Positions 1 through 64,000 of a stretch of DNA of 64,000 nucleotides are shown one piece after another. Positions within the stretch are counted from its first letter, which is position 1, and the number at the start of each line of letters is the position of its first letter. The notes under the pieces were generated by a model, which did no database searches, was not told where the DNA came from, and worked only from the letters and a program-made list of their open reading frames with translations. Source of the stretch: a virus. The stretch is taken from positions 29,369 to 93,368 of IMG/VR virus record IMGVR_UViG_3300008012_000022; one strand, 5' to 3'. The position numbers were made by a program, and so were the translations under genes.

Positions 1-165
1 TGTTTCTGGCGAGATTCCCTTTCGTCGTTTTACTGTCTCACCAGTAGCCTCATCAAACTCTTCAATAATATCGTTCTGCTCTCTCAGTTCAAGCTTAATC
101 GATACTTGATCTTCAAGAGGAAGGTGCTGGAGGACACGAGCAATTTTCCATGGCGTCAACTTCAT
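1..165 (-). CDS. hypothetical protein, runs off the left window edge
   Basis: Open frame from ATG at 165 (MKLTPWKIARVLQHLPLEDQ...), 6 nt downstream of a consensus TATAAT; absent from the ORF track. Confidence 0.7.
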   Translation of the reverse strand, partial: MKLTPWKIARVLQHLPLEDQVSIKLELREQNDIIEEFDEATGETVKRRKGISPET

Positions 166-170
166 ACCTC

Positions 171-198
171 ATTATAGCATGATCACGTCCCTTGTCAA
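171..198 (-). promoter_or_regulatory. sigma70-type promoter
   Basis: Minus strand TTGACA-N16-TATAAT (ttgaca agggacgtgatcatgc tataat). Confidence 0.75.
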
Positions 199-1295
199 GC
201 GAAACCTTCTTTTTCAGCACGTAAAAGCATCTTTTTATTGTAATCTAAGTGTTGAAATTTAGGACACCCTTCATAATATCGGCGCTTGACTACCTGACCA
301 TCTTGTGGTTCTGGTAAATCCGATGAGTCTATTGCCGTAGCTAAGATTTTTCCATCGTCGCTTAGAAGAACATAATAAAAATAAGCAAACTTGCATTCGC
401 AATACCACATGGGATCTCCATTAACCTTCTTCGCATCAGGGTGGTCAGCAGAAGTTTTGCCGTAGACACCACACTTCAACAGTCCAGCAAAACCGTGATA
501 CTTATCGACATAACCTTTGTCAGCAGCGAATTGTCTGGTAGCATCATGACGAGTAAAGTTATCTAAAGTATTTTGAATGTCAGTTAAGAAATGTTTGAAC
601 CCTTCAAGTTCAGCATCAGAAACGTCTGGTGTTTTAACAGAACCTTCATCAGGTCCAAACTGTAATAGATAAAATTCTGTCTCACGTTTAACCACATCAG
701 GATATAGATGAGCAACGGCTAACCGATACATTAAGTCCTGAGTGTTATCTTCAATATCTTTCTGACAGAATAAACGTTTATTTGATTTAAAGTCACGTAT
801 TAATGCACGAGTTTTATTTTTAAAAAGGAATAACTTATCAATGAAGCCGCGAATATGGTAACGAGTTTCACCGTCATCGTGCTCAATATCAAATGAAATT
901 TCATCTACTGACTCGTCAGGATTGACAGACTCACCAAAGAAATCATAGCGTAAACCAGAAAGGATCATGTTATTACAATGATCAATAGCCGCGATTTCTG
1001 ACTCACCATCACGTCTCTTAACTAACTCAGATGGATCACAACCATCTTTCTGTAAAAATTTCTCAACGTATCTATAAACCGCTGGTGAACCTGCTATGTC
1101 ACCCGCATCAAGGATAGCTTTGTAGTGATGTTTATGGCGCGGATTTCCTAAGCATTCAAAAACTCCGTGACAAGCCGAACCCATAGCCAAAGCTGGTGTT
1201 TTGGTCTGTGGTAATTTCAATATATAATTGCACCAGTATACCCAACTGCAATCCTGTAAGGTTTTGATTCGGCTAGCCGAAAGTTTAGTCATCAT
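195..1295 (-). CDS. PD-(D/E)XK exonuclease (RecB/AddB/Cas4-like)
   Basis: N-terminal LSASRIKTLQDC, GSACH, IRGFIDKL...IRDFKS, Q-x-x-x-Y-like DLMY, C-terminal cysteines. Confidence 0.8.
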   Translation of the reverse strand: MMTKLSASRIKTLQDCSWVYWCNYILKLPQTKTPALAMGSACHGVFECLGNPRHKHHYKAILDAGDIAGSPAVYRYVEKFLQKDGCDPSELVKRRDGESEIAAIDHCNNMILSGLRYDFFGESVNPDESVDEISFDIEHDDGETRYHIRGFIDKLFLFKNKTRALIRDFKSNKRLFCQKDIEDNTQDLMYRLAVAHLYPDVVKRETEFYLLQFGPDEGSVKTPDVSDAELEGFKHFLTDIQNTLDNFTRHDATRQFAADKGYVDKYHGFAGLLKCGVYGKTSADHPDAKKVNGDPMWYCECKFAYFYYVLLSDDGKILATAIDSSDLPEPQDGQVVKRRYYEGCPKFQHLDYNKKMLLRAEKEGFA

Positions 1296-2322
1296 AATGA
1301 AAGTGATACTCCTTTTTTAATTTGCTTAGGGTTGGAAGAAGAGTCTTCATAGGAGTAATCGTTTGAGTGCCACGGAGCAACAAAGCAATCTGCTTTTTAT
1401 GTTCCTCTTCGTCGTAGGTCACTCGAAAGTGGTCGGTAATTTTGTTACCTTTCATCTCACCGAAATCAACATGTTTGACTGGTGGCATGAACCACAGTTT
1501 CTTGAAATCAATCAATTGAAAAAGTTTTAGTAGGCTATTAATGCCCCCTTTTACACCCTCGTTTTGAGCTAATGGTTTTTGATGGTCGTTATTGAATGCA
1601 ACGACCACATCTACATTAAGGGCGGCGAGTCTTGCCACAAGTCGCGGCGAAATACTGTTAGTAAATGCAACTATATTATTTGGAAATCCAGCTTGATACA
1701 GGGCCATTGAATCACCAATGGACTCGACAAGAATCAAATACCCACGTTCACGAATAGATTCACGACATTCATTTACCGTATAGTAAGGGTATAGCCAATT
1801 ATTTGCTTTGCCATTATGTAACCACTTAATACGTGAGCGACCAGTAATATCACGCCCCGAAAACCCATGGATCTTACCATCTTTATTTCGGATAGGAAAT
1901 ACTACACGGTTATATAAACTCCCCTTAGTCGCTACACCAGCAGAATAAGCTTTTTGCGTTGCGGCTGTAATGGAAGCATCCTTTTCTTTATGCAAAAAGA
2001 AATCGTAGTCTGGTAGCAATCGCCCCAAACAATCATCGGGAAATGTTTTTTCTTCGCTCAAAAATTGCCGCCTTTCATATCGTAACTGTTCTAGCTCAAA
2101 CTGAGAAACGTCTTCTTTCCCTGTTGTTTTCTGTAACAGTTTTTTAAAGCTTTGCGCTTTACCGTCACCATCAACGAAGTCAATCCAGACACCCGAATTT
2201 TTGTAAATCTTGAGTGCCGTTGGATTGTCACCGTGTCTGAACACAGCGGCAGTCTGCCAGTAGTCGCCGCGATTATGTAGTTTGTATCCGAGGTTGACTA
2301 AAATTGTATAGTAGTCACTCAT
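1285..2322 (-). CDS. DNA primase (DnaG-like, TOPRIM)
   Basis: RVVFPIRNKDGKIHGFSGR and LILVESIGDSMALYQAG; start moved to MSDYY (ATGA overlap with upstream gene). Confidence 0.85.
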   Translation of the reverse strand: MSDYYTILVNLGYKLHNRGDYWQTAAVFRHGDNPTALKIYKNSGVWIDFVDGDGKAQSFKKLLQKTTGKEDVSQFELEQLRYERRQFLSEEKTFPDDCLGRLLPDYDFFLHKEKDASITAATQKAYSAGVATKGSLYNRVVFPIRNKDGKIHGFSGRDITGRSRIKWLHNGKANNWLYPYYTVNECRESIRERGYLILVESIGDSMALYQAGFPNNIVAFTNSISPRLVARLAALNVDVVVAFNNDHQKPLAQNEGVKGGINSLLKLFQLIDFKKLWFMPPVKHVDFGEMKGNKITDHFRVTYDEEEHKKQIALLLRGTQTITPMKTLLPTLSKLKKEYHFHYDD

Positions 2323-3095
2323 AGTGCAAGCAAGTCGCACACCTGTCCCTCCCCTTTCAATTCAATAGTATAGGGAGCATCATGCTCAGACTTAACGTAA
2401 ATTTGAGAAGTTAACTCGTGTCGTTCATTGCGTCTACCTCGTGGTGACATACCACAATAAAACAAACCATTGTCCCATGCCAAACCACGAGACATAAACT
2501 TTTCTGGATCACCTATCTGTATAGTAGACAGGCATCGATTTAGACTAGTAGAAAATTCCTTGACTGTACACTCGTTTGAACTACACACCCATATCGAACC
2601 TTGATGTGGTTTGATAGTATGGATTCCATCTGCCTGCTCTAGTTTGTCAAACAGAATTTCACCGCTACTATGCTGGCGATACAGCTTGTTATTTGTCAAC
2701 CCTGCAATGTAAAAACAGTTTTGATAAAATTCGATTGTGTTAATGTGTGGATGGGAACCCAACCAGTCTTCGGTTTTAACATTCTCGTTATCGATGTCGA
2801 AACTTACTACTCGTTTATGTGCTGTGTCCGTAAGGTATACGCGCCGATTTACGTAAGCAATACCATGAACATCACCAACCGTTGGCACCGTCCACTTCTC
2901 ACGTAGTTGTAGATTGTGTTCCTTGTTGAAACAATAATGGTATAGAATTGTAGCTGAGTCATGATGGCGACTTGCCACCAGAAATCCGTCGCCAGTTTTG
3001 GCGAGTCCATAATATAATCCGTTGTCCTGATCAAGTGTCTCAATTGTAATGCCCTCGATCTTCAATACTTTATTTGATGTTGTAGCTATGACCAT
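2319..3095 (-). CDS. putative beta-propeller protein (DUF4915/TIGR03032-like)
   Basis: Repeated blade-like motifs GDVHGIAY, PHINTI, GIHTI, SRGLAW. Confidence 0.5.
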   Translation of the reverse strand: MVIATTSNKVLKIEGITIETLDQDNGLYYGLAKTGDGFLVASRHHDSATILYHYCFNKEHNLQLREKWTVPTVGDVHGIAYVNRRVYLTDTAHKRVVSFDIDNENVKTEDWLGSHPHINTIEFYQNCFYIAGLTNNKLYRQHSSGEILFDKLEQADGIHTIKPHQGSIWVCSSNECTVKEFSTSLNRCLSTIQIGDPEKFMSRGLAWDNGLFYCGMSPRGRRNERHELTSQIYVKSEHDAPYTIELKGEGQVCDLLAL

Positions 3096-3111
3096 AACTT
3101 TTTTACTGTCC

Positions 3112-3318
3112 TCATGTTTTAACTTTTGGTTCTAGTCCGTCCTTTATTATACGGAATCCTTCAATTTCATCAGGTAAGGAACGATAAACTTTCATCGATC
3201 CCGCCTGATACCTTACATACAAAACTACCTCGTCTTCCCAATTGCCAACTCGAACGACAAGGCGTGAATGAAATTCTTGTAACCTTTCTTTCGCTATATC
3301 TACTGCCTGTGGTTTCAT
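3112..3318 (-). CDS. hypothetical protein
   Basis: 68-aa ORF co-oriented and tightly packed. Confidence 0.6.
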   Translation of the reverse strand: MKPQAVDIAKERLQEFHSRLVVRVGNWEDEVVLYVRYQAGSMKVYRSLPDEIEGFRIIKDGLEPKVKT

Positions 3319-3333
3319 CCACCCTTCGCCGCT

Positions 3334-3468
3334 TTACTTCTCTGTAGACTTTTTACGTATCGATCCCACGTGCGGTAATCTTTGCGCTTTCTTAGTGCTC
3401 GTTTCCACCCGTTTTTCCAAAAGCTGTAGTTTTCTCCACTCAAAATAAAATTGTGTTTCGTAGTGCAT
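3334..3468 (-). CDS. small basic hypothetical protein (44 aa)
   Basis: MHYETQFYFEWRKLQLLEKRV... fills the gap on the operon strand; below the ORF track cutoff. Confidence 0.4.
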   Translation of the reverse strand: MHYETQFYFEWRKLQLLEKRVETSTKKAQRLPHVGSIRKKSTEK

Positions 3469-3509
3469 AATAAAAGGTCCAGCCAACAGCTTTATGCCAT
3501 CAACCGGAC
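3469..3509 (-). terminator. hairpin with U tract, putative intrinsic terminator
   Basis: GUCCGGUUGAUGGC-AUAAA-GCUGUUGGCUGGAC then CUUUUAUU; the G:U pairs only form on the minus-strand RNA. Confidence 0.55.
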
Positions 3510-3527
3510 AGCCCCTATTACACTAAT

Positions 3528-3758
3528 TTACCACGTTTTAATCGCCGCTTCACTCCCCGTCTCTAAGAACTCTAAAAGTTCTTTCTTAGTAATATCGTTG
3601 GTTAACGACTCAAATAATTGCCCCAAAAGTTTGACGCTAAAACCTGTGTCTGCTATAATTTCCTCATCAATGTGTTTGATAAGCTCAAGAGTTTCATCTT
3701 CTGAAAGCTCACTTGCTGCCTCCAATACATCTACTTCAATTGTTACTGTTGCATTCAT
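3528..3758 (-). CDS. hypothetical protein
   Basis: 76-aa acidic ORF; ATGA overlap with helicase stop. Confidence 0.65.
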   Translation of the reverse strand: MNATVTIEVDVLEAASELSEDETLELIKHIDEEIIADTGFSVKLLGQLFESLTNDITKKELLEFLETGSEAAIKTW

Positions 3759-5299
3759 GCTAATTCATTTGGTAATTCTGATTCATCAGATTGTTGAGGT
3801 TGAACATCACGATTCTCAAGGTGATGCACGATGTCTCGAAAGTCACCACGATCTTCGAAACTAAAATTTTCAAAATTTAGGTTAATGAAATTCTTTCTTG
3901 CTGGTCCGTCTGGATGATCAACAGGATTAATATGTCCAGCAACATCTTCTCCTAAGTGCCGCGCCAACAAACCAATTAAGTTGTGTGTTCCGAATTGTTC
4001 GCCCCATCTACCACGTTCATCTTGAGTTTTCCACCTTAACATGAAAGACCACGAAGCAAATTGGGGGATTAAATCTGACAGCGCCATTGCCCCTTCATGC
4101 TCAAGGTCTTGAACGCTGTTAGCATCATGACCTGACGTGATACCCAAACGATTACATTGAACACTGGTTGCCATAGATACAACAGGCTCACCATCAAATT
4201 TTAAATCTTTGGTTATCACTCGCTTAAATCCGTCAAGAGTCTTGCCAACAAATGCCCAATCACTACCACGTCCGAGATTATCAAAATCAGTCTTGAGATA
4301 ATCAAATGAGAAAACAGCTTCCTCACCCCTACCTACATTCTCATAGTAGACACGCTTGAGAAGACTACACATTTCTTCACTTGATAATCCTGCTACATTC
4401 TCATATAAGATCTTTGTTTTCTTTATGCGACTCCATACGTCACGGACCCGTTGAAATACTTCTTCGGCACTCCAATCATTGTAGCTACGCTTGCGCCATG
4501 AACCATCCTCCAACATAAATTGTGGGATGCCTGACATACCACTAACCATACGAAACATCAATTCGCGCTCTGACATCTCCCCATTATCAAAATGAATGAT
4601 AGGAACCTGATGCGTATATGAAGTTTTCATCGCCATATCGATGAGGAAAGAAGTCTTACCAGCTTTTGATCGTGCCGCAAGACAGAAAATGTTTCCTCCG
4701 CGAAGAACACTACCATAAATACGGTTCATCGTCTCGTATGGAGAGGGAAACCCAATGTGTTCAGGTGGATTGTTGGCGATACCTTCGATAAAATCTTCAG
4801 CACGCTCCGATAGATTGACTGTAGTTTTTTCGCCGCCAGCTTCAAAAGATGAGATAGCATCATTGTGTATCTTATCTACAGACGACATTAACTCATTGTA
4901 TGGAGTCGAAGGATCTACCTTTTTGACAAACTTCTTTTGTTCTTCTGCAACGTTCCACATTGCTCGACGGAACGTTACCTTTTTCAATTCTTTGATTGAA
5001 GTTAAAAAGACATCAAGGGGTATCTCATAATAAATTAATGACCTGACATATTCTGGTAGGTCAATGTTATCTACAAAGGATGTTCCTAATTGTTTGAAGC
5101 GCCCAATTAATATTGTGTCATCAATTGCTTCGCTGTTGTTTAGCGCCGAACGTATCAGCTTAAACATAGATACGTGAACCTTACTATCCTCTGAGTAGAA
5201 GTCGTCTTCTACGAGAAGTGTTGCTATCTGCCCCCACGTTTCCTGATGCTGTAGTAATCCACTCAGCACCTTCTTTTCTAGATCAAGTTCTTTAATCAT
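3755..5299 (-). CDS. dnaB: replicative DNA helicase, DnaB family
   Basis: N-terminal LEKKVLSGLL...EDDFY, Walker A AARSKAGKTS, NGEMS, FDYLK, SVQCNR; start at MIKEL. Confidence 0.9.
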   Translation of the reverse strand: MIKELDLEKKVLSGLLQHQETWGQIATLLVEDDFYSEDSKVHVSMFKLIRSALNNSEAIDDTILIGRFKQLGTSFVDNIDLPEYVRSLIYYEIPLDVFLTSIKELKKVTFRRAMWNVAEEQKKFVKKVDPSTPYNELMSSVDKIHNDAISSFEAGGEKTTVNLSERAEDFIEGIANNPPEHIGFPSPYETMNRIYGSVLRGGNIFCLAARSKAGKTSFLIDMAMKTSYTHQVPIIHFDNGEMSERELMFRMVSGMSGIPQFMLEDGSWRKRSYNDWSAEEVFQRVRDVWSRIKKTKILYENVAGLSSEEMCSLLKRVYYENVGRGEEAVFSFDYLKTDFDNLGRGSDWAFVGKTLDGFKRVITKDLKFDGEPVVSMATSVQCNRLGITSGHDANSVQDLEHEGAMALSDLIPQFASWSFMLRWKTQDERGRWGEQFGTHNLIGLLARHLGEDVAGHINPVDHPDGPARKNFINLNFENFSFEDRGDFRDIVHHLENRDVQPQQSDESELPNELA

Positions 5300-5720
5300 C
5301 TTCTTCCTCTTCTTCCCCGTAATTGTGATACGTATCACTTACGCAGCTTGATATAGCACAATACGTAGCTTCATCTTGATACTTTTCATAATAGACTGGC
5401 TTGCCATTTTCATTAATATAGAAGAAAAGGAAACCTTTGTTGTTACCATAAACGTCACCTGTTGAATGAAACAAGTTTTCCAATAAGGCGAGTGGATTAT
5501 CATCTTCATAATCCTCATCGGGGTAGAATTCGATGATTGATATTATTGCTAGCCGAGTTGCAGTATTGACTGGTCTAGCCACACAATTAGGAATACCATC
5601 ACGACCAATAAAAAATAAAAAGAAACCTTTGTTACCACCACGGGAGTTTCCCGTAGCATCAAATAGTTTTGTAAGTAAACTGTCGGGAACACCAGTTTGG
5701 GGCAATCTTTCTTTGTCCAT
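5292..5720 (-). CDS. hypothetical protein with internal tandem duplication
   Basis: Two copies of LL..LF..TG...GNKGF..F.I...G.P. Confidence 0.7.
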   Translation of the reverse strand: MDKERLPQTGVPDSLLTKLFDATGNSRGGNKGFFLFFIGRDGIPNCVARPVNTATRLAIISIIEFYPDEDYEDDNPLALLENLFHSTGDVYGNNKGFLFFYINENGKPVYYEKYQDEATYCAISSCVSDTYHNYGEEEEEDD

Positions 5721-5746
5721 ATTTCTGCTTAAGAATCAAGTTACCA

Positions 5747-6157
5747 CTACTTTTCATAATCGTCAAGTATTTTTTGCACACTTTCAGATAAATCCTCTCC
5801 CTCGTAGATACGATACAGCTTGATACCATTGTCTTCGCAGAAAATTTCCTTCTTATCATCTCGTTTGAGTTGATCTAGAAAGTTCATTCTGTTACCCCTG
5901 TGAAAGAATTTATTAAATTCGATGTGTTGTTTGCCATCGACTTCTATCGCCACCTCCTGAGTGGCGTTGTAGAAGTCGATGGTCATCCTCGTTCCAACAA
6001 CAGGAAATTCTTCGAAAACTCTATCGCCGCGCCAAACTTCTTTTAAGATTTGTTTGACAGAAGCTTGTAGTTTACTGCGCGATTTAGCGTCCCAATCCAC
6101 CACATATTTAGATGAATTGACTTTTATTTTTCTGCCAGTCGCGCTTAGGAAAATCAT
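5747..6157 (-). CDS. Vsr/DUF559-like endonuclease
   Basis: IDFY...AIEVDGKQH...RDDKKEIFCEDNGIKLYRI. Confidence 0.8.
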   Translation of the reverse strand: MIFLSATGRKIKVNSSKYVVDWDAKSRSKLQASVKQILKEVWRGDRVFEEFPVVGTRMTIDFYNATQEVAIEVDGKQHIEFNKFFHRGNRMNFLDQLKRDDKKEIFCEDNGIKLYRIYEGEDLSESVQKILDDYEK

Positions 6158-7287
6158 AGTTTATCTAAAATGTTTGTGTCAACAAAGTCCGATAGCTTAT
6201 TACACAAGTCTTTGTCTTCTTCGACAACAGTATACCATTTTTCTATACCCTGAATATTTAGAGGCTTGTCTTCACCTAAGTAGCTAGTCACGGAATCATC
6301 TGTCTTGATCCACGAACCCTTTTTAATTAAATATCCCCATGCTAAAAGTAAATCAATAATTTCGCGCTCATTCCAGATCGCAGACTGACCAACCCTACCA
6401 AACTTAATAGGATATTTGGCTTGCAACTGAGTAGTTTCATTAGTCGATTTACAGATACGAATACCTACATTTCTTCCCCATGGTTTATTCTCTGGTCCAA
6501 TCTGCCCCTTCATATCGGGACGAAAGTAATCACCTTGATTGGGGCGCATAAATTCAATCACCCAATTGGGATAGTGCACAGCCGCATTACCACCTGATGC
6601 GCCACCGAGTTTGTTTCTGTCCTTCGGATCATACTGACTGGTCTTGATCTCTGCTCGTACCTGTGCCATCATAATACATAGATGTCCGAACTCTCCGAGA
6701 TATAGATTTGTGCGCTTAAGAAAATCACCTGTCATGACAGCACCACCCGCGACTTTCGGTGCATCACCTGTAGACTTTTCAAGATCCTCTTTGCGAATCA
6801 GTCCGTCCATGGAATCAACGAGAATACAGTAGCGGGTTTTGTTTTCTCTGTCTGTAATGAGCGCACGTAATAGGTCGAATACCACCTCATATACATTACA
6901 TTTAAACACCCAACACATTCCCTCTTCCCACTCTTCGGGGTCGTCTGTGAACTTAGTATTCACACGTGCGGTCATGTTCTCATCTAAGCGACCTTCTGCT
7001 TTGATGAGTATTCCCTTTGAATTGGGAACTGTAGCTAGAAAATTCTCTTGAACCTCTAAAGCTTCAGCGGTTTTGCCCGTCTCAGTTGGTCCAACAAACC
7101 TCACTAAACCACTGCCGAAACCACCATCTATCAACTTGTCGAAAATCTTCGAACCTGTTGAAATTTTATAGTCACCACGAAATTCTTCACCATTCAGGTG
7201 ATATTTTTTAATATCTTTCGTAGCTATATAGTTTTTTACATATCGTTGATCAAAATCTAATTCGTCTTCTTCTTCTTTTTTACTCAT
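6154..7287 (-). CDS. recA: RecA/UvsX-like recombinase
   Basis: ISTGSKIFD...GG, Walker A GPTETGKT, ILVDSM, AQVR, SGGNA. Confidence 0.85.
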   Translation of the reverse strand: MSKKEEEDELDFDQRYVKNYIATKDIKKYHLNGEEFRGDYKISTGSKIFDKLIDGGFGSGLVRFVGPTETGKTAEALEVQENFLATVPNSKGILIKAEGRLDENMTARVNTKFTDDPEEWEEGMCWVFKCNVYEVVFDLLRALITDRENKTRYCILVDSMDGLIRKEDLEKSTGDAPKVAGGAVMTGDFLKRTNLYLGEFGHLCIMMAQVRAEIKTSQYDPKDRNKLGGASGGNAAVHYPNWVIEFMRPNQGDYFRPDMKGQIGPENKPWGRNVGIRICKSTNETTQLQAKYPIKFGRVGQSAIWNEREIIDLLLAWGYLIKKGSWIKTDDSVTSYLGEDKPLNIQGIEKWYTVVEEDKDLCNKLSDFVDTNILDKL

Positions 7288-7651
7288 TGAGGAACTGTCT
7301 TAAGGATGGGATGGCTTTGACATCTTTATCCTCACCGATCTTTTCCTCTTGCTCGACAGACTCAATTGTTTTGGGTTTGAAATTGAACTTGTTCAACTCC
7401 GTTTCTAAATAAGCTTTTCCTTTCTCTCCTAAAAAGTAACACACACTATTCATATTCTTAAATGCTGGTGCCACTTTATTGAGAAATTCAATAGGATATC
7501 TTAGTTCCTTTGGCGTTTTTGATTTGTGATCAACAAAGAAAATTTTCTTTGTATGACCCATCTCTACACGCCATTGGATTTTTGAATGATCAGGAATCAT
7601 TCGACCCAAAAAGTCTTTCCGCTCTTGAAAATAAGTCGGTGGTTTAGCCAT
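7280..7651 (-). CDS. hypothetical protein
   Basis: 123-aa ORF overlapping neighbours. Confidence 0.7.
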   Translation of the reverse strand: MAKPPTYFQERKDFLGRMIPDHSKIQWRVEMGHTKKIFFVDHKSKTPKELRYPIEFLNKVAPAFKNMNSVCYFLGEKGKAYLETELNKFNFKPKTIESVEQEEKIGEDKDVKAIPSLRQFLNE

Positions 7652-7907
7652 AACTTTCTAAACTAAGATATGTTCTTTCGTGAATAATTTTAATCGGAAT
7701 ATCAAAAAAAGTTGGAAAAGGGACTCCAATCAATCCCAACCCCTCTAACTCTGCTGTTCCTAAATGAAGCTCTTTAACTAACGCTGAAATAGGATAGTTT
7801 TTAAGAACAAAATTCGCACTAGCCAGACTGCGGCGATAAGAAACAAGAAAATCAATGATGCGATCAGCAACGCTAAAGTCCTTGACGTTTAATTTCGTTG
7901 TGATCAT
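7644..7907 (-). CDS. hypothetical protein
   Basis: 87-aa ORF filling the gap. Confidence 0.5.
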   Translation of the reverse strand: MITTKLNVKDFSVADRIIDFLVSYRRSLASANFVLKNYPISALVKELHLGTAELEGLGLIGVPFPTFFDIPIKIIHERTYLSLESYG

Positions 7908-8997
7908 GTTGAACCATCTTACTTACTAATCCCTGAAAGTCAAGTAGGGGTTGCCAATTTAAATCTTCTCTTGCTGGAATTGAATCGCCCCAAAGTAATT
8001 CAACTTCATTGGGTCGCCAAAATTCAGGATTTACCTTTACAAATGTATCTGTAATACCTGTGCGAGTAACACGAAACGTTTCCTTCTGTCCCTTGCCGTG
8101 CCACTTACCTTCTATACCTAATTCCTTGAACGACAATTCAACAAATTCACGAATAGTATGAGTCTCATCACTAGCAAGAACATAATCTTTGGCATGGCGA
8201 TTATCGAATTCATAAACGCGCCCAACAGTATATGCTTCTTCACATCCATGAGCACTAGAAAAAGACTTGTCTTGATTTAACATGCGCCAAATTCCATCCA
8301 TGAAATCCATGCTATCACTCCAGTCTCGCTTAACTCCGAGATTACCTAATTCAAGTGGTGTAATAGGAACACCTCTATCTAGTTGATGTCTGATGCGTGC
8401 CACAGCTTTAGAAATCTTTCGTGTCACGAATTCTTCTCCCCGTCTAACTCCCTCGTGATTGAATAACAATCCTTGAACGGCATAAATGCCATAAGATTCG
8501 CGCCAGACTTTTACCATGTGATGCGCCGAACATTTTGATATACCATATGGTGATCGTGGTCGGAACGGATGAGCTATATCTTGTGGTGAATATTTTACGT
8601 CACCAAATTGTTCGCTTGATCCTGCATTATAGTAACGACAGTCTGGTGCATGACGCCTGATTGCCTCCAGTTGATACATGACAGGCATAGCATTGTTCAT
8701 CATGTGTTGCACTGGCATCTTCCAACTCGTGCCGACAAAACTATTCGCCGCAAAGTTGATAAAGTAATCAGGTTCTTCTTCCTGTATGATAAGGTTAGTA
8801 TTTATTTGATCTGTAACGTCAAGGTCTATCAGCTTGAACCGTGGCTCATCTTTTAGATGTTCAATGTTTTCGTGATTCTTGACAGATAGTCGGCGCACTC
8901 CACCTACTACTGTATCATCAGTATGCTTAAGCAGGTAGTCAACCATATTGCTACCATCTTGCCCTGTTACTCCTGTAATTAAAATTTTCTTACTCAT
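7873..8997 (-). CDS. gmd: GDP-mannose 4,6-dehydratase
   Basis: ITGVTGQDGS, FRPRSPYGISK, LFNHE, FVTRKI, LGNL...RDW, RPNEVELLWGD; start at MSKKIL. Confidence 0.95.
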   Translation of the reverse strand: MSKKILITGVTGQDGSNMVDYLLKHTDDTVVGGVRRLSVKNHENIEHLKDEPRFKLIDLDVTDQINTNLIIQEEEPDYFINFAANSFVGTSWKMPVQHMMNNAMPVMYQLEAIRRHAPDCRYYNAGSSEQFGDVKYSPQDIAHPFRPRSPYGISKCSAHHMVKVWRESYGIYAVQGLLFNHEGVRRGEEFVTRKISKAVARIRHQLDRGVPITPLELGNLGVKRDWSDSMDFMDGIWRMLNQDKSFSSAHGCEEAYTVGRVYEFDNRHAKDYVLASDETHTIREFVELSFKELGIEGKWHGKGQKETFRVTRTGITDTFVKVNPEFWRPNEVELLWGDSIPAREDLNWQPLLDFQGLVSKMVQHDHNEIKRQGL

Positions 8998-9140
8998 TAT
9001 ACAAAAATAAACACTCCGAGAAATATCCCCACTACAAGGCTCTGCACAAGACCTTGCCACCACTCGTCACTAGTATTAAATAATACAAGATAAATAGGTA
9101 CTGTTAACGCTAGTTGCTGCCAATAAGTAACTTCAATCAT
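8997..9140 (-). CDS. small two-TM membrane protein (47 aa)
   Basis: MIEVTYWQQLALTVPIYLVLFNTSDEWWQGLVQSLVVGIFLGVFIFV; ATGA and TAATG overlaps at both ends; absent from the ORF track. Confidence 0.7.
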   Translation of the reverse strand: MIEVTYWQQLALTVPIYLVLFNTSDEWWQGLVQSLVVGIFLGVFIFV

Positions 9141-9448
9141 CGAATAAGTTCCCCCATAATAAATGTGTCAGGTCCACAACGTGTAGTATTGACAGCCTCT
9201 TGAATATCCAGAATAATTTGCTCCAACAAAATACCTTGATCTAACTTTATTTGGACTTCGTTGCGGTCCTTATCTGCTTGCGCCCACCGAACACCTTCGA
9301 CACGGAACACAGCTAGTTCTACTGCTGACTCACAGTTGCCACAACCCATACCTTCAATAGCTATGACTCGTGCATCTGCTGGATATTCTACTTTTTCGGC
9401 GCACCCAATTAGTGCTACTGCCGCTATGATTGATAGTAATAATTTCAT
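9137..9448 (-). CDS. heavy-metal-associated (HMA; CopZ/MerP-like) lipoprotein
   Basis: Signal peptide with lipobox ALIG-C; IEGMGCGNC metal motif; VEGV. Confidence 0.8.
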   Translation of the reverse strand: MKLLLSIIAAVALIGCAEKVEYPADARVIAIEGMGCGNCESAVELAVFRVEGVRWAQADKDRNEVQIKLDQGILLEQIILDIQEAVNTTRCGPDTFIMGELIR

Positions 9449-10080
9449 TTTTGATAACAACTCCACACTGCCGCATTAGCTTCCTCAGTGCAGAAATCTT
9501 TTAAGTTTTCATTGAGAACAGTAGCAGAAATCTCTCCATACCAACTCTCATGCCAGTCCCATCGTTTGCCTAAATATTCGGCCTCAAATATTTCTTTGTT
9601 TGGTGCGTAGTCGTGAGTCATGATGACATCACCCGTTTTAAGATATGGAGAAAGTAATTGGAACTCAAGGTTTTTGTCACCACCATCACAGAATACTAAC
9701 GATTGACCTTCGTTTTGAATTATTCCTCCAATTCTTTCTATCATATGAAATATGTTACCATGCACCCTCATAACTCTATTGGACAGTTTCGATTTCTCTA
9801 ACGCTTCAATATCGTAAGCATAAATGGGAATATTTCTTGATAAACAATGATCATGAAGTAATGAGGTAAAACCTCCATGACGATAACCCAACTCAAGAAT
9901 TCTCATTGGTGAAGTTTCACGCGACAACTTATTTAGAAACTCAAATATATTATTGTTTTGTTCTGTTCTAACCCCTTTATAGAAAAAAGGATAATAGTCT
10001 TTGTCAGGGAACTCAGGATCAGGAACCACATTGTTCATGTTTATTCCATAGCGCCATCTTTTATATAATTTCTTTATCAT
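9445..10080 (-). CDS. class I SAM-dependent methyltransferase-like (CmcI-like)
   Basis: ILELGYRHGG, VFCDGG, LKTGDVIMTHD. Confidence 0.65.
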   Translation of the reverse strand: MIKKLYKRWRYGINMNNVVPDPEFPDKDYYPFFYKGVRTEQNNNIFEFLNKLSRETSPMRILELGYRHGGFTSLLHDHCLSRNIPIYAYDIEALEKSKLSNRVMRVHGNIFHMIERIGGIIQNEGQSLVFCDGGDKNLEFQLLSPYLKTGDVIMTHDYAPNKEIFEAEYLGKRWDWHESWYGEISATVLNENLKDFCTEEANAAVWSCYQK

Positions 10081-10907
10081 ATCCACCAATCTAGCACATA
10101 GTCTGGTCTTCCATCATAATTTGGTTCATCCAATCCATCAACTGGAAATTTTTCGCGCCTGACTCCGAGATCCTTACCCCACTTCTTACTTATATATGTT
10201 AGCTCAAGAGAGTCAGGGAAGTCTACGTGTCGTGGCGCGTGGTTGTTAGCGTGCATGTGCCACAACCAAAAATGTTTGTTTAGACCCTCAAAGAATCTCA
10301 GTCTACCAGCAAAGTCACGCTTTGCCTGTGCCAACTGTGGCTCAAGCACCCATCCATCAGGAACTTCTTCGATTAAAGAATGAACCTCAATACATATGAC
10401 AGCGAAGTAACTCTTAAGCAGTGCAAGGTTATCATCATTTAACCAATCATATTCGTGACCTTCAATATCCATCTTCAACACATTAAAGTCAGAACCACCT
10501 CCAAACGTATTTTCTTTAAGATGTTTATGAAAGTTGTCTGCCGTTAAATATTCCTTGTAGAACTTTCCGTATTGTATTTTAGCAGGAACTTCATCAATGG
10601 AACCGTCATACATAGATATCCAATTATAATCTTTATCTAACGACTGTTCAAATGATACACCCTCAGGATCGTCGCCAATACCATATGACAAAATCTGTAA
10701 TGGTGAGAACTCCACCATTTGTGCAGGTAATACATAAGACCCATCACCCACACCACAACGACAGAACTTATAAGTATAACTCCAGTATTTACCGTCGAAT
10801 TGACTGCTCAAACGACCAGTCCAATTTTTCATCTCTACATTGTGCGGCACCAGTAGATCTTTTAGGCGCTGATATTTATTTGGATTCTGTTCATCAAAAA
10901 AGGTCAT
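10077..10907 (-). CDS. FkbM/Methyltransf_22-like methyltransferase
   Basis: GDGSYV, LSYGIG...SFE, LKMDIEGHEY, IEVH, HANN. Confidence 0.75.
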   Translation of the reverse strand: MTFFDEQNPNKYQRLKDLLVPHNVEMKNWTGRLSSQFDGKYWSYTYKFCRCGVGDGSYVLPAQMVEFSPLQILSYGIGDDPEGVSFEQSLDKDYNWISMYDGSIDEVPAKIQYGKFYKEYLTADNFHKHLKENTFGGGSDFNVLKMDIEGHEYDWLNDDNLALLKSYFAVICIEVHSLIEEVPDGWVLEPQLAQAKRDFAGRLRFFEGLNKHFWLWHMHANNHAPRHVDFPDSLELTYISKKWGKDLGVRREKFPVDGLDEPNYDGRPDYVLDWWI

Positions 10908-11100
10908 TGTAAATAAGGTAAAAAATTCCAGATATTAACACAAGAAAGCTTCCTATAAATATCATTACGGTATAAAAACGATGGAAAAAGGAATAGAGTG
11001 AAGGGGTATAGCGCCCGAAATAATGGTTGGCGATTAGACCTAAGACCGCAAAGCTCCAAAATAACCAACAGTATAGATGTAACTCTATACTATCTTGCAT
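10894..11100 (-). CDS. small membrane protein
   Basis: Two hydrophobic segments; start at MQDSIEL avoids a long overlap with the GT2 gene. Confidence 0.55.
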   Translation of the reverse strand: MQDSIELHLYCWLFWSFAVLGLIANHYFGRYTPSLYSFFHRFYTVMIFIGSFLVLISGIFYLIYNDLF

Positions 11101-12037
11101 AACAAATACATGGGTTATTGTTTTCTGTATACCCCCCACAGTGAGGACAAACCATATAATTTTCCTCAAACTCTTCGAAAGTCATCAAATTCTCATAATT
11201 TAATTTCCAATATTCCCATTCGGGGGTTTCAGTCCCGTCCAATTGTGATGGGTCAATTGTTGCTGGTTTCTTATTCCACACTTCGAATGAATTATCTGCC
11301 CACGCATTAATGATACGACCTTCCTCAGGCCAATTACCACCTAATGCTAGCTGCCATTCAGACTCGTCAAGCGGCGGAAACGAAAACCTTTCAGTAGGTT
11401 TCTTTAAACAATATACCACCTTTGTGTCGGGGTGATGTTTCCAACAACTACCATCTGGATTGCTACGAACAGAATCTCTACCCTTGTCTATGAATAGCGG
11501 CGAACCATTTGGTAGTCTAACTGTATAGAATCTATTCAAATCTTCTGCTTCCAAATAATTTTGGACGCACTCTTCTGTCCACTTCAAGTCATCGAGCGGA
11601 CCCGGCCCTCCAAAATTCTTTGGTACGGTGAGATAGAAATCGCGGCCTATAAATTGTGCCCTTTCACTATACCCTCCGTTACCCTGATTACCTGCTAAGT
11701 CTACGTATGTATAACCTTGATTTTCTATCAGGTCAACAAAGCCTCTAATGTCTGCTTCGTATACTGGATTAGCTAGTTCATGATCTACTTGAATATAGAA
11801 TGCATACTCACTCTGACACTGACTGAATAATTGCACGGTGCCAGCACCACAACCAATATTGATCTGGTTGTTGATTACCTCCACCCTCTCTTCACGAGCA
11901 TACTTGTCAGCGTATCGTTCGCCACCATTGTTGAGAATCACCACCTTGTAATCGAAGTGACAAAGCCTCCTGATGGATGATAGTAGTTCCTCCAGTTCCT
12001 TTGGTCGATTGTAATCGAGTATAAGAATTTCTGTCAT
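11090..12037 (-). CDS. glycosyltransferase family 2 (GT-A)
   Basis: ILILDYNRP...LLSSI, VVILNNG, NIGCGAG. Confidence 0.75.
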   Translation of the reverse strand: MTEILILDYNRPKELEELLSSIRRLCHFDYKVVILNNGGERYADKYAREERVEVINNQINIGCGAGTVQLFSQCQSEYAFYIQVDHELANPVYEADIRGFVDLIENQGYTYVDLAGNQGNGGYSERAQFIGRDFYLTVPKNFGGPGPLDDLKWTEECVQNYLEAEDLNRFYTVRLPNGSPLFIDKGRDSVRSNPDGSCWKHHPDTKVVYCLKKPTERFSFPPLDESEWQLALGGNWPEEGRIINAWADNSFEVWNKKPATIDPSQLDGTETPEWEYWKLNYENLMTFEEFEENYMVCPHCGGYTENNNPCICYAR

Positions 12038-12582
12038 GCTATTATTCTAACCTTTTTAGGGAAGAACTTACATTCATATTCCCTCATATAATTCTCTGGT
12101 TTCGATTGGTGAAAGATAGGCATCGGCATATCATCTTCGAGTTCTTCGATAGGAAAGCGCCGATCATTAAACATACCGCTCATAGCTATACGATGATAAC
12201 CTTCGATAGCTTCCTCTGAACCTGATAGTGTAGCGAAAACTGTCAGTTTAGGTATGTGAATAAGACCTCTATCGTCATCGAACCTCATCACCTTCTCTCC
12301 ACACAGATAGTATGTTCCCCTGTGATTCTCTTCTAGATCGTTATCTATCAATTCTTCATCAGGTATATCGACTTGACGTTTCTCCCACCAACCCCTAATG
12401 TAATCTGCCATGTAGGTCTTGCCAGTTGCAGGGGGCATGATGAATAAATTATAATCATACTTTAAGTAGTCACTCCATATTTGATTCTGACAATTATAGG
12501 TCCACTCAACTTCTGGAAGTGTTGGTAATGCTGCGGCTAGAGGTGCTACAACCGCTGTCTTCAATAAATTTCGTCGCTTCAT
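12034..12582 (-). CDS. twin-arginine-leader protein with terminase-like fragments
   Basis: MKRRNLLKTAVVAPLAAA leader; MPPATGKTY P-loop; YMREYECKF. Confidence 0.6.
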   Translation of the reverse strand: MKRRNLLKTAVVAPLAAALPTLPEVEWTYNCQNQIWSDYLKYDYNLFIMPPATGKTYMADYIRGWWEKRQVDIPDEELIDNDLEENHRGTYYLCGEKVMRFDDDRGLIHIPKLTVFATLSGSEEAIEGYHRIAMSGMFNDRRFPIEELEDDMPMPIFHQSKPENYMREYECKFFPKKVRIIA

Positions 12583-12586
12583 ATCA

Positions 12587-12772
12587 CTAAATTATATTTG
12601 ATACTTTGTCATCTATGATGATTCGACCCTCATGAAGCTCCGCATACCAACCAACCTTCTTTGACCTGTCAACATAAACAAGTTCGTCTTGAATCCTGAC
12701 TTCTATCTCTTCCTCTTGTTTCTTTATAAAAGGAAGTGCACAAAATAATTTTAATAAATTTCGCCGCTTCAT
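12587..12772 (-). CDS. twin-arginine-leader mini-protein carrying the major-capsid C-terminal peptide
   Basis: MKRRNLLK leader; VDRSKKVGWYAE identical to the MCP peptide at 55338..55373. Confidence 0.8.
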   Translation of the reverse strand: MKRRNLLKLFCALPFIKKQEEEIEVRIQDELVYVDRSKKVGWYAELHEGRIIIDDKVSNII

Positions 12773-13167
12773 GATAGTTTCTTCGTCATGATTGGGTTCC
12801 CTTTCTCATCTACGTTAGGATTGCTGAACGGATCACCTTTAACTTCAGATTGTGACCTTTTTGATTCCTTTTCTGGTTTACATTCATCAACAAATTTAGG
12901 AATTTGCCCCGCTTTTAGTTGAGCGTCAAGTTCTCTCTGTTCCTCTTTGAGGTCAGCAAGGTCAAGTTCTAACGCAAGAACTTCTTCTTTTGCACGTCGA
13001 AGATAGATCGCAAAATCTAAAGCTTCCTCATATGCATGTTGTAACCATTCACGATGCGACAGTGGATTTTCTTCAACCGTCGTTCCATATTTCTCCTTAC
13101 CGAACTTTTGACGAGCGGCGATATCTTCACACACTCGCTTCTCTGTTCCTTCTACTTCAATTTCCAT
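12769..13167 (-). CDS. phage protein, possible all-alpha NTP pyrophosphatase fold
   Basis: RQKFGKEKYGTT...WLQHAYEEALDFAIYL. Confidence 0.5.
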   Translation of the reverse strand: MEIEVEGTEKRVCEDIAARQKFGKEKYGTTVEENPLSHREWLQHAYEEALDFAIYLRRAKEEVLALELDLADLKEEQRELDAQLKAGQIPKFVDECKPEKESKRSQSEVKGDPFSNPNVDEKGNPIMTKKLS

Positions 13168-13173
13168 AGCTAT

Positions 13174-13254
13174 TTATCTCAAAAACGCCCAAATCCATAG
13201 GGCACCACCTGCTATCAAACTACATATTATATAGCCAACGCAGAATTTTATCAT
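13174..13254 (-). CDS. 26-aa single-TM peptide
   Basis: MIKFCVGYIICSLIAGGALWIWAFLR fills the gap. Confidence 0.4.
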   Translation of the reverse strand: MIKFCVGYIICSLIAGGALWIWAFLR

Positions 13255-13265
13255 CTGTTTATCAT

Positions 13266-14912
13266 TTAGCCTTCGCATACTGAACATTCGTTCAAGTTCT
13301 TGCGATAGAATGTCTGCGCTGCATTTGATGCGTTGTGCTGGTAATACAATGATTTAATACCATTCTCCCACGCATATATTAGCAGTTCATTCATTTCTTT
13401 CGCTGGTGTGTCAGGATGAATCATCAAGTTAGTTGATTGACCCTGATCAATATAGGGTTGTCTCCCTGCCGCTTGCATAATAATATCCTTCGGCGCTATC
13501 TCAGGAAACGTTTTAAAAACTTCCTTCTCGTGATCATCAAAGACGTTTAAGTTTTGAATTGATCCATCGGCTAAAAGAATTTGTCGCCACACCTTTTCAT
13601 CAATGTTTCTTTCCGCAAAAAGTTTCACTAATTCAGGGTTCTTAATCGGCGTATCGATCTTTGCCAATTCTTTGGTATAGTAATTCTTCCAGATTGGTTC
13701 TTTTGACTGAGATACTTGACCGAGAATAAAAGCAGATGAAGTGTTCGGCGCTAAAGACATTCGTGTTGCCCATCTCTCGTTATATGGTGCCATCATTCGT
13801 GTGGTCCCATGAGTCTCAGCCATCTTACGTGACGCTTCAAGACTCTGTTCATCCATGAGGCTAAAGATTTCTTTGTTCAACTGTAATGCCTCAAGTGATC
13901 CGAATGGAATACCTTTCGACTGCAACAGTGAGTGCCAACCTGTAGCTCCCATACCGACTGCACGATGCTCCGCAGCAAATCTTACAGCACGCTCCATGTG
14001 TGGAACTAAAGACGCTTTAGCAATGAACTCTGACATTATTGCATCAAGAAACTGCATCATGATTTCTACTGCATCAGTGTCTTTCCAGTCGTGATAGTGC
14101 AGAAGATTCATCGATGATAAACAACACACAAAAGATTCTTGAGTGTTTGATGGCAGCATGATCTCAGAACATACATTCGATGCATAGATTTCCTTTTGAA
14201 GATCCTTATAAACTTGCGGCTTGTTATCGTTTACGTTGTCGCTAAAAAAGATATAAGGTAGACCTATCTCAAAGCGAGACTTGATTACCTTAGCCCAAAT
14301 TTTTCGTTTTTCTACATCACCTTCAATCATTTCCCGCATCCATTGATTGGATACAGTGACACCTGTAAATAGATGCTGGATAGGATGACCTTCATGTTTG
14401 ATTTGTAAGAACTCTTCGATATCACCATGATCAATAGGAAGGTAACAGGCACAGATCCCGCGCCGAACTTTTGACTGTTTCGACACGTCAACAGTGACGT
14501 TATTTATCCGCATGAATGATACCGAACCATCTGACTTGCCACCTGTTGAGATTTTTGAACCTCGTGATCGAACAGCACCATAGTATGCGCTGGTTCCACC
14601 ACCCATTTTGCTCATCATTCCTATCTCAGAATTCGTATCAAGAATTCCCTCCATAGTATCAGGAACATACGATCCAAAACATGAGATAGGAAGTCCGCGC
14701 TTGCGACCAAAGTTCGCCCATACAGGAGAAGAAAAAAGAAAATGTCCTTTGGCAGCATGGTCAAGGAATCTGTCTGCGAAACCCTTGATACCGAGAATTA
14801 TTTCTGCTGTAGCGGCGATATCACGAACCCTATGAATTGGATCTTCACCCTCTTCTAAGTATCCACCCGAAAGAAAGATCTTAGATTTTTTGTTAAGCCA
14901 TTCGAAATCCAT
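13266..14912 (-). CDS. nrdA: class I ribonucleotide reductase alpha subunit (no ATP cone)
   Basis: SSPVWAN, PISCF, GGGT, SNVCSEI, APNTSS, DQGQS, KSLYY, C-terminal CSVCEG. Confidence 0.95.
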   Translation of the reverse strand: MDFEWLNKKSKIFLSGGYLEEGEDPIHRVRDIAATAEIILGIKGFADRFLDHAAKGHFLFSSPVWANFGRKRGLPISCFGSYVPDTMEGILDTNSEIGMMSKMGGGTSAYYGAVRSRGSKISTGGKSDGSVSFMRINNVTVDVSKQSKVRRGICACYLPIDHGDIEEFLQIKHEGHPIQHLFTGVTVSNQWMREMIEGDVEKRKIWAKVIKSRFEIGLPYIFFSDNVNDNKPQVYKDLQKEIYASNVCSEIMLPSNTQESFVCCLSSMNLLHYHDWKDTDAVEIMMQFLDAIMSEFIAKASLVPHMERAVRFAAEHRAVGMGATGWHSLLQSKGIPFGSLEALQLNKEIFSLMDEQSLEASRKMAETHGTTRMMAPYNERWATRMSLAPNTSSAFILGQVSQSKEPIWKNYYTKELAKIDTPIKNPELVKLFAERNIDEKVWRQILLADGSIQNLNVFDDHEKEVFKTFPEIAPKDIIMQAAGRQPYIDQGQSTNLMIHPDTPAKEMNELLIYAWENGIKSLYYQHNASNAAQTFYRKNLNECSVCEG

Positions 14913-15133
14913 TATCGTTCGCTTATTCCTCGTGGTTCAGGTTTAGGAAGTTTGGTGCCGAAAATTTGAGTATTACAATCTTTCGTTGGACAGTCAATAT
15001 GAAATAGTGTCTCATTCCTGTCATGAGATGATGAACCTTCTTTTCTTTGCCACTCTACAATTGCTCCACACGTATGACACTCGCCTCGATATAAATCCTC
15101 TGATGGTGGATGACCCTCTTTAATAATTCTCAT
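14912..15133 (-). CDS. small zinc-ribbon protein
   Basis: CHTC...CPTKDC. Confidence 0.65.
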   Translation of the reverse strand: MRIIKEGHPPSEDLYRGECHTCGAIVEWQRKEGSSSHDRNETLFHIDCPTKDCNTQIFGTKLPKPEPRGISER

Positions 15134-16143
15134 TAGAATAAATCGTTCTCTGAAATCGCCTTATTTTTGCGCACGTAATTAGTTGGTCGCTGATTGAAAA
15201 AATCTACATGGACACCAGCAATTAGCTTCTCGTCAAACCATCTGGTTTTTTCAAGACGAGCTTCATTTACGTCAAATATAGGGTCTAATCCTATTCCTGT
15301 CAAGCTTTCATTTAGCCTATTCTTAATAAAGTCTTTCACTTCTAAGATTTTTATATGATCTGGCTTGCATCCATCCACTGTTGGTTCAAAGATTAAATCG
15401 CCATCAGGAAAAATCCATTTCAATAACTTCTCTTCAGCGCGATAAGCCTTGCGAGAGTAGAGGTAAATGAGTTTTTTTAACTCATCATTGAAAAAGTCAG
15501 GATGTTCTTCTTTAATCTGGTTGATTAACCACGTGCCAAACATTCCATGAATTGCTTCCTCCTTCGAAGTTGCCGCGACTACATTGTTGATATCTACCAG
15601 CCACTTGCGATGCTTGTTGAAGGATTGAATGATAAAAAACTGAGAAAATAACGAAACATTTTCTATAAAAAGAGAAAATAAAATGATTGATTTGAGGAAA
15701 TTCTCTTCCAGTCTTGCCGTGGAGAACTCTTTATATTTCGTTAGGTAAACGTGACGGTCATTCACCGCAGGAATTTCTTTAATCTTCTCGAACTCTTCGT
15801 TTAGCCCCAAAATTTCTAACAGTGCAGAGTATGCATCAAGATGACGTTTCTCTGACTCACCAAATGTAGCGCCAACTCCGAGCACTTCTGGTTTAGGTAT
15901 GTGACGATGTAGGTTGCACCAGAAAGTTTTGACGCCAACCTCTACTTGAGATATTAGAAGTAGGCATTTCTTAATTACCTCTCTTTGGTAATCATTTAGT
16001 TCGGTGTGATATTCTTGAATATCTGTTGTAAAATTAAACTCTGTATGTACCCAATAGGATTGTCGGATTGCTTCTACGTAATCTTCACAGATTGGATACT
16101 CAAGTGGTTTAATATTATCTCTCGGTTCGAATAAGTCGCTCAT
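15133..16143 (-). CDS. nrdB: class I ribonucleotide reductase beta subunit
   Basis: YWVHTEF, ESEKRHLDAYS, ENVSLFSQF, KEEAIH, DFFNQRPTNY. Confidence 0.95.
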   Translation of the reverse strand: MSDLFEPRDNIKPLEYPICEDYVEAIRQSYWVHTEFNFTTDIQEYHTELNDYQREVIKKCLLLISQVEVGVKTFWCNLHRHIPKPEVLGVGATFGESEKRHLDAYSALLEILGLNEEFEKIKEIPAVNDRHVYLTKYKEFSTARLEENFLKSIILFSLFIENVSLFSQFFIIQSFNKHRKWLVDINNVVAATSKEEAIHGMFGTWLINQIKEEHPDFFNDELKKLIYLYSRKAYRAEEKLLKWIFPDGDLIFEPTVDGCKPDHIKILEVKDFIKNRLNESLTGIGLDPIFDVNEARLEKTRWFDEKLIAGVHVDFFNQRPTNYVRKNKAISENDLF

Positions 16144-16639
16144 GGTTTGTGTCTAATTGATTAAGTTGCGCGAACTCACCAAACAAACACATGGCTTTTC
16201 GATTATAAGCCTTAGCAGCTTCGACTTCTGAATCAAATCTGCCGATCCAAATCTGTTTTCCTTCGAAACGAATACTTGCCAACCATTTAGAGCGTCGTTT
16301 CTCCCAACAAACCCCCTTGTATTGACTAGTAGTTTTAGCTTTTTTAAATCGATTACGGTTATTTTCTGCTTGAGTGCATTCGCGTAAATTTGAAAAATGA
16401 TTATTCTGTACGTTACCATCTTTATGGTCTACGAATTCAGGCCAATAATCATTTTCCAAAAAGAACACAAGGCGATGAACATAAAATGTTTTTTTGCCGT
16501 CTTGTGTTTCTAATATTAGGCGCAATTTTTTATTATCACGCCTAACAGGAGATGAAATTCCTTTCTTAGAAATAACACCTTTAGACCTATTGTAATCGAC
16601 TTGATTAAGAAGTTCTGCTCTGGTTAATAAGTTTTTCAT
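16115..16639 (-). CDS. HNH homing endonuclease with AP2 domain
   Basis: HRLV, VDHKDGNVQNNHFSNLR, YKGV...W.A.I...IGRF..EVEAAKAYN. Confidence 0.9.
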   Translation of the reverse strand: MKNLLTRAELLNQVDYNRSKGVISKKGISSPVRRDNKKLRLILETQDGKKTFYVHRLVFFLENDYWPEFVDHKDGNVQNNHFSNLRECTQAENNRNRFKKAKTTSQYKGVCWEKRRSKWLASIRFEGKQIWIGRFDSEVEAAKAYNRKAMCLFGEFAQLNQLDTNHERLIRTER

Positions 16640-17108
16640 AATTAGTATCCAGATCAGAAATGGGCATATCATAGACATCTAATTTAGCCACAAAGCCGTT
16701 CTCTTTGCACACGTCACCCTTGCGGACACGTATACCCTGAGAAATTAATTCGTCGTGTTTTTTAAAGCCGAGAAACCAGCCTTTTGTTAAATTTTTATGC
16801 ACACGCACGAACGCATAGTAATCACAGTCCTGTAAATAATAATCAGCAATGGTGCACATATAATGAGGTAGTGGAGTTACCGAAGTCATTTTGGTTTTAA
16901 CGTCTATTGTTAAACCATTCTCTAGAACGAGATCGTATTCGTATGTGTTTGCAAATTCGCCGCCTAAAACATGTTGTGCGATGTGCTCTCCTATAAAACC
17001 AACTAAATTCCCTGCACCTTTTCTGATCGAATGATTGAGATGACCTAACTCATCTGCTTTTTCTTTTGCGGACTGATACCACTCGTCTGTGACTTCAAAC
17101 TCGATCAT
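16605..17108 (-). CDS. hypothetical protein, PD-(D/E)XK-like
   Basis: GFIGE...YDL...IDVKTK. Confidence 0.55.
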   Translation of the reverse strand: MIEFEVTDEWYQSAKEKADELGHLNHSIRKGAGNLVGFIGEHIAQHVLGGEFANTYEYDLVLENGLTIDVKTKMTSVTPLPHYMCTIADYYLQDCDYYAFVRVHKNLTKGWFLGFKKHDELISQGIRVRKGDVCKENGFVAKLDVYDMPISDLDTNYEKLINQSRTS

Positions 17109-17116
17109 AGGTAAAC

Positions 17117-17145
17117 TATTTTACACAACTTTTCAACTTAGTCAA
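17117..17145 (-). promoter_or_regulatory. promoter TTGACT-N16-TAAAAT overlapping a GTGTAA motif
   Basis: At the head of the leftward operon. Confidence 0.6.
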
Positions 17146-17217
17146 AGGCTTTTTGTAACAATTTTTTACTATACTAAAAACTCAAAGGTTCGGTGCTGAG
17201 AAAATACTCGACACGTC

Positions 17218-17268
17218 AGACTTACTCGCGCTGTTAACTAATCTTAACAGTTGGCGCTTCGTAAGTCT
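17218..17268. repeat. interrupted inverted repeat in the divergent intergenic region
   Basis: AGACTTAC..GCGC-TGTTAA / TTAACA..GCGC..GTAAGTCT. Confidence 0.6.
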
Positions 17269-17535
17269 TCCTCTAACCGATTCTTGTTTCTGTAAGTCGT
17301 CAACTGTTCGAAAAACTCGCAACGATGAGCAAAGATAATGTCCTAACTTTCTCGTTTTTAAGCAAAGCCTATCAGCTACTCGTCAGTTATTCCTCACGGG
17401 AGGTCGTTCGTTTTTCTCGCACTACATTTACCTGTCATTTGTTTTCTTGTCAAGTATTATTTTCATTTTTTTTCTTTTTTGTAATAAAAAGAGGAATTTA
17501 ATTGATTTTTACTGTAAAAGTGAATAGTATCGTGT

Positions 17536-18153
17536 ATGGATAACGATTTTATGCAGTTTTCAGGGTCTAACAGGTCCGAAATGGACGACAATTATCTCGT
17601 ATCGTTGGTAAAAGATGAAGCAGATGAGGGAGCTTTGTTAGAGTTGATGGAACGTCACAGTGGCATCTTTCATCAGACCGTAGCTAACTTCATGCCGCCA
17701 TCTTATACGAATTCTCAGCGGGAAGATGTCTTTGAGGAAAAGCCGACTTACTTCTTCGAAGCTATCGCCTCATTTGACGAAGCTCGTAACGCAAAATTTT
17801 CAACATGGCTTGCGAATAAAACTAAGTACACTCTACTTACTCAAAGGTCAAAGGTAAAGGGTCAACCTACATTCTGTGAGTATGACGACAGCTTAGGCGG
17901 CGAACATGGACTGTCACCAGAAACATATCTGTTGCGAAAAGACCAGTCAGAAGAAATTCTAAATTTGGTCCTTGACAAATATGGATCTGAGGTCTACGAT
18001 ATCGTGAAGCAGAAATATTTTGGTGGTGAGAAGAAGACTGGACAAACGTTCAGTCAAATTGCTGACGGTTTAGGGGTATCACCTCAAGCCATTCAAGCAA
18101 AACATAAAGACGCCATGTTATTTTTGAAAAAGAAACTATCGTATGATTTTTGA
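17536..18153 (+). CDS. sigma-70 family RNA polymerase sigma factor
   Basis: Region 2 AIASFDEARNAKFSTW; region 4 HTH TFSQIADGLGVSPQAI. Confidence 0.85.
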   Translation: MDNDFMQFSGSNRSEMDDNYLVSLVKDEADEGALLELMERHSGIFHQTVANFMPPSYTNSQREDVFEEKPTYFFEAIASFDEARNAKFSTWLANKTKYTLLTQRSKVKGQPTFCEYDDSLGGEHGLSPETYLLRKDQSEEILNLVLDKYGSEVYDIVKQKYFGGEKKTGQTFSQIADGLGVSPQAIQAKHKDAMLFLKKKLSYDF

Positions 18154-18610
18154 TCGGCAAAAAATTCTGGAAAAATACAATTATAATCCAGATATGGGAA
18201 TCTTAATAGCGAAAGATTCTGCCAAAATTATTGGTGCTTTAAATACTAGTTCAAAATATTTACAAATAAAACTTGATGGGCAGCAACCCTTAGTTCATCG
18301 AATTATTTATTTTTTAGAAACAGGAGAACAACCTGAAATTGTTGATCATATTGATGGTGATACTCGTAATAACCGTATTACTAATCTTCGCGCCTCAAAC
18401 AACCAATTTAATCAAGCTAATCAAATTCAACATAGGGGCTATTCGAAATATAAAGGTGTTTGTTTAGACCGTAAGTATTGGAAAGCTAGCATTCAATATA
18501 ATAGAAAATCTATCCATATAGGCAATTTTAAAACAGAATTAGAAGCAGCACAAGCTTACGATAAGAAAGCAAAAGAACTTTTTGGAGAACACGCACGCAC
18601 AAATTTTTAA
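18143..18610 (+). CDS. HNH homing endonuclease with AP2 domain
   Basis: HRII, VDHIDGDTRNNRITNLR, YKGV, EAAQAYD. Confidence 0.9.
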   Translation: MIFDRQKILEKYNYNPDMGILIAKDSAKIIGALNTSSKYLQIKLDGQQPLVHRIIYFLETGEQPEIVDHIDGDTRNNRITNLRASNNQFNQANQIQHRGYSKYKGVCLDRKYWKASIQYNRKSIHIGNFKTELEAAQAYDKKAKELFGEHARTNF

Positions 18611-18611
18611 T

Positions 18612-19691
18612 ATGATTCTAGAAGCACCAATCAACCCATTGTCGATAGGCAATGTAAGTTATAATATTTTAAGGGAACTCCATCGAAGCGATTGTCGCGT
18701 CGATGGTATCTTTCCAGTCGGTAACAACTACGATTTTACCGCTTATGAACCTGTTGACTCTGAACTGAGGCAATGGGCAGACGAAAGGAGAGCAAACGCC
18801 ATAGAAAGATTGGCGCGGAAAACGCCTGTCCTGAAATGCTGGCACATTGGAGGATCAGAATCTAAACTGACTGATCATCAGACGCTACTAACCTTCTATG
18901 AGGTTGATGCCCCAACTAAAACTGAAATTGCTATCGTGAAGTCAATGGACCACGTAGCTTTTTCCTCAAGCGAAGCTGCCGAAACTTTTAAAAGTTGTGG
19001 TTGTGATAATGTTTCACATGTTCCATTAGGTTTCGATGAAGACTTTGCAAGAGATCAAGAGGTAGTTCGGCGCGTCAACCAATGTCATTTTATTCTCGTC
19101 GGCAAGTTGGAAACACGCAAGAATACCCAACGCATTATTAAGTTGTGGTTAGAGAAATACGGTAACAATAACGATTACCAATTGACTTGCGTGGTCAACA
19201 ATCCATTTTTCAAAAAAGAATTTTACACCCAAATTGTGAATAACATATTGGGCGGCAAAACATGGTCTAATCTTAATTTTAAAGACCCTATCGCCACGAA
19301 TTACGAGGTCGCTATGCTGCATAGGGCAGCAGATATTGATTTAAGCGGAATCTCTAATGGTGAGGGGTGGGGTCTACCCGCGTTCAATAGCACGTGTCTC
19401 GGTAAGTGGTCGGTTGTATCTAATTGTTCCGGCCACTCCGATTGGGCGAACGAAGACAATTCTATTCTGATCGAAACCAATGGGAAACAGCCTTGCTATG
19501 ATGGAATGTTCTTCCATGAGGGTCAACCATTCAATCAGGGGAGCTACCATCGCATCGAAGATGATGCAATTATTGATGGTATGGAGCGAGCGGTTGATAA
19601 GGTTGGAACTATTAATCAAGCTGGTCTTGATTTGGGGCGGAAGTTGACTTACAAAAATACTGTTGAACAACTATTAGAAAAATTGTCATGA
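18612..19691 (+). CDS. glycosyltransferase, GT-B (GT4-like)
   Basis: VPLGFD, VGKLETRKN, GEGWGLP. Confidence 0.8.
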   Translation: MILEAPINPLSIGNVSYNILRELHRSDCRVDGIFPVGNNYDFTAYEPVDSELRQWADERRANAIERLARKTPVLKCWHIGGSESKLTDHQTLLTFYEVDAPTKTEIAIVKSMDHVAFSSSEAAETFKSCGCDNVSHVPLGFDEDFARDQEVVRRVNQCHFILVGKLETRKNTQRIIKLWLEKYGNNNDYQLTCVVNNPFFKKEFYTQIVNNILGGKTWSNLNFKDPIATNYEVAMLHRAADIDLSGISNGEGWGLPAFNSTCLGKWSVVSNCSGHSDWANEDNSILIETNGKQPCYDGMFFHEGQPFNQGSYHRIEDDAIIDGMERAVDKVGTINQAGLDLGRKLTYKNTVEQLLEKLS

Positions 19692-20110
19692 GAAAAATTC
19701 ATGCACAAGCTTTTGTTGAAGCAGAACATGCTTGCAACATTGACATTCTTGTTCTTGTAAGAGAGAAGGGGCGCACTCGTCCAGCCTTACCAAAGGAAAT
19801 TCAATCTTATATTATAGATACAGACTATGCGCCAGATTCTAAGTGGGCAAAAATTACATGGCATACAGGTAGCATCATTATCTTACGTTTAGTTACTGAT
19901 GAAATACCAACCGATAAGGCTCAAGTTGTATTATTTGACGGTGCCCCCGACAAGTGGATAAATATTATTGATCAAGAGAAGCTTGATGGATACATTGACA
20001 ACCTTGAAGTTTCGCGCTATTTTGACAAAGAGCTAGCCGAAACAATAGAAATCTTAGCTGGCACGAATATTAATCCAATCGATGCAGCGCCCAAATTTAA
20101 GTTCGTATGA
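19688..20110 (+). CDS. hypothetical protein
   Basis: ATGA overlaps at both ends. Confidence 0.65.
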   Translation: MRKIHAQAFVEAEHACNIDILVLVREKGRTRPALPKEIQSYIIDTDYAPDSKWAKITWHTGSIIILRLVTDEIPTDKAQVVLFDGAPDKWINIIDQEKLDGYIDNLEVSRYFDKELAETIEILAGTNINPIDAAPKFKFV

Positions 20111-20316
20111 TGGAGATAGTTAGCATAATTATAGGGATAGCAGTTACATTTATTTCAATACCGTGTCTGTTTTTAAGTATTAGTGGAAGTGCCGAGATGT
20201 CAGAAACGATAGAGATTAATGGTATTCAATATGATACTACATGGAGACTTTTTGCGCTACCATGTTTACATCTTGTCGGTGGAATACTTTTGATCCTGCA
20301 TGGATTTAATGTGTAA
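20107..20316 (+). CDS. small two-TM membrane protein
   Basis: Two hydrophobic segments. Confidence 0.65.
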   Translation: MMEIVSIIIGIAVTFISIPCLFLSISGSAEMSETIEINGIQYDTTWRLFALPCLHLVGGILLILHGFNV

Positions 20317-20324
20317 TCGGTGGT

Positions 20325-20780
20325 ATGCCACAATATTTGTATAAACATCCTGAAAAAGATCAATACGTGGAGATTACTCAACGTATGGTCGAAAAACATG
20401 AGTTCATTGATGCTGAAGGTGTTGAGTGGAAACGAGTATTCACCGTGCCACAAGCTATTATTTCTGCGGGAAGTGAAGTAGACCCATTTGATATCAAATC
20501 TCACGTTGATAAGACGGGGCACATGAAAGGAACGATGGGAGATCTTTTCGACTTCTCAAAAGAGATGTCTGAACGTCGCGCCGAAAAATTAGGTCACGAA
20601 GATCCGTTGAAACGCAAGTTTCTTAACGATTATCACAAGCGCACTGGTAGTAAGCACCTTGACGACTTACCGAAGAAAATCGAAACAGAGCACGCCACGA
20701 TTGATTTAACAAAACCGATGGAACTTCCAACGGGTGGCGCTTATGATCTGCCGACTTCTACTTCTAGCGATGACGATTAG
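20325..20780 (+). CDS. FmdB-like protein lacking the zinc cysteines
   Basis: MPQYLY...E..Q.M start, WKRVFTVP; GTGTAA just upstream. Confidence 0.5.
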   Translation: MPQYLYKHPEKDQYVEITQRMVEKHEFIDAEGVEWKRVFTVPQAIISAGSEVDPFDIKSHVDKTGHMKGTMGDLFDFSKEMSERRAEKLGHEDPLKRKFLNDYHKRTGSKHLDDLPKKIETEHATIDLTKPMELPTGGAYDLPTSTSSDDD

Positions 20781-21899
20781 TTACCAACTAAGTGCAATTC
20801 GCGCCCAACCGCTATCATTTCTAGACCCCCATCCTGTGCAGACGTACATATAATCGTCGTCCCACACAACTTGTCGTCTTCTACCCGTCGAATTATAATT
20901 GGTAGGCACAGTAACTCCTGAACCGAGTTGAATATACTCTTTGACAAATAACTCTCCTGAGTCCGTAATGGCACCACAAAGTTCATCGTTGCCATTCTCT
21001 ACTGACAGAGAATTTTCTCTGAAATACGCGTCGTTATCGCCAGTGTTATGGTAATCTCGACCAGAATCTATATCGTTGATTCTGAGGTTGAGACTGCTTC
21101 GGAATACTCCTGATGAATGGTGCTCTAATTCTGGCGCGAAAGTATGAAGAGTGAAGAAATTGTTGTATCCTGATGCTTTGATACGATCACCTGATGACAT
21201 CAAAATATCGTTTTCCATTTGGATTTCACCAGTAATATTCTCTTCGATACTGTGTATCAATGAGTCATTGCTATCCCTCATATCTCCGAGGAATCTAGCT
21301 ACTCCACTGAATGTTCCAGTTCCACCAACATCTAAATTGTTATTTGCGACAATATCGTGTCCGCTTATGAATAATTCTCCACCTGTTATCCACAACGCAT
21401 CATCTAAATAAGTTTGGTTCTGTAAAAATATACCCCCATTGAAATACATAGCGAGAGTATCATCACCCATATCTTCACCGATGGTGAACAGACTATCTTT
21501 CAATACCATAGCTCCTGTATGAAGGATATTAATGTAACTACCTATAGCTGTAGAATAATCGCCGCTTACATCGTTACTTACTCCACCAACAATTGTATTA
21601 TTTTTGCCAGTTATCGTTGAATTGGAAGACGATACGATGGTATTATCTATTCCTCCTACGACATTATTTATGCCGTTAAACATGTGAGAACGATCATCAG
21701 TTGTCACATTATTACTAGAATTCGGAGTATAAACAGATCCCCCGTTTAGTCCGAGAGAACCTGTTACAGTAAAGTCTCCCGTTAAAGATTCTAACAGAAT
21801 GACATTAAAGAAGTCCACACCTTGATCAGTATGGATATTTCCCGAAGGAACGTTCAAGGCGTAAGGCGTATATTGCCGTGGGTCTATCTTATTTTTCAT
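20781..21899 (-). CDS. putative virion fibre/structural protein
   Basis: G/N/S/T-rich beta repeats (NTIVGGVSNDVSG); C-terminal P...STG...WDDDYMYVC...W.R.AL module common in phage fibres. Confidence 0.6.
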   Translation of the reverse strand: MKNKIDPRQYTPYALNVPSGNIHTDQGVDFFNVILLESLTGDFTVTGSLGLNGGSVYTPNSSNNVTTDDRSHMFNGINNVVGGIDNTIVSSSNSTITGKNNTIVGGVSNDVSGDYSTAIGSYINILHTGAMVLKDSLFTIGEDMGDDTLAMYFNGGIFLQNQTYLDDALWITGGELFISGHDIVANNNLDVGGTGTFSGVARFLGDMRDSNDSLIHSIEENITGEIQMENDILMSSGDRIKASGYNNFFTLHTFAPELEHHSSGVFRSSLNLRINDIDSGRDYHNTGDNDAYFRENSLSVENGNDELCGAITDSGELFVKEYIQLGSGVTVPTNYNSTGRRRQVVWDDDYMYVCTGWGSRNDSGWARIALSW

Positions 21900-21946
21900 T
21901 GATAAATTGTGGGGCGTTCCCTATGATTGAAAAAGTATTCACTGAT

Positions 21947-22474
21947 ATGAGTTACACTATTTATAAGCCAAATTCCAAATCAACAGGAGGATTAGCCTCT
22001 TTCCGTGTATCGAAGTCCGAAAAAGGAGATGATACCGTTGCCCAATTATTTGTAGAATTCGTTCCACAAGAGTCGTGGGATTCGAAAAGTCGAACAGGAA
22101 AGTTCAGTAAAACCACCAAAAAATGCGTGATGTTTAATGTTTCTGAGGCTGGCGAGATGATTGCCTGCCTGAAAAACGGTTATCCATGGCAAACTTATCA
22201 CAAATCTGAATCATCTGACACTCAAATTACTTTCGGACCATGGGCTAAGGACCATGAAGTAGGAAAAAAAGGAAATAATGGTTATTGGAGCGGCAAAAAA
22301 AATGATTGGGTGCTATCAGTTTATACCAACGGAGAGCGTAGTGGTATCACAGCGTCGGCTGGTGAAGCAGAAGTACTTCTGCGATTACTGGAGAAGTTTG
22401 TAGACACAGCATTGCTCTGTAATGCAGCGAATCATAAGCGCCGATTTGAAGAATCACAAAAGAATAAAGACTAA
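21947..22474 (+). CDS. putative ssDNA-binding protein (Whirly-like)
   Basis: YTIYK, LFVEFVP...W, FNVSEAGEMI and C-terminal EAEVL helix resemble the Whirly domain pattern. Confidence 0.4.
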   Translation: MSYTIYKPNSKSTGGLASFRVSKSEKGDDTVAQLFVEFVPQESWDSKSRTGKFSKTTKKCVMFNVSEAGEMIACLKNGYPWQTYHKSESSDTQITFGPWAKDHEVGKKGNNGYWSGKKNDWVLSVYTNGERSGITASAGEAEVLLRLLEKFVDTALLCNAANHKRRFEESQKNKD

Positions 22475-22779
22475 TGGGAGAGAAATCTATATTTGACCTG
22501 ATTGCGTTGTGGCATCATGATCGAAATTTAATTGAAGGTGCAACGGATAAAGACCAGTTTGCAAAACTTATTCAGGAAGCTGGAGAATTGTCAGTAAGTA
22601 TCTGTAAGCAACGATCACCGAAAGATGATATTGGTGATATGATTGTGGTTCTAACCAACATTGCCGAACGACACGGACTCACTATAGAAGAATGCGCCGA
22701 ACATGCTTATAACGAAATTAAAGATCGTCGTGGTAAGATGGTTGATGGAGTGTTTATCAAGGAAGATTGTGACGATTGA
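22474..22779 (+). CDS. MazG-like nucleotide pyrophosphohydrolase
   Basis: KLIQEAGEL, DDIGDMIVVL, AYNEIKDRRG. Confidence 0.85.
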   Translation: MGEKSIFDLIALWHHDRNLIEGATDKDQFAKLIQEAGELSVSICKQRSPKDDIGDMIVVLTNIAERHGLTIEECAEHAYNEIKDRRGKMVDGVFIKEDCDD

Positions 22780-22835
22780 ACCGCAACATTTGTAACAGTT
22801 AACGGTGGGTTAGCTGGAGCTAGTTTATTTAAGTA

Positions 22836-23036
22836 ATGAAAGTGGGTGATATAATATCACATGACAGATTGGGTCGTGGGGTTGTAACTAAATTGTTTAT
22901 AGGTAAAGGTAATAAAAAAGGAACAGATGAAATAATTGATTGTCACATGATGAAAGTTAAATACGATTCAGATGGACAAATAAGAAGTTGTTTTCAAAAT
23001 TGTTCTTTGGTTACGAAATTGCGTAGTGAAAATTAA
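22836..23036 (+). CDS. hypothetical protein (SH3-like beta)
   Basis: MKVGDIISH...G.G.V. Confidence 0.55.
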   Translation: MKVGDIISHDRLGRGVVTKLFIGKGNKKGTDEIIDCHMMKVKYDSDGQIRSCFQNCSLVTKLRSEN

Positions 23037-24919
23037 TGAAAATCCTATTCGTTTCCAACTTTTCTAAAGCTGTTACAGGGTTTGGAAAGAACATGAAGAA
23101 TGTCCTTCGGGCACTTCATGAAGATCCGCGCTTCGAAGTAGTTGAAGCGGCGAACGGCTGTCTATATGGTGCCGATTTGAGGACACCATGGAAAAGCTAT
23201 GGCACATTTCCATCTAATCCATCTGTGCGCCAAAAGATTGAGGCTAACCCTCATGAAAAACGGATGGCAGAGTATGGCAACCATACTATTGACGATATTG
23301 TTTACGCTGAGAAACCTGATATCATCGTCGGTATCGAAGATATTTGGGCGTTCGATTGGGCCAAAAGGAAGTGGTTTAACGAAATACCTGTAGTTATCTG
23401 GACAACTCTTGATTCTTCACCTGTTTTACAGCAAGCGTATGATTTAGCGCCGAAGGTTGATAAATTTTTGGTGTGGGCATCCTTCGCAGAGAAGGAGATG
23501 AAAAAGAATGGAGTAGATAATGTTGAAACTATACACGGAGCTATTGATCTGTCACATTTCCATCCTTTGGAAGACGAAAAGCGCCAAAAATTACGAGAGC
23601 GTCATGGAATTGATGACTTTCTGGTGGGTTTTGTTTTTAAAAACCAGCTACGCAAGTCTGTCCCTAATCTACTGGAAGGTTTTAAACAATTTCAAGAAAA
23701 GAATCCTAACGCGAAACTGTTACTACATACCGATTGGGTGGTAAGTGATAACACGTGGGACATTCCGCGCTATATCAAAGAGAAAGGTTTACACCCTGCT
23801 TCTGTATTAGCCACATATTTATGTGAAGGTTGTAAGCGTTACCAGTTGCTTCCATATACAGGGGAGAAGATTCGTTGTTCATGTTGTGGCGGCGAAGATA
23901 CTCTTGTCACAAAGTCGAACATGTTTGGTGTCACCGAACATGAACTGAACGAGATTTATAATATGATGGATGTATATTGTCATCCATTTACATCAGGTGG
24001 GCAAGAGCTACCTGTTCAAGAGGCTAAAGCTGCGGGTTTAACGACCTTAGTAACTGAATATAGTTGCGGCACAGACTGTTGCTATGAGAACATGGGAGGT
24101 CTACCGCTGAAATGGGTAGAATATAGAGAACCATATACTCAGTTCATCAAAGCTACTACACTTCCAGAGTCTATTTGTGAACAGCTACAGAGAGTCAAAG
24201 ATTTTACCGAAGAAGAGAAACAGATTATGAAAAATCGTTCTCTCAATTGGGTCGGACTTAACTTTTCTGTAAAAAGAACAGTTGAAAAGTTAACGTCCAT
24301 CTTTGAAGAGTTTGGTAAATGCGAGTGGGATTTTAATCGTGAGGATAAATATTATGATTCAGACTTTGAACCAGATTCGGCGCTCCACGATACTGAATGG
24401 GTCCAATCTTTATACAAAGGAATTTTCGATAAGGATTTTGATGATTCACACGTAGAGGTTAAAGAAAGTCTACAAGTTATTCAACGCGAAGGTAGAGACA
24501 AGCTACATGAATATTTAAAAGCTGCGGCTAGACAAAAGAATGCTGAAAAGAAAGGGCGCGAAACTTCTCTAGAGGATCTGTTAGATGGTAAGAAGCAAGA
24601 CAGAATTGCAGTTGTTCTACCAGAATCCGCTGGAGATGTATTAATGTGTAATTCGCTACTATCGAATTTGAAGAAACTATACCCAAAGAAGGATATTTAC
24701 TTTTTCACAAACCCTATGTTTTTTCCCATGGTAAATGCTAATCCAGCAATACACAAATTGATTCCTTATAAAGAAGGACTTGATAATCTTCTATTATTAG
24801 AGGGTCAAGGCAAGCATAGTGGCTACTTTGATATGGCATTTTTGCCACATGTAGGTTGCCAAAGAATACTAAATTATTTACATAATGGAAAACAACAACA
24901 CCAATTCAGTCTCCGCTAA
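23036..24919 (+). CDS. multidomain glycosyltransferase (GT4-like plus C-terminal GT9 N-lobe-like segment)
   Basis: TGFGK, HGAID, KNQLRKS, GGQELPVQEA; later SAGDVLMCNSLLSNLKKLYP. Confidence 0.8.
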   Translation: MKILFVSNFSKAVTGFGKNMKNVLRALHEDPRFEVVEAANGCLYGADLRTPWKSYGTFPSNPSVRQKIEANPHEKRMAEYGNHTIDDIVYAEKPDIIVGIEDIWAFDWAKRKWFNEIPVVIWTTLDSSPVLQQAYDLAPKVDKFLVWASFAEKEMKKNGVDNVETIHGAIDLSHFHPLEDEKRQKLRERHGIDDFLVGFVFKNQLRKSVPNLLEGFKQFQEKNPNAKLLLHTDWVVSDNTWDIPRYIKEKGLHPASVLATYLCEGCKRYQLLPYTGEKIRCSCCGGEDTLVTKSNMFGVTEHELNEIYNMMDVYCHPFTSGGQELPVQEAKAAGLTTLVTEYSCGTDCCYENMGGLPLKWVEYREPYTQFIKATTLPESICEQLQRVKDFTEEEKQIMKNRSLNWVGLNFSVKRTVEKLTSIFEEFGKCEWDFNREDKYYDSDFEPDSALHDTEWVQSLYKGIFDKDFDDSHVEVKESLQVIQREGRDKLHEYLKAAARQKNAEKKGRETSLEDLLDGKKQDRIAVVLPESAGDVLMCNSLLSNLKKLYPKKDIYFFTNPMFFPMVNANPAIHKLIPYKEGLDNLLLLEGQGKHSGYFDMAFLPHVGCQRILNYLHNGKQQHQFSLR

Positions 24920-25076
24920 GGTTCTACAAGAAGCATTAACCGTGGCTAAAAATCGTGGCGAAGGGGTAAACTGGTCTGCTTTTGAGCGCCGAATTCTCAA
25001 CGCACTTGAGGAAGAACATGGCATCAAGTTTCGTAATGAACGATTGGCACGTAAAACTATAGAGGCTACTAGATAA
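24885..25076 (+). CDS. hypothetical protein
   Basis: 63-aa co-oriented ORF. Confidence 0.5.
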   Translation: MENNNTNSVSAKVLQEALTVAKNRGEGVNWSAFERRILNALEEEHGIKFRNERLARKTIEATR

Positions 25077-25079
25077 AGT

Positions 25080-25376
25080 ATGGACTTAAATGATCTAAAC
25101 GATTTTTATCAAAGTATTAATAGAGATCCGTTGTATTTGATTAGCGACTCTATTATAATCGACAATAAAAAATCTGAACATTTTGGGAAAAGAGCTATAG
25201 AGATACGACATCCTAACGGACTTGAAGTTACATTAAAGGTTGGGGATAAAATTGATTGGCCCTCAACCCTTAGCGACGAAGAAGAGACTAAAACGATCGT
25301 CGCAATCGAACATCTACGTCAATGTAGTTATACCCTTAGAGATAATAAAGATAGAATTTGGGCAGTAATAGAATGA
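25080..25376 (+). CDS. hypothetical protein
   Basis: 98-aa co-oriented ORF. Confidence 0.6.
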   Translation: MDLNDLNDFYQSINRDPLYLISDSIIIDNKKSEHFGKRAIEIRHPNGLEVTLKVGDKIDWPSTLSDEEETKTIVAIEHLRQCSYTLRDNKDRIWAVIE

Positions 25377-26506
25377 GCCATTTAGTAGAACTATACGCAA
25401 AAGATCTCGGTGTTAAGATAGGTGATCCTGTCTTACATCCACATTATTATCCAGTTCCTTATGAGAAGTATATTACTATACATACTTCTGACAAGGTTCC
25501 AGCAAAGAACTATAGCTATTGGAATACAGTGGTCAAGATCCTACGCAAATCATTAGGCGACATCAAGATTGTTCAGGTCGGCACCGAAGTTGACCCACCA
25601 ATTGAAGATGTTGATTGCTTCTATAATAAAACGACTTTTAATCAGAGTATGTTTATTCTTCAGCACTCGCTATGTCATGTAGGAATCGATTCGGTTCCTG
25701 TTCATCTAGCGGCAGCATTGGAGACACCAACCGTAACAGTATACGGACATACATACTCGACCACCTGTGATACCTCATGGGTGAATACAAAGCTTAGGCA
25801 TATCCAACTGAATCCAAAGCGCGAAAAAGGTGAATGTCCATCATTCTCTCTGAGCGAACACCCTAAAACCGTTGATAGGATTTTACCTGAAAAAATTGCA
25901 GAGGCAGTTTTTAAGCAGTTGGGTATGTCCAAATTTCAATCAGAAAAAACAGTTCATGTTGGGAGAAACTTCTTACATAAAACGATTGACGTAGTGCCAA
26001 CCAATGAATTCTGTAATCTACCGAAGGTTAATGATGCTGTGGTCAGACTTCGTATGGATCTAAATCATAGCGAAGTGGATATGCACACCATTCTTCAAGG
26101 TAGTCCTAACAGTTTTGAAGTAGTAACTAACCAGCCTATCAATACGCAACTTCTTGAAATGCGTAAACCACAAATTGAAAAGGTTGTTTACACGACAGAT
26201 GAATTTGACGAACCATTCCTTGAATACCTTCGGAATTCAAATATTAAATTTGAACTGAATTCGACAAACCCCAAAAAGCTTGCCGAACAACGCAATAAGT
26301 TTTTTCACTTCGATATTGTTCTTGAAGTTCCTCCAGAAATCCCATCGAAGGTTAAAAAAGATGTGTTAAAGAAAAATGTTCAGTTTGATACGGGGAAAAT
26401 ATACCTCATAGGAGATAAAAGAGTCGTCACATTAGCAAAAAGTTACGATTCTGATGAATTTTGGCTTGACGCAGAGTATTTTAGGTTCTATACTAACACA
26501 AATTAA
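25373..26506 (+). CDS. GT9 (heptosyltransferase-like) C-lobe protein
   Basis: AKNYSYW, IVQVG, HVGIDSVPVHLAAALETPTVTVYG. Confidence 0.75.
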   Translation: MSHLVELYAKDLGVKIGDPVLHPHYYPVPYEKYITIHTSDKVPAKNYSYWNTVVKILRKSLGDIKIVQVGTEVDPPIEDVDCFYNKTTFNQSMFILQHSLCHVGIDSVPVHLAAALETPTVTVYGHTYSTTCDTSWVNTKLRHIQLNPKREKGECPSFSLSEHPKTVDRILPEKIAEAVFKQLGMSKFQSEKTVHVGRNFLHKTIDVVPTNEFCNLPKVNDAVVRLRMDLNHSEVDMHTILQGSPNSFEVVTNQPINTQLLEMRKPQIEKVVYTTDEFDEPFLEYLRNSNIKFELNSTNPKKLAEQRNKFFHFDIVLEVPPEIPSKVKKDVLKKNVQFDTGKIYLIGDKRVVTLAKSYDSDEFWLDAEYFRFYTNTN

Positions 26507-26511
26507 GAATT

Positions 26512-27306
26512 ATGAGTACAACTAAGAAAGCTCCAACTAAGAAAGCTTCAACGAAAAAAGCACAACCGCTTCTCAAACGAGATAGTAATGGTTTGTTAGA
26601 AGGAGTTGAATACAAATTTGACGATGATGGATTTATTGATTGGAGGGCAATGGTATCGCCTGATATGGTCTATCCTAATAAGGACTGGTTCGCGGCTCAT
26701 AATAAGCCTGTGCCACCTGAGACTCCAGAAGAACTAGCCAAACTAAAAGATAATCAGTTAGTTATTAAATTGGGTGGGTTGAAAAAATTGCTCCGACTTC
26801 GCGGCTATGATCGTGTTGAATTCGATATCAACAATGTCGCAGAAGGACACGTAGTAGCTAGTGCATGGATCTCATTCGCGCCGAACTACGAAACTAATGG
26901 TGAGAAAGTCCACTACAACGAGGTAGCCAACGCACGAGACGACAACACAGATAGCTTCGGAGAGAAATATTTGGAAACATTCGCGGCTAACCGTGCATTT
27001 GCACGGTGCATCCGTAACTTTCTGAACATCAACATCGTCTCTAAAGAGGAAATGGACCAGTCTAGTGGTAAGTCGCCATCATCATCGAGCAGTAATAATG
27101 ATGCGCCTGCTTCATCAGGATTCACGCCTCAAGATTCCCTCAAGAATAAGGCTAACGAAAAAGGTTTTAACACCTTTCCTAAATTCCTACAAAGACTTCG
27201 CGACCTATGGGAAGAAGGAACCTACAAAAACGCAGAAGCTAAGAATTGGAAAGGTTTCAAAGATGTTCCTGCTAAAGATGCACGGACCCTTATCACCTTA
27301 ATCTAA
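26512..27306 (+). CDS. putative single-strand annealing protein (Rad52/Sak-like)
   Basis: VIKLGGL, VVASA, ETFAANRAFARCIR; low-complexity linker and small C-terminal domain. Confidence 0.4.
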   Translation: MSTTKKAPTKKASTKKAQPLLKRDSNGLLEGVEYKFDDDGFIDWRAMVSPDMVYPNKDWFAAHNKPVPPETPEELAKLKDNQLVIKLGGLKKLLRLRGYDRVEFDINNVAEGHVVASAWISFAPNYETNGEKVHYNEVANARDDNTDSFGEKYLETFAANRAFARCIRNFLNINIVSKEEMDQSSGKSPSSSSSNNDAPASSGFTPQDSLKNKANEKGFNTFPKFLQRLRDLWEEGTYKNAEAKNWKGFKDVPAKDARTLITLI

Positions 27307-29867
27307 AGGTTCTTAGAGTAAGCGTTCGCATAGTTAGGTTCCGAATTCACAATAGTAGATCCAACAATGGCACGAGACGATCCTAAATAGTCTCGTGCTA
27401 TTGATTTATCTATTACAATAAATTTACGTGAATCATATCCAATTGTTGTTGTAATACCTCCTTGAGCATTGATGCCCACAGAGATAGAACTAACACCCGT
27501 CTCTATATCAAAATCTGTACGCAATGGCCCACGCTCATATCTTACTGTTGAACTGATTAATGGGCACGGTGTGGGAGGATTAAGTGTGCCAAAGTTTTCT
27601 AAAAATAGTTTTGCTTCAACAATACCCATGCTCATTACATCAAGAGATCGTTTGTAAAAACAGCTTTCTTGCGACTTTAAGTTTCGAATAAATTTAGGAG
27701 ATCCTTTATCATGCATTGGGCTTTCTGTTGACTCAGACCCACCTGTATTATCCGACTTAGTTTTGAAAAAGGGAACGAGTATATAATCATACTTTTTCTT
27801 TACAGCTTCTTGTAAAAGCTGTTCCATACTTCGTTCTAAAGACTGCATCATAGGACGGAAATCTTTAGTTCCCATCACAATGAATCCATGTTGAACACCA
27901 ATACGTGATGGTATTGGGTGCTGAATCACTTCAAGATTCGTGCCAATATATCTAGCTGTATTAACAGGCATATTTGCAACATCACCCCCTACCGCTATTT
28001 TCTGAACAGCTATCATATGGTAATTGCTGCCCAAAATATTTGTATTAGCTCCACTTACAACAGGATTAAAACCAACTGGATTATCATCGATATCTAAATT
28101 GTCACCAACGTCATCAGCAGCACGTATTACGTTATTGACAGCAGGATCTTTTCGTACATTAGTATCGTCTGCCAATTCTTTGATCGTAATATTTGTTCTA
28201 TGTTTCGCACGACGTAATATGCGAACTAAAAAATCTAACTCAGGAATTTCTGAAATGAAAGCATCGGCTGGAGCGGCGAAAATTTGAACTTGTTGACCTC
28301 GTTTGGTAACTGAATTATATACTCTTGCCTCTGCCTCTTTTTGATTCATCGCATCGGATATATAAATTCCGCCAAATAGTTTAACGAAGTCTTCCATGTA
28401 AGGAATGTAATCATCCAACGGATCAATTACTATGCCTCGTGTACTCACGCCTCCCCTCGGCGTATGTAAACTAGTTATTTCAACTGCTGTTATACCATCG
28501 TTCTTTATGTCAAATAAACCAGTAGAAGATCCAGCATCTATTGCGTCATCCCAAAAGTTTTTTATACGAGGATTGTTTTGACCTTCTGGTCTAAATAGTG
28601 TTGAGCTACCTACTTCGAAATCTCTATGGAAACCTGTTAATACATCATTTCCCTCTCCATATAATTCTCCCCAATTTGCAGCATCAGATCCTTCATAGAT
28701 CATTGTCCCATAAATATAGTAAGAAATTATTTTAGGCGAAATGCCTAATAATAGTAATGGAAGAAACTTATTTATATAACTCAACTCTTCTTCTGACAGT
28801 TTAGTTAAGTAGGTATCATTTAGACGGTATAATTTATCTGTTCTTAAACGGGGTTCACTATCATTTTCCCCACCCGCCTCTTGATCTCTTTGATTAAGAT
28901 CTCCTTTCAATACAACATGAGTAGCTTCAATCCCTTTGATAGATTGTGAGAATTGAATCTGAGAAGCACACGGCTCATTAAAATCTCCATGTTTGGCAGA
29001 TATGTTAGCATTAATTTGTGCTACATCAGCATTCGTCAAAATTTTAATTTGCTGAGTCATAGGATCAACATACCACGTCATTCCTATTTTACTAAGAACA
29101 GATGTTAATACGTCCCTCAGTGTTCCAGTGTCACTAAATAATACATTGTTATCTTCTAAATATTTGGCGCTATCATCCTTGAACGACATACCGAGTTGAA
29201 TCGTTAAGTCACGCAAGTCTGTAAGATAGTATCCATATTCAACACTAACTTGTGATGGATCACCAAATCTCCAATTCACTGGAGGTTTCGTTGATATATC
29301 TTTTTGCCAAATCCCTTTATCGAATTTTAGATAACCTGCGTCAGGTTCAAAGTTATAGTCTCGTGTGATAGGTGTTACATCTACATCATTAATTGTAGCT
29401 CGTGCAAAACCCATAAGGTTAATGCCGTTTTGAGAACGTTGTATTCGTGGGTAAACAGGAAGGTCCATATCTGGATGCCTGTGAGTTTGCCAATATTTTT
29501 CGGCTACAAAATAAGAACGAAAAGTCCAATACAAATCTTCGTTTAATTCAGACTTGTGTGTACTATGTTCCCCATACAGAATAATTAATTCTTTATCAAG
29601 AATCTGATGCGTGTGTTCAACCAATTCAACTTGAAGATATTTGTAATTGTGTTTAACCTGAGTAACCTCCACTACATCCATAGCAAGACCAAAGGGAGGT
29701 AAATTAATAGTAGTATCAAACTCAGGAATTTGATAATTCTGATTTTCATTTACCACTACAATTGTAGCTGTAGACGCTTGACTTGATGGTTGAAAATTGT
29801 AATCAATACTTACAATCTTACCACCAAACAATTGCCCCAAATTCTTTTTTGCTAATACATCTGCCAT
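27303..29867 (-). CDS. putative tail tip/hub protein
   Basis: 854 aa; last gene of the morphogenesis operon downstream of the tape measure. Confidence 0.55.
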   Translation of the reverse strand: MADVLAKKNLGQLFGGKIVSIDYNFQPSSQASTATIVVVNENQNYQIPEFDTTINLPPFGLAMDVVEVTQVKHNYKYLQVELVEHTHQILDKELIILYGEHSTHKSELNEDLYWTFRSYFVAEKYWQTHRHPDMDLPVYPRIQRSQNGINLMGFARATINDVDVTPITRDYNFEPDAGYLKFDKGIWQKDISTKPPVNWRFGDPSQVSVEYGYYLTDLRDLTIQLGMSFKDDSAKYLEDNNVLFSDTGTLRDVLTSVLSKIGMTWYVDPMTQQIKILTNADVAQINANISAKHGDFNEPCASQIQFSQSIKGIEATHVVLKGDLNQRDQEAGGENDSEPRLRTDKLYRLNDTYLTKLSEEELSYINKFLPLLLLGISPKIISYYIYGTMIYEGSDAANWGELYGEGNDVLTGFHRDFEVGSSTLFRPEGQNNPRIKNFWDDAIDAGSSTGLFDIKNDGITAVEITSLHTPRGGVSTRGIVIDPLDDYIPYMEDFVKLFGGIYISDAMNQKEAEARVYNSVTKRGQQVQIFAAPADAFISEIPELDFLVRILRRAKHRTNITIKELADDTNVRKDPAVNNVIRAADDVGDNLDIDDNPVGFNPVVSGANTNILGSNYHMIAVQKIAVGGDVANMPVNTARYIGTNLEVIQHPIPSRIGVQHGFIVMGTKDFRPMMQSLERSMEQLLQEAVKKKYDYILVPFFKTKSDNTGGSESTESPMHDKGSPKFIRNLKSQESCFYKRSLDVMSMGIVEAKLFLENFGTLNPPTPCPLISSTVRYERGPLRTDFDIETGVSSISVGINAQGGITTTIGYDSRKFIVIDKSIARDYLGSSRAIVGSTIVNSEPNYANAYSKNL

Positions 29868-30580
29868 TATAAAACGAAAACTTGTTTTTCATGTGGGAAC
29901 ACTTGCTCAATACAAGGTTCTAATCCCGTCTCAATGTTAGTTACTACACTTCCTAATTGTAGAAACTCTTCATCTGTTAATCTAATTCCATTCAAGTATG
30001 CCACAAACCCATTTCTATTATATGTTGTGGCGGTAATGTCATAAACTCCACTGTTATAAACATGTGGTCGATACGGCATAGAAAATAATATTCCTGTTAT
30101 CCCATCTTCTGGATCAGTCCATTCCCATGTTCCATCCTCTTGAATAAAGAAAGATTCGCCACTTCCATGCACTAATTTCTGTCCGTTCAGAAATACTTGT
30201 TCATTGTTATCTAAATCTGCCACACCAGAAAATCCAGAAATCACCTCTGCGTGAACATCATCCTCATAGAAGAAACGCCCCGAATCTGAAACCCAATCGT
30301 AAGTCAAATTACCATCTGTTGGCAGAAGATATGCTTCACCTGTAGAATTTTTCAGTTGATATCCACTGAGAAAAATCTCGCCCGTATTATCATAGAAGGT
30401 CCGTAGCCCCGAAATTGTTACGATAGGTTGTGTCTCATGCAACACATCACCGTTCACCGCAATTTCAAGACGCATAGTTTCCACAGACGGAATTGAACCT
30501 TGCTCAGAGAATATGCTTCCCTGTTGATGGTAATTTTCGCCGCTAAAATATTCGCCTGTATTGAGAATGATCTCTATCAT
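29867..30580 (-). CDS. putative virion structural protein
   Basis: VFLNG/YLNG beta motifs; tail-operon position. Confidence 0.55.
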   Translation of the reverse strand: MIEIILNTGEYFSGENYHQQGSIFSEQGSIPSVETMRLEIAVNGDVLHETQPIVTISGLRTFYDNTGEIFLSGYQLKNSTGEAYLLPTDGNLTYDWVSDSGRFFYEDDVHAEVISGFSGVADLDNNEQVFLNGQKLVHGSGESFFIQEDGTWEWTDPEDGITGILFSMPYRPHVYNSGVYDITATTYNRNGFVAYLNGIRLTDEEFLQLGSVVTNIETGLEPCIEQVFPHEKQVFVL

Positions 30581-31938
30581 ATCCTTTTTTCTACGTAATA
30601 TAGATAGTCTGGTTTGTATTGTTGTATTACATCTTCTTTGAAAGCTAATGTTTCAAGGATATCGCCTGTTCTCAAGACTGTTCCTGCAAGATATTCTTTT
30701 TCATATCCTGTCGGTTGATCAAGTATAGCACCAGTTAAAGGGCGCATTTCATACAGTGGAATAGCACCTGTCAACTGGACAGAACGTGTGGCAACAATTG
30801 AATAACGTGTCACTAAATCACTTTGGTCAATCAAGCCACGAGTATCAAATGCTTGATCACCTGTTGGCGTATAATCATCAGTCTCAATTAAGAACGAAGT
30901 TTCCTCCATGTAATCTCCCAAAGAAGACGGTAAAGAATAACCTGTAAAAAATCGTTCACCATCTGTTCTACTTACACCAGTCTCTTCCTGTAGCGTAAAC
31001 TCAATAAATTCTGAATCTCCCCATGTGTCTTGATATCCAGTAAGCACAGGTTGATATCCTGTAACACCTGATCTTAAAATTAAGGTTATATCTTGACCAG
31101 TAATCACAGTATCCACCAATGACGCTCCACTATTCTGAATCCCCGTCGCCACAAACCCACTCATAATAGGTTTCAAATCTGGCGCTGTATAAAATCCACT
31201 AATCACCATGAATTGATCTATGTATCCGCTTAAAGAATGGAACGCACTGCGATAAAACGTTGGTGATGCTCCGAGATAATAAGGTTCATCCTGACGATTG
31301 TTTTGAAATTGTCCGTTAGTGAACAATGATTGTTCATCATACGTATCGTCTGAAAGCTGATATCGCGCCACTGAGACGTTGTAAGGCGAGATAGATACCG
31401 AGAGCAGATTTTTATTTGCAAGCTCTATATCGTCCGCTGTGAGGCAAAATTCACCTTTCTCTTCGTTAATACCCTGAAAGAATACCTGATTACGGCTATT
31501 TAGTCCAATATTGAACCCACGACCGAAGACTTGACCGTCAGAATACTCATCTCTCACCAGCGAACCAAAGAGGATACCAGCATCCGTTTCCACTTTTTCA
31601 CAAGAAAAAAGAAAGGTTAACTCTGTATTATAATCTGTTTCTGAAACGTGGTCTTCTGCGAATGGCCCGAACTTTACATGAGAATACGACACGTCGCCAC
31701 CTGACCTTTCATTTAACCGAAAGTTTTCAATTGTGTGTTGCGCGTTAACTTGTGTGCCGCCTGAGATTTGAACAACTCCTGTATATTGGCCAATAGTCGC
31801 CGCTGGTGCTGTATTTATCAGCGCCCCACTATTTTGTGCCCCGTCTACTATAACCCCTGTATCATCGAAGTCGTAATAGAGTAGCACGGCACCAGTGCCC
31901 CCCTCAAGGTAAGCGTTAATTAAATTTCCTAAAGTCAT
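30577..31938 (-). CDS. virion protein with LamG/concanavalin A-like domain
   Basis: LLYYDFDD, YYLGA, LSGYIDQF. Confidence 0.6.
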   Translation of the reverse strand: MTLGNLINAYLEGGTGAVLLYYDFDDTGVIVDGAQNSGALINTAPAATIGQYTGVVQISGGTQVNAQHTIENFRLNERSGGDVSYSHVKFGPFAEDHVSETDYNTELTFLFSCEKVETDAGILFGSLVRDEYSDGQVFGRGFNIGLNSRNQVFFQGINEEKGEFCLTADDIELANKNLLSVSISPYNVSVARYQLSDDTYDEQSLFTNGQFQNNRQDEPYYLGASPTFYRSAFHSLSGYIDQFMVISGFYTAPDLKPIMSGFVATGIQNSGASLVDTVITGQDITLILRSGVTGYQPVLTGYQDTWGDSEFIEFTLQEETGVSRTDGERFFTGYSLPSSLGDYMEETSFLIETDDYTPTGDQAFDTRGLIDQSDLVTRYSIVATRSVQLTGAIPLYEMRPLTGAILDQPTGYEKEYLAGTVLRTGDILETLAFKEDVIQQYKPDYLYYVEKRI

Positions 31939-33497
31939 ATCAAGAATGTTTTATTCAATGAAATTCTATTGTTACCTGTTTCACAAGAATGAGATAGTAA
32001 AGTCCCATCTTGCACCGAATATTGTTCCATCCATCCTGAAACTGTTAATAGCGCCGAACTTACTGACACTCCAGTTGGCACGATACCATTTACACTGATA
32101 CTTTTTCGTTCACGAGTTTGAAATAATTCTTGCACACAAAACGAATCATCAACAGTAGGTGATATTTTCCATCGTGGCAACGAATGCTCACATGTAACTG
32201 TTACGTTGGGATTGAATAGTTGCCCTGAAAAGATATCGATCTGATTGTTATAAGTATATTCGTATTCGATTTGAGATTGGAAAGGTGACTTGTTGATGTT
32301 AAATGTCTCATAACGAGTCTCCAATGGTCTATCAGAATAATCTAAACCAGCTTCATTGAAATAGTTGAAATGTAATTGAGTTATCGCAAACGGATTAACA
32401 CCAGAGAAATATGCTTCCACTTTCTTGTAGCGAGTTTCTTCCTCTGGTGCTTCGGTCAAGAATATATCTTTGTATGAATCATAATATACTCTACCACGTA
32501 TGTTAGCCTTTATAACTGGATCGGTTTTATTAGCGGCGAAATTTACTGTGAAGTCGTGATTAACTTCTCCCGTCTTTGGGTTCGATGGGTCTGCAAAGTT
32601 AAACGCGAAGCTTATAGAGTTAGCACCTGTAACCTCTGTATATTCATAATCAGAAGGTCCACTAAATACATTATCATAATAACCATCTTCAAGTAATGAT
32701 TTGAAATTCTGTGTTGCTTCTTGAGCGAACTCTTTAGCTTGTTCAGGTGTGAAGTCTCCTGTAGAGACAGCGCCAGATATACCTCCACGGATCGTTCCGT
32801 TGACAGAGACAGTGAAATCTTCTCCATTGTAATCTATTTGTGCTGTTGGGCGAACGATAGCTGTTGCTGTATCATACGAATTGATAGCAGTGCTTAAACT
32901 CCACGTCTCTGCTATCCCATATGAATTGTTTGCCCTATCTAACGTCTCAGTTTTATTATCAAGTATCATCGTGTCACCTGAAAAATATAGAGAGATAGCT
33001 TCAAAACCATTCATTCTTCCATTAACGAAATTGCGAACTTTCGTTAACGAGTCTGCATCAGTTTTTACCGCACGTGCTGATACATTATGAGTAGCAGTAA
33101 CTATTCGTTCATCCTGTTCTGTGAAATTCCATACGTCTATAGGATCAAGTATACCGAAGAATTGAGAGAAATCTTGTTCTTGATAAGCTTCGAATCTTAC
33201 TTCATATGGCAGAATCTTTGTTAACTCCGACTCTCTAAATGATATACTGATAGGTTTAGCATATGTGAATCCTGTATTTCCAACTGTTAACTGTTGGAAC
33301 CCTGTGGTTAATGCATCTACTAGTTCATCCCGTTGAATCTTTAACTCCGTAAGATTACAACCTGTTAACTGTCCTATCAGCCCAACATTTTGGCGCAAGT
33401 AATCCAACTGACCACTTAGAAAGATAGATTCATTATCTAAATCTAAAAATGGAGCAGGACTAAAATCATAGTTACCATATGAAACTGTATTACTCAT
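31935..33497 (-). CDS. putative tail protein
   Basis: Beta-rich, downstream of the tape measure. Confidence 0.55.
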   Translation of the reverse strand: MSNTVSYGNYDFSPAPFLDLDNESIFLSGQLDYLRQNVGLIGQLTGCNLTELKIQRDELVDALTTGFQQLTVGNTGFTYAKPISISFRESELTKILPYEVRFEAYQEQDFSQFFGILDPIDVWNFTEQDERIVTATHNVSARAVKTDADSLTKVRNFVNGRMNGFEAISLYFSGDTMILDNKTETLDRANNSYGIAETWSLSTAINSYDTATAIVRPTAQIDYNGEDFTVSVNGTIRGGISGAVSTGDFTPEQAKEFAQEATQNFKSLLEDGYYDNVFSGPSDYEYTEVTGANSISFAFNFADPSNPKTGEVNHDFTVNFAANKTDPVIKANIRGRVYYDSYKDIFLTEAPEEETRYKKVEAYFSGVNPFAITQLHFNYFNEAGLDYSDRPLETRYETFNINKSPFQSQIEYEYTYNNQIDIFSGQLFNPNVTVTCEHSLPRWKISPTVDDSFCVQELFQTRERKSISVNGIVPTGVSVSSALLTVSGWMEQYSVQDGTLLSHSCETGNNRISLNKTFLI

Positions 33498-35034
33498 TAA
33501 AATAATTGTAGGCTAATACCGCTTGAACTGTCTGTTTAAGTATGTTTTCCGTTGTAGTTTGGCGCACCAAAAAAGAATAATCTGCATCAGGCGCAAACCC
33601 ACTAGCAAATGATAATGCATTTGGCACTAAAACATCATTAGTTTTTGCAGTTAAAGATACATTAATCGTTCTTTCTCCGAGCGTTTTACCTGCTCCTTGT
33701 ACTAATATCTCTTCGTCACCGTAGATAGGAATAACAGTATCTCTACTCACAGGTTTTCTATCTGAAATAGTTGCTGTTCGAAGTAGAGTGCCATCTGCTA
33801 ATCCAGAAAACTGTGGATCAGTAGAAAATCTAGAGGTGTCAGACACGGTGTTGCCGAAGGGTTCAAACGAAACATTTCTGTCAACTTCGAAAAGTTCGCC
33901 AGAAGTTACTTCGGGAAAGAGAACTGGAATTTTACTGTATGGCAAGTTGGTGTTACTCTTCCAATAATCTTTGTTACGAGTAAACTTCGTAACGTCGTTC
34001 TTTCCCCTTGACGACACCGTTAGGTTAAAAGTGAAACTGTCAAAACCCTCTGGCGATTCGGTCTTCGCCGCAGAGTAGTCTATATTTGTATTATTATTTC
34101 GGCGCGGGTCATTTGTGAATTCTACATCTAATGTAGCTACATTACCCTGCTCTGATACCCCTTTTGAAATAAGGGTGGGTTGACTGTAGGCACCCGTGTT
34201 AGCTTGAATTACAGCGTCTAATGTGCCAGTGATACCATGTATTATATTCGCTTCGTATGGTTCAGAAAGCGCCCGAATTTCAAACGAATAATTTTTTAGT
34301 TTGTATCCATCTGACTGTAGCACCGTCTTCGAAGTCTCTGATTTAGAAAAAGGAAGGTTAGCAGTTGTTTCTATCCTGCTAGTTTCTAAAGATTCTGAAA
34401 ACTCGACACTCTTGTTAAGTATATCAATCGATTCAGTTGCGACAGGTTTAAGTCCCGCATCTACTCTTCCCCATTCAGAAATACCATCTTCCTGAAACCC
34501 ATAAGCTGGACGGTTATTTAGATATACATTCTTTAAGAATAAGTATGCTTTGTTTAAAAACTCACCACCAGCATCTTGACGATACTTTAACGAAACACTT
34601 CGTTCATAACTATATGAATTCTCGCCGCGATTAAAATTAAATGACTCAGAGAAACTTTCTATATCTTGTGGCGACGGAATTAAATCAGTAAGATTAGATA
34701 GAGCGCCATCTTCTTCAATACGTATACGTTCTTCAATGACAATGCTGCCTTTGGTTCTGTCTACCCCACGTGATTCATCAAACTCAATTGATACTACGTT
34801 ACCGTTACGAAATTCGTCAGCGCCGATTTTCGCCGCTATATTAGGTTGAGCATAAGCAGTTTCAATTGCTTCCATGCCCACTTGTAATTTATCATCTCCA
34901 TCTTCTCCAGTAACATCTTTCAAATGGAAAGAGTAATTGGCAGACACTAATAAACCCCACATGTGTTCACTACCAAAATATTGGAAGCTAACACTGGTGT
35001 TAGAGTTATCTATTTTTGAGATGTATAATTTCAT
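33490..35034 (-). CDS. putative tail protein (distal-tail position)
   Basis: Immediately follows the tape measure; beta-rich. Confidence 0.55.
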   Translation of the reverse strand: MKLYISKIDNSNTSVSFQYFGSEHMWGLLVSANYSFHLKDVTGEDGDDKLQVGMEAIETAYAQPNIAAKIGADEFRNGNVVSIEFDESRGVDRTKGSIVIEERIRIEEDGALSNLTDLIPSPQDIESFSESFNFNRGENSYSYERSVSLKYRQDAGGEFLNKAYLFLKNVYLNNRPAYGFQEDGISEWGRVDAGLKPVATESIDILNKSVEFSESLETSRIETTANLPFSKSETSKTVLQSDGYKLKNYSFEIRALSEPYEANIIHGITGTLDAVIQANTGAYSQPTLISKGVSEQGNVATLDVEFTNDPRRNNNTNIDYSAAKTESPEGFDSFTFNLTVSSRGKNDVTKFTRNKDYWKSNTNLPYSKIPVLFPEVTSGELFEVDRNVSFEPFGNTVSDTSRFSTDPQFSGLADGTLLRTATISDRKPVSRDTVIPIYGDEEILVQGAGKTLGERTINVSLTAKTNDVLVPNALSFASGFAPDADYSFLVRQTTTENILKQTVQAVLAYNYFNE

Positions 35035-38000
35035 TATTTGCTTTTAACTGGTTTAAAATCAAATTCGTAGGTCGTAGCTCCTCCAGTTAATTCTTTTGCA
35101 TCTGCTTCATTTGCAGCTTCACGCAGTTTATCAAACACATCTCTGATCGCGGGAACATCGATAGCTTGACTTACTTCTGCTAATGCCGCGTTAGCACGCT
35201 TCAACTCTTGCGCTACCGCTTCTGAATCTTTCGCCGCAGTAGACATAAAGCCGTTGAACTTCTTCATGTTACCTTGAAACTCAGTTAATGAATCATATAG
35301 AGGTTTTGCAGCAGTATCAATTTTAGCTTTAATCTGATCGCCTAAAACATCTTTGTCTGTTGCAGTTTCAGACGTACCTTTATTCTTAAGAGCATCTTCG
35401 TCTAGTAGGGTATCAATATCTTTCTGTTCTTTATCGAACTTGCTACGTATCTTTTCTTCTTTAGTTGCGTTTGCTCTAGCAGTGTCAGCAAATCCGAGCG
35501 CAGTAGTTCCCGCGACACTTTGTTGAATGATGCCACCCATCTCAGATATTAATGAGTTAACCACTCCACGTAGTTGCTCTCTACCCGCTTCATCGTTAAG
35601 AGGGATCTGGCGAATAGCAGCTTCACCTGCTGTTTTAGTCTGTCTTATTAAATCAATAGATGATAGAACGTCTGATACGGAATCAGCGTTTTGAAGTTGA
35701 GAGAACTGTCTAGTGATTCGATTAACAGGTCCACCAATTTGTCTACCTAATCCTTCGGCCCTTCTGAAATCTAGTTTTTGAAATACTTCTTCCTGAACTC
35801 CTTTGCTGAATCGAACACGACCATTCTCATCTAAAGGTTCAGTTTCACGAGCAATGTTTGTCGCTTTACGAAACGCTTCGAATGTTTCATTACGGAAAGT
35901 AACCTTACCTGAATCACTTACTTCTTTACCTAAAATATCATCAATATTAAATATTTGATTATTGGCTATATTAGAACGTAACCGAGAACGATCTTGTCCT
36001 GCTACTCCTAATTGATCAAACAATACATCGTTGTTAGCGCCGAATGGATTGTTAATATCTATAGTATTTAATCCAGCATTAGGTTGACCTAAGTTTCTAA
36101 ATTTCGCGGCTAAATTATCTACACTCTGACCATACTGTTGAAGGAAAGCTTTGTTTTCAGCACGTGTGCGCTCAAACGCAGCACGTTCTTCAACCATTCT
36201 CTGCTGTTGTAGTTGAACCATCCCCGCGAACAGTTCATGGTTGGCGCTTCGCCATTCCTCAATACCCTCAACATTGATTCCTTTTTTAATGATTTCATCC
36301 ACTTTATCTTCGAACGCTTCAAACGCATCTTTAGTAAGAGGTTTATCGTCATCTATAATAAAGTCTCGAAAGTTTGTTAAATCATTAATTTCTTTTGATC
36401 TCGCATCACGATTTCCGAATGCACCTGAGATTAATTTCTCGCCGCGTAAAGCTTCTTTAGCTTCGGCGGATAATGCATTTAATATACCACCACGAGCATC
36501 ACCAATGAAAGACTTATCTTTAATCTTTACTCGGCTGAATGCTTGAAAGAATTTCTTGTTATCTTCAATACCTCTTAGTTTTGATAGACTAATAGTTTCT
36601 TTTTCGATTCGCTTTGCAATGATATCCTCTGCACGTTTCGCTGCATCTGCTGGACTCTTATCATCAGAAAAATCGAACTCTCCACGTCGCCTTTTACCAT
36701 CAATAGTTTTACGAATAGTTCTCTTGTTTTCAAAGTTAGATCTAGCGAATGTTTCTGCAAATTTCGGATCATTAAGAGCAGTTCTTATATTGTCTACGCT
36801 TTTATCGAAATCAACAATGTTTATTTCAGGCAGTTCAGTACTTAAGTTGAGAGCACTATCAGCATCATTTTTTGCAAGTCTTAGTTTTTGTTCTTCAAGC
36901 TTGAGTAACTTCTGAGACTTTCTGTTTGCTTCATCTGCCGTTCCTTCTGGTAAAAAGCGAGCAAGTGATTCTTGTAAAGATATTTGATTACGCGCCGAAC
37001 CAAAGTCAAACTGTTGGAATTGCTTATCACGTTTTGATATTTGACCAACACGTGATTTTACTACTGTTCTAGTAGTATCTATTCCTAAGTCATCAAATCT
37101 TTGGCGCTGCTCACGTAGTCTATCAATCTGTCCTACTACACGTTCGCCTTGAATTCTTTGTCTACGTGCTTCTGCTTGAGCATTAGACACAACATTGAAA
37201 CCAGTAATTCTACCATCTGCTCCATATGTAGCTAATCTTTCTTGACCCTCTCCAGCTTGTACTGAATTTTCAATTTGATATTGGCGCTCTTGATCATTTA
37301 GTTGGTCAATGGTAAACCCTGTTAATGGTTTGGCAAAGAACTCAGTTAAATTACGAACAGTCGGAAGTTTAAGTTCAAAATTTGCTAATTCTAATCCTGT
37401 TTTTCCGAGAGATTTTCCGAACTTTTCAAGACCTATATCTCCTTCTTCCGCAGAAACAGAAAGGCCCTTTAATGAAGGAATTATATCACTGAAAGAAAGA
37501 CCAAAGTTATCTATTTTACTACTTCCTCCAATTAATTTCCCATCAAAGATATCAAAGTTCTTTTCTACTTTACCAATATGCTTTCCTATAGCATCGAACG
37601 GGGCAGTCAAGGTTTGTATAGCTACGCCTTGAATCGTTTTAAATGTATCGCCTTCTTCCTTTCCTTCTCTAAATAGTTTGGTGCTTAGTCTATCTTCTTC
37701 ACTAGTTTCACCTATCTCACGTTTACGCGCCTTATTAGCAAGAATACCACCACCAATTGCTAAGGCTAATGCGGCAGCTATAGCACCTCCTACAGCAAGA
37801 CCTGTTCCACCTGCTACACTACCACCTATAGCAGTAAGAGCTTTACTTGATCCTGCTGCTGCTAATGGTCCTAACGGAACATTCGACGCTGCTTTACCCA
37901 ATCCTTTCACCGCACTAGATAGAGGTTCCATGGCTGATACAGCAGCCAAACCTAATCCTGTAAATAGAGAAATCTTTCCTGACATCTCTTCTGCCGCCCT

Positions 38001-41000
38001 TGAAGCACTTCTTAAACCACTTTCAGTTTGTTTAATGGCTTTTGTTAGTTCTGCGTGACGTTCAGGGTTGATTGCCTCATCAGTATTCTCAAGCTCACGA
38101 ACTAATTCGCGCAATTTCAAACTAAGTTTATCTACTTCTGGTTGAGATTTGTTAAATTTCTTATTAAGTCCTTCATCTAATTGAGGTAATAAAAATGATG
38201 CAGCAAAACTAAGACCGAGAGCCGCACTACCTAAACGCCCGCCTTGCTTTGGAGGTTTTGATGATTGTGTTCTATTTTGAGATATTCCAGAAAGAGATGT
38301 AGATTTACCACGTCTAGCTCTTGCTCTAACCCTTTTTCTATCACGTTCACGTGCCTTTTTATCTTCTGCTCTTTGTTGAGCGGCGGATAATTGTCTATTT
38401 GGATCATCGTCTGGTAAGCTAGAGAAATTTCCACCTCCACCACCTCCACCAGTGCCTCCACCTCCACCAGATCCTATGCCACTACCAGATCCAGTGGCAG
38501 CACCAGCGCGACGTGTATTCAATATAGCGCCCGTAACAGGATCTATAGAAGTTGCCCCACTACGAGATAATACAGGAACAGGTCGTGGTCCTACTGAACC
38601 ACGACGAGTTAATGGTGGGACTTGTGGCGCTCTCCGAACACCTATAGTTCTATCACCTTGTTGTTTAGTGCGTGCTAACAATGTCGGCACAGGAGGTTTA
38701 CCTCTTCTGACTGCGACACGTGGAGGTCCACCACGACCTACTACTCTGCCACGGTTTCTTTTAGCAAATTGTTCTTGACGTGCTCGTGCTAATACATCGT
38801 TTCTAACCAATCTCTGTTTGCCAGTTTGAGGATCGCTCACAATAGTATAACCACTATTCGCCGCTTGAAGTCTCCTTCTTTGGTCTGGTGTTAATTCCTC
38901 AGGATCTATTGATGCAGGTTTAGACTTCGCTGCTTTTTTAGCTGGCTCTGATGGCTCAGGTGCAGGATCAGGTTCAGGTGCCCGTCTTTCTCCTGATGGT
39001 GATGCAGGTATAGCACCTGTGTCTGGATCAAATGGAATTCTCTCTTGAGTTAGCGGATTTACAAGTTCGCCGCTAGCTGCATCGAAGATAAACATATCAT
39101 CGGCAAAGTTTGGCGTTTTGCCTTTCACCATTTTCTTAACAGCTTTAGTAGCCTCAGGGAATAACTTTCTCCATTGTTTGGCACGAGCAGTATTACTAAA
39201 TGCCATAGCATAAGTCTCTGCAAAAAACTCTTGATCACTCAAGTTAGATACAGCAGAATCAGCTAATAAATTATTCGCTAAATTACCAGCGAAACCATTT
39301 CGGCGCTTGTCACGTTGTAGTGCAACTCTAAATCCTGCTGAACTAGATAACAATCCTGCTAAACGATCCCCTGTAGATGCCCCTACTCTTGTTTTTGAAA
39401 AATCAAAAGCATGACCAGATTCATGAAGTAATACATTTAGTGCTTCCTCTTGTGCTCGTTTACCACCGATACCACGTAGCCCCAATCTTGTGTTACTAGT
39501 TAAACCTAATATACCTGTTTCGCTATCGAAGCTACCACCTAATCCACCTCCACTGATGTTACCAAATCTTATACGTCCACCATTTGGACCTTGACTTAAT
39601 AAAGTGTCTAGTTGTTTACGAGGTAACCTTTTGAAAAGTTCTTTTACATCTTTGTTGTGTGCAAACTCTGTGCCTTTAAGAAGTTTGTTTACTCTGCGTC
39701 TTTTACCACCTAATAGGTCAAACAAACCAGCAGCACCACGTCTACCCAATCCACCAGCAAATCTTACGCCTCTACCTATATCTCTGATAGCATCAGGAAA
39801 TCCTCTGATAGCATCTCCTGCAACACCATATATACCTTGACTCTTTTTCAAAAGTTTGAAGGCGCGACTATTAGTGATTCTTTGAATACGTGAAAAGTTA
39901 GGGTAAACATGCTTACCCGCTATAAGGTCACGATTAGATACAGATGATGCTCTACCACCAGCTTGATCACGAGTATTCGTTACCACTAGACCCATAGGGT
40001 TGTGGCGTTTCGCTAATGGGTGAGTGTCTAATCTTACCTGATGTGGTTTAACACCTGTTCCTGTAGTTTCTCGCGCAACAGCATCAGCAATAGGATTCCG
40101 CGCAAATGACGGTATTGTTCCAACACCCTCATCAGGAATTTTTATTCTATATTGAGGATTATTAAGCTCCCATTCGACTAGCTCTTGATCGCTGTTGATT
40201 TCATTTTTTTGTCGTTTTAACTTTTTTTCTTCTTTACGGAGTTTTGCTACCCTTTTTGCTTCCGTAGGATAGTCACCAACACGTGGCGATTTGGCCCATA
40301 CATTAGACCTATAGAAATCTCCATCCCTATGAATACCCTCAACAGGTTTCGTTGTTTTGATCTCACGAGTTGTAGAATTAATCTCAGCAATCTCATCAGC
40401 TATATCATCAATACGTGGCTGAATAACTCTTTCAAAATTTTCCGCTGCATTAGTTTGAGCCTTTGATAAAATTGAAGGCATAGCAGCAGTTCGTTCCCGA
40501 AGTGCACGTAAGTTTGTTATTCCATAAGAGTTCTCAGTTAACCAAAATCTAGCACCTTCCTGACCAACTACCTTCTCTAGTTCACTAGCAAATTGTTGCG
40601 TTATTTCCTGATCAGGTCTATCGAAATCTAATAGTAATTTACGAGCGCCCGTTCCCGAAACATCCGTAGCAGATCTAGCCTTAACAACTACAGCATCAAA
40701 TACATCATCGATTAAATCTTTAGAGGAATCGGGATCAAAGTGAGTAAATAAAGATGAACCCGCTTCTTCACGAGTAAGTTTTATATTATCATCAAAAGCT
40801 GGTAGTTTAACACCAGCATCATCTAGTTTATCTTGACCAGCCACACGGATACTACCTTTGGTTGGTCGAACAATATCACCTTGAGCGTTTCTAACAAAAG
40901 GAAGTCTACTACTAAAACCTTCTCTGAAATCTGTATTAGATACTGATACCGCTGGACCTTCACCTATAGTAGCCGCAGCAATATTGGCGCGATCTCTTTG

Positions 41001-44000
41001 GTTCAATAGTTTACCGCGAAGACCATGATCATCAAAACCACCACCTCCAATTACTCCTTCTGCTTGCTTCTTACTAAAGCTTCCTCCATGCGAAATAAGG
41101 AATACAGTATTTTCTGGCGCAATGCCATGTTGACCTGCAATCCTTGCTAAGTCTGCGTGTCCCGCAGTTGTTGGTGAAAAGCCTCCAACCGCTACAGCTA
41201 CTTGACCACTCTTCAACTGTGGCGTATTTCCTTTAAGAAGACGACCATCATTCAATGTTACATCATGCAAACGCGCCAAACTTGATCCAAAGTTCTCTCT
41301 AATGTTTACGAACGCTGGTCTAGCACGATCACCTGCACCACCAATTTCAAACTTGCGGCTAGCTTCAATTGCAAGACCTTCAAGTATAGCAGTATCAGTA
41401 GTTGGTTGTCTACCGAATCTAGCTTGACCCGCTCGTTCCAATCCTTCGCCAGTGCTTGAACGGAAATGTCTACGTCTTAATATCTCTGAGTGTGCTGGAT
41501 TTTCGCGACTTGAAAGCACTACGATTCTATTCAGACCTTGAACTATATTTCTATCAATACCTTCACCTTGAATAGCATTGTTCAACAGTGGCGAAGCAGA
41601 AGTCTCTGATCTTGCGATGATAACATCGTCCAATGCATCAATGTCCGCAGGAGTAAGAATGTCTACTGTCTTCTGTCCACCGAACGCTTGTCCTGCTTTA
41701 CCTCTATTTCCACCACGAGATAAGAAAGTTTTTCCTGCACCTACTGGACCAACAACTAAGCTAGTTCTTTTTTCTTTTTCAATAGCGCGTTGTGACAGGA
41801 ACTTGTTATAGTTAGCTACGCTTTGTGGAGGTAGTTTACCTGTCATGGCATATTGATGATAACCTTGAGCATCAATAATACCATACTCCAACATAGCGTC
41901 TGCTACCTTATCTACATTCTTTGGATTTTGTAGAACATCGGAATCAATTATACCTTTGCTACGTCGTGTTCCTTGAATAACATCTCCAGCTTCGTTTTCA
42001 AACTGTCGCAATGGTCCACGTTGAAGTTCGCCGCCTGTCAGTTCTCTAATCTTACCATTCGACGCTCTTGCAAATATTCTTGCGAAGTTAGGTATATATC
42101 CTTTAGCAAAGGTAATACGATTTTCAAGACGACCACCTATTCTTGAACCCATACCTGTAACACGTCGCTCAAGGTCAGCCATATTTTTAAATGGCCCATT
42201 AGCTTCACGTTCTCTTACGATAGCCCGTGCTCGATCTGCATCAATCAATGGTAATTGTGCAGCAACAAGATCATCTACTGATACTCTATTGATATTTGGA
42301 TCGTGCCTTCTACCAATTTGATTAGCTGCACGGTGCCTGTTAGCTGATGTATCATTCGGATCAACTACATGTTGTGATAGTTCAGATCCTCCTTTACCAT
42401 CACTTCTATATAAAGTTTCTAATTTCGGCGCACCCGCTGAACTTGTTAGTTTAGCTTGTAAATCAGCACGACGCTTCATTTCCTCAGGGGTGATGTGTCC
42501 ACCACTGATCATCATAGTTTGAAGCTTCTTAGGAACTTTACCAGCTTCTATTTGTGCCTGACTAAAAATAGGTTTACCTAAAGCATTTTGAATAGTAAGT
42601 ATATCATCAAAACTCTGTAACGGAATTCGAGCAGCAATAGCTTCACTCATTGCTGGACCAACACCATCATATGCTGCCTCGATAGCTTTAGCATTACCCA
42701 ACTTGTTGATTTTATTAACCATACTTTGGGCTGGACCAATCGCGCCTGTAACTGGTGTAACTAGATCATCAAAAGCGTCATCAAACTTCGGCGCTCCCTT
42801 CTTCTTCGCCAAAAGGATTCTTTCAAAACGAGATTCTGTTTCTGATAAGCGGCGAGTTTTACCAGTTTGAGGGCGATGAGGAACAATAGCGAATTCTGGC
42901 TGTTGCGCTATCTCATCCATCAACTCGAAAATTTCATCGAGTTCATCAGGTTGGCTACGAGTAGCAGCGCGAATCTTTTTTGTCCGTCCGCGTAAACCTA
43001 ATTCTTTTCTTTCAGCACTAGATAGATGCTCTAAACCACTAGTTAGAATGACCCTATCATTCCTCTGACTAGCTGGTAAAAGAGAAGTGTCTGGTTTTTT
43101 TCCTAACTGACCAGATAATGACATAAGATAGGCAATCTCTTCTGGTTCTAAGTTATCTAAACTAGTCAGATGAATTTGTGGATCACCAGTTCTTTTTGAC
43201 TTATGAATATTGCTTACGCTTGAAGTAATTCTTACTCTTCTACCATCTGGAAGTGTATGGACATAATCAAGTGGCTCATGAACACGTCTTGAATCAGGAC
43301 CGTATCTTTGAGTTGATGGAATGTGATGGCGGCGATTTATACGAAGCGAAGCAAAATTCGGAAAGACACCTTTGGTTCCTGCTAACGCTTGATAGATAGC
43401 AGAATTCATTCCCCTATCATTTCCTAATGCAGCTAATAGATCTTTAGAGCTTGCATATCCCTGTTGTATTCCACGGGATCTGTTTATACGACCGTCAGCA
43501 TAGGAACCGAGAAGTGTGTTTAAAGATTCTCTATCTCTTACCGACAATCGTTGAAACATTGGATTCTCATATAACGCAAAGAAGTCTACATAATCTGTTT
43601 GTTTCGGATTACGGAATGGTGGTTTGCGTAATGGTCTACGTCCACCACCTGTATTGAAGCGGTTGAAATTACTACCACCACGTCCATGATGAAAGGAAGC
43701 GAAGTTTGGCACATCACCTGCGCCAACGTCACCAACTGCTGAAAAAGCGACGGGTGTATCAGGAAGTTGTTTGGCCGCTGTTGATAGATGAAACAACCTA
43801 TCTGGCTCAGGATTTTTAACCCCTGCAAGTTTAAATACTTTCGCTAAATATTCACGAAATTCTGCTTGTTCTTTAAGAACATATCCGACAGACTCTTTTC
43901 CTTTAGCTTCTCGTATAGCATGAAATTTTTTACCAAAATTAGCTGATTGAGGTGGATCAATTAATTTAAAAGCTTCGGCTAGCCTTTGTTGTTCTTCTTG

Positions 44001-47000
44001 CGATAGTTTTTTACTAGCAGCACGAGACAGTAAAGTAATATGTCTGTCTTCAATTGGAGACATACCATGAGGAACCTCAGGAGGATTATACCTTCTATCT
44101 AAACGTGTAGGCATAATAGCAGCACCTTTCATAACTGGTCTACCATTAATGATACGAGCATAGTTAGGTATCACCGCAGAATCTCCACTGATAGGACCAG
44201 CCCCAACAATTTCAGTCTCGTGATTATTCATCACGAATGGCTTACCACCAATTGTACCTTTGCCTCGTTTAGCTCTAACAGTTGATGGCGCACCGTGAGC
44301 CATTGCAGTTAACTCTTCTCTTGCACGCAGTTCAGGTGGTATATGCCCACCTGCAAAATATTGAATAGGTTCACGTCTACCGAAACGTTTAGATTCTATG
44401 TTTTGAGAAGAAGTTCTTAATCCACGACGTTCGCGTCTTTGTTGGAACCTCCCTTGTCTCTCTTGTCTAGCTGCTCTTTGAACTTTTTGTTGCTGTGTGA
44501 GTGTGCTTTTATCAGGTAATGAATCACCTGTAGCATCAAAAAACGCATGTCTCCAATCACCCTTGTATTCAAAATTAAGGACTTTCTTCACAAAGTCCTT
44601 CATATTGCGATCTGACGATGAGACTTTAGCCTCGAAATTTCTTGTGATTGTTGGTGCGCCAATTAATCCACGAAGTTTGGTAAGGTTTTGAGAGCCTGTA
44701 ATATCAAAATTATTTGACCCGTCACCTTGAGACGAAAGGAGTCCGAGATGATCAACAATCGCCGCCTCGAATGCTGCACCTACACCAGCAGCTAGAGCAC
44801 CTTGCGTGCCACCATCACCACCACCTATTAAGTGATTTCTCGCCGCGTGTTTTGTTGATCTGTTGTTACCTGCTAGTTCATAAGTTTTCGCCCATACAAC
44901 AGCTTCGTCTGCAACTTGTTCGATTATATCATTTTTGAAACCTTTCGCCGCTTCATCAACCTTTGGACCCTTCGGACTATAAAAATTAAAAGCATTGGCC
45001 GCAGTAGTATATGGGATAGGACGACCAGAATTAAATCTAGCACCATCTGGTGCTAACTTACTTATACTACGTGACAGTTCTTTTTGATTTAGCGACGGTA
45101 GTAATAAACCATGCTTACGAATAGATTTTATCTGTAGACTACCACGAGCCAATACAAGTTCTGTTCCTGCTTCAATGGCTTTTTGTATTCCTTCATGGTT
45201 CTTACCAAATCTTCCTTTAAGAGATTTTTCAACAAACGAGTTTAAGTTACGTCCTGTTCCTTGTCCTTTTAATTCTATTTTACCACCTTGAGAGAAAGCT
45301 TTTGAAGCCCATGCTCCCATGGTAGTTCCGCCCAACGTCCTAAATAGCTTCAATGCATTAGGTGGAATGTCACTAACATCAAATAGTTGACCTGTTCCTC
45401 CACCATGAGTAACACCAAACGCTGAAAATACTGCCGCTTCAAATGCCGAACCGATTAAACTACCGATAGCACCACGAGCACCTTCACCACGTTTCAATTC
45501 TCCTACAATACTTTCTGGCGTAGAAGAAGTTCTACCAAAAACAGATTCATTATATCCTACTGCGGATTTAGCGGCGAACTTTAAGAACCTTTCCTCTAAC
45601 AGTTCACGAGTTTCAGCCATATTGACATCTTCCTTCGTAGCTGGATAGAAACCCTGAAAAGCTCTCTTACCGTCTCTCTTAACAAATTGCCATGGAACAT
45701 TTACTTTCTTATTATCTTCATCAATAAAGCTGGCTTGTCCTTTACCCGCACCACTCGATGGTCCTAAATATCTTAATGAGTTGGCATCAGGAACCGCTAT
45801 AGCATATGAACTAATACCTTTGATTTTTAATCTAGAGGCGTCATCTGCCCCTTGTATATCTTTACGAACACCTGTCGCAGCTTTATCTACTAATGAAGAG
45901 AAACGATTCGCCGCTACACCTGATAGATCATAGTTTTTAAGTTTCTCCAAATCACCAGCAGAGACAGGACTGCCATTAAAAGTATATGAACCTTTCCGTC
46001 CAAATACTGAGTCAGATATTCTTTCAGATCCAGCTACACTGTTAAGTGCCGAATCTTTATATACAGCAGTAGCTAGCTCATCTATACTATTAGCATTAGT
46101 ATCAATATTTCTACTGCCATCGTCCGCAGTAACAATCTCATAAGTCGTCTTCTTATTCCAGTTGTCATTAATAACTGATGAGTCTATTCGTGAACGTAGA
46201 TTCGGTGAACCAAATAAAGTTCTGATTCTGTTACCTTCTGGTTGGGAATTAATAATTTCATCAATATTGCTTTGATGACTTCTATCAACAAACAAACGAA
46301 GCATTTGTTGTTGCTGCTCTGGTGTTCCTTTGAACCCATCTGCACCTGTGTTGAAAATTTTTCCGAACCTTTCTGACTGGAAATAACTACGTTGAACATG
46401 GTTCTCAATAGGAGTTCCATATGCAAAAATCTTTCCTAATTTTCGGTGTTTCGGTGGAGCTTTATATGATGGTATAACAGCAGCATCTTTACCACCACCA
46501 GCACGTGGCACCATCAATTCTTGATCGTTAAAAATAAAGTGTTGTCCACCAATCTGTGCAGGACCAGTAGACATATAGACATTAATTGGTCCACGCGCAC
46601 CTTCGGCACGAGCACGACGCTTCTCTTCTGAAATCAGTTCTCTATCGAAGACGGGTCTTGCGTAGTCGAGCGTATTTTTTTTTATAGTGCCCGACATACC
46701 AGCCGACATACCAGCCGATGGATAGTTACCAGCAGCAAATGAAGATATTGGTCTATTGAAACGATTAGTAAGCTGACCTCCTGCTGAATAGCCACGACCA
46801 CCTCTCGCATATACCCCCGCAGCAAGATCACGTAACAAATTCTTTTGGACTAACAGTAATGAGTTTTCTTGTTTGATCGCATTTTGAATAAGACGATGCT
46901 TCTGTTCAATAGTAACAGATTTACTTGCTATACTAGCACGTAACTTGTCGTCTTGAACCAACAGTTGAACTATACCACCCTCAATATCTTTGATTCTTTG

Positions 47001-48404
47001 AGAAGCAGAGTTAAGATGTAGAACCTCATTTAATCCCTGTCGTGCAAATCTACCTACCAGTTGCAAAATTTTAAGGAACGCACCTGTAATCAGAACTACA
47101 CCCGGACCTTGTATAAATTTTGCTATACCTTTAAAGATATCTTTAATGACATTAGATCCTGATTCAGGATCTAATGCTGTGCCGAAAAAGTCTGAAACTT
47201 TATTCGCAAGTGTAACTAGATCTTTAATGATCGGCGCTAGAGTAATCGCCCCAACCTTATTGCCGAGATCGGTCATACCTACAACCAACTCATTGATTTG
47301 AGAAGATAGAGATTTAGCTAGCTTTTCATTTTTATCAAAAGCCTCACTAGTAGCGTTAGATGAAATAGCTGTAGCTTCTCGAAACAGACTTTGATCTTTA
47401 GCTAAGTCTTTTAATGCTGCTGATACAACGTTAATCTGGAACACACCACCAGCAAGTTCTTTAATCTTATTCTTTTTAGTGGGATCTGATAGTCGTTCCA
47501 GTGCAGCAGACAACGCATTCAGCTTTTGAATACCAGATTGCGATGCATCAATTTGAACACCTAAGTCTTTTAGTTGGGCAAGGGAATCTGTTCGTGAAAT
47601 ACGAGTAAAAATAGATTTTAAGGCGTTACCAATAACAGCACCACCACGAGCGGTTGTTTGTTGAACAGCAGTAATAATACCGAGTAGTTCATCAAATGAA
47701 ACTCCAGCATCTTCCGCTGTCGCACCAGCACGTTGGAAACCATCAGCCAAATCTTTAGCAGATACAGCAAACTTTGTATCAACAGCAACGATCTTGTTAA
47801 CAATCTCTTCAGCTTGTAGCGCCGATCTTGTATAACCGTTGATCGCAGCAGTAAGAGCATTTACTGATGATACAGAATCAAGTCCTGAAATACGAGTTAG
47901 AATCAATGCGGCATTTAGTCGTTCCTGAGTCTCTGCTGCTTTCAAACCTTGACGTGCAAGTTCCGCTGCACCGTCAGCTACAGTAGTAAAAGATTGACCT
48001 GTGTTCTTGCCAATTTCGAAAATAGCCTTACGTAGATGTTGCATCTCTTCAGCCGTTCCGCCCATGATCGAATCAATTTCGATCAGTCGCTTTTCAACTT
48101 CAATAGTTGTACTTACTAAAGCACGAAAAGATTGGGTAACTGTATTTAATACAGCAGCAGTAGCACCGAACGCGAACACACGTGCGGTAGCAGCATCCAT
48201 AGATTTACGGAATTCGGTTGCTTGACCAGTAATTCGTCCCAACGATTGTTGGAAACCTTTCATACCACGAGGATTCAAATGGAGACTATTAAAATTCCCC
48301 TGAATTTGTTTCGCAGTCCGTCTGACCTGACGGTTAAGATTGTTCGTGTTGAGGTTAAGTTGAGCGTTGAACACTAACGCTCCACCTCTACTTATACTTG
48401 CCAT
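35034..48404 (-). CDS. giant tape measure protein with embedded cargo domains
   Basis: N-terminal TP901-type core (ELARQG, AVSAKDLADGF, GNALKSIF); helical C-terminus; internal REase-like, HhH, P-loop, NTase-like and HEXXH domains. Confidence 0.9.
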   Translation of the reverse strand: MASISRGGALVFNAQLNLNTNNLNRQVRRTAKQIQGNFNSLHLNPRGMKGFQQSLGRITGQATEFRKSMDAATARVFAFGATAAVLNTVTQSFRALVSTTIEVEKRLIEIDSIMGGTAEEMQHLRKAIFEIGKNTGQSFTTVADGAAELARQGLKAAETQERLNAALILTRISGLDSVSSVNALTAAINGYTRSALQAEEIVNKIVAVDTKFAVSAKDLADGFQRAGATAEDAGVSFDELLGIITAVQQTTARGGAVIGNALKSIFTRISRTDSLAQLKDLGVQIDASQSGIQKLNALSAALERLSDPTKKNKIKELAGGVFQINVVSAALKDLAKDQSLFREATAISSNATSEAFDKNEKLAKSLSSQINELVVGMTDLGNKVGAITLAPIIKDLVTLANKVSDFFGTALDPESGSNVIKDIFKGIAKFIQGPGVVLITGAFLKILQLVGRFARQGLNEVLHLNSASQRIKDIEGGIVQLLVQDDKLRASIASKSVTIEQKHRLIQNAIKQENSLLLVQKNLLRDLAAGVYARGGRGYSAGGQLTNRFNRPISSFAAGNYPSAGMSAGMSGTIKKNTLDYARPVFDRELISEEKRRARAEGARGPINVYMSTGPAQIGGQHFIFNDQELMVPRAGGGKDAAVIPSYKAPPKHRKLGKIFAYGTPIENHVQRSYFQSERFGKIFNTGADGFKGTPEQQQQMLRLFVDRSHQSNIDEIINSQPEGNRIRTLFGSPNLRSRIDSSVINDNWNKKTTYEIVTADDGSRNIDTNANSIDELATAVYKDSALNSVAGSERISDSVFGRKGSYTFNGSPVSAGDLEKLKNYDLSGVAANRFSSLVDKAATGVRKDIQGADDASRLKIKGISSYAIAVPDANSLRYLGPSSGAGKGQASFIDEDNKKVNVPWQFVKRDGKRAFQGFYPATKEDVNMAETRELLEERFLKFAAKSAVGYNESVFGRTSSTPESIVGELKRGEGARGAIGSLIGSAFEAAVFSAFGVTHGGGTGQLFDVSDIPPNALKLFRTLGGTTMGAWASKAFSQGGKIELKGQGTGRNLNSFVEKSLKGRFGKNHEGIQKAIEAGTELVLARGSLQIKSIRKHGLLLPSLNQKELSRSISKLAPDGARFNSGRPIPYTTAANAFNFYSPKGPKVDEAAKGFKNDIIEQVADEAVVWAKTYELAGNNRSTKHAARNHLIGGGDGGTQGALAAGVGAAFEAAIVDHLGLLSSQGDGSNNFDITGSQNLTKLRGLIGAPTITRNFEAKVSSSDRNMKDFVKKVLNFEYKGDWRHAFFDATGDSLPDKSTLTQQQKVQRAARQERQGRFQQRRERRGLRTSSQNIESKRFGRREPIQYFAGGHIPPELRAREELTAMAHGAPSTVRAKRGKGTIGGKPFVMNNHETEIVGAGPISGDSAVIPNYARIINGRPVMKGAAIMPTRLDRRYNPPEVPHGMSPIEDRHITLLSRAASKKLSQEEQQRLAEAFKLIDPPQSANFGKKFHAIREAKGKESVGYVLKEQAEFREYLAKVFKLAGVKNPEPDRLFHLSTAAKQLPDTPVAFSAVGDVGAGDVPNFASFHHGRGGSNFNRFNTGGGRRPLRKPPFRNPKQTDYVDFFALYENPMFQRLSVRDRESLNTLLGSYADGRINRSRGIQQGYASSKDLLAALGNDRGMNSAIYQALAGTKGVFPNFASLRINRRHHIPSTQRYGPDSRRVHEPLDYVHTLPDGRRVRITSSVSNIHKSKRTGDPQIHLTSLDNLEPEEIAYLMSLSGQLGKKPDTSLLPASQRNDRVILTSGLEHLSSAERKELGLRGRTKKIRAATRSQPDELDEIFELMDEIAQQPEFAIVPHRPQTGKTRRLSETESRFERILLAKKKGAPKFDDAFDDLVTPVTGAIGPAQSMVNKINKLGNAKAIEAAYDGVGPAMSEAIAARIPLQSFDDILTIQNALGKPIFSQAQIEAGKVPKKLQTMMISGGHITPEEMKRRADLQAKLTSSAGAPKLETLYRSDGKGGSELSQHVVDPNDTSANRHRAANQIGRRHDPNINRVSVDDLVAAQLPLIDADRARAIVREREANGPFKNMADLERRVTGMGSRIGGRLENRITFAKGYIPNFARIFARASNGKIRELTGGELQRGPLRQFENEAGDVIQGTRRSKGIIDSDVLQNPKNVDKVADAMLEYGIIDAQGYHQYAMTGKLPPQSVANYNKFLSQRAIEKEKRTSLVVGPVGAGKTFLSRGGNRGKAGQAFGGQKTVDILTPADIDALDDVIIARSETSASPLLNNAIQGEGIDRNIVQGLNRIVVLSSRENPAHSEILRRRHFRSSTGEGLERAGQARFGRQPTTDTAILEGLAIEASRKFEIGGAGDRARPAFVNIRENFGSSLARLHDVTLNDGRLLKGNTPQLKSGQVAVAVGGFSPTTAGHADLARIAGQHGIAPENTVFLISHGGSFSKKQAEGVIGGGGFDDHGLRGKLLNQRDRANIAAATIGEGPAVSVSNTDFREGFSSRLPFVRNAQGDIVRPTKGSIRVAGQDKLDDAGVKLPAFDDNIKLTREEAGSSLFTHFDPDSSKDLIDDVFDAVVVKARSATDVSGTGARKLLLDFDRPDQEITQQFASELEKVVGQEGARFWLTENSYGITNLRALRERTAAMPSILSKAQTNAAENFERVIQPRIDDIADEIAEINSTTREIKTTKPVEGIHRDGDFYRSNVWAKSPRVGDYPTEAKRVAKLRKEEKKLKRQKNEINSDQELVEWELNNPQYRIKIPDEGVGTIPSFARNPIADAVARETTGTGVKPHQVRLDTHPLAKRHNPMGLVVTNTRDQAGGRASSVSNRDLIAGKHVYPNFSRIQRITNSRAFKLLKKSQGIYGVAGDAIRGFPDAIRDIGRGVRFAGGLGRRGAAGLFDLLGGKRRRVNKLLKGTEFAHNKDVKELFKRLPRKQLDTLLSQGPNGGRIRFGNISGGGLGGSFDSETGILGLTSNTRLGLRGIGGKRAQEEALNVLLHESGHAFDFSKTRVGASTGDRLAGLLSSSAGFRVALQRDKRRNGFAGNLANNLLADSAVSNLSDQEFFAETYAMAFSNTARAKQWRKLFPEATKAVKKMVKGKTPNFADDMFIFDAASGELVNPLTQERIPFDPDTGAIPASPSGERRAPEPDPAPEPSEPAKKAAKSKPASIDPEELTPDQRRRLQAANSGYTIVSDPQTGKQRLVRNDVLARARQEQFAKRNRGRVVGRGGPPRVAVRRGKPPVPTLLARTKQQGDRTIGVRRAPQVPPLTRRGSVGPRPVPVLSRSGATSIDPVTGAILNTRRAGAATGSGSGIGSGGGGGTGGGGGGGNFSSLPDDDPNRQLSAAQQRAEDKKARERDRKRVRARARRGKSTSLSGISQNRTQSSKPPKQGGRLGSAALGLSFAASFLLPQLDEGLNKKFNKSQPEVDKLSLKLRELVRELENTDEAINPERHAELTKAIKQTESGLRSASRAAEEMSGKISLFTGLGLAAVSAMEPLSSAVKGLGKAASNVPLGPLAAAGSSKALTAIGGSVAGGTGLAVGGAIAAALALAIGGGILANKARKREIGETSEEDRLSTKLFREGKEEGDTFKTIQGVAIQTLTAPFDAIGKHIGKVEKNFDIFDGKLIGGSSKIDNFGLSFSDIIPSLKGLSVSAEEGDIGLEKFGKSLGKTGLELANFELKLPTVRNLTEFFAKPLTGFTIDQLNDQERQYQIENSVQAGEGQERLATYGADGRITGFNVVSNAQAEARRQRIQGERVVGQIDRLREQRQRFDDLGIDTTRTVVKSRVGQISKRDKQFQQFDFGSARNQISLQESLARFLPEGTADEANRKSQKLLKLEEQKLRLAKNDADSALNLSTELPEINIVDFDKSVDNIRTALNDPKFAETFARSNFENKRTIRKTIDGKRRRGEFDFSDDKSPADAAKRAEDIIAKRIEKETISLSKLRGIEDNKKFFQAFSRVKIKDKSFIGDARGGILNALSAEAKEALRGEKLISGAFGNRDARSKEINDLTNFRDFIIDDDKPLTKDAFEAFEDKVDEIIKKGINVEGIEEWRSANHELFAGMVQLQQQRMVEERAAFERTRAENKAFLQQYGQSVDNLAAKFRNLGQPNAGLNTIDINNPFGANNDVLFDQLGVAGQDRSRLRSNIANNQIFNIDDILGKEVSDSGKVTFRNETFEAFRKATNIARETEPLDENGRVRFSKGVQEEVFQKLDFRRAEGLGRQIGGPVNRITRQFSQLQNADSVSDVLSSIDLIRQTKTAGEAAIRQIPLNDEAGREQLRGVVNSLISEMGGIIQQSVAGTTALGFADTARANATKEEKIRSKFDKEQKDIDTLLDEDALKNKGTSETATDKDVLGDQIKAKIDTAAKPLYDSLTEFQGNMKKFNGFMSTAAKDSEAVAQELKRANAALAEVSQAIDVPAIRDVFDKLREAANEADAKELTGGATTYEFDFKPVKSK

Positions 48405-48422
48405 ACACCCATTTACACGAAA

Positions 48423-49280
48423 TTATGTAACATAGTCTTCGGGTTTTAAATTTTCTTCTCCACCTCGTGAATTAACGAATTCGCGAATATTCATTTCTTC
48501 CTGTTGACCACCGTTCTTCTCGTCGGGGTCATAATTGTATAGCGCAATAGGATTATCTATTACACTAGCTGGTATATCAGGTATATTATCTATCTTGCGT
48601 CGAAGCACAAACGAATAAACTAATAAGTTCTTTTGGAATATAGTTAGTTCGTATATGTTCTTGCCAAAAATTTTTAAAGGATCGGCACTAGAAAGAAGAA
48701 ACAATTCAAAAAAGGATGGATTATAACATCGTCTTAATGTAGCGTCTTGATCCATCAAGTCGTCATATTTCGTCATGAAAGTCGGCATGATTGACATAAC
48801 CGTTGCTTGATCCGTAGGTTCTATACAATCTTCGTCATCAAATATGAAGCGCCGAAATAACTCCATATTTACTTTTTCACTCACATAGTTCTCTAGTGAG
48901 AAACGTGTTAAAGCTTCACGTTTTATTCTTAGTTCCTCTAAACGATGAGTTGTTTCGTTTAGGTTATTCTGGAAGGTTTGCAACAAAGATGGTTCGTCCG
49001 CTACTTTTTTGAGAGCCTTTTCTTGTTTTTCTGCCAACCATTTTAATTCAGTAATCTCCGCTTCTTTTTCGACTGACCAACCACCATTAGATTTTGCCGC
49101 TTGCAACATCTCCTGTTCATCTAGCATACCTCCTTGTTTAGCACGTAAAGTATACCGCTCTTTGAATTCGCCAGACATTTCTAGCTCAAAGAGTGTTGGG
49201 TGCTTATAAAAAAAGACTCCCCCGTTTTCTGGAAGGAGTCTTGATTTACCAGCTAAAATCTCGTAGAAGCACAAATCCAT
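48423..49280 (-). CDS. putative tail assembly chaperone
   Basis: Directly upstream of the tape measure; helical and acidic. Confidence 0.5.
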   Translation of the reverse strand: MDLCFYEILAGKSRLLPENGGVFFYKHPTLFELEMSGEFKERYTLRAKQGGMLDEQEMLQAAKSNGGWSVEKEAEITELKWLAEKQEKALKKVADEPSLLQTFQNNLNETTHRLEELRIKREALTRFSLENYVSEKVNMELFRRFIFDDEDCIEPTDQATVMSIMPTFMTKYDDLMDQDATLRRCYNPSFFELFLLSSADPLKIFGKNIYELTIFQKNLLVYSFVLRRKIDNIPDIPASVIDNPIALYNYDPDEKNGGQQEEMNIREFVNSRGGEENLKPEDYVT

Positions 49281-50105
49281 TTAAGAAGCAGATTCTTCTG
49301 CGACTTCTTCTTTAGCTGCAACTTTTTTCTTAGCTGTCTTTTTGGAAGGTTTCTTTTCTGGAACTTCCTCTTCCTCTTCCACTAGTTCAGGAAAATATCG
49401 TGCATAGTTTTTCTCCACTTCCTCTGAAGTATGCCCCATACCATGATACCAAAGGTTGATAACGCGTGAAAGTTTTTCTAATGACGCTGCTACAATTTTC
49501 TTTTTCTTCGATAAATCGTCAGTATCGGCATCTTCAACATCATCTAAGAATTCAGAATAAGCTGATAGTTTTTCTTCAAAAGTATTACCGTCAAATAACG
49601 GGAACGTTTCTCGTTCTTCTTTACCATCTTTCTCTACAGCTTCTTCGAAGTGTGCGGTTTGAAGAACGAACCATTTGATCATATGTTCCTCTGATTTGGC
49701 GTCTGCGGAGTTGGCATACATTACCTCAAGGTCACGGTCCATATTAGCAATATTAAACTGAATATTGGCATACGCGTCTTTTGCCTCAATTAACTCTTCC
49801 TGTTGATCGTCTGAAAGGTCTTTTGCACCCTCAAAGAACTGAATTGTTCGTTCACAATCAGCTAACTTTTCGATAGCACTTCCTAAATCTTTAATCATTT
49901 TGTCGGAATATGCACCTCCAATATCACCATACTTTTTGTTCATCATGCTTCGGCTAAGAAAACCTGCATTTAAAAGTTGGTTAAATTTTTGAGAAAAAAC
50001 AAATTCCGCATCCTCAATCTGCCCGTGATTAGGCTTTTTAATGATAACCGTTACTGGCTTATTGTCGATATCTACATCGAATTGATATATCTGCTTCATA
50101 ATCAT
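49281..50105 (-). CDS. putative tail assembly chaperone
   Basis: Between tail tube and tape measure; acidic coiled coil. Confidence 0.5.
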   Translation of the reverse strand: MIMKQIYQFDVDIDNKPVTVIIKKPNHGQIEDAEFVFSQKFNQLLNAGFLSRSMMNKKYGDIGGAYSDKMIKDLGSAIEKLADCERTIQFFEGAKDLSDDQQEELIEAKDAYANIQFNIANMDRDLEVMYANSADAKSEEHMIKWFVLQTAHFEEAVEKDGKEERETFPLFDGNTFEEKLSAYSEFLDDVEDADTDDLSKKKKIVAASLEKLSRVINLWYHGMGHTSEEVEKNYARYFPELVEEEEEVPEKKPSKKTAKKKVAAKEEVAEESAS

Positions 50106-50134
50106 ATTATATTTTCTTAAATAAGAAATATCAA

Positions 50135-50602
50135 TTAACTAGTAAATATATAATTTCCACTGGCGTCTTGAAAGTAATATCCATTTTGAGACATTACAGC
50201 TACAGAGTCTCCCGTGTTGATAACAAAACTTATGTTTGCTACGTTATCATCAGAATAACCTTCAAAACGAATAGCGTCTATAAACCCTGTATTGTAGATA
50301 TTGTTTGCAATAAATGATTCGTTAAGAAAGTATGATAAGCGTCCAGTTGCTTCTGGTTCATTATCTCCATTATAATCGTAATTACCACTGATAGAAAAGG
50401 TTCCGTTCTTGCTGTAACCTGCAACGAAATCCCCTCGTTGATCGAAGATGTAGCCCGAAACTCCTGAGAATGATATTACGGGATAGAAGTCTGCTCCTGT
50501 TTGCCCTAACTGTAATAAGAATCCGCTCTCTGGAACCCTTACAGAAATATCAGTATTGAAAGAGAAATCAACATTGACGTAACCTAACAAATAGTCTTTC
50601 AT
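50135..50602 (-). CDS. putative virion protein
   Basis: Beta-rich and [S/T]G-rich, in the tail operon. Confidence 0.55.
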   Translation of the reverse strand: MKDYLLGYVNVDFSFNTDISVRVPESGFLLQLGQTGADFYPVISFSGVSGYIFDQRGDFVAGYSKNGTFSISGNYDYNGDNEPEATGRLSYFLNESFIANNIYNTGFIDAIRFEGYSDDNVANISFVINTGDSVAVMSQNGYYFQDASGNYIFTS

Positions 50603-51144
50603 TATGATCCTCCTTTAACGATGTTATCGTTCGCCCATAAAGGCTGTAAATTGGTAAAGTGACATAATTCTTCGACAGAATAAAACCCTCTGTCACTTCT
50701 TACTAAAGGAATCACATGGTCAATATGCCAATCAGAACCATAATTACCCCAACTCATTCCTTTTTTAAATTGTAATTCAAGATGTTTTTTAAGTGCCTTC
50801 CAGTTACACCCTATCATTTGTCGTGTTGATGAATTTTTAGAAAAACCTTTTTGTCGGATGAAACAACCAATTCTTGTTCGACAATTCCCCGCTAATTTAT
50901 AAGTCGTATTACTGTCACGCTTTTCTTTTTGTTTGGCGCTAATATGTTCTTTATTATTCATCCTCCATTGTTTATTATATTCTGCTCGTTTCTTTTTATC
51001 CCAACAATCATTGAAAATTTTTCTATACTGTTTAGAATATTTATTTTTACAAGATTTGCAATGGCTATGTAATCCGCCCCGTCCATTTTTATGGAATTCA
51101 AATAGCTCTTTTTCTTTTAGACATTTTGTGCAACACTTCATCAT
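50602..51144 (-). CDS. HNH-type endonuclease with N-terminal zinc finger
   Basis: CTKC...CKSC; WHIDHVIP...HFTNLQPLWANDN. Confidence 0.85.
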   Translation of the reverse strand: MMKCCTKCLKEKELFEFHKNGRGGLHSHCKSCKNKYSKQYRKIFNDCWDKKKRAEYNKQWRMNNKEHISAKQKEKRDSNTTYKLAGNCRTRIGCFIRQKGFSKNSSTRQMIGCNWKALKKHLELQFKKGMSWGNYGSDWHIDHVIPLVRSDRGFYSVEELCHFTNLQPLWANDNIVKGGS

Positions 51145-51159
51145 ATACCTTTACACAAC

Positions 51160-51194
51160 AAAAAAACCGTCGCCCCTTGCGGAACGACGGTTTC
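51160..51194 (-). terminator. intrinsic terminator after the tail tube gene
   Basis: AAACCGUCGUUCC-GCAA-GGGGCGACGGUUUUUUU. Confidence 0.85.
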
Positions 51195-51212
51195 AAAAAA
51201 CTTTAATTATTA

Positions 51213-52412
51213 TTAGGCAGATGTCATGCCACCGATCAACGTTGGATTAAGTGGTGAAGCATTTGATGTGAGATAATCTCCAGTCATGAAGAAACCAGCT
51301 TCAATGTTAGAAGCACCAGCAATCTGTGCTGAGAATGACATATCTACTGTCTCTGCCCCATCGAGGTCAGTTGAGAATGAGATGTTATCCAGAACTGCCG
51401 CTTTAAGTGCATAACCCAAACGTAGGATTGATGGGTCGCATCGATCATATAGTTTAACTGTAATCAGTCGTTCTACTTGACCAGCACAACCAGTCAATAG
51501 ACCAGCCGTTTGTCCTTCTGTCATATCAGCGGTCAACGCATTGACTGAAAGTGTCACGTCAATTGGAAATGTTAACGGACGAGAGTAAGGAAGGTCGTTA
51601 CCTAATTCGGTAAGTGCTTCACGTGCCAGTGGCACTGAAAGTGAAATTGATTGTGGGTGGACTTCTGCGAGTTTAGCACCACCAATACCGAGATTCGTTG
51701 CATCTTGAAGGTCTAATGAAATTTGACCGTCACGAAGAACGTCAACTGCTGAGTCACCTGTTGAAGCTACAGGAAGCACAACGGCACCTGTATCTGCTTT
51801 GGTTCCCACGGCAGGGTTAATTGATGGGTTGAATAGTCCACTTGATTTGCCCGTATAGAACGCGATGTTACCGCACTCCATAGAAACGTTGGCTGTAGGA
51901 ATATCTCCGACTGCCATATCAACTGAGTATTCAGTCACGAAAGCATTACCAAATCCAACAACATCGTGTTGGTTTCTGTTGGCCCATGCACCAGCGGCGA
52001 ATGCATCTTCACCTTCTGCTACAGTAACAGCGAACAAGTTCCGTTCGTTGTGGTCGGCTGATTCCGTTAGGTATCCAGAAATACCTTGTTTTGCTGGTTG
52101 GAAAGCTGCACCTGTGATTGACTCTTCGATCTCCATTCCTAAGTGGTGTTCATTTTCACCATCTGTAAGAAGATAACCGAATGAGCAAGTAGGAGTAAGG
52201 TCTGATGTTGTAACAGTCCCGATTCGTGCAAGCTGACCAAAAACTCGAATGTCTTGTCTAGCACCCGCAATGTCTACTTCGTATGAGAACGAGTTGATGC
52301 GGTGAAGCTGAGTAGCTTCAACTCCTGAGGGAGATGTCCCGTCACCATACAGTGTTCCTGTCTTAGTAACATAGAGTGCTTTTGATTGTGATAGAACGCG
52401 CGTTTTAGCCAT
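51213..52412 (-). CDS. major tail (tube) protein
   Basis: After the neck genes, followed by a strong terminator; internally duplicated pattern (RQDIRVFGQL / REALTELGND). Confidence 0.7.
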   Translation of the reverse strand: MAKTRVLSQSKALYVTKTGTLYGDGTSPSGVEATQLHRINSFSYEVDIAGARQDIRVFGQLARIGTVTTSDLTPTCSFGYLLTDGENEHHLGMEIEESITGAAFQPAKQGISGYLTESADHNERNLFAVTVAEGEDAFAAGAWANRNQHDVVGFGNAFVTEYSVDMAVGDIPTANVSMECGNIAFYTGKSSGLFNPSINPAVGTKADTGAVVLPVASTGDSAVDVLRDGQISLDLQDATNLGIGGAKLAEVHPQSISLSVPLAREALTELGNDLPYSRPLTFPIDVTLSVNALTADMTEGQTAGLLTGCAGQVERLITVKLYDRCDPSILRLGYALKAAVLDNISFSTDLDGAETVDMSFSAQIAGASNIEAGFFMTGDYLTSNASPLNPTLIGGMTSA

Positions 52413-52454
52413 ATCTTAAAATAAAAGTTGTGATCAGAATGAATTACACAGTTT

Positions 52455-53324
52455 TTAAGCGTTTGGGTAACGATAAATTGATAAATCAAAGTCTGCAAAT
52501 CCCATGATCAGATTTTTCTGTAATTTTTCCAGTGTTAGTGATTTTGTGATTTTAGAAGTCATCACCGATTCAACATACATATTCTCGGTATAGTTCGCCG
52601 CTAAATCTGTATATTTGTATGGGTAAGACTTCAGTGTGAATGCTCTTCCATATGGATAATCACCGAATGGAACAAGCTTGATACAGGTTTTATCCTGATC
52701 TTTAAAGTGTGATAAAACCCCGTCTGTAATATAATTTGAAAAAGACAATACGATCATTCTTATTTTGATCCGTGTGTCTACTTCGCCGCCTAATGCAACG
52801 GGATTATTTACATCTGTTTCTAATTTAAGAAAGACTGCGGGGAGAATATAGGTTGAATCATCCCTCTTATCTTCATTTGCAAACAGTTGGGTCATTAAGG
52901 GTGAGGCACTGTCGATAAAGTCGCCTTGAACCAATAGTTTTTCTTCGTCGTCCTCGGTAATGTAAACGTTAACTTCTTTGACGGTGTTATTTGCTGTTAT
53001 AGTGAGTCCTGTGCCGCTCGCAAATGGAACTATCACTCTGCCATCATTATAATCAATCATGACATCTGATGAGTCTCCTGAGACAAAGTTACCATTAACA
53101 AATATGCCACTATTAGGAACGTCAACATTATAGTCTGCCACTAGTTGCCTGAATCTACCCTGATACCCATGAAAAAGATTGGGTGGTATATCATTGTAAC
53201 CAGTAACATAAGCAAAGTTATTAGATTGATTTGTATTATAAGCTTTGCAATTATCAGACACTAATTCGTGTTCAACCCATAGTTGAAATGATGGTATGAC
53301 TTTATGTATGAACTGCGACTCCAT
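52455..53324 (-). CDS. putative tail completion/terminator protein
   Basis: Position; LPAVFLK...ALGG. Confidence 0.5.
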   Translation of the reverse strand: MESQFIHKVIPSFQLWVEHELVSDNCKAYNTNQSNNFAYVTGYNDIPPNLFHGYQGRFRQLVADYNVDVPNSGIFVNGNFVSGDSSDVMIDYNDGRVIVPFASGTGLTITANNTVKEVNVYITEDDEEKLLVQGDFIDSASPLMTQLFANEDKRDDSTYILPAVFLKLETDVNNPVALGGEVDTRIKIRMIVLSFSNYITDGVLSHFKDQDKTCIKLVPFGDYPYGRAFTLKSYPYKYTDLAANYTENMYVESVMTSKITKSLTLEKLQKNLIMGFADFDLSIYRYPNA

Positions 53325-53342
53325 TATTTACTTGCGACCCCA

Positions 53343-53942
53343 CTATCTTTTTACCCCTAACTGAGCATAAAAGCGCCGAAACATTTTAGTTAGATACGAA
53401 ACGTTTCTAAATCTTCCGCCACGTATTTGTTTCTCTGTTTGAATAGCTATACCTGAACGAGACGAAGCTGAGTTCTTAAGAAGGTAGCGCCCGAATCCTG
53501 CAATGCCGACTTCGATACGTCGCGCCCAACTATCGGATGCCCATGGTAGTGGTGTTTTACTGTAGATCTTATCTCTTGATGGACCCAACATAGATATCTT
53601 AAACCTACCACCAGTAAAATTTACTTTAACCTTAGATTTTTTAGACAACTCCCGCCTAATAACTTCGGTAGGATGATCACCTCGCTTAAAACCAATATAA
53701 CTAAATAGGTTTCCGTAAGAACCGTCTAGTGTGCCAGAAAGATTATCTGCATGAATGCCAGCATCCAACTCCTGAGTCACAGCGTGTTCTTCGAACTCTT
53801 CTTGTAACTGTCGTTGTGCTACTTCTACCACCTCTTGAACCAATGGCACAGCTTGAGCCTCCACGATAGAACGATTTCTACCTTGTCCCATTTCCCGCAC
53901 TAGAGCAGGTATGTTAACACTGAAAGTCACCTTAGCTGCCAT
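53343..53942 (-). CDS. putative neck protein
   Basis: Position; basic C-terminus. Confidence 0.45.
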   Translation of the reverse strand: MAAKVTFSVNIPALVREMGQGRNRSIVEAQAVPLVQEVVEVAQRQLQEEFEEHAVTQELDAGIHADNLSGTLDGSYGNLFSYIGFKRGDHPTEVIRRELSKKSKVKVNFTGGRFKISMLGPSRDKIYSKTPLPWASDSWARRIEVGIAGFGRYLLKNSASSRSGIAIQTEKQIRGGRFRNVSYLTKMFRRFYAQLGVKR

Positions 53943-54373
53943 TATGTATCACGTCGTAGGTAGACGGTATAGTTGTCAGTTGACAACGAACCTTCAATGA
54001 TATTGTCAGTCACTAAACTGTAATTCTCGCTATCAATTTCGATAGTCGCCGCTTTCTTCAAAATTTCATAGTCAGCTTTCTTAACCTTTAGTCTGACTAT
54101 ATTTTCGGATGTAGGTAGAGCAGTATCATTATCTACATCGTCCGAGTTCCACCGTTCATAATGAACTCTTGCTTCAATGGTATGTTTAGTGCGTGTTGGC
54201 AGTGCACGCGATTCATTGTCGTTCCTTCCATACAACGGGTTGTGATCGCTATTAAAGGCAGTATACGACGCTTTTTCTACATAAGCATAGATCTCTCGCT
54301 TAAATGTATCATGAACGTCATCAATTACTTCTCTAATAGCTGCTTTCTCGTCATCTGAAAAAAGACTTGCCAT
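53942..54373 (-). CDS. putative head closure protein
   Basis: Position and size; IEIDSENY. Confidence 0.5.
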   Translation of the reverse strand: MASLFSDDEKAAIREVIDDVHDTFKREIYAYVEKASYTAFNSDHNPLYGRNDNESRALPTRTKHTIEARVHYERWNSDDVDNDTALPTSENIVRLKVKKADYEILKKAATIEIDSENYSLVTDNIIEGSLSTDNYTVYLRRDT

Positions 54374-54864
54374 TAATTAATTACTTCTTTGATTGGCGTA
54401 TATCCATCTTCTCCTGCAACTTGAAGTGGTGACGCCTTTTGGTTATTATATTGATATAGTAAATCTCTGAGGTTATCTTCTTCCATAGCGGCGAAGTCTC
54501 GGAAGCTTATAGCTACCTGATGCTTGCTCACCTTTTGGATTACTGAATCACCTTCTTTTACCATAGTTAGAGTATCTTTGAAATCTGTTGAACCTCCCCA
54601 CACGATACCACGAAGTGCTTCGCGATATGCTTTCTTAGCGTATTGGATGTCGTAAAGCTTTGTAAAGATACCCGACTCTATTGGGCATAGTTCAGGAGAG
54701 AAATTGCCAGACCCATCAATTTCAAAAAACTCATGAGTTAGACCGTTAAACTCTCCTAACGATGTCGCTATCCAACCCGAAACATAAGTAACGGAGAAGC
54801 GGCCCGTATCGTCTGGATACGAATACGTCACGATTTCCGATGCTAATGTTCCTACTGTGTTCAT
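54373..54864 (-). CDS. putative head-tail adaptor
   Basis: Position; VKEGDS.I motif. Confidence 0.5.
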   Translation of the reverse strand: MNTVGTLASEIVTYSYPDDTGRFSVTYVSGWIATSLGEFNGLTHEFFEIDGSGNFSPELCPIESGIFTKLYDIQYAKKAYREALRGIVWGGSTDFKDTLTMVKEGDSVIQKVSKHQVAISFRDFAAMEEDNLRDLLYQYNNQKASPLQVAGEDGYTPIKEVIN

Positions 54865-55206
54865 TTACTTAAGTAAATTTTGTAGACTCTGAGGTGGATT
54901 TAGATAGTCAGCCTTGCGGCTGATCTCTTTAGTTTTTTCCTCAATAAACGCGGGTTGCGTTTCAATATACGTAGCAAACGCTTGTCGCAGATTTTCGTCC
55001 ATAATATGAACATGACCATTTGCTTGTGGTCGGACACCGACTTGAGCACATAGTCTGAACTTCTCATCGACTGTCATTGCTGCCAAACGATCTTCGAATT
55101 GTGTTTCACTTAGTGTCCCGAAAGGATTACGGGATTTATCGTTGACCAATGCTGCTAAAGACTCACGACTTTGCGCCCTTCTGTTTTTTCCATCAGTGTA
55201 ATTCAT
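54865..55206 (-). CDS. hypothetical protein
   Basis: Follows the MCP terminator; start MNYTDG about 9 nt after GTGTAA. Confidence 0.6.
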   Translation of the reverse strand: MNYTDGKNRRAQSRESLAALVNDKSRNPFGTLSETQFEDRLAAMTVDEKFRLCAQVGVRPQANGHVHIMDENLRQAFATYIETQPAFIEEKTKEISRKADYLNPPQSLQNLLK

Positions 55207-55220
55207 AACTACCATTACAC

Positions 55221-55248
55221 AAAAAAACGGAGATGGTTAGTCTCCGTC
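55221..55248 (-). terminator. intrinsic terminator after the major capsid gene
   Basis: GACGGAGA-CUAACCA-UCUCCGUUUUUUU. Confidence 0.8.
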
Positions 55249-55280
55249 TTCTTGTTTAGGTTATGTAAAAGGGTTTGAAA

Positions 55281-56402
55281 TTAAACCTTAAGACCTGTAA
55301 GTGCTCGATCTTCCAGCACGATTCGTGCTTCGTTCACTTCTGCATACCATCCTACTTTCTTAGAACGATCTACGAATTGGTCATCAGGAACCACGTTAAC
55401 ATCGCTTGATGCATCTTCATCCTGAACCACAGGACGGATAAGAGCATTAGACTTGTTACGATCAACTCCTAAGAGGATTTCGTCACTTGCCTGAGTGAAT
55501 GTTACTGGTGATCCTTCAAGCTCATTAATTTCGCTAAAGATTTTGTTGTATCGCTGATTCAGCCCCATTTCCAACAGTTCGATGATGTTCACGTCAAAGA
55601 TAGATGGGTATCCAGCTTTGCTCATGATTTCGTTTCTCATGTTGTCTGTGGCAGGAATCGATGATGTTCCCGAAGTTGCTTGACGGGTATTCACTGGCTG
55701 GTAAGCCATTGCGCGAATTTCCTGTGTCATTTCAGGTGACATAATCAGATCCGTGATACCGAAGCGTGCGCCACCTGCTGGTGTGCCTGTACTCCAGTTA
55801 CTCCAAATACGCTTAGAGCGAGTTAGGAGACGGTTGAAGTCGTCGATTGAGAGTTGGTTTGCATTGGTAGCATCGATCACGTGATTCCCCTGCTCAGCAG
55901 TTCCTTGAATCTTCGTGTCAGCTACGACTAGCGCACCGCACCATTGGTTGACACTTGACTTTTCTTGCAGAAGCAAGAATTCTTGTGCCATGCGAGTAAA
56001 GATCGCTGAAATTACATCAAGACGTGCCTGACGTGGATAACGCTTATTAACGCTCCATGCTGAGTTAAGGCTGTAGGTCTTGAATTTCAGTTCGTCATGC
56101 GCGAGATACATCTCGTTACTTGACAGACCACCTGCGACGGTCTGAGAGTGAACACGGATGTATTGCTCATCTGTAATGTCATGAAAGAGGTCCAGTGGGA
56201 TCGATGGGTTATCGTTCTCACTATATGGCATTCTCTTATAGAAATTAGAGAGAGTCGGCGCGTTATTAATAACTTCCGAAATTACAGGTCCAACTAACTC
56301 CGCAATCGCTGCACGCGCTTCATAGGCGATATCGCGATTTTTCGAAGCAATTGCCTTAATCAATGCAATCTGATCTTCTGTTCTTTTAAGTGTGATTTCC
56401 AT
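55281..56402 (-). CDS. major capsid protein (HK97 fold)
   Basis: 373 aa, after protease and decoration genes, followed by a terminator; ITDLIMSPE, VGWYAE. Confidence 0.85.
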   Translation of the reverse strand: MEITLKRTEDQIALIKAIASKNRDIAYEARAAIAELVGPVISEVINNAPTLSNFYKRMPYSENDNPSIPLDLFHDITDEQYIRVHSQTVAGGLSSNEMYLAHDELKFKTYSLNSAWSVNKRYPRQARLDVISAIFTRMAQEFLLLQEKSSVNQWCGALVVADTKIQGTAEQGNHVIDATNANQLSIDDFNRLLTRSKRIWSNWSTGTPAGGARFGITDLIMSPEMTQEIRAMAYQPVNTRQATSGTSSIPATDNMRNEIMSKAGYPSIFDVNIIELLEMGLNQRYNKIFSEINELEGSPVTFTQASDEILLGVDRNKSNALIRPVVQDEDASSDVNVVPDDQFVDRSKKVGWYAEVNEARIVLEDRALTGLKV

Positions 56403-56423
56403 TTATTTAGAGTTGTTGCTTGA

Positions 56424-57041
56424 TTAATCTATTGAAAATACCAGTCTTGCCCATGGTCCATCAAACGCGTCTGCGGTTTGTTGACCACTTCTGAATCCAG
56501 TTCCGATGAATTTACCAACTGTTGCGTCCTTCTGCTCTTGAGAACGATCTCCAGCAGCAACGCCAGTAAGTTTACCATCAGCAGCTAGAACAGCAGCATC
56601 GTTGACATTTGGAACTACGCCGTTGGCGAACGCTCTGTGGTTAACATCTTTCATACCGCGAGTAGCGATAGGAGCAGCTTCACCTGAGAGCAAGCATTGT
56701 AGTTCTTCCTTTTTAGGATTGTAGAAATGTAGCTTCTCGCCATTTTCATCAACTTCACGATAGTCGCGCATTAACATACCGAGAACAACAGCAGCATCGC
56801 CTGTTCCTGTGGTCAATCCAACTGTCGCAGTGACGGTAGGATATTTTGATGTTGCGTTACCCATCCTGTTGACGTAGTAACTAGAGTTTACATATTCTGT
56901 TGGGTCTTTTGAAAGGTCGCCAGCTACAACTTTAACGAACGATCCAGCTTCTCCAGAACCCGCATTTAGTGCGTATTCATTGATGATATCTTTTTCATCA
57001 ATGTTACCCCATGGGAGTAATCTTGTGATTTGTTGAGCCAT
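56424..57041 (-). CDS. head decoration/cement protein
   Basis: Between scaffold and MCP; Gly/Ala-rich; APIATRG, VGKFIG. Confidence 0.6.
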   Translation of the reverse strand: MAQQITRLLPWGNIDEKDIINEYALNAGSGEAGSFVKVVAGDLSKDPTEYVNSSYYVNRMGNATSKYPTVTATVGLTTGTGDAAVVLGMLMRDYREVDENGEKLHFYNPKKEELQCLLSGEAAPIATRGMKDVNHRAFANGVVPNVNDAAVLAADGKLTGVAAGDRSQEQKDATVGKFIGTGFRSGQQTADAFDGPWARLVFSID

Positions 57042-57049
57042 AATTCAGT

Positions 57050-58603
57050 TTATTTGTTTTCTTCGAGAGCCAAACCGTTCTGCTGGAATCTCTGAAATAG
57101 TGTTAAACCTTCTGCGTCTTCACCGATGTTGTTAAGAAGTGGAGAAGCTTGAGCGTCTAGCGTAGCTAGTTGCTTTGCCATATCAGGCGAATCTTCTTTG
57201 TCTTCTTTACCTTCATCGTTTTTCGATGCTTTGGTTGCAGTTTTAGTTTCGCCCTCTTTGCTCTTGTCGTCTTTGTTTTCTTCACCTTCACCTTTATTAG
57301 CTTCTGCTTCTGCTTTAGCAGCGGCAATTGCTTCCTTGTTGCGGTGAGCAAAAACAACCTTAACTTTCTCCAAATAAGAGGCGAATGCTTCATCGTCAGC
57401 AGGAAGTCCTTGAACTTCTTTTGCCACGATAGCTTCTTCTGCTTCTTCTAGAGCGAATTGGCTGGCGATTGTTGCCATACGAGTATTCAGTTTATCTGCT
57501 GCATCGCGAACTGAAATATCGTCTTGAAATTTGTTAATAGTATCCTTCGCATCTTTCAGTTGATCTTCAAGCTGCTTAAGTGCTGCTTGAGTGTTCTTCA
57601 TATCTTCCGAGTGTTGGTCAGACTGAGATTTCCAGTCTTTACCTTTTTCCTCAAAAAGAGTATTTAGTTTCTCAAACACTTCCTGCGCAGGACTGTCTGA
57701 GCTACCATCTTTAGAAGCGATAGATGAGATCATGTCGCTGACCTCTTTCTTAAATTTATCGAATTCTTCTTTATCCATAGCTATGTTAGTCTCGTTATCT
57801 GTTACATCTGTTTCTTTGTTTTCGGAAATTTTTTCATCACTTATGCTAGCAAGTGCGTAAATACCCTCTACCGCAGCAGCAGGATTCTCTGTTAATCCTA
57901 ATCCTACAGGTATTTTCTCACCGCGCAAAACGCGCCGAACCTTTTCCCCTTTATGTGTTTTTCCACTACCACCATTAAATTTCAACATTGCAGATAGTGA
58001 TTGGAATTGAGGGTCGTCAGCAGTAACAATTCTAGTGTCTTGAATAAGCTCACCATCACCTACTGCAACGTCGTATGAAGAAAAGGCAACCTCCCATGAT
58101 GCTGCATATGCATTATATGTATCATCATAAGGATCACTAGCTCTTGCTATAGCCTCTGCCAACTCTGGAAAAACAGAGCGGTAGATGAACCCTAACCCCG
58201 AAATATAGAATGAGTCACTTCTATTAATGTAGTCTAAAGGATCGCCAACAGCGAATGCTGGTTCATACTCAGCAAATCCAGCGCGGACTAAGTGACCTAC
58301 GATAATGTTTTTTTGGTGCTCAATATTAATTGGCTTATGCGGGAACTTAGGTAGCATCTTAGCTGCACCCATAGATGGAACCGCATCATCATTATCATTA
58401 AATTTGTTTACAATAGCGATAGACATCAAGATAGGCATGATGTCTATGTTATCCCATGGCGCGAAATTCTCAGGAATGAGAGATGAAGCTTGCGCCTCTT
58501 TTAACATGGAAGCTTTCGAAATATGATACTTATCATATTCTTCTTCTTTAATGGCGGTTATATTTGAACGCCATTCAGTTTTAAATTGATTTTTTTTACT
58601 CAT
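57050..58603 (-). CDS. prohead protease-scaffold fusion
   Basis: KPINIEH (His), ASWEV (Ser), GLGLTENPAA; C-terminal coiled coil. Confidence 0.75.
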   Translation of the reverse strand: MSKKNQFKTEWRSNITAIKEEEYDKYHISKASMLKEAQASSLIPENFAPWDNIDIMPILMSIAIVNKFNDNDDAVPSMGAAKMLPKFPHKPINIEHQKNIIVGHLVRAGFAEYEPAFAVGDPLDYINRSDSFYISGLGFIYRSVFPELAEAIARASDPYDDTYNAYAASWEVAFSSYDVAVGDGELIQDTRIVTADDPQFQSLSAMLKFNGGSGKTHKGEKVRRVLRGEKIPVGLGLTENPAAAVEGIYALASISDEKISENKETDVTDNETNIAMDKEEFDKFKKEVSDMISSIASKDGSSDSPAQEVFEKLNTLFEEKGKDWKSQSDQHSEDMKNTQAALKQLEDQLKDAKDTINKFQDDISVRDAADKLNTRMATIASQFALEEAEEAIVAKEVQGLPADDEAFASYLEKVKVVFAHRNKEAIAAAKAEAEANKGEGEENKDDKSKEGETKTATKASKNDEGKEDKEDSPDMAKQLATLDAQASPLLNNIGEDAEGLTLFQRFQQNGLALEENK

Positions 58604-60848
58604 CTTCGATTACAGGAATTGTGTGATATAATAGAGCGGCGGAATAATCATCTAGTTGATGTGCTTCCGCTATTTCTATAATAATTGGTTGCGTATGCAT
58701 TACCTTCAATCGATTAATATCTTTAACCGTTGATGCGAATGCATCGTCCCATTCTGGAATCTCAAAGCTTTTCACTACTTTCAAGCATAAATCCCCGATC
58801 ATCTTTTCTTGTTCTTCGGAAAGTTCGTCACTAGCTTTCAATTCCTTATACTTTTCTACACTTCTATCTTGAAACTTGCGTATATCAAAGCACAATTCAA
58901 CAAGAGCATCTGATGAATATACCTCTGATGCTTGTCCTACAGGTCTACCACCAGATGGTGCAGAAACAGTTGGTGAGTTAGGTGATTGAGATGTGGGTGT
59001 TCGTCTTCGTGGATAACGTCTACGTCTACCTATTCTATCTACATAGGTTCCTGATCTTCTACCACCACCTCTGTTTTTATCTTGAGGATCACCACCACGA
59101 CCACCACCGTCAGAAGGTCTACCCGTAGGTTCCTTCGGTTCCTTTTTTAAAGGTGCATTTGGATCAGATGGGTCAGGGCGCGGAACTCCTTCACGCTGCA
59201 TTTGCTGCATCTCTAGTTCCATTTGTTCACACAATTTGATAGCATCATTCTCTGCCATCGGATCGAAGAAATTCTGCGATGCTGTTAACGGTGCATATAG
59301 ACCTTCTAACTTCTCTTCACGCAATTCGAGTTGTGCTTCCTTCATAGTATCAACAGCAGGGAATTCTCCTTTGTGGATAGTATCGATACCTTGTTCAGGT
59401 GTTAGAACACCGAGTTCCATCATACGAATGACAAGCTTCTGTAGCTTCTCACTATTAATGACATCTTCTTTTTGAAAGTGAATTTGTGGGATTTTACGAA
59501 ACCCGAATTCTTTACACAAGCGATCAACCTCTGGCTGAAGGAACTCCCTTAAGAATTGTTCCTTTCCTTTCTCCAATCGCTGAAAGAATAGTTTGAGTTT
59601 CAATTCAGTGTCACTATATTTACTCTCCCCTATAAGAATATTACCCAAACCTTCCTGAATATCTTTGTTCAGCACTTCGTATTTGGCCTCACCCATAATA
59701 AGAGTCAAATCAGGAAGAACGAATTCAGCTTGAGTGGTATAGTCCGACACGAGAACACGACCCACAGACTTGTTCTCAAAAATTTGGCGCATGGCAGCAA
59801 GGTTATTGTGGTTAATGCCACCTTTGTCAGGCTCAGTACCCATCGTAACCAGCAGAATAACATTTTCCACTGAGCGTGCGATAGCCTGATCAACCTTTTT
59901 CAATTCTAGTTTCTTGTTAATATCATCTAGAACTGAGAAACCTAATGGAACCGCTAACGGCTCATAGTCTTGCTTTTTATAAAATACCACATGGAAACTT
60001 TTAGGATCAAGTTCAAGCAGAACTTGATTGCCAGTCTGAATAGCAGAATGCTCTTTGAGTTGGTCTTTAACATCTTTATCAAGAGATTCATAAATATATT
60101 TCTCTTCATCTGTTGTCGCGTTGCGTAATCGTTCAACCTCAAAAGGAGTTAGAGCTTTAGCGTATTGAAACTTGCCAAACGATAATTGACCGTTCACTAC
60201 AATATCTGTGGGATTGAGAATGATATATTTGACAGGTACTCGCTTGAGCACCGAATTATCCTTTAACTTGAAGTTCTTAACAGTCTCTTGTTTTAACTGG
60301 CTATCCAGTCGATACATGAAAACGTTGGAACCTCGGTAATACTCACGAAAGTATTGATCTTTCAGATTATCAAGGTTGATTTTCTTGAACCACGCTTTTA
60401 CAAAATTGCGGCTAGAAACAGAACCACCCTCCATGTAAGTATGAGCATCTGAAAATTCCGCTAAAAGATCAAGGGTAGATTTAAAAACAGGAACATTGTA
60501 GTAAGCTTTCTGACAAAGTAAGATTGCTTCTGTTACATTAACCGAATTCCCTGCTACTTGAAACGGCACCAAACCCTCGTTGATATTGTTGAAGCGTTGG
60601 CCTATTGTTTCTTTGGTGACACGGTTTGTCCGTGATGAGGTGCGTGCATTTGGTTCACTTAAACGACCTCCAGAAGCAGTTGAATCAAAGGATATCAAAG
60701 GCTCTCCGCACATTGCGGGTTCAAAGTCTTCCGTAATTTCAGGCGCGACTTTAGCAAACAATGGATCAGAAGATTCCGCCCTACGCTTGCCTAAGTTTTC
60801 CCAATATTCGGTATTACGTTTTTTATATGGACGTTTCTGTTTCGCCAT
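58596..60848 (-). CDS. portal protein
   Basis: First head gene; AYYNVPVFK, REYYRGSNVF, ILNP, KKQDYEPLAVP; start MAKQKR. Confidence 0.75.
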   Translation of the reverse strand: MAKQKRPYKKRNTEYWENLGKRRAESSDPLFAKVAPEITEDFEPAMCGEPLISFDSTASGGRLSEPNARTSSRTNRVTKETIGQRFNNINEGLVPFQVAGNSVNVTEAILLCQKAYYNVPVFKSTLDLLAEFSDAHTYMEGGSVSSRNFVKAWFKKINLDNLKDQYFREYYRGSNVFMYRLDSQLKQETVKNFKLKDNSVLKRVPVKYIILNPTDIVVNGQLSFGKFQYAKALTPFEVERLRNATTDEEKYIYESLDKDVKDQLKEHSAIQTGNQVLLELDPKSFHVVFYKKQDYEPLAVPLGFSVLDDINKKLELKKVDQAIARSVENVILLVTMGTEPDKGGINHNNLAAMRQIFENKSVGRVLVSDYTTQAEFVLPDLTLIMGEAKYEVLNKDIQEGLGNILIGESKYSDTELKLKLFFQRLEKGKEQFLREFLQPEVDRLCKEFGFRKIPQIHFQKEDVINSEKLQKLVIRMMELGVLTPEQGIDTIHKGEFPAVDTMKEAQLELREEKLEGLYAPLTASQNFFDPMAENDAIKLCEQMELEMQQMQREGVPRPDPSDPNAPLKKEPKEPTGRPSDGGGRGGDPQDKNRGGGRRSGTYVDRIGRRRRYPRRRTPTSQSPNSPTVSAPSGGRPVGQASEVYSSDALVELCFDIRKFQDRSVEKYKELKASDELSEEQEKMIGDLCLKVVKSFEIPEWDDAFASTVKDINRLKVMHTQPIIIEIAEAHQLDDYSAALLYHTIPVIEDE

Positions 60849-60917
60849 GTCTTTGCTTCTTACACAGAAAGTTAAGAAATTTCTTGACAATTTTTAACTT
60901 TTGGGCAATAATAACCA

Positions 60918-60992
60918 ATGGGAAAAGTTGAGTTTATTTATTTAGCAATTGCGCTGTGTGTTTATGCAGTGACTTATTTTTTAATCATATGA
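60918..60992 (+). CDS. 24-aa hydrophobic peptide
   Basis: MGKVEFIYLAIALCVYAVTYFLII, after TTGACA (60884) promoter; ATGA overlap with next gene. Confidence 0.5.
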   Translation: MGKVEFIYLAIALCVYAVTYFLII

Positions 60993-61210
60993 AGGTCAAA
61001 ATTAAAGAGCAAGAAGTGGTCTACGTTACAGAGATTAGAACAGGCACGACGTTTATTAATGAGCGCGGAGAAAAAGACTATCAACGAATTCGCCGCTCTA
61101 GTCTTCCTGCCCCTCATCCACTGTTAAAGCCTAATGGACAAGTTTCAAACGACATTGGTTGTTTTGATTACTGGCGTACCAACGATACATTTTTTAAAAA
61201 AACAAGTTGA
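60989..61210 (+). CDS. hypothetical protein
   Basis: Start MKVKIKEQ. Confidence 0.55.
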   Translation: MKVKIKEQEVVYVTEIRTGTTFINERGEKDYQRIRRSSLPAPHPLLKPNGQVSNDIGCFDYWRTNDTFFKKTS

Positions 61211-61234
61211 CAAACTTCAAAATAGATGTAAAAT
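61207..61234 (+). promoter_or_regulatory. sigma70-type promoter for the tRNA cluster
   Basis: TTGACA-N16-TAAAAT, 10 nt before the first tRNA. Confidence 0.7.
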
Positions 61235-61243
61235 ATATTTAAC

Positions 61244-61316
61244 GGGGATGTAGTGGTACTAGATAACACATCTGATTTGCAATCAGAAAAACACGGAGCG
61301 TAACCGTGCTTCTCCA
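61244..61316 (+). tRNA. tRNA-Ala(UGC), atypical T loop
   Basis: TCTGA-TTTGCAA-TCAGA; G3:U70 pair; T arm CACGG-AGCGTAA-CCGTG. Confidence 0.75.
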
Positions 61317-61322
61317 CTTAAA

Positions 61323-61400
61323 TGTTTCGTAGTTTAAATCAGAAAAACAGCCCCTTGTTGTAAAGGGAAAGATACAGGCTCGAACCCTGTCGAAGCGCCA
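61323..61400 (+). tRNA. degenerate tRNA, possibly Thr(UGU)
   Basis: Acceptor TGTTTCG/CGAAGCG; T arm ACAGG-CTCGAAC-CCTGT; irregular anticodon arm. Confidence 0.45.
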
Positions 61401-61402
61401 AC

Positions 61403-61474
61403 TGTCCCGTAGCTTAAAAGTAAAGCGTCACCCTCATAAGGTGGAAGTTGTAGGTGCAAGACCTACCGGAACAA
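61403..61474 (+). tRNA. tRNA-Met or Ile2 (CAU)
   Basis: TCACC-CTCATAA-GGTGG; D stem GCTT/AAGC; T stem GTAGG/CCTAC. Confidence 0.75.
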
Positions 61475-61484
61475 TTAATTTAAA

Positions 61485-61856
61485 ATGCCCTGTAAAGATA
61501 AAAAATCACAAGCTGAATCGGCTCGAAAACATTACCTAAAAAATAAAAAGGTAATAAAAGCTAAAGCGGCGAATTTTAAATCTGAAACGGCAATACCACG
61601 AAATAAAAAATTTGTTCGCGAATATTTACTTAAACACCCTTGTATAGACTGTGGAGAAAGTGATCCAATCGTGTTAGAATTTGATCATGTTCGTGGAATT
61701 AAAAAAGGAAACATATCTAATATGGTAAATCAAGCATACTCTATTAAAAGAATTAAACAAGAAATTGAGAAATGTGAAGTGAGATGTGCTAATTGTCATA
61801 GAAGAATAACATTTTATCGCAGAATAGAGCAGTCTGGTAGCTCGTCAGTCTCATAA
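61485..61856 (+). CDS. HNH endonuclease
   Basis: CIDCG, LEFDH, EIEKCEVRCANCHR. Confidence 0.9.
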   Translation: MPCKDKKSQAESARKHYLKNKKVIKAKAANFKSETAIPRNKKFVREYLLKHPCIDCGESDPIVLEFDHVRGIKKGNISNMVNQAYSIKRIKQEIEKCEVRCANCHRRITFYRRIEQSGSSSVS

Positions 61857-61892
61857 ACTGAAGGTCACGTGGTTCGAATCCCGTTTCTGCAA
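61818..61892 (+). tRNA. initiator-like tRNA-fMet(CAU)
   Basis: CGCAGAA start with C1:A72 mismatch, GAGCAGTCTGGTAGCTC D arm, CTCATAA loop, GGTTCGAATCC. Confidence 0.8.
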
Positions 61893-61962
61893 CTTTAGAT
61901 AACTTAAGGGCCAAACGTTGATCGTCCGACCATGAGGTTTTCTTTTTGAAAATCAAAGAATT

Positions 61963-62169
61963 GTGGCAAATCCAACAACGCGACTGATAGCAGAGACTAT
62001 CCGTGATAGGGGCAAAACACGTAAAATCCCCTATAATTTTATGACTTCAAAAAAAAGACACAAACGACACATTAGTAAAAGATTGCGCCGATCTTATGAG
62101 AAGTCTTGTGTAACTAAAGATGGCATGGGTGCCTGTAACAGAAATTGGGGCACTGGAAAAGCAAAATGA
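61963..62169 (+). CDS. small basic hypothetical protein
   Basis: 68 aa, K/R-rich, GTG start. Confidence 0.4.
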   Translation: MANPTTRLIAETIRDRGKTRKIPYNFMTSKKRHKRHISKRLRRSYEKSCVTKDGMGACNRNWGTGKAK

Positions 62170-62232
62170 AACAACTACGACGATATTATCGATTTATCTA
62201 ATCGTTCTGTGACAACAGTTACAGAACGTCTC

Positions 62233-62321
62233 TGTATGTTGTCACCCTTTTCTGTCTGTAAAACAGTCGTCGTTAAACGTAGGGATGGTCCGACAAGTGG
62301 TTCGATTCCGCCAACATACAT
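62233..62321 (+). tRNA. tRNA-Tyr(GUA)-like RNA without a canonical D arm
   Basis: Acceptor TGTATGT/ACATACA; CTGT-CTGTAAA-ACAG; GGTTCGATTCC; long variable region. Confidence 0.5.
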
Positions 62322-62324
62322 TAT

Positions 62325-62398
62325 CTCTCTCTGGTGTAAGGTGGTGTGCACATCTGATTGAAGCTCAGAGGGTGCGGGTTCGATTCCTGCGGGAGAGA
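62325..62398 (+). tRNA. tRNA-Phe(GAA)
   Basis: TCTGA-TTGAAGC-TCAGA; GCGGG-TTCGATT-CCTGC. Confidence 0.8.
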
Positions 62399-62409
62399 CT
62401 TAATTTTCA

Positions 62410-62502
62410 GGATGGCGAAATAAGCTGGTGCTTATCAAACTCTTCAAAAGTTTAGGTTCCACGAGAATTGCGGAACAGGTTCAATTCCAACACCATCCAC
62501 CA
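62410..62502 (+). tRNA. tRNA-Sec-like / opal (UCA) tRNA
   Basis: AAACT-CTTCAAA-AGTTT; 6-bp D stem ATAAGC-TGGT-GCTTAT; long variable arm; 8-bp acceptor with one mismatch; encoded CCA. Confidence 0.7.
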
Positions 62503-62504
62503 AT

Positions 62505-62576
62505 GGGACTGTAGTGAAATGGATATCACGATTGACTACGGATCAATAAATGAGGGTTCGACTCCTTCCAGTCCTA
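62505..62576 (+). tRNA. tRNA-Arg(ACG)
   Basis: GGGACTG/CAGTCCT; ATTGA-CTACGGA-TCAAT; GGTTCGACTCC. Confidence 0.85.
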
Positions 62577-62584
62577 CTTTTTTC

Positions 62585-62612
62585 TTGACAGCGCCGAATT
62601 TTCTGTTATATT
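62585..62612 (+). promoter_or_regulatory. sigma70-type promoter
   Basis: TTGACA-N16-TATATT with TGn extension, 6 nt before the ATG. Confidence 0.7.
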
Positions 62613-62618
62613 ACGGCT

Positions 62619-62834
62619 ATGACAGTTTTAATATTCTTCATTAGTCTCGCAGTATTCGTAACTGGATTAATCGGCGCTTTCTCTAATATGGCATTCCTAA
62701 TGACCAGCGACAAAACAATCGAAACAAGTATTCGTCTTCACTTTCTTTTTGGACTTCTTTATGTGTTAGGTGGACTTAGCACCCTTATCTGTGGTATCGT
62801 TTGGTTGGTTCAGACTCTTGCAGAACTCGTATGA
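62619..62834 (+). CDS. two-TM membrane protein
   Basis: Two long hydrophobic helices. Confidence 0.7.
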   Translation: MTVLIFFISLAVFVTGLIGAFSNMAFLMTSDKTIETSIRLHFLFGLLYVLGGLSTLICGIVWLVQTLAELV

Positions 62835-63166
62835 ATGCTGGAAAAGATAATAGAACCCGACTTTTTGAAATCTTAGTTCCCACAGTTCGTAATGATGGTC
62901 GCCCTATTCGAACACGATTCCACAAAGTATGGGATGAAAAAGTAAAAGCTATAACAAGAGGTTTGACTGTAATGCCTGTAGCTCGTGGACAGTGGGTATC
63001 ACCCGAAGATGAAGAGTTTACTGAGCGCATGATTCCCGTTAGGATAATGGCTACTGACGACGAGATGGACAAGATCGTGAATATGAGCGCCAAATATTAT
63101 GAACAATTAGCAATCATGTTTTATGTGATATCAGAAGAGGTTCAAATCAGAGCATTTGATAATTAG
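62831..63166 (+). CDS. hypothetical protein
   Basis: ATGA overlap; GLTV...GQWVSP. Confidence 0.7.
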   Translation: MNAGKDNRTRLFEILVPTVRNDGRPIRTRFHKVWDEKVKAITRGLTVMPVARGQWVSPEDEEFTERMIPVRIMATDDEMDKIVNMSAKYYEQLAIMFYVISEEVQIRAFDN

Positions 63167-63170
63167 TCAC

Positions 63171-63202
63171 AAAAAAAGAGCGGCAAAGTTGCCGCTCTTT
63201 TT
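63171..63202. terminator. bidirectional intrinsic terminator
   Basis: AAAAAAAGAGCGGCAA-AG-TTGCCGCTCTTTTT. Confidence 0.85.
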
Positions 63203-63264
63203 GTTTTCTTTATTACTGTGAAAGTTGTATTAATAAAAAAATCGGCGCTTATGAAAAAAAGTTC

Positions 63265-63292
63265 TTGACATTTATTGTTCCATACGTATAAT
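63265..63292 (+). promoter_or_regulatory. consensus sigma70-type promoter
   Basis: TTGACA-N16-TATAAT upstream of the ncRNA repeats. Confidence 0.8.
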
Positions 63293-63551
63293 GTCTGTGT
63301 AATCAATTCATAGAACAATGAAATCCAATTTTAGAGACAGACAACTCATTAAGATTAGCGGCGGGAAACCCGTTGATAATCGATGGGATGATAATGTCTC
63401 ACCGTTATCATAAGGCTTGATTCGGGTATTGGTGTAATCAACATATTTTTCACGGTCGGAAAAAGCTTTCAAACTCACTGATCAGAGTCACTGAAATACC
63501 CAATCAGCCAAATGGTAACAACTGTACTCACGCGAGTAACAGAACATTTTA

Positions 63552-63817
63552 AGATGCCAACAGCACATTTATTTTTCACCATTACTTAAATTGCCCGTGC
63601 CAGAAAAGCAGGGACAGCATCTAGACATTTTAAAGATACGAACAGCAAACAACTTAAACAGTTAAATTAGCTCATTGGTTGAGCATTAGTCTACGAAACT
63701 AACGAAGCTGGTTCAATTCCAGCATTTAAACAGTAAAAGTATCTTGACCTTTTTCCACGAAAGTGGTAGACACTAACAGCAACAAACTTCGACAGTTGGA
63801 CGGTAGCATGTGTCTAG
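63552..63817 (+). ncRNA. three tandem ACAGCA bracket elements
   Basis: Covarying end stems AGATGC/GCATCT, AGATAC/GTATCT, AGACAC/GTGTCT, each 5' arm followed by nAACAGCA. Confidence 0.6.
63661..63731 (+). tRNA. tRNA-Arg(ACG)-like, nested in bracket element 2
   Basis: GCTC-ATTGGTT-GAGC; TTAGT-CTACGAA-ACTAA; GCTGG-TTCAATT-CCAGC; AU-rich acceptor. Confidence 0.7.
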
Positions 63818-63849
63818 AAAATAATTATACCGACAACTGTTACCAATTT

Positions 63850-64000
63850 ATGATATACGCAACAAGAGTTTGTAAAACATGCGGTTTCCGTGGAAACATG
63901 TTTACTGATTTTCCTAAAGCGGGAGTTATTAAAGAAGTAACTTATTATCGCCATGTGTGCAACACTTGTTACTTGAAACAAAAAAACGAATATAAACAAT
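63850..64000 (+). CDS. zinc-finger protein, probably the N-terminus of another HNH endonuclease (partial)
   Basis: MIYATRVCKTCG...F...YRHVCNTC, open to the window edge. Confidence 0.65.
   Translation, partial: MIYATRVCKTCGFRGNMFTDFPKAGVIKEVTYYRHVCNTCYLKQKNEYKQ

Follow-up and report, generated by a model that had tools for sequence, protein, structure and literature searches.

Chi, the uptake sequences DUS and USS, KOPS and HIP1 are dispersed hyper-abundant words, each of which has revealed a DNA-reading machine. To our knowledge, almost all known words of this kind are bacterial. HIP1 has been discussed in terms of neutral sequence drive. AP2 domains bind short G/C-rich boxes, the GCC box being AGCCGCC.

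The word considered here, TCGSCGC, is found in an uncultured freshwater phage (record IMGVR_UViG_3300008012_000022, 93,368 bp). The window, that is, the whole stretch of DNA studied, is 64,000 nt long. Apart from this word, the phage faces extreme pressure to lose short words, and the codons and residues spent on TCGSCGC represent a measurable cost.

Abundance and Sequence of the Word

The first-pass annotation reported about 50 copies of the octamer TTCGSCGC, and every position listed was confirmed by exact count. The list was incomplete, since TTCGGCGC at 19066 and GCGCCGAA at 24986 had been overlooked. The window contains 17 copies of TTCGCCGC, 11 of GCGGCGAA, 9 of TTCGGCGC and 15 of GCGCCGAA, 52 in sum. 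A mononucleotide model with the window base counts gives about 1.4 copies, about one having been predicted earlier; the GC content is 39.9% rather than the 38% claimed. Over the full record of 93,368 bp, the same model predicts 2.1 octamers against 68 observed, and TTCGCCGC is the top-ranking 8-mer of the entire record.

The underlying unit is not the octamer. The true word is the heptamer TCGSCGC with the preferred flanks AAA-n-T-TCGSCGC-T; it is not a palindrome, and its reverse complement reads GCGSCGA. There are 80 sites in the window (Table 1) and 108 in the 93-kb record, or about one per 860 bases (1.16 per kb). The T...C flanks are present on 84% of all CGSCG cores, and the palindromic completions are nearly missing, with one site for TCGSCGA and none for GCGSCGC.

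Many other short words are strongly avoided in this genome, the true avoided words being at 0-16% of expectation. The phage is clearly shaped by the restriction systems of its host. No gene for a C5 or N4/N6 DNA methyltransferase (PF00145, PF01555) or for Vsr was detected in the record, whose completeness is estimated at 67% (CheckV). TCGSCGC was rejected as a restriction-modification target, being 8-fold enriched and not avoided in a record where no methyltransferase was found.

Table 1. Heptamer sites (exact-match count) and AP2-domain genes; coordinates are those of the window unless marked otherwise
Feature	Coordinates	Strand	Remark
TCGGCGC site	279..285	+	
GCGGCGA site	1622..1628	-	
GCGGCGA site	1644..1650	-	
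TCGCCGC site	2264..2270	+	
GCGCCGA site	2841..2847	-	
TCGCCGC site	3326..3332	+	
TCGCCGC site	3542..3548	+	
TCGCCGC site	4830..4836	+	
GCGCCGA site	5143..5149	-	
TCGCCGC site	6024..6030	+	
GCGGCGA site	7830..7836	-	
GCGCCGA site	8523..8529	-	
TCGCCGC site	8745..8751	+	
TCGGCGC site	8890..8896	+	
TCGGCGC site	9396..9402	+	
GCGGCGA site	11497..11503	-	
GCGCCGA site	12157..12163	-	
TCGCCGC site	12761..12767	+	coding strand: RR of MKRRNL leader
GCGGCGA site	13115..13121	-	
TCGGCGC site	13490..13496	+	
TCGGCGC site	13745..13751	+	
GCGCCGA site	14460..14466	-	
GCGGCGA site	14812..14818	-	
TCGCCGC site	16957..16963	+	sole site outside called ORFs
GCGGCGA site	17897..17903	-	
TCGGCGC site	19067..19073	+	octamer overlooked earlier
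GCGCCGA site	20578..20584	-	
TCGCCGC site	21559..21565	+	
GCGCCGA site	22438..22444	-	
GCGCCGA site	22694..22700	-	
GCGGCGA site	23147..23153	-	
GCGCCGA site	23447..23453	-	
GCGGCGA site	23889..23895	-	
TCGGCGC site	24377..24383	+	
GCGCCGA site	24986..24992	-	octamer overlooked earlier
GCGCCGA site	26878..26884	-	
GCGGCGA site	28273..28279	-	
TCGCCGC site	30537..30543	+	
TCGCCGC site	31797..31803	+	
GCGCCGA site	32051..32057	-	
GCGGCGA site	32533..32539	-	
TCGCCGC site	34065..34071	+	
TCGGCGC site	34099..34105	+	
TCGCCGC site	34622..34628	+	
GCGCCGA site	34820..34826	-	inverted pair with 34830
TCGCCGC site	34830..34836	+	
TCGCCGC site	35231..35237	+	
GCGCCGA site	36037..36043	-	
TCGCCGC site	36439..36445	+	
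GCGCCGA site	36992..36998	-	
TCGCCGC site	38858..38864	+	
TCGCCGC site	39067..39073	+	
TCGGCGC site	39300..39306	+	
TCGCCGC site	42028..42034	+	
TCGGCGC site	42425..42431	+	
TCGGCGC site	42788..42794	+	
GCGGCGA site	42849..42855	-	
GCGGCGA site	43329..43335	-	
TCGCCGC site	44759..44765	+	
TCGCCGC site	44840..44846	+	
TCGCCGC site	44945..44951	+	
GCGGCGA site	45571..45577	-	
TCGCCGC site	45908..45914	+	
TCGGCGC site	47231..47237	+	
GCGCCGA site	47819..47825	-	
GCGCCGA site	48849..48855	-	
GCGGCGA site	51994..52000	-	
TCGCCGC site	52595..52601	+	
TCGCCGC site	52783..52789	+	
GCGCCGA site	53373..53379	-	
TCGCCGC site	54046..54052	+	
GCGGCGA site	54488..54494	-	
TCGGCGC site	56255..56261	+	codes conserved A-P-T of capsid-like protein
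GCGCCGA site	57932..57938	-	
TCGCCGC site	61090..61096	+	
GCGGCGA site	61566..61572	-	
GCGCCGA site	62085..62091	-	
GCGCCGA site	62591..62597	-	
TCGGCGC site	62671..62677	+	
TCGGCGC site	63242..63248	+	
HNH_3 + AP2 protein, 187 aa	16115..16678	-	HNH_3 42.4 bits, AP2 36.9 bits, both above Pfam cut-offs; candidate reader
HNH_3 + AP2 protein, 155 aa	18143..18610	+	HNH_3 48.4 bits; AP2 26.4 bits, below the 33.3 cut-off; candidate reader
Third AP2 match, weaker	14286-14435 (record)		Pfam AP2

Relation to Coding

The copies had been described as lying almost all in coding sequence and in both orientations. This is the case for the heptamer: 107 of the 108 sites in the record are inside ORFs (the lone exception is at 16957 in the window), and the two orientations are represented 54:54. 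The excess is nevertheless independent of coding. Against the 108 heptamers observed in the record, synonymous-codon shuffling within genes produced 13.2±3.2 (maximum 25), codon permutation 8.4±2.7, and synonymous swaps barred from creating the avoided words of the genome 6-27. Markov models of orders 0-5 predicted 6.8 to 54.4 heptamers, the latter value at order 5. The enrichment thus persists under every codon-preserving and Markov null and is about 8-fold over the prediction from proteins and codon usage.

The sites are distributed among six frame/orientation classes, comprising three frames and each orientation relative to the coding strand, and spell AA, GE/GD, RR, AP, SA, SP, FAA and further peptides. 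Minor codons are used by the word (GCG 20%, GGC 14%, CCG 11%, CGG 5%). Among 651 peptide positions able to carry TCGSCGC, 16% do so, against about 2% expected. The residue departs from the consensus of the relatives at five of the eight alignable sites, for example from KK to RR and from SS to AA, and insertions are found at none of the eight.

In principle, the excess could carry no independent signal and be a by-product of the proteins encoded, the codon usage and the avoidance of restriction sites, as strong avoidance of many short words narrows codon choice and Ala-Ala, Gly-Glu and Arg-Arg are frequent peptides. However, the nulls (13, 8, 6-27 and 54) stay far from 108, and every frame and both strands are used. 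With hits in all three frames and both orientations, the single-frame account by Ala-Ala or Ala-Glu usage fails. The by-product explanation is thus refuted by the shuffle and frame tests that the first-pass annotation itself had named, and is hardly credible. The suggestion of a recognition word written into codons holds as regards a signal at the DNA level, given the use of all frames, many peptides and minor codons and the lack of polarity; its octamer form does not hold, and its host-signature part is not supported so far. A modification site, likewise suggested in the first-pass annotation, would be a further possibility.

Orientation, Spacing and Centre Base

Polarity of the Chi type relative to replication or DNA ends was not found: there is neither a bias nor a switch in orientation along the 93 kb, and the runs test gave 61 runs against 55±5 expected. 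The sites are evenly spread, with 6-15 per 10 kb along the record. The number of sites per gene is Poisson-like (27.5 on 28 df), and the spacing is slightly more regular than random (CV 0.83, P=0.03). Of the 108 centre bases in the record, 60 are C and 48 are G. Enrichment is confined to a single C or G separating TCG from CGC (6.8x and 10.9x); with A/T at the centre, or with spacers of other lengths, the counts are at about 1x. A centre restricted to C or G, together with an orientation that is not read, suggests a reader of duplex DNA.

These data bear on the possibility of a Chi-like protective word, by which a host nuclease of the RecBCD/AddAB type or a phage nuclease-helicase would be attenuated and linear phage DNA spared from either end. 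TCGSCGC is short, GC-rich, non-palindromic and over-represented, and AGCGGCGAA contains AGCGG, the Chi of Bacillus subtilis. Equal orientations would be useful if a linear or permuted phage genome were attacked from both ends, so non-polarity does not by itself speak against this reading. The earlier statement that the word does not look like a polarised Chi site was correct as to the non-polarity (54:54), which taken alone is a weak ground in a phage genome. The C/G-only centre speaks more strongly against recognition in single-stranded form, since such a strict centre without orientation preference would suit a duplex reader but not a single-strand reader. Moreover, the 7-mer is not in excess in the sampled Bacteroidota genomes. 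A Chi-like function is very improbable.

The single-base neighbours arising by a C-to-T change of an outer cytosine are enriched about 2.2x. Neighbours of this deamination type are TTGSCGC, with 48 sites against 21.6 expected, and TCGSCAC, with 30 against 13. Their enrichment fits the decay of selected sites and is opposite to the footprint of a repair drive. A neutral drive would consist of sequence-specific repair or gene conversion turning near-cognates into TCGSCGC without benefit to the phage, either by mismatch correction of the very-short-patch type, linked to a methyltransferase, or by biased conversion around endonuclease sites. The occurrence in every frame, the minor codons and the overridden conserved residues are what a drive would produce, and genes for two HNH endonucleases, a RecA-like protein and a PD-(D/E)XK nuclease are present in the phage. 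However, a T:G-to-C:G drive would deplete both of the neighbours, fixing the T...C flanks would need transversions, and the methyltransferase and Vsr genes were not found in the record. A drive is thus quite unlikely.

Hosts and Related Phages

In 401 Bacteroidota and 301 Flavobacteriales genomes, sampled as candidate hosts, ATTCGSCGCTA did not exceed the reversed-word control in any case. Five MAGs holding related phage contigs showed no excess of TTCGSCGCT, and none of five complete genomes was above the reversed-word control when the bare 7-mer was counted. Among 175 related phage loci, the extreme excess is found in this phage alone, and weak, patchy versions occur elsewhere. One relative (G675) has 15 sites in 43 kb against 3.6±1.8 expected, and CCAAG is not avoided there. 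That weak enrichment recurs in some relatives whose restriction-avoidance profiles are different speaks for a cause residing in the phage lineage. The flank preferences of the mildly enriched relatives differ from those of this phage; hence, they may not represent the same phenomenon. The closest relative found has 58% portal identity, with none nearer, and the phage population in public runs is clonal.

The word could also be derived from a host whose chromosome is saturated with TCGSCGC, like that of bacteria with DNA uptake sequences or HIP1, or with binding sites for a protein abundant in the host. The phage would have acquired it by adapting to the host machinery or to the mutation and repair spectrum of the host. 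The density of about 1.2 per kb, the equal orientations, the position within genes in every frame, the A/T-rich flanks and the slightly even spacing recall the known traits of uptake sequences and HIP1, which by analogy may point to a host signature. Confinement of the extreme excess to one of 175 loci would be expected if the phage tracked one host, and the phage is visibly shaped by host restriction. Against this stand the lack of excess in the 401 Bacteroidota, 301 Flavobacteriales, five MAGs and five complete genomes, and the weak versions of the same word in relatives with other avoidance profiles. We also know of no mechanism by which an uptake sequence would be driven to build up in a phage of the virulent type. 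A host origin is unlikely, and the HIP1-like host signature proposed earlier is not supported so far for this non-palindromic word, which shows no excess in the roughly 700 Bacteroidota genomes sampled.

Candidate Readers and Proposed Role

Three AP2 domains (Pfam cut-off 33.3 bits) are the only recognisable sequence-specific DNA-binding domains in the record. Such domains are absent from the records of eight relatives, and the mildly enriched relatives are without AP2. Two of the three reside in genes resembling mobile HNH homing endonucleases. AP2 proteins often bind short G/C-rich motifs (preprint 10.64898/2026.02.23.707548). Judging from the sequence, the three AP2-domain proteins appear to be the only recognisable candidates for a reader, which makes them at most a lead from a single genome.

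The preferred explanation, with a probability of roughly 0.4, is that TCGSCGC is a selected recognition word of the phage lineage, its reader being putative. The word, extended as AAA-n-T-TCGSCGC-T, would be recognised on double-stranded DNA. Selection on the DNA itself, acting within the phage lineage, would maintain a density of about one copy per 0.86 kb; any available frame would be used, with recourse to minor codons and, if necessary, to conservative amino-acid replacements. A sequence-specific protein would read TCGSCGC by binding or modifying it, and the word may serve to mark, protect or organise the phage genome.

More doubtful, though possible, is a phage-private "self" word, with a phage-encoded duplex reader, possibly a domesticated AP2 protein, marking or shielding the chromosome via TCGSCGC about once per kb in either orientation. 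The protein bound there might act as a roadblock to exonucleases of the host, or the word might distinguish self from non-self in replication, in packaging or for a nuclease of the phage. In that case, the phage would carry a non-polar counterpart of Chi or DUS, of which the weakly enriched distant relatives would show earlier stages. If a phage protein does read the word, a virus would have been found to label or protect its DNA in a novel manner, and the 7 bp would serve as bait for pulling down the reader. Should the word prove to be present in the host, it could be used to predict, from sequence alone, the hosts of an uncultured phage group.

Comparison with Known Systems

KOPS/SRS, read by FtsK/SpoIIIE, are likewise over-represented words of the 8-mer scale read on duplex DNA; unlike TCGSCGC, they are strongly strand-polar. 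Chi (GCTGGTGG, AGCGG, GCGCGTG) shares with TCGSCGC its shortness, GC-richness, non-palindromic form and over-representation, and could protect linear DNA. However, Chi is recognised in single-stranded form and is oriented along the direction of replication, whereas the word of this phage has a symmetric C/G-only centre and a 54:54 orientation.

The likeness to the AP2/ERF GCC box consists in the three AP2 domains of the phage and in the overlap of CGCCGC with GCCGCC. Phage AP2 proteins such as CasPRs are comparable in that AP2 domains are encoded by this phage. In contrast, two of the three domains here belong to the homing-endonuclease-like genes, and fixed flanks with a flipping centre would not result from a monomeric AP2 that reads CGCCG in one orientation.

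HIP1 (GCGATCGC) of cyanobacteria is also a short GC-rich word, present about once per kb, far over expectation, within genes and in all frames, with its function unsettled. It is an 8-bp palindrome of host chromosomes across a phylum, whereas TCGSCGC is a non-palindromic 7-mer of one phage lineage. HIP1 is discussed together with methyltransferases, in contrast to the phage record (67% complete), in which none was found. GCGATCGC has no copies in the phage, and CGATCG occurs once.

DUS of Neisseria and USS of Pasteurellaceae are chromosomal words of competent bacteria and are often paired at terminators. Here, the word belongs to a phage, has 107 of 108 sites in ORFs and is not carried by any sampled candidate host. 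Inverted-pair terminators between genes were not found, with one site outside ORFs and the sole close inverted pair (34820/34830 in the window) lying within a gene. DUS and USS resemble TCGSCGC in being non-palindromic words read on duplex DNA, present about once per kb in equal orientations and mostly within genes, with rather even spacing and A/T-rich flank preferences.

The recurrent word and its structure

The first-pass annotation described about 50 dispersed copies of the octamer TTCGSCGC in the window. Every position that it listed was verified; two copies had been missed, and the window total is 52 vs. about 1.4 expected from the window base composition. In the whole record, 68 octamers were found vs. 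2.1 expected, and TTCGCCGC is the commonest 8-mer, despite a genome of 40% GC. The underlying unit is the heptamer TCGSCGC (reverse complement GCGSCGA), which has 108 sites in the record, split evenly at 54 per orientation, and makes up 84% of its 128 CGSCG cores. The sites are often flanked by T, at position -1 in 63% and at +8 in 58%, and positions -5 to -3 are A-rich (44-51%).

Between TCG and CGC, enrichment was found only for a single C or G (6.8x and 10.9x). Words with A or T at the centre or with spacers of 2-4 bases stay at about 1x, and the word with no spacer (TCGCGC) reaches 2x. In the motif orientation, the centre is C at 60 sites and G at 48. The centre must therefore be a G:C pair, the orientation of which is not read. 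Because either orientation of this pair is accepted, the putative reader would be one of duplex DNA and not of single-stranded DNA or RNA. The best reading, to which we give a probability of roughly 40%, is that TCGSCGC is a putative duplex-DNA recognition word kept by selection in this phage lineage.

Coding, composition and restriction avoidance

The first-pass annotation had allowed that the enrichment might vanish under a codon-level shuffle or come down to Ala-Ala and Ala-Glu usage in one frame; it does neither. Synonymous-codon shuffling within genes produced 13.2±3.2 sites (maximum 25) and whole-codon permutation 8.4±2.7, compared with the 108 observed. Markov models of orders 0-5 predict 6.8, 7.1, 6.9, 19.9, 39.8 and 54.4 sites, the high-order expectations being inflated by the motif's own sub-words. 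The sites occupy all three frames; the coding strand reads TCGSCGC at 47 of them and the other strand at 60. They encode AA, GE/GD, RR, AP, SA, SP, FAA and IGA among other peptides. Among 651 peptide positions able to carry the word synonymously, 16% do so, about 2% being expected. It is spelled with minor codons (GCG, 20% of Ala; GGC, 14% of Gly; CCG, 11% of Pro; CGG, 5% of Arg), and sites account for 10% to 15% of the occurrences of these codons in the genome.

Alignment with homologues was possible at eight sites. At three the encoded residues are conserved ones (GGE, APT and the R in VRR), and at five they deviate from the consensus of the relatives, for example from LKK to FRR and from SSN to AAN. 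None of the eight is an insertion, and the absence of gaps rules out the in-frame insertion of a mini-element.

Restriction-type words are strongly depleted in the window and in the whole record, with expectations taken from synonymous shuffles. GTAC is found 36 times vs. 232 expected (16% of expectation) and CCGG 9 vs. 86 (10%). CCAAG/CTTGG (1 vs. 128), CCTAG (0 vs. 55), CCCAG (6 vs. 77), CCWGG (0 vs. 33) and GAGGAG (2 vs. 35) are likewise avoided. At least 14 GC-containing 6-bp palindromes lack any copy; CTGCAG, CAGCTG, GAGCTC, CTCGAG, GGATCC, GGTACC, GTCGAC, AGCGCT, GGCGCC, GCGCGC and CYCGRG are absent, and CGATCG occurs once. CCHAG, but not CCGAG, resembles one asymmetric target. Such avoidance is what heavy restriction pressure on the DNA leaves behind. 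It points to a host equipped with many restriction systems and to phage DNA without global modification; the DNA is probably unmodified.

Under such pressure, the 8-fold gain of a GC-rich word is all the more notable. Avoidance is not its cause, since synonymous swaps barred from creating avoided words yielded 6-27 sites over 12 runs vs. 108 observed. The excess is real, and coding, composition and restriction avoidance do not explain it. That the word is a by-product of coding and avoidance is hardly credible: the shuffles of synonymous codons, the permutation of codons, the avoidance-constrained swaps and the Markov nulls all reject it.

Distribution and neighbouring words

Each 10-kb bin contains both orientations, and a runs test counted 61 runs vs. 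55±5 expected; no polarity is seen. A Chi-like protective word is very unlikely. Site density is 6-15 per 10 kb with an even spread along genes, and the counts per gene follow a Poisson-like distribution (27.5 on 28 df). Intervals between sites are a little more regular than random placement would give (CV 0.83, P=0.03), the largest gap being 3,158 bp (P=0.04).

Two C-to-T neighbours, at the outer cytosines of the two CpGs, are enriched (TTGSCGC, 48 vs. 21.6; TCGSCAC, 30 vs. 13), and the remaining single-substitution neighbours lie mostly at or below expectations, which for GC-rich words the motif's own codons artificially raise. With the motif masked, the strongest residual 7-mers of the whole record are near-cognates enriched 2-4x: TTGGCGC (34 vs. 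11.7), TCGCGCC (20 vs. 5), TTCGCGC (27 vs. 8.8), TGGCGCT (28 vs. 10) and TCGGCAC (15 vs. 4.5). These may be decayed or weak sites. A neutral drive by repair or gene conversion could also be proposed as the source of the word. It is rather improbable, as repair of the very-short-patch type should deplete the deamination products TTGSCGC and TCGSCAC, which are in excess. Their excess fits better with the decay of sites that selection continually replaces. The scarcity of TCGSCGA and GCGSCGC, the palindromic completions, is not claimed as avoidance, as the expected counts (about 5 and 2) are too small and the null is inflated.

The phage, its possible host and candidate readers

The window covers bases 29369-93368 of the 93,368-bp IMG/VR virus record, which is linear, with a CheckV completeness estimate of 67%. 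Among public runs, 22 with the label freshwater metagenome contain DNA near-identical to the record, and searches of cultured phages gave no match. Contigs from four public runs match window 30001-50000 exactly, except at two repeat-like spots. Two spots in the 4,456-aa ORF, at about 38430-38470 and 47460-47700, draw many foreign contigs, loose ends and depth spikes in metagenome contig alignments, pointing to short segments that are either repeat-like or widely shared. The record carries genes for a portal-like protein, a DnaE-type polymerase, DnaB helicase, DnaG primase, a RecA/Rad51-like protein, a PD-(D/E)XK nuclease, ribonucleotide reductase (RNR), NAMPT, several glycosyltransferases and five tRNAs. 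CGN codons, which are frequent in the word, would be decoded by the Arg(ACG) tRNAs. A small ORF adjoining the protein with a weak Tat-signal match has the same MKRRNL leader, and its RR codons form the motif site at window 12761.

Located features of the phage record
Feature	Coordinates	Strand
Small heavy-metal-associated (HMA) domain protein	window 9137-9466	-
Protein with weak Tat-signal match, MKRRNL start	window 12034-12582	-
HNH_3+AP2 protein, homing-endonuclease-like, directly after RNR small-subunit gene	window 16115-16678	-
HNH_3+AP2 protein, homing-endonuclease-like	window 18143-18610	+
Single 4,456-aa ORF	window 35034-48404	-
tRNA cluster: Met x2, Phe(GAA), Arg(ACG) x2	window 61403-63731	+
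Third, small AP2 match, adjoining NAMPT gene	record 14286-14435	-

A Shine-Dalgarno sequence precedes only 8 of 82 ORFs across the whole record, and the upstream regions are A-rich, as in Bacteroidota and some cyanobacteria. Flavobacteriales make up 4 of the 15 MAGs that carry contigs related to the record. Given the rarity of Shine-Dalgarno sequences and these four MAGs, the best guess is a host in the Bacteroidota.

In its behaviour the word is like HIP1 or an uptake sequence, and it could be a signature derived from the host. This origin appears unlikely, since no excess over controls was found in the sampled Bacteroidota and Flavobacteriales genomes. The extended word ATTCGSCGCTA has 5 copies in the 93-kb record, which scales to about 200 per 4-Mb genome. 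Its maximum is 12 copies among 401 Bacteroidota genomes and 9 among 301 Flavobacteriales genomes, in neither case above the control word spelled backwards. Counts also equalled the controls in five MAGs carrying related contigs and, for the bare 7-mer, in five complete Bacteroidota genomes.

No C5 or N4/N6 DNA methyltransferase and no Vsr was found in the record, complete to 67% by the CheckV estimate. AP2 was the only kind of sequence-specific DNA-binding domain detected (Pfam on 60 ORFs, PHROGs on 8). The plant AP2 target is the GCC box, GCCGCC. That AP2 proteins often bind short G/C-rich sequences is stated in general terms in a 2026 preprint on phage AP2 proteins (10.64898/2026.02.23.707548). 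The AP2 proteins are candidate readers of the word, a lead drawn from the sequence of a single genome; no AP2 was found in the records of eight relatives. The HNH-AP2 genes may encode nothing more than homing endonucleases.

Related phages

When closer relatives were sought by portal searches, the best identity in IMG/VR, metagenome contigs and GTDB genomes was 58%. Across 2.27 Mb of sequence from 175 loci surrounding related portal genes (35-58% identity), the density of the word is 0.118 per kb and its share of CGSCG cores 20%, vs. 1.16 per kb and 84% in the record. Counts in near-complete relatives (1 site in 98 kb, 7 in 81 kb) equal those of the reversed-word control. Pooled under a codon-aware null, the related loci show an excess of 1.6x vs. 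1.2x for the control word, and in about eleven independent lineages, with 4-9 sites apiece, the excess rises to 4-8x.

The clearest related case is a distant relative, the 43-kb contig G675 (L296-L298; the IMG/VR contig of L017; 36% GC, portal 39% identical), with 15 sites vs. 3.6±1.8 under the codon-aware null and one match to the control word. T stands at -1 in 9 of its 15 sites. Its avoidance profile differs from that of the record; CCAAG is not avoided, so it probably faces different restriction systems. It is uncertain whether the mildly enriched relatives show the same phenomenon, because their downstream flank preferences are unlike those of the record. Among the matches listed from an IMG/VR scan for word pairs, mostly GC-rich contigs, none had the record's signature. 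L287 has 9 sites in 6.8 kb, with flanks and an avoidance profile unlike the record's.

A private dispersed word in each relative was ruled out, the over-represented words of L070, L069, L060 and L029 being tandem repeats. At a contig end (L070:1-200), about nine tandem copies of the 20-bp GC-rich unit CCTGCGCCCTGCGCCCCCGA were observed in a phage of otherwise 34% GC.

Comparison with known systems

A literature search for the words gave nothing relevant. TCGSCGC fails the polarity test that would place it with Chi or KOPS. Its behaviour resembles that of HIP1, as the first-pass annotation had suggested, and of uptake sequences. The HIP1-like signature finds no support here: unlike HIP1 the word is no palindrome, unlike uptake sequences it lacks terminator pairs, and no excess of it is seen in the sampled Bacteroidota and Flavobacteriales genomes. 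It is a hyper-abundant dispersed genomic word that is, here, phage-borne.

Follow-up and report, generated by a model that had tools for sequence, protein, structure and literature searches.

A rare phage protein family that joins a twin-arginine-type leader to a reduced terminase ATPase domain

Why would a phage keep, among glycosyltransferase and ribonucleotide reductase genes, a short gene that appears to start like an exported protein and to continue like a packaging terminase? This question is raised by ORF182, which encodes a protein of 182 aa on the minus strand (12034..12582) of the window, i.e., the whole stretch of 64,000 nucleotides analysed here. The window corresponds to bases 29369-93368 of a 93,368-bp IMG/VR virus record with an estimated completeness of 67%. 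DNA of the source virus is present in about 20 freshwater metagenome runs, with no RNA data set among the runs listed, and contigs from four other runs are identical to the ORF182 stretch wherever they cover it, without sequence variation. Longer contigs of this phage, of about 117 kb, occur in runs X8 and X9. Large terminases (TerL) belong to the best-conserved proteins of phages and, to our knowledge, have been described as cytoplasmic packaging motors only. An earlier note on this DNA had proposed that ORF182 carries terminase fragments behind a twin-arginine leader and that, with its neighbour, it forms a set of decoys for phage proteins that are commonly sensed by the host.

The ORF182 gene and its family

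ORF182 is part of a tightly packed minus-strand operon. Its stop codon overlaps the start codon of a downstream family-2 glycosyltransferase with a zinc ribbon (11090..12037, minus strand) in the sequence ATGA, such that the two genes belong to a single operon and are probably translationally coupled. The operon furthermore contains a ribonucleotide reductase, two methyltransferase-like genes, a small lipoprotein and a GDP-mannose dehydratase-like gene, and no terminator or outstanding promoter was seen to interrupt it.

From its N-terminus onwards, the protein runs from MKRRNLLK through TAVVAPLAAALPTLP, CQNQIW, LFIMPPATGKTYMA, KVMRFDDD and KLTVFATL to YMREYECKF. The leader (residues 1-23; 12514..12582, minus strand) consists of the n-region MKRRNLLK and an h-region of 15 uncharged residues rich in Ala, Leu and Pro, after which E24 follows. 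Next come a Q motif (residues 31-36, CQNQIW; 12475..12492, minus strand) and a Walker A motif (residues 49-56, MPPATGKT; 12415..12438, minus strand). Two strands follow, one, read from the sequence, resembling Walker B (residues 97-104, KVMRFDDD; 12271..12294, minus strand), which lies in a region of low confidence in the AF2 model of ORF182, and one resembling the C-motif (residues 112-119, KLTVFATL; 12226..12249, minus strand), which aligns with the TerL coupling motif K-h-h-h-L-S-S-A-S. The last motif, YMREYECKF (residues 165-173; 12064..12090, minus strand), corresponds to the junction between the ATPase and nuclease parts of TerL, and the TerLs of this phage group have F-x-R-E-Y-C-A-x-F in the same place. 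The mature domain is acidic, with a pI of 4.8 and a net charge of -11, which argues against simple DNA binding.

When ORF182 was searched on its own against Pfam, PHROGs and NCBIfam, the only match was a sub-threshold one to the Pfam TAT_signal family, and NCBIfam gave none. A family emerged from a phmmer search against 1.8 billion representatives (9 matches) and a profile search (4 more). It comprises 12 distinct metagenomic proteins of 113-253 aa, none of which is named and which are 23-34% identical to ORF182. All 12 begin with M-N/K-R-R-N-L-L/I-K and continue with an uncharged stretch of 10-15 residues that is rich in Ala, Leu, Pro and Gly. Behind the leader, the members carry L-P-F-Q-x-x-I-W and then N-L-F-I-L-P-R-G-x-G-K-T; the next strands, as read from the sequences, are hhhh-D-[D/E/N], which occurs in every member, K-h-h-h-F-[A/T]-[S/T] (FTS-type) and [F/W]-N-h-[K/R]-x-F, and full-length members end in F-x-R-[E/D]-x-x-C-E-F. 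In the family alignment, M1, R3, P14, Q32, N45, F47, P50 and K55 are invariant, and T56, R4 and K8 are nearly so. The constancy of the nucleotide-binding residues Q32 and K55, and nearly of T56, suggests selection for ligand binding rather than for an epitope. ORF182 itself has the most degenerate Walker A of its family, PPATGKT where most members have P-R-G-x-G-K-T, and lacks both the Walker A arginine and, in its FDDD strand, the catalytic glutamate.

The rarity of the family, the lack of a Pfam family above cut-off and the degenerate Walker A of ORF182 could be taken to mean that the gene is a non-functional remnant or a spurious ORF. We find this scarcely credible, because the reading frame is intact and tightly packed in its operon, because at least 12 distinct sequences of 113-253 aa show the family to be conserved, with motifs that do not vary, and because the identical sequence is present in other freshwater runs. 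Scans of metagenome and genome contigs and a second scan of viral contigs yielded no further family loci, and no longer fused forms of the family proteins were found. Members P0007 and P0009 lie on contigs of 17 kb and 30 kb. An 83-aa ORF in L002 (17420-17668) was considered as a relative of the C-terminal part of the family; at 14.4 bits, this match is probably due to chance, and the candidate was rejected.

Kinship with the TerL ATPase domain

To which of the many P-loop proteins is this domain related? Our reference set consisted of eight TerLs of Terminase_6N type from this phage group. In hhalign, the family aligned with these eight at the Q motif and Walker A (probability 88.6%, P 2.6e-6). 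When the family alignment was split, its N-terminal part matched TerL 51-87 with P 2.9e-7, and its C-terminal part alone matched the region between coupling motif and junction (TerL 233-314; P 0.016, reversed control 0.34); at a relaxed threshold, the family alignment is collinear with TerL 33-316. An HMM of the C-terminal half was furthermore run on 1.08 Mb of related phage DNA, divided into 5475 ORF segments, 80 of which are TerLs. TerLs provided 20 of the 25 best non-self domain matches, though many of them are closely related, such that the 20 matches are not independent. The matches on the TerLs sit at corresponding places near the ATPase-nuclease junction. Pairwise comparisons point the same way for both ends of the domain: the last 29 residues of member P0010 are 38% identical to TerL 288-316 (BLAST, E 5e-5), and the N-terminal part of member P0003 matches TerL 55-91 with E 0.001. 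PHROG 2 (terminase large subunit) is matched by six of the 12 members and a helicase PHROG once, and PF03237 (Terminase_6N) is matched by none of the 12 at E values up to 10.

Structure predictions were compared as well. The model of member P0005 (pTM 0.67) has terminase clusters in all ten of its nearest rows in the ESM Atlas, eight of them mainly Terminase_6N, with TM scores of 0.64-0.67 across 153-159 residues; for the weaker model of ORF182, Terminase_6N appears in five of nine rows. AF2 modelled ORF182 with a mean pLDDT of 30 from the single sequence and 58 from 12 sequences. In VIA-align, the AF2 model found the ATPase domain of T4 gp17 at the top with Z 6.9, tied with PhoH2 and Hef and ahead of the P74-26 and HK97 terminases, with Z scores of only 5-7 that are spread over TerL, PhoH and helicases. 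Foldseek searches against PDB and BFVD returned nothing at E <= 0.001.

Helicases thus deserve a separate look. The domain might stem not from TerL but from an SF2 helicase (ResIII/DEAD), namely from its first RecA-like domain, as Pfam ResIII matches three of the 12 members (best E 4.9e-4), XPB and MDA5 come first among PDB sequences, with matches at the Q motif and motif I (E 0.12-0.4), and PADLOC gives weak matches to Cas3d and HamB. However, the only ResIII match in the genome of the phage that carries P0005 is that phage's own TerL, and the ResIII signal hence does not separate a helicase origin from a TerL origin. The C-terminal block of 28 residues matches TerL specifically, the Walker A of most members contains the arginine typical of TerL, and terminase clusters alone make up the structure neighbours of P0005. 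Furthermore, there is one domain only, with about 130 residues after the P-loop, and the two RecA-like domains with motifs I-VI are absent. We therefore regard an SF2 origin as extremely unlikely.

The domain of ORF182 is a reduced T4-type TerL ATPase domain that ends at the ATPase-nuclease junction. The protein stops 9 residues past the junction motif and has no C-terminal RNase H-like nuclease domain. The terminase-like motifs that the earlier note had pointed out (Q motif, Walker A and junction motif) are thus genuine, being conserved in the 12 proteins and alignable to TerL, and its view that a protein of 182 aa without a nuclease domain is no working terminase was right; what it had called terminase fragments is instead a whole, compact ATPase domain.

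The relation to the packaging terminase itself is best seen in G001, a complete relative phage of 179 kb with direct terminal repeats. G001 carries P0005 at 55 kb and a TerL of 624 aa that passes Terminase_6N at 142-143 kb, about 87 kb away, and this TerL is the sole other match of the family profile in the genome. The coexistence of P0005 with a full-length TerL marks the family member as an accessory paralogue and not as the terminase. For the same reason, we rejected ORF182 as one half of a split TerL, since the TerL of G001 is whole. ORF182 and P0005 have no neighbour genes in common, such that the genomic context, compared at these two places, gives no functional clue.

In the window phage, ORF182 lies 46 kb from a portal-like gene (58596..60890). 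Relatives of this phage, with portals 35-58% identical, have TerL upstream of the portal and mostly directly adjacent to it, and the DNA upstream of the portal-like gene in the window holds, until the contig ends, an HNH endonuclease-like ORF and five tRNA genes only. Neither PF03237 nor the TerL profile had a match anywhere in the 93-kb, 67%-complete record. The expectation that the terL gene lies outside the window is in keeping with this; the cognate TerL is presumably encoded in the missing third, and the TerLs of related phages were used for comparison. The ORF182 family is an old, separately evolving lineage and not a piece of the phage's own TerL. The idea that ORF182 displays a self-epitope taken from this TerL is consequently not supported, since the family is separate, shares no more than the identity given above with ORF182 and has invariant nucleotide-binding residues.

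The leader and the capsid-like neighbour

The leader is shared, as had been noticed before, with ORF61 (12587..12772, minus strand), a gene for 61 aa that ends four bases upstream of ORF182. Exactly two copies of the 23-nt leader pattern are present in the window (12560-12582 and 12750-12772, minus strand; none expected in shuffled sequence), at the starts of these two genes. In the whole 93-kb record, no other ORF with an M-x-RR leader was found, and in G001 only P0005 carries the leader. With two carriers in the record and one in G001, there is little left of the suggestion that the leader is a modular element to be sought on further proteins. RR-leader-type N-termini are found in three of 2041 ORFs from 1.08 Mb of related phage DNA, two of the three being family members. 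The leader is kept at the protein level with different codons, AGA in G001 and CGA in the window phage.

Judged by its residues, the leader appears to fit the Tat consensus closely, with RR-x-L-L-K followed by a moderately hydrophobic h-region. The twin-arginine motif is K-R-R-N-L-L-K in ORF182 and N-R-R-N-L-[IL]-K in the family, and the h-regions of 10-15 uncharged residues have a mean hydropathy of 0.95-1.98 and are mostly followed by acidic residues. As read from the sequences, clean A-x-A sites are seen in only about half of the members, and V-Q-A, A-V-A and V-D-A in several. The Tat prediction that the earlier note had asked for therefore came out divided: the twin-arginine motif is present, but Pfam TAT_signal (PF10518) scores 17.7 bits (E 0.0034) on ORF182, under its cut-off of 22.7. 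The same model matches four of the 12 members at E values up to 10, all below cut-off, and in the PDB the leader region of the family profile finds the Tat signal peptide chain of CueO (E 0.81). Two other uses of the leader were considered and rejected: ORF182 is no lipoprotein, since the leader has no cysteine, and its h-region is too short for a membrane anchor.

ORF61 consists of MKRRNLLK, a hydrophobic stretch of 8 residues and a diverged copy of a capsid C-terminus. Its residues 14-56 are 42% identical (E 1e-10) to residues 324-366 of a putative capsid protein of 373 aa (55281..56402, minus strand), so that the neighbour of ORF182 does carry a capsid part, as had been claimed, namely 43 C-terminal residues. 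The leaders of ORF61 and ORF182 differ at three positions in their eight shared codons, all synonymous and none non-synonymous, and the similarity ends after codon 8. ORF61 is thus a local chimera that combines the start of ORF182 with a diverged C-terminus of the capsid protein. Eight hydrophobic residues do not suffice for a signal peptide, and since the n-region has been kept all the same, the n-region may serve another purpose.

This leads to a different view of the leader, in which ORF182 is a cytoplasmic or membrane-tethered TerL paralogue and the RR sequence is a tether, an assembly or capsid-targeting peptide or an interaction tag, but not an export signal. The protein would then be a mini-ATPase at work inside the cell, for instance one that regulates packaging motors or joins them as a dominant-negative subunit, and these motors might belong to competing phages or satellites. 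The invariant nucleotide-binding residues would suit a compartment that contains ATP, ORF61 keeps the n-region despite a hydrophobic stretch too short for export, both genes bear pieces of virion-assembly proteins, and the arrangement is reminiscent of the T4 internal proteins with their common capsid-targeting leader. However, the leader of the family has the full anatomy of a signal peptide, with an h-stretch that varies in sequence while keeping its composition and that is followed by acidic residues, and at 10-15 residues this stretch is too short for a stable membrane span. As for packaging motors, the TerL N-terminus and nuclease domain make the contacts to small terminase and portal in the terminases that have been studied, and the ORF182 domain has neither part. 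On balance, we consider a paralogue that stays in the cytoplasm or is tethered to the membrane rather unlikely.

The pairing of the two genes is also where the decoy proposal has its appeal. Host defences sense few phage proteins as often as TerL and the capsid protein, and adjacent genes here join one leader to a TerL ATPase fold and to a capsid C-terminus, such that a TerL mimic (ORF182) and a capsid mimic (ORF61) might bind or mislead host sensors, e.g., those of Avs type or those that sense capsids. Avs sensors recognize TerL by its fold rather than its sequence, and the divergence of ORF182 is hence by itself no argument against mimicry. Against the proposal, the known Avs sensors act in the cytoplasm, from which a Tat leader would direct the protein away, and a sensor ligand is more likely to trigger immunity than to block it. 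Furthermore, the family member of G001 has no capsid-fragment partner, the conservation of the nucleotide-binding residues is that of an enzyme or a ligand binder, PADLOC gives only generic helicase-type P-loop matches, and we found no published example of terminase decoys. That the two proteins act as decoys in this way is thus very unlikely, and we hold the same low opinion of the broader idea of a counter-defence cassette that misleads virion-protein sensors or drags them to the Tat translocon.

A possible envelope function and its relation to known systems

We lean, if only somewhat, towards the explanation that ORF182 is an accessory, TerL-derived nucleotide-binding domain that is routed to the Tat pathway of the host. 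According to this proposal, the first approximately 50 residues of a TerL would have been replaced by a canonical twin-arginine signal peptide. The domain would fold and load nucleotide in the cytoplasm, as the retention of Q32, K55 and T56 suggests, and host TatABC would then recognize the RR leader, with the folded protein moving to the periplasm or staying at the inner membrane. If the protein needs a ligand that is confined to the cytoplasm, this would explain why it takes the Tat route and not Sec. With the Walker A arginine and the catalytic glutamate lost, ORF182 probably binds nucleotide and, we speculate, hydrolyses it poorly. What such a protein would do at the level of the envelope is a matter of speculation, superinfection exclusion and remodelling of the host surface being two examples; a role of this kind would fit the exported lipoprotein and the sugar-modifying genes in the same operon. 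Export is something that we infer from the leader, and it is weakened in that the periplasm offers a P-loop domain no supply of ATP, and in that the TAT_signal score is below cut-off with clean A-x-A sites in about half of the members.

A family in which the ATPase half of the terminase has been separated, reduced in size and joined to a Tat-type leader would amount to a core virion-assembly enzyme reused as an accessory protein, with the cell envelope as its probable site of action. If export is true, the protein would be an unusual Tat passenger, a P-loop domain possibly carrying nucleotide across the membrane. The pairing with a gene made of a leader and a capsid fragment leaves room for a counter-defence reading, which, if true, would be of wide interest as a phage strategy so far undescribed. 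In the literature, we came across no terminase-like protein that bears a Tat leader, and the combination of a Tat-type leader with a TerL ATPase domain is rare and undescribed.

In comparison with TerL of the T4 gp17/Terminase_6N type, the family shares the ASCE P-loop fold and the same order of motifs, from the Q motif, Walker A, the Walker B aspartate and the coupling-motif strand to the junction F-x-R-E-x-x-A/C-x-F, and most members, though not ORF182, keep the TerL-type Walker A arginine. It differs in that its ATPase domain is about half the size, in that there is no nuclease and in that a twin-arginine leader takes the place of the TerL N-terminus. Moreover, the ORF182 gene is situated among accessory genes and not beside the portal, and the G001 member coexists with a normal TerL.

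With the Tat signal peptides of CueO and TorA, the leader has in common the N-terminal RR-x-L-L-K and an h-region of 10-15 residues with Pro, Gly and Ala, and about half of the family members have A-x-A-like sites. Unlike in these peptides, Lys or Asn stands in the family where Ser or Thr usually precedes RR, and Leu stands where Phe is usual. ORF182 scores below the Pfam cut-off, and the putative passenger is a phage-encoded P-loop ATPase domain.

The internal proteins IPI-III of T4 have a common short, hydrophilic capsid-targeting leader that the prohead protease cleaves. Here, too, neighbouring accessory genes with unrelated bodies carry one short N-terminal leader. In contrast to the T4 proteins, the leader of ORF182 and ORF61 looks like a membrane-translocation signal, and it is found on two genes only.

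A precedent for an exported protein that acts on phage infection in the periplasm is given by HxsA, a host periplasmic effector that blocks the entry of phage DNA and that is basic and binds DNA (PMC13128918). HxsA is encoded by the host, is unrelated in sequence and is basic, whereas ORF182 is acidic and TerL-like; at a pI of 4.8, non-specific DNA binding of the HxsA type is unlikely for ORF182.

The region upstream of the portal gene

In related phages, TerL is encoded upstream of the portal gene. In the window phage, where the portal-like protein is encoded at 58596-60890 (-), this space is taken up by five tRNA genes (two Met, one Phe and two Arg; 61403-63731, +) and an HNH endonuclease-like ORF (61485-61856, +), and no TerL was found upstream of the portal gene before the contig ends. 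The TerLs of three related phages are 1025-1042 aa long (L065:824-3949, L030:4877-7951 and L033:4602-7703), and all three carry approximately 400 aa inserted directly after the Walker A region, at about position 77 of the TerL profile. This insertion may be an intein.

Operon neighbors of ORF182 and partly similar ORFs in related phages

ORF182, the gene with a twin-arginine leader and a reduced TerL-type ATPase domain, shares its operon with a 109-aa ORF (9137-9466, -), which has a lipoprotein-type signal (…ALIGC) and a heavy-metal-associated motif (GMGCGNC), such that its predicted product would be an exported metal-binding lipoprotein. In the neighboring ORF61 (12587-12772, -), the RR n-region of eight residues is kept, with synonymous changes only, though its hydrophobic stretch of only 8 residues falls short of the length needed for export.

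Only one further Tat-like N-terminus (…TSRRAFLGSLGLSFALP…) occurs in the 2041 ORFs from related phages, in a 419-aa ORF on locus L044 (+) whose body is unrelated to ORF182. An 83-aa ORF (L002:17420-17668, +), located 7 kb from the ORF182-family member in the complete relative G001, gave a weak, order-permuted match (14.4 bits) to the family's C-terminal half, which probably reflects chance.

Host and distribution

Across the whole record (93,368 bp), Shine-Dalgarno cores precede 8 of 65 long ORFs, as compared to 6% in random 17-mers, and the G+C content is 39.6%. Together, the scarce cores and this composition weakly hint at a host that would use Shine-Dalgarno sequences little, for instance one of the Bacteroidota. 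IMG/VR contains at least 599 relatives of the portal-like protein, and the window phage is thus a member of an uncultured group that is very widespread. The ORF182 family was found in only two IMG/VR genomes.

Follow-up and report, generated by a model that had tools for sequence, protein, structure and literature searches.

An orphan mini-ORF of a freshwater phage joins a diverged fragment of the major capsid protein to its neighbor's leader

The mini-ORF and its genomic setting

The window analyzed here, a stretch of 64,000 nucleotides, forms the right-hand part of an IMG/VR viral record of 93,368 bp that has been judged approximately 67% complete and has a G+C content of 39.6%. On its minus strand lies a 61-aa ORF, below called the mini-ORF, whose parts, neighbors and capsid counterpart are collected in Table 1. 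It sits in a long leftward gene string that also holds both ribonucleotide-reductase (RNR) subunits, a GT2 glycosyltransferase and an FkbM-type methyltransferase. An ATGA combines the start codon of the mini-ORF with the TGA that ends the upstream 132-aa gene, and only 4 nt separate the TAG of the mini-ORF from the ATG of the 182-aa gene that follows. The mini-ORF is thus tightly packed between its neighbors. On the minus strand from 9 to 18 kb a search for terminator-like sites found none, and promoter-like sites occur at a frequency no better than chance. The mini-ORF has no Shine-Dalgarno motif, which is uninformative because just 10 of the 65 large genes in the whole record have such a motif upstream. 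The same count suggests a host that uses Shine-Dalgarno-independent initiation.

Table 1. Positions in the window of the mini-ORF, the genes on either side and the related capsid gene.
Feature	Position	Strand	Remarks
Upstream gene, 132 aa	12769..13167	-	phrog_11184 domain; stop overlaps the mini-ORF start
Chimeric mini-ORF, 61 aa	12587..12772	-	ATG start, TAG stop
Codons 1-8 of the mini-ORF (MKRRNLLK)	12749..12772	-	Common to the next gene; ATG in the ATGA overlap
Mini-ORF residues 14-57 (P0127)	12602..12733	-	Block aligned to the C-terminal region of the major capsid protein by BLASTP, HMM and hhalign
Mini-ORF residues 33-56 (P0126)	12605..12676	-	Conserved core; all capsid-family invariants in range retained
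Island of 12 residues identical to the phage's own major capsid protein	12638..12673	-	9/12 codons differ synonymously
Next gene, 182 aa	12034..12582	-	Same 8-residue start, 15-residue uncharged stretch, then a P-loop-like domain
Major capsid protein, 373 aa	55281..56402	-	HK97 fold
Major capsid protein residues 324-367 (P0128)	55302..55433	-	Counterpart of the mini-ORF block; strands predicted at 321-326, 336-340 and 349-358

How far does the mini-ORF extend beyond this record? The exact 61-aa protein is encoded on 21 public contigs, and one further variant, V32I, is known from the searches. The phage recurs in freshwater metagenome runs from 14 studies (2017-2018), some of whose samples may be the source of the record. 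Contigs from four of these runs are identical to the window where compared within 9000..17000, the mini-ORF included, which leaves zero variation for a population test of selection. The carriers are one nearly clonal phage population.

Outside this population, an exhaustive HMMER search of 1.84 billion representative proteins recovered the mini-ORF's own cluster only, and a word-indexed protein search over near and longer lengths recovered that cluster and the V32I variant and nothing else. Nothing similar was found by tblastn in 50,697 records of cultured phages, and no homolog was found in IMG/VR or the JGI metagenomes. A degenerate DNA pattern written for the 12-residue island also drew a blank in IMG/VR. 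Relatives in which the major capsid protein (MCP) or RNR is about 60-65% identical lack the mini-ORF, the 182-aa gene and the 132-aa gene alike. The relative G001 does not have the mini-ORF downstream of its RNR, nor do 80 syntenic RNR neighborhoods contain it, the region being hypervariable and these relatives distant (RNR identities of 63% or less); an RNR-based search of IMG/VR and JGI likewise reached closest relatives of at most 63% identity, none of them with the cassette. The 182-aa gene has no match in IMG/VR, and searches with the 132-aa gene returned, from unrelated phages, nothing but a widespread domain.

Between RNR and the GT2 gene, relatives carry entirely different small genes, and the locus downstream of RNR is a hypervariable accessory island in which the mini-ORF is an orphan of a single phage lineage. 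The earlier note, which took the mini-ORF for a capsid mimic, had named absence from relatives as a finding that would tell against it. Absent it is, in the trivial sense that no orthologue occurs in any of the data searched.

Several other features were observed in passing. Downstream of RNR, the two nearest relatives that possess this region carry unrelated small-gene sets (L103, 5283..6083; L107, 5659..8153) that have in common a Cys-containing ORF of 54-65 aa, a signal-peptide-like ORF of 107-124 aa and a membrane-like ORF of 97-112 aa. Within the window, divergent paralogous genes at 16115..16678 (minus strand) and 18143..18610 (plus strand) share 38% identity over 157 aa (E = 1e-31). A single 4456-aa ORF in the tail region (35034..48404, minus strand) far exceeds the usual length of a tape-measure protein, and the segment 60900..64000 contains a gene for an HNH endonuclease (61485..61856; phrog_2255) besides small ORFs as far as the contig end.

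A capsid-protein fragment behind a shared leader

The relative of the mini-ORF within the record is a 373-aa protein that matches no Pfam or PHROG family and whose alignment profile, compared with the PDB by sequence, was also blank. Its AF2 model, computed from 67 homologs (pLDDT 72.8, pTM 0.71), has a long spine helix (residues 128-160) and strands arranged as in the HK97 fold. Submitted to Foldseek, the model gave 245 PDB matches at E <= 1e-3, all of them HK97-fold capsid or encapsulin shells and including HK97, lambda, the P4 procapsid and encapsulins. In the head module, the gene comes after those for a portal-like protein of 764 aa (phrog_2739, E = 2e-5), a 517-aa protein and a 205-aa protein that is a scaffold candidate, and G001 has the identical order of head genes behind TerL, a Terminase_6N protein. 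Fold and head-module position both confirm that the 373-aa product is an HK97-fold MCP, as the earlier note had called it. No terminase gene adjoins the portal-like gene here, and PF03237 is without a match in the whole record, which was probably cut before its own TerL. The corresponding gene of G001, encoding a 635-aa Terminase_6N protein, lies immediately before the portal gene.

When all ORFs of at least 35 aa in the 93-kb record were compared with one another, the mini-ORF and the MCP were among the five pairs under E 1e-3. BLASTP aligns the two with 18 identities in 43 positions (E = 1e-12), and residues 14-57 of the mini-ORF pair without a gap with residues 324-367 of the MCP (hhalign probability 96.9%). 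Twelve consecutive identical residues had first drawn attention to the pair, and the observation is exact: the island VDRSKKVGWYAE recurs in the MCP gene at 55338..55373, and 9 of its 12 codons differ, every difference being synonymous. The mini-ORF had also been described as carrying the C-terminal peptide of the MCP. This is correct as regards homology to residues 324-367, and it overreaches at the very end, where the last 4-6 residues of both proteins align unconvincingly. Only residues 14-57 align, to positions 326-369 of the 375 in the MCP profile, and the fragment is indeed too short for an HK97 fold. The product is a fragment of a capsid protein and lacks the complete capsomer-forming fold; as such, the mini-ORF is a real and unusual paralogous fragment.

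From which capsid gene was it taken? Over residues 14-57 of the mini-ORF, an HMM built from 61 MCPs that exclude the phage's own clade gives 31.3 bits, and 32.8 bits are reached when the own clade is included. The island occurs also in the MCPs P0005 and P0006 (86% identical to the own MCP), and the core of 24 residues is one residue closer to the MCP P0016 (17/24) than to the own MCP (16/24), P0016 being 67% identical to the latter overall. Between these in overall closeness are P0008 to P0010, with 74-78% identity to the own MCP. Specific mimicry of this phage's own MCP is therefore not supported. On sequence grounds, the homology is to the MCP family generally and the island characterizes a sub-clade; the generic-profile score, the P0016 match and the presence of the island in P0005 and P0006 together indicate that the source was an MCP gene of the own MCP's sub-clade. 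A donor closer than the own clade was found neither among 5.8 billion proteins nor among the best 120 of 1624 MCP relatives, a search that reaches sampled donors only.

The start of the mini-ORF has a different origin. Its leader, MKRRNLLK, is also that of the 182-aa gene, and the two 24-nt copies have three differences, all synonymous, and no non-synonymous one. Of about 5 synonymous sites in the leader, 3 differ between the copies and no amino acid does, an argument for age that amounts to three substitutions in all. A weaker likeness between the two proteins, interrupted by a gap of 6 residues, may extend to residue 20 or so. MKRRNLLK is absent from the rest of the record and from 1.28 Mb of related loci. 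The ATGA overlap upstream could perhaps be just inherited from the original start of the neighboring gene.

In both proteins KRRNLLK fits the twin-arginine motif ((S/T)-R-R-x-F-L-K-like), and the earlier note called the start of the mini-ORF a twin-arginine leader. Could the product be a Tat-exported peptide of the periplasm or membrane, its start directing the export of a capsid-like sequence? The resemblance of KRRNLLK to RRxFLK speaks for this, as does the 182-aa protein, in which the same start precedes 15 uncharged residues and Pfam TAT_signal is matched with 17.7 bits, although that match is itself below the 22.7-bit cut-off. The mini-ORF, however, has only 8 uncharged residues (L9-I16) before KK, where about 12-13 or more are needed, and it lacks both an AxA-type cleavage site and any match in Pfam or NCBIfam. 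Its leader is, to judge from the residues themselves, a shortened copy of the neighbor's (from 15 to 8 uncharged residues) and not a credible export signal, and export of the peptide strikes us as highly improbable.

The 182-aa protein has features of its own. It contains a P-loop-like motif, PPATGKT, and its low-confidence ESM Atlas model (pLDDT 0.46) resembles N-terminal ATPase clusters of terminase large subunits at TM 0.46-0.47, along with other P-loop ATPases. By sequence it matches no terminase family, and BLASTP against the TerL of G001 was not significant. One public variant (P0004) is annotated from a TTG at codon 7. An N-terminal fragment of the MCP was sought within this gene as well and dropped as not significant (hhalign probability 0.3%).

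Age and constraint of the core

Against the DNA of the own MCP gene, identity of the mini-ORF amounts to 62% over the core and 40% over the flank, uninterrupted matches reaching 8 nt at most. Synonymous sites of the core are saturated (pS ~1.0, pN 0.19). These values bear out the earlier conclusion that the shared peptide is no fresh DNA duplication. Neither near-identical donor DNA nor a broken frame, the marks of recent scrap, was found: identical runs are short, the frame is open and no closer donor protein came to light.

Core and flank differ sharply in what they have kept. The core retains R346, K349, G351, E358, G359 and R360, which are all six family invariants in its range, and its substitutions are conservative without exception; flank and tail break the invariants D340, D341, Q342, R366, L368 and G370. 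Against the MCP position matrix the core scores +51 bits and the flank (residues 14-32) -30 bits, and identity to the own MCP is 16/24 in the core versus 2/19 in the flank (Fisher p = 4e-4). Mean dN to distant MCPs is about equal for the core (~0.38) and the real MCP (~0.34). The contrast between core and flank argues for selection on the peptide, which had been proposed before. To model the alternative, a captured block of 44 codons was allowed to decay neutrally and uniformly down to the divergence of the flank. None of the replicates held the core at 16/24, and the frame was open in 9-18% of them; uniform neutral decay of the whole captured block is rejected by this simulation.

Was the flank ever part of the capsid gene? 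It aligns in register above shuffles (p = 0.02), at rank 6 of about 350 offsets, which suggests, as far as the alignment can tell, that the 44-codon block was captured entire and that the core alone was preserved. Alternatively, capture may have been limited to the core of some 24-26 codons and may have happened recently, the donor being an unsampled MCP and the flanks unrelated. We favor capture of the whole block because of the in-register signal of the flank, the synonymous divergence of the leader and the lack of a closer donor, all three being small numbers. The argument for selection is weaker if a core of about 24 codons was captured recently beside unrelated flanks, and the signs of selection are suggestive, not decisive.

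Capture of the core only is also the starting point of a wider rival explanation, by which the mini-ORF is a non-functional by-product of recombination. Illegitimate recombination in the hypervariable region downstream of RNR would have put about 24-26 codons of a related phage's MCP beside a duplicated gene start, and the resulting frame would be open by chance, perhaps translated and unselected. Such an origin agrees with the orphan status of the mini-ORF, with the wholly different small genes that relatives hold between RNR and GT2, with the truncation of the copied leader and with the weakness of the flank similarity. It agrees also with the position of the core inside normal MCP-family variation, as the match to P0016 illustrates, because the conservative substitutions could then predate capture, having arisen in a working donor MCP. 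On the other side stand the failure of both donor searches, the replacement of the invariant R366 by K, the synonymous differences between leaders whose residues are unchanged, which imply age with constraint, the intact frame, and the rejection by simulation of decay from a larger captured block. We regard the by-product explanation as a serious possibility and still, on balance, somewhat doubtful.

In the mosaicism model of Hendrix and Hatfull, illegitimate recombination yields mosaic fragments and ORFans in the accessory ("hyperplastic") regions of phage genomes. Like mosaic ORFans, the mini-ORF is lineage-specific, lies in a hypervariable region, consists of pieces of two genes and has sharp similarity boundaries. 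Unlike decaying mosaic scrap, it has an intact frame and saturated synonymous sites, and the invariants of its core are all retained where those of its flanks are not.

Other origins for the repeated peptide were considered and discarded. A role as a silent cassette in MCP gene conversion is rejected by a shared DNA run that never exceeds 8 nt. A target of a diversity-generating retroelement (VR/TR) is rejected as well, as all twelve types of difference occur in core and flank and are not confined to template adenines. Rfam covariance models applied to either strand of 12000..13300 gave no match at E <= 1, and a structured RNA was dropped from consideration.

Capsid mimicry and its parallels

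What, then, might the mini-ORF be for? Our leading explanation, which we put forward tentatively and at slightly less than an even chance, is that it is an old, lineage-specific chimeric mini-gene whose core is under selection and whose product, a small expressed protein, works by mimicking the corresponding part of the MCP. The first 8 codons of the mini-gene, or possibly about 20, would have been copied from the beginning of the 182-aa gene, and the remainder would come from the last ~44-48 codons of an HK97-fold capsid gene of the own MCP's sub-clade. The operon that harbors it is the long leftward one of nucleotide-metabolism and glycosylation genes, in which translation of the mini-ORF is probably coupled to that of the upstream gene via the ATGA overlap. 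Purifying selection would retain the 24-residue core (P0126) only.

A single-sequence AF2 model of the mini-protein (pLDDT 49.7) has four strands at places matching MCP strands and is unsafe beyond this strand pattern; the ESM Atlas offered sub-threshold look-alikes only. In the MCP, the counterpart of the core would be the long pair of C-terminal strands. Given how elements usually follow one another in the HK97 fold, the MCP strands at 321-326, 336-340 and 349-358 presumably form part of the P domain. Within shells of the HK97 type, this domain joins the E-loops of neighboring capsomers (PMC3863775). The mini-protein may be a small beta-hairpin or beta-meander that offers a capsid surface as a free peptide, and it would compete for the usual contact of unassembled MCP, be this an MCP subunit, an assembly factor or a host sensor. 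A predicted complex of MCP and mini-protein neither supported such contact nor gave a verdict.

Mimicry includes, as sub-cases, interference with assembly and deception of host immunity. In the former, the hairpin would bind unassembled MCP, its own or that of a co-infecting phage, and delay or poison assembly, either as a modulator or as a weapon against related phages. The equivalence of the core to an MCP strand pair is consistent with this, as are its about equal match to several MCP sub-clades and the intercapsomer contacts of P domain and E-loop mentioned above. However, the own MCP, which carries the identical island, would be as likely to be poisoned; the P-domain assignment is one that we infer from strand order; and the mini-ORF is not conserved in relatives. 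We consider a role in assembly unlikely. The capsid-redirecting proteins of satellites offer a parallel: P4 Sid (PDB 7jw1), SaPI CpmA/B and the MCP homolog Ccm of PICIs are small or MCP-related and act on the assembly of capsid proteins. They differ in being encoded by satellites, in targeting the capsid of a helper and in consisting of full domains or scaffold-like helices rather than a 44-residue C-terminal fragment.

In the latter sub-case, free capsid peptide made before the capsid would occupy or mislocalize a host sensor of this part of the MCP, by analogy with CapRel, Lit and Avs7. Capsid-sensing defenses are known: the Gol peptide of T4 gp23 triggers the Lit protease, and MCPs trigger CapRel and Avs7 (10.1101/2022.05.30.493996; 10.64898/2026.01.04.697583). 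In these systems a short region or fold of the MCP is recognized by a host defense, which is the basis of the decoy idea, but the epitope lies inside the MCP itself and no separate phage gene encoding it has been described. DSAD1, an inhibitor of the tail-tube sensor DSR2 (PMC11087589), is a nearer likeness in that a phage-encoded protein counters the sensor of a virion protein; it is not derived from the trigger, whereas the mini-protein is a fragment of the presumed trigger. An operon shared with nucleotide-metabolism genes is compatible with expression ahead of the head genes, and the core appears to be constrained. Against a decoy, the peptide is not matched specifically to the own MCP, to which its core is not closest; conservation across phages, too, is lacking, with no orthologue in any database searched; and we found no published precedent for a decoy derived from its trigger. 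An immune decoy therefore seems to us very unlikely.

A more ambitious version would join the mini-ORF and the 182-aa gene in an early cassette of tagged virion-protein mimics, with MKRRNLLK attached to a capsid piece in the one and to a stripped-down terminase-like P-loop domain in the other. The products would occupy or misdirect host sensors of the conserved phage proteome or hinder competing phages, and the mini-ORF would exemplify, in a non-T4 phage, a class of capsid-fragment mini-genes that has yet to be described. We think this improbable. The capsid targeting sequence of T4, a short N-terminal tag on internal proteins, is similar in that different proteins carry a short identical N-terminal tag; here only two genes carry the tag, which is Tat-like instead.

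Our search of the literature found no published case of a phage gene that encodes a detached fragment of the phage's own capsid protein. Should the mini-ORF be a by-product, it would be a clean example of the origin of a chimeric ORFan in a hypervariable phage region, of little wider interest. If instead the core is selected, as under the mimicry explanation that we favor, the sole recognizable content of this gene is a preserved capsid piece of 24 residues, now separate from the capsid gene and expressed alongside metabolic ones. This would point to molecular self-mimicry as a phage strategy, directed against capsid-sensing immunity or used to control or sabotage capsid assembly, neither of which has a published example that we could find, and it would provide a very small and easily testable reagent.

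Follow-up and report, generated by a model that had tools for sequence, protein, structure and literature searches.

In a 64,000-nucleotide window (the whole stretch of DNA that was analysed) from an uncultured freshwater tailed phage, the tape measure protein P0001 is best explained as a scaffold with exchangeable cassettes, a string of modules probably taken into the host, and we consider this reading fairly likely to be right. The analysis established the architecture, a junction motif, the exchange of modules and the domain assignments, each at the strength given below. The junction motif and the exchange among related tape measure proteins are new findings relative to an earlier sequence-only reading, which had proposed an injected, effector-bearing tape measure that would act ahead of phage transcription.

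The tape measure gene and its proposed scaffold

P0001 is encoded by a single uninterrupted open reading frame of 4,456 aa (35034..48404, on the minus strand, as are all features below; residue i begins at nt 48404-3(i-1)). The reading frame was confirmed as real and not an assembly artefact by an identical protein cluster on another contig. Furthermore, the gene is covered in full when contigs from four other freshwater runs are combined (29-30 of 30 bins); those listed, none of which spans the gene alone, showed 0 differences and 0 gaps. A search of INPHARED gave no match to the middle of P0001 among cultured phages, and the phage and its relatives are all uncultured.

The upstream tail genes (285, 274, 155 and 399 aa; 48423..52412) are ordered as in relatives, L001 and L002 sharing this order with orthologues 32-65% identical, and are interrupted at 50602-51144 by an HNH/EndoVII-like gene matching phrog_1035. 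The downstream genes (514, 520, 453 and 237 aa; 29867..35034) also keep the order of relatives, their orthologues (37-48% identity) lying directly after the L001 and L002 tape measure genes; family searches gave no matches for these four, which presumably form the distal tail/baseplate module. P0001 is identified as the tape measure protein by its family matches together with its location amid tail genes whose order relatives keep.

The assignment of a TP901-type core (aa 16-454; 47043..48359) is firm, with matches to PF10145 (2e-26), TIGR01760 (3e-31), phrog_4211 (1.5e-46) and many PHROG tape measure families, and 35-57% identity across 24 IMG/VR relatives. The core ends in hydrophobic region 1, placed by hydropathy at aa 426-454. 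Hydrophobic region 2 (aa 3391-3559; 37728..38234) comprises three hydropathy segments, the strongest at 3525-3559, and its start aligns to L002 954-1076. The modules described below sit between these two regions, and the reading of P0001 as a tape measure protein with a middle made up of non-ruler modules is supported. Ahead of region 2, translation and composition reveal a Pro/Arg/Gly-rich low-complexity linker with a Gly run (aa 3101-3390; 38235..39104), missing in L002 and mostly missing in the homologue P0003. The C-terminal part (aa 3560-4456; 35037..37727) is ruler-like in composition, low in Gly and Pro and rich in helix formers, and is 26% identical to P0003 3574-4570. Counted from hydrophobic region 2 onwards, the remainder is ~950-1,100 aa long in the four tape measure proteins where this is measurable.

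The scaffold would have three parts: aa 1-530, made up of the N-terminal core and hydrophobic region 1; a small conserved module (module K) with hydrophobic region 2 after it; and a ruler-like C-terminal stretch of ~1,000-1,100 aa. In the interval from one hydrophobic region to the other, the lineage would have taken up a series of modules, each evolving independently.

Modules of the middle region

Some tape measure proteins embed cell-wall-active motifs, such as the Rpf-like motif of mycobacteriophage TM4 and the lysozyme or peptidase domains of Staphylococcus and Gordonia phages; tails still assemble without these segments, of which there are one or two, and their target is peptidoglycan. 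Unlike them, the modules of P0001 number eight or more and look nucleotide-, DNA- and protein-directed. The proposed cassettes would be two E/D/ExK units, a helix-hairpin-helix (HHH), a P-loop/cytidylyltransferase pair, a helical hairpin and a zincin. The motifs named in the sequence-only reading all lie where it had placed them, as judged by translation and motif scans. Four of its six domain types gained profile or structure support, and no nuclease fold could be demonstrated for the two E/D/ExK units.

The ComEA-type HHH (aa 2037-2099; 42108..42296) is a firm assignment, recognised by PF12836 (HHH_3, 1.6e-6), TIGR00426 and TIGR01259. Scoring 28.6 bits, where the cut-off is 27, it is the only cargo domain to clear a curated Pfam threshold, and dozens of ComEA-like matches (E 1e-10 to 1e-3) accompany it.

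The other three had been named from their motifs, and these are conserved with fold or profile matches, the support being moderate and indirect. The putative P-loop kinase-like domain (aa ~2149-2360; 41325..41960) carries the Walker A motif GPVGAGKT at aa 2219-2226 (41727-41750); this motif and an Arg-rich lid (RRRxxR) are invariant in 5 tape measure proteins. Its AF2 pLDDT is 70-89, and the leading structural neighbours are all P-loop proteins. The putative HUP-class (cytidylyltransferase-like) nucleotidyltransferase (aa ~2399-2590; 40635..41210) has an HxGH motif, GGFSPTTAGH, at aa 2407-2416 (41157-41186) and an ISxT motif, VSGTGAR(K), at aa 2582-2588 (40641-40661). Both are invariant between P0001 and P0003, other tape measure proteins reading GAFSPxTKGH...RTxGISGTxAR, and the P0003 region matches TIGR00125 at 1.3e-3. 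Within an AF2 model of mean pLDDT 49.5 for the kinase/nucleotidyltransferase region, the best P-loop neighbour is the zeta-toxin kinase 6epi_F (Z 6.2, 156 aligned) and the nucleotidyltransferase resembles GCT, PPAT and NadD by VIA (Z 6.8-7.8: 2b7l_A Z 7.8, 109/115; 5x3d_A Z 7.6; PPAT and NadD Z 6.8-6.9), values of Z 6-8 being in the range where chance resemblance is common. Both assignments are graded moderate.

A zincin metallopeptidase-like module of lethal-factor/MtfA type (aa 2905-3100; 39105..39692) is likewise assigned with moderate confidence. It contains HESGH at aa 2994-2998 (39411-39425) and EFFAE at aa 3059-3063 (39216-39230), motifs also present in P0004, P0070 and P0003. P0070 matches Peptidase_M91 (2.6e-4) and M90 (0.019), and among Atlas features the PF07737 ATLF set appears in 16 of 30 matches (score 0.95, recognition 2800); PPEP-1/Zmp1 profiles match weakly (E 1.4-4). 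The Walker A motif with its Arg lid, the [HT]xGH and ISxT motifs, and HExxH with its Glu are all conserved between proteins whose identity in these regions is just 31-41%, an argument for selection on activity.

The two units that had been called restriction-endonuclease-like fared differently. Conserved unit 1 (aa 955-1080; 45165..45542) and unit 2 (aa 1178-1295; 44520..44873) share the pattern G..AFE...FD...E.K (aa ~985-1046 and ~1209-1260), and in the unit alignment G, G, F-E, F-D and K are invariant. However, nothing beyond these residues backs a nuclease fold: searches gave no PDB, Atlas or named-family link, and the AF2 model of unit 2, with a mean pLDDT of 43.5, is too poor to interpret. 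By hydropathy the FE helix of unit 1 is Gly-rich and hydrophobic. The unit occurs throughout the tape measure family, of which it is the commonest module, and by these comparisons is a family-conserved core module and not variable cargo.

Several small modules complete the array. Module A (aa 560-648; 46461..46727) and module B (aa 1345-1417; 44154..44372) are two copies of a ~70-aa repeat (589-647 to 1358-1415, E 1.6e-5), ending in IPSY and IPNYA junctions, respectively; module A is kept in P0003, L001 and L002. The modules within aa 1418-1985 (42450..44153), marked off by the junction copies at aa 1566 and aa 1682, gave no Pfam match, and block comparison found no counterpart of aa 1418-1565 in P0003. 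A long helical hairpin (aa ~2637-2757; 40134..40496) is tentatively assigned from AF2 secondary structure and VIA matches to hairpins and coiled coils (Z 8-9, at low pLDDT). Module K (aa 2755-2845; 39870..40142), ~90 aa long and flanked by two junction motifs, is family-wide and usually the final module ahead of the C-terminal part. HMM iteration located it once in nearly every tape measure protein of the family, twice in L014, and in two ~300-aa proteins. Its alignment has invariant R-E, N-P-x-G, N and D, and a PDB sequence search gave no match from which a fold could be assigned.

Junction peptide and module exchange

An 11-residue motif, N-[FY]-A-x-G-[FY]-[IV]-P-N-[FY]-[AS], marks the module boundaries of P0001, and every cassette is proposed to end in such a peptide. 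It occurs at 96 sites in 17 related tape measure proteins, against ~0.03-0.25 expected per protein, and within the window is confined to the tape measure protein. The copies use different codons, and what is under selection is therefore the peptide. Motif scans located the IPSY variant at aa 645 (46461..46472), IPNYA at 1413 (44157..44168), VPNFA at 1566 (43698..43709), FPNFA at 1682 (43350..43361), FAKGYIPNFA at 2105 (42081..42092), IPSFA at 2765 (40101..40112) and TPNFA at 3098 (39102..39113), the last closing the zincin module; YPNFS lies at 2835 (39891..39902). Boundaries of the blocks shared with P0003 or L002 coincide with junctions: aa 647 (L002), 1416 and 1566 (P0003), and 2838-2840 (both).

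The full-length homologue P0003 (4,611 aa) aligns to P0001 in blocks only, and the 24 IMG/VR relatives have the core in common and not the middle. L001 and L002 have orthologous flanks, but their complete tape measure proteins are only 1,701 and 1,904 aa. On P0001, L002 corresponds to the core, module A, one E/D/ExK unit, module K and the start of hydrophobic region 2, P0001 having ~2,500 additional residues in three blocks. The stretch from core to module K ranges from ~345 to 2,790 aa, whereas in 7 of 11 tape measure proteins 942-1,099 aa follow module K. In P0001 the HExxH...EF[FL]AE module stands at aa 2994, but in P0003 at aa 2132. The ends are conserved and the middle varies, as the sequence-only reading had anticipated, with modules also shuffled, and the alignments indicate that related phages gain, lose and reorder tape measure modules.

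Two roles are most likely for the junction peptide: that of a maturation/cleavage site, or that of a docking element by which the chain stays in register within the tail tube. Were the junctions cut during tail morphogenesis, P0001 could be an assembly-time polyprotein, with some or all middle modules either freed inside the cell that makes the phage or packaged outside the tail. The conserved peptide at each boundary would fit this, as would the proteolytic maturation of lambda gpH and T5 pb2 (Linares et al., 2023, PMC10038345) and the zincin of P0001, zincin peptidases having been proposed as processors of polyvalent proteins (Iyer et al., 2017, PMC5512222). However, most relatives bearing the motif have no zincin, so this cannot be the general processing enzyme. 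T5 pb2 is matured to pb2* and pb2C by a cut that separates its hydrophobic stretch from its enzymatic domain; both products stay in the tail, so cutting alone would not strip cargo from the virion (PMC10038345). The T5 site (...NSFVPR/AEGG..., cut at the slash) has only F-V-P and A-x-G-G in common with the junction peptide, and in a position-weight scan with that peptide it ranks 4th, within the shuffle null. We consider the polyprotein explanation unlikely. In pb2, as in P0001, a hydrophobic stretch is followed by an enzymatic domain, a metallopeptidase, but in pb2 this is a single C-terminal muralytic domain and not a string of modules.

Precedents and proposed function at infection

The published precedent for a polyvalent tape measure protein is gp96 of Thermus phage P23-45, which has relatives in P74-26, G20c and TSP4: a 5,002-aa protein whose fused RNA polymerase transcribes pre-early genes and is proposed to work at the entry pore while DNA enters (Chaban et al., 2024, PMC10770324). 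Both are giant tape measure proteins with an enzyme in the same polypeptide, gp96 also having a metallopeptidase and transmembrane regions. In contrast to the chain of small cassettes between core and C-terminal part in P0001, gp96 carries one large N-terminal two-barrel polymerase, and neither a junction motif nor module shuffling was reported for it. Polyvalent proteins of phages and conjugative elements are giant, virion-associated and bear several effector-type domains (Iyer, Burroughs, Anand, de Souza and Aravind, 2017, PMC5512222). They resemble P0001 in having multiple domains that vary between relatives, with a recurring lethal-factor-like zincin, but are found in MuF, portal, DarB-like, relaxase or N4-RNAP contexts and not on a tape measure carrier with a dedicated junction peptide; the term 'tape measure' is absent from that text.

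The TP901-1 tape measure protein (937 aa) shares with P0001 the TIGR01760/PF10145 core, two hydrophobic regions and a C-terminal ruler (Mahony et al., 2016, PMC5099701). The 129-aa loop that joins these two regions in TP901-1 is predicted to lie in the cytoplasm; that of P0001 is ~2,900 aa and packed with modules. TP901-1 differs further in lacking enzyme domains and in its 11/18-residue aromatic repeats, and its tail length is linear with tape measure residues (118 nm for 937 aa). By that measure P0001 could be purely a ruler, its 4,456 residues extended in the tube to set a very long tail (~560-670 nm at 0.126-0.15 nm per residue) and its motifs relics or structural elements, as the family-wide E/D/ExK units lacking a demonstrable enzyme fold might suggest. 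This is improbable given the conserved catalytic signatures and the HHH score. Nor would a long tail exclude cargo, since P23-45 combines an extremely long tail with an active fused enzyme (PMC10770324); scaling of the tail with all 4,456 residues, which had been taken to speak against cargo, was thus too strict a criterion, the two not being mutually exclusive. Moreover, the 2.3- to 2.6-fold gap in tape measure length would mean a large change in the tail, yet the adjoining 399-aa reading frame is 61-65% identical.

An envelope-directed tool kit, opening the entry channel in wall, periplasm or membrane, is very unlikely, because the kinase/nucleotidyltransferase pair and the HHH need nucleotides or DNA, for which the cytoplasm or the DNA path fits better, and the zincin belongs with the HExxH lethal-factor/MtfA group, which differs from the M23-like muralytic type. 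In its favour, metallopeptidase and transmembrane domains are typical of many tape measure proteins (PMC10770324), the pb2 metallopeptidase of T5 is muralytic (PMC10038345), and the Gly-rich hydrophobic helices of the E/D/ExK units could be membrane-active.

As a scaffold with exchangeable cassettes, P0001 would, like other tape measure proteins, pass out of the tail into the envelope during infection, the loop between its hydrophobic regions facing the cytoplasm. Folded globular domains are not expected to fit inside the lumen of the tail tube, which counts against a payload. Because the modules are covalently attached to a protein which enters the envelope, they would reach the host with or just ahead of the DNA; the HHH could bind the incoming DNA, and the kinase/nucleotidyltransferase pair and the protease could act enzymatically. 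Judged from its sequence, the tail of this phage probably carries into the host a changeable payload of enzyme-like and DNA-binding modules, ~2,800 residues in all.

A tape measure gene from a natural phage population

The tape measure protein (TMP) of the window, P0001, is encoded on the minus strand from 48404 to 35034 by one uninterrupted frame of 4,456 residues. The source record has 93,368 bases, of which the window takes 29369-93368, and a CheckV completeness estimate of 67%. A protein cluster identical to P0001 was found on a second contig, and at least half of the words sampled from a 4.9-kb stretch of the middle of the gene were present in at least 16 freshwater metagenome runs. Furthermore, in four runs other than the likely source, zero-difference contigs jointly cover the complete gene, with no single contig spanning it. 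Given the identical cluster and the zero-difference contigs in other runs, the TMP gene is a real gene of a natural phage population. There were no RNA runs among the listed runs holding the TMP-gene stretch.

Two irregularities were seen in these assemblies. At 38048-38511, three of the four runs showed 2-4x the contig depth found elsewhere in the gene, with a smaller excess in the fourth, and loose contig ends were numerous at 38432-38469, within a coding stretch of low complexity containing a glycine run (around aa 3300-3450). The excess probably reflects cross-mapping of simple sequence from other organisms. In three to four runs, contigs also joined 36505 to 47697 and 37086 to 47457, skipping 10-11 kb, at depths of up to 33x against about 5x. 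Only 18-22 letters fit on the shorter side of these joints and the contigs are deeper, so that they probably reflect other organisms or repeats rather than deletion variants; the deep contigs may represent a commoner relative with a much shorter TMP, or chance.

The identification as a tape measure made in the sequence-only reading was upheld, and every motif named there lies where it had been placed. The TP901-type core spans aa 16-454 (PF10145, 2e-26, 93.6 bits against a cut-off of 33.2; TIGR01760, 3e-31, 108.8 bits against 28.8; phrog_4211, 1.5e-46) and is closed by a hydrophobic segment at aa 426-454. Three further hydrophobic segments at aa 3391-3559 open the last 1,065 residues, and the C-terminal part following them is poor in glycine and proline and rich in helix formers. 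Among cultured phages, only the N-terminal core found matches, at about 25% identity, in TMPs of Bacillus, Staphylococcus and Enterococcus phages; the gene, its middle and the roughly 90-residue module K (aa 2755-2845) matched nothing in 50,697 cultured-phage records by megablast and tblastn.

The order of the surrounding gene block is kept in relatives, with products of 289, 399, 155, 274 and 285 aa upstream and of 514, 520, 453, 237 and 854 aa downstream. Upstream of the TMP gene there is also a portal-like gene, as well as a putative capsid gene. The flanking genes matched no named tail family, and searches of 20 neighbours against Pfam and PHROGs gave almost nothing. Between the 399-aa and 155-aa genes, at 50602-51144 on the minus strand, lies an HNH/endonuclease VII-like gene (phrog_1035, 2.2e-20). 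In the two closest relatives, L001 and L002, the counterparts of these two genes are separated by about 65-80 nt, too short to hold it, and the HNH gene therefore looks like a homing-endonuclease insertion. Elsewhere in the window, a DnaB-like helicase, a ribonucleotide reductase large subunit and a glycosyltransferase (3755-5338, 13266-14912 and 23036-24919) are those of a large lytic-type phage genome. The sole hint of a host comes from L026 (JAYYZJ010000011.1, 6840-16388), a family member of 3,183 aa with five copies of the junction motif, on a 49.7-kb contig in a bacterial metagenome-assembled genome labelled Thermodesulfobacteriota; this contig may belong to a prophage or be phage DNA binned in error.

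Exchangeable modules bounded by a junction peptide

P0001 is built as a TMP scaffold in which exchangeable modules, bounded by a motif, lie between two hydrophobic regions. P0003, a full-length homologue of 4,611 aa from a Logan assembly, was the sole protein of similar length to match the middle, and it aligns in four blocks: aa 25-1416 with P0003 20-1373 (49% identity), 1566-1751 with 1739-1909 (about 40%), 1743-2840 with 2387-3407 (35%) and 3391-4415 with 3574-4570 (26%). The stretches between the blocks are unrelated, and the zincin-like module found at aa 2994 in P0001 stands at aa 2132 in P0003.

A degenerate-pattern scan of IMG/VR gave 24 loci sharing the P0001 core at 35-57% identity, with complete TMPs of 1,701 to 4,465 aa. 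By BLAST, the middles of these relatives were unalignable with that of P0001 save for one module of about 90 aa. In L001 and L002 the flanking orthologues are 32-65% identical to those of the window, and their TMPs are only 1,701 and 1,904 aa long. L002 residues 9-608 correspond to P0001 13-647 (the core plus module A, aa 560-648), 636-867 to 818-1071 (one E/D/ExK unit, described below), 840-951 to 2726-2838 (module K) and 954-1076 to 3385-3506, the start of the second hydrophobic region, which follows directly after module K. By this mapping, three blocks amounting to about 2,500 residues are extra in P0001. Module K normally closes the series of modules in this family. It is followed by 942-1,099 aa in seven of 11 family proteins, and by about 1,070 aa in P0001 once the zincin and its linker are subtracted, while the core and module K lie about 345 to about 2,790 aa apart. 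The pattern of conserved ends and a variable middle, which had been anticipated for related tape measures, is thus what P0003, L001, L002 and the family-wide core-to-K distances display.

At every module boundary a short peptide is present, for which 96 sites in 17 proteins give the logo N-[FY/A]-[AS]-x-G-[FY]-[IV]-P-N-[FY]-[AS]. Shuffling predicts about 0.03-0.25 matches per protein to its P-[NS]-[FY]-[AS] part. The window holds eight copies, all within the TMP, and the block boundaries with P0003 and L002 fall on copies at aa 647, 1416, 1566 and 2838-2840. Module K is flanked by the motif at either end, as are its two paralogues (aa 589-647 and 1358-1415).

A looser [FY]-A-x-G-G motif, together with N-G-F-V-P-N, occurs in the TP901-type TMP of Bacillus phage Stahl (L025, KP696447.1), where F-F-A-N-G-G-I-T, A-Y-A-N-G-G-V-T and N-G-F-V-P-N-G-G (aa 1369-1394 and 1442) resemble the two halves of the junction. 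Because of these look-alikes, the junction peptide may be the lineage-specific form of a wider TMP feature, and such motifs are possibly widespread in TMPs.

Three explanations bearing on the junction were considered. In phage T5, the TMP pb2 is cut after R1127, between a hydrophobic stretch and a peptidase domain, and both pieces are kept in the tail (PMC10038345). The residues around the cut, N-S-F-V-P-R|A-E-G-G, loosely resemble the junction peptide, but in a position-weight scan the mapped T5 site ranked fourth and fell inside the shuffle null, which leaves a maturation site of this type as a weak lead. The zincin within P0001 might have served as a general junction protease, but most motif-bearing relatives lack HExxH, so it cannot be the general processing enzyme. 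Finally, a DNA repeat driving recombination is ruled out, since codons vary between the junction copies and it is therefore the peptide that is conserved.

Domains of the middle region

The best supported of the domains proposed from sequence is the ComEA-type helix-hairpin-helix (HHH) at aa 2037-2088, which passes the gathering score of PF12836 (HHH_3) with 28.6 bits against 27. TIGR00426 also matched (8.7e-7), under its curated cut-off, and in an exhaustive HMMER search the HHH query recruited dozens of ComEA-like proteins.

The P-loop, a putative kinase of zeta-toxin, PNK or NMP-kinase type, and the nucleotidyltransferase (NTase)-like unit, a candidate member of the HUP class (cytidylyltransferase-like, PF01467/TIGR00125), have conserved signatures and weaker ties to named families. 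The Walker A motif GPVGAGKT at aa 2219 is kept in P0003, P0005, P0006 and P0008, so that it and an arginine cluster of kinase-lid type (R2311, R2312, R2315) are invariant in five TMPs. Residues 40-250 of the AF2 model of the kinase/NTase region, which cover the P-loop, are its best-predicted part (pLDDT 70-89). Their structural neighbours in VIA, a structure-neighbour search, are all P-loop proteins, the best being the zeta toxin kinase 6epi_F (Z 6.2, 156 aligned), although Foldseek returned nothing for the kinase/NTase model at E <= 0.001. In the NTase-like unit, GGFSPTTAGH at aa 2407 fits G-x-F-x-P-x-[HT]-x-G-H, its G, F, P, T, G and H being invariant in P0003, and VSGTGARK at aa 2582 fits [IV]S[SGT]TxxR and is likewise invariant. 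The two motifs recur as GAFSPxTKGH...RTxGISGTxAR in three TMPs besides P0001 and P0003, and P0005 and P0006 carry GAFSPSTKGH. However, the P0001 unit had no Pfam or NCBIfam match and that of P0003 reached only 18.9 bits with TIGR00125, below the cut-off of 27.7. Residues 290-470 of the model, predicted at low confidence (pLDDT about 40-67), gave Z 7.8 to 2b7l_A (109 of 115 residues, rmsd 2.9); the same low-confidence model gave Z 7.6 to 5x3d_A and 6.8-6.9 to PPAT and NadD. These model residues align along nearly the whole length of glycerol-3-phosphate cytidylyltransferase, Fom1 CyTase, PPAT and NadD.

For the zincin protease, HESGH at aa 2994 and EFFAE at aa 3059 are 65 aa apart, and the Glu of the latter is one that we take, by comparison with LF and MtfA, to be the third metal ligand. 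The H, E, H and E-x-x-A-E residues are invariant in P0004 and in P0070, a 209-aa stand-alone protein, in an alignment built without P0003. A language-model feature search (ESM Atlas; recognition 2800) placed 16 of 30 hits in the PF07737 ATLF set, with a top score of 0.95, and M90 in others. Profile searches remained below curated cut-offs. Against the families tested (PF07737 ATLF, PF06167 M90 and PF14891 M91), P0001 and P0004 had no Pfam match; P0070 gave weak ones to Peptidase_M91 (21.8 bits, cut-off 25) and M90 (15 bits), as well as to M76. A PDB profile search yielded only non-significant matches to PPEP-1 (M34) and Zmp1 (E 1.4-4).

The two units that had been called restriction-endonuclease-like (about 45260-45460 and 44620-44790) hold as a conserved pattern but are not supported as nucleases. 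Their F-E, F-D, [ED]-x-K and G..G elements, hence E/D/ExK units, are invariant and in the same order in 11 aligned instances across the family, but no profile, feature or structure search linked them to nucleases. The Glu-bearing helix is hydrophobic and Gly-rich. An AF2 model from a 12-row alignment had a mean pLDDT of 43.5 and just two short strands, and a VIA-wide search with it gave a best Z of 4.4, to coiled coils only, which are meaningless matches. Neither the unit nor module K had a PDB profile match. In the Atlas the unit's recognition of 2199 was below threshold, with no nuclease family and only Pfam YeeR_C, in 23% of one cluster. A profile search for small stand-alone relatives found three unannotated fragments and no named homologue, and a word-indexed search found no shorter homologues of aa 560-1420. 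The nuclease label is therefore unproven, and the E/D/ExK units belong to the family's conserved set rather than to the variable cargo.

Apart from these domains, module K is also carried by two proteins of about 300 aa without a Pfam domain, P0021 (302 aa) and P0064 (322 aa), which may be complete genes or pieces of TMPs cut off by contig ends. A Pfam search of 11 family TMPs returned PF10145 in all 11 and otherwise a single GNAT acetyltransferase domain (PF00583, 2.6e-5), in one of L003-L021/P0005, and the source label of P0081, one of the three fragments matching the E/D/ExK profile (164 aa), is also GNAT. Because of this domain and this fragment, the cassette repertoire is wider than the domains in the window.

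Delivery, tail length and significance

TMPs leave the tail upon infection. In TP901-1, the TMP is oriented with its N-terminus toward the head and its C-terminus at the tip, and a cytoplasmic position is predicted for the loop that separates the hydrophobic regions (PMC5099701). Delivery of the P0001 modules into the recipient cell with the DNA is something we infer solely from such TMP biology: they would enter together with the TMP and face the cytoplasm, the HHH may grip incoming DNA, and the zincin and kinase/NTase pair would work on substrates from host or phage ahead of phage gene expression. A bolder proposal, which we consider improbable, is that the junction is a plug-in point (a maturation site or a lumen docking element) for swapping tail enzymes, with the kinase plus NTase pair, the DNA-gripping HHH and the lethal-factor-type protease as the payload of a pre-transcriptional counter-defence kit. 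NadR, CoA synthase and PAPS synthase combine a P-loop kinase and an HxGH NTase in the same way. On that proposal, the pair could therefore produce or regenerate a nucleotide cofactor where the DNA enters, or alter the ends of nucleic acids there, ahead of all phage gene expression.

Proteins that accompany phage DNA into the host are known to travel as capsid internal proteins, as MuF, portal or DarB fusions, or as N4-type virion RNA polymerases. To our knowledge, the P23-45 group is so far the only one in which a TMP has been documented to carry an enzyme directed to the cytoplasm. The nearest published case to P0001 is P23-45 gp96, a 5,002-aa TMP with a fused RNA polymerase that transcribes pre-early genes and is proposed to act at the TMP pore (PMC10770324). 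There an enzyme-bearing TMP is compatible with an extremely long tail (PMC10770324), so that cargo may be stretched out along the tube and contribute to tail length. For P0001, counting every residue would give a tail of about 560-670 nm, and counting the core and C-terminal part alone one of about 200-240 nm. The nearest concept is that of polyvalent proteins (Iyer et al., 2017), a paper in which tape measures are unmentioned. The likeness that had been noted to these proteins holds, as several unrelated effector-type domains sit in one giant virion-associated polypeptide and vary among relatives. Compared with gp96 and the polyvalent proteins, three things are new in this family: a TMP that houses a whole array of cassettes, a dedicated peptide at their junctions, and cassettes seen to be gained, lost and re-ordered between relatives whose gene order is shared.

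The arrangement poses a physical puzzle, namely how some 2,800 residues able to form folded domains, in what are presumably three copies, are accommodated in a lumen of about 4 nm. The family comprises at least 25 uncultured phages with TMPs of 1,701-4,611 aa, which suggests that TMPs can serve more generally as modular carriers, marked by a recognisable junction. If so, the natural series of insertions and deletions (1,700 against 4,456 aa, next to one set of tail genes) would bear on whether embedded domains add to the length of the tail, a possible design rule for putting proteins into phage tails would follow, and the junction would be a sequence signature for injected-protein candidates in metagenomes.
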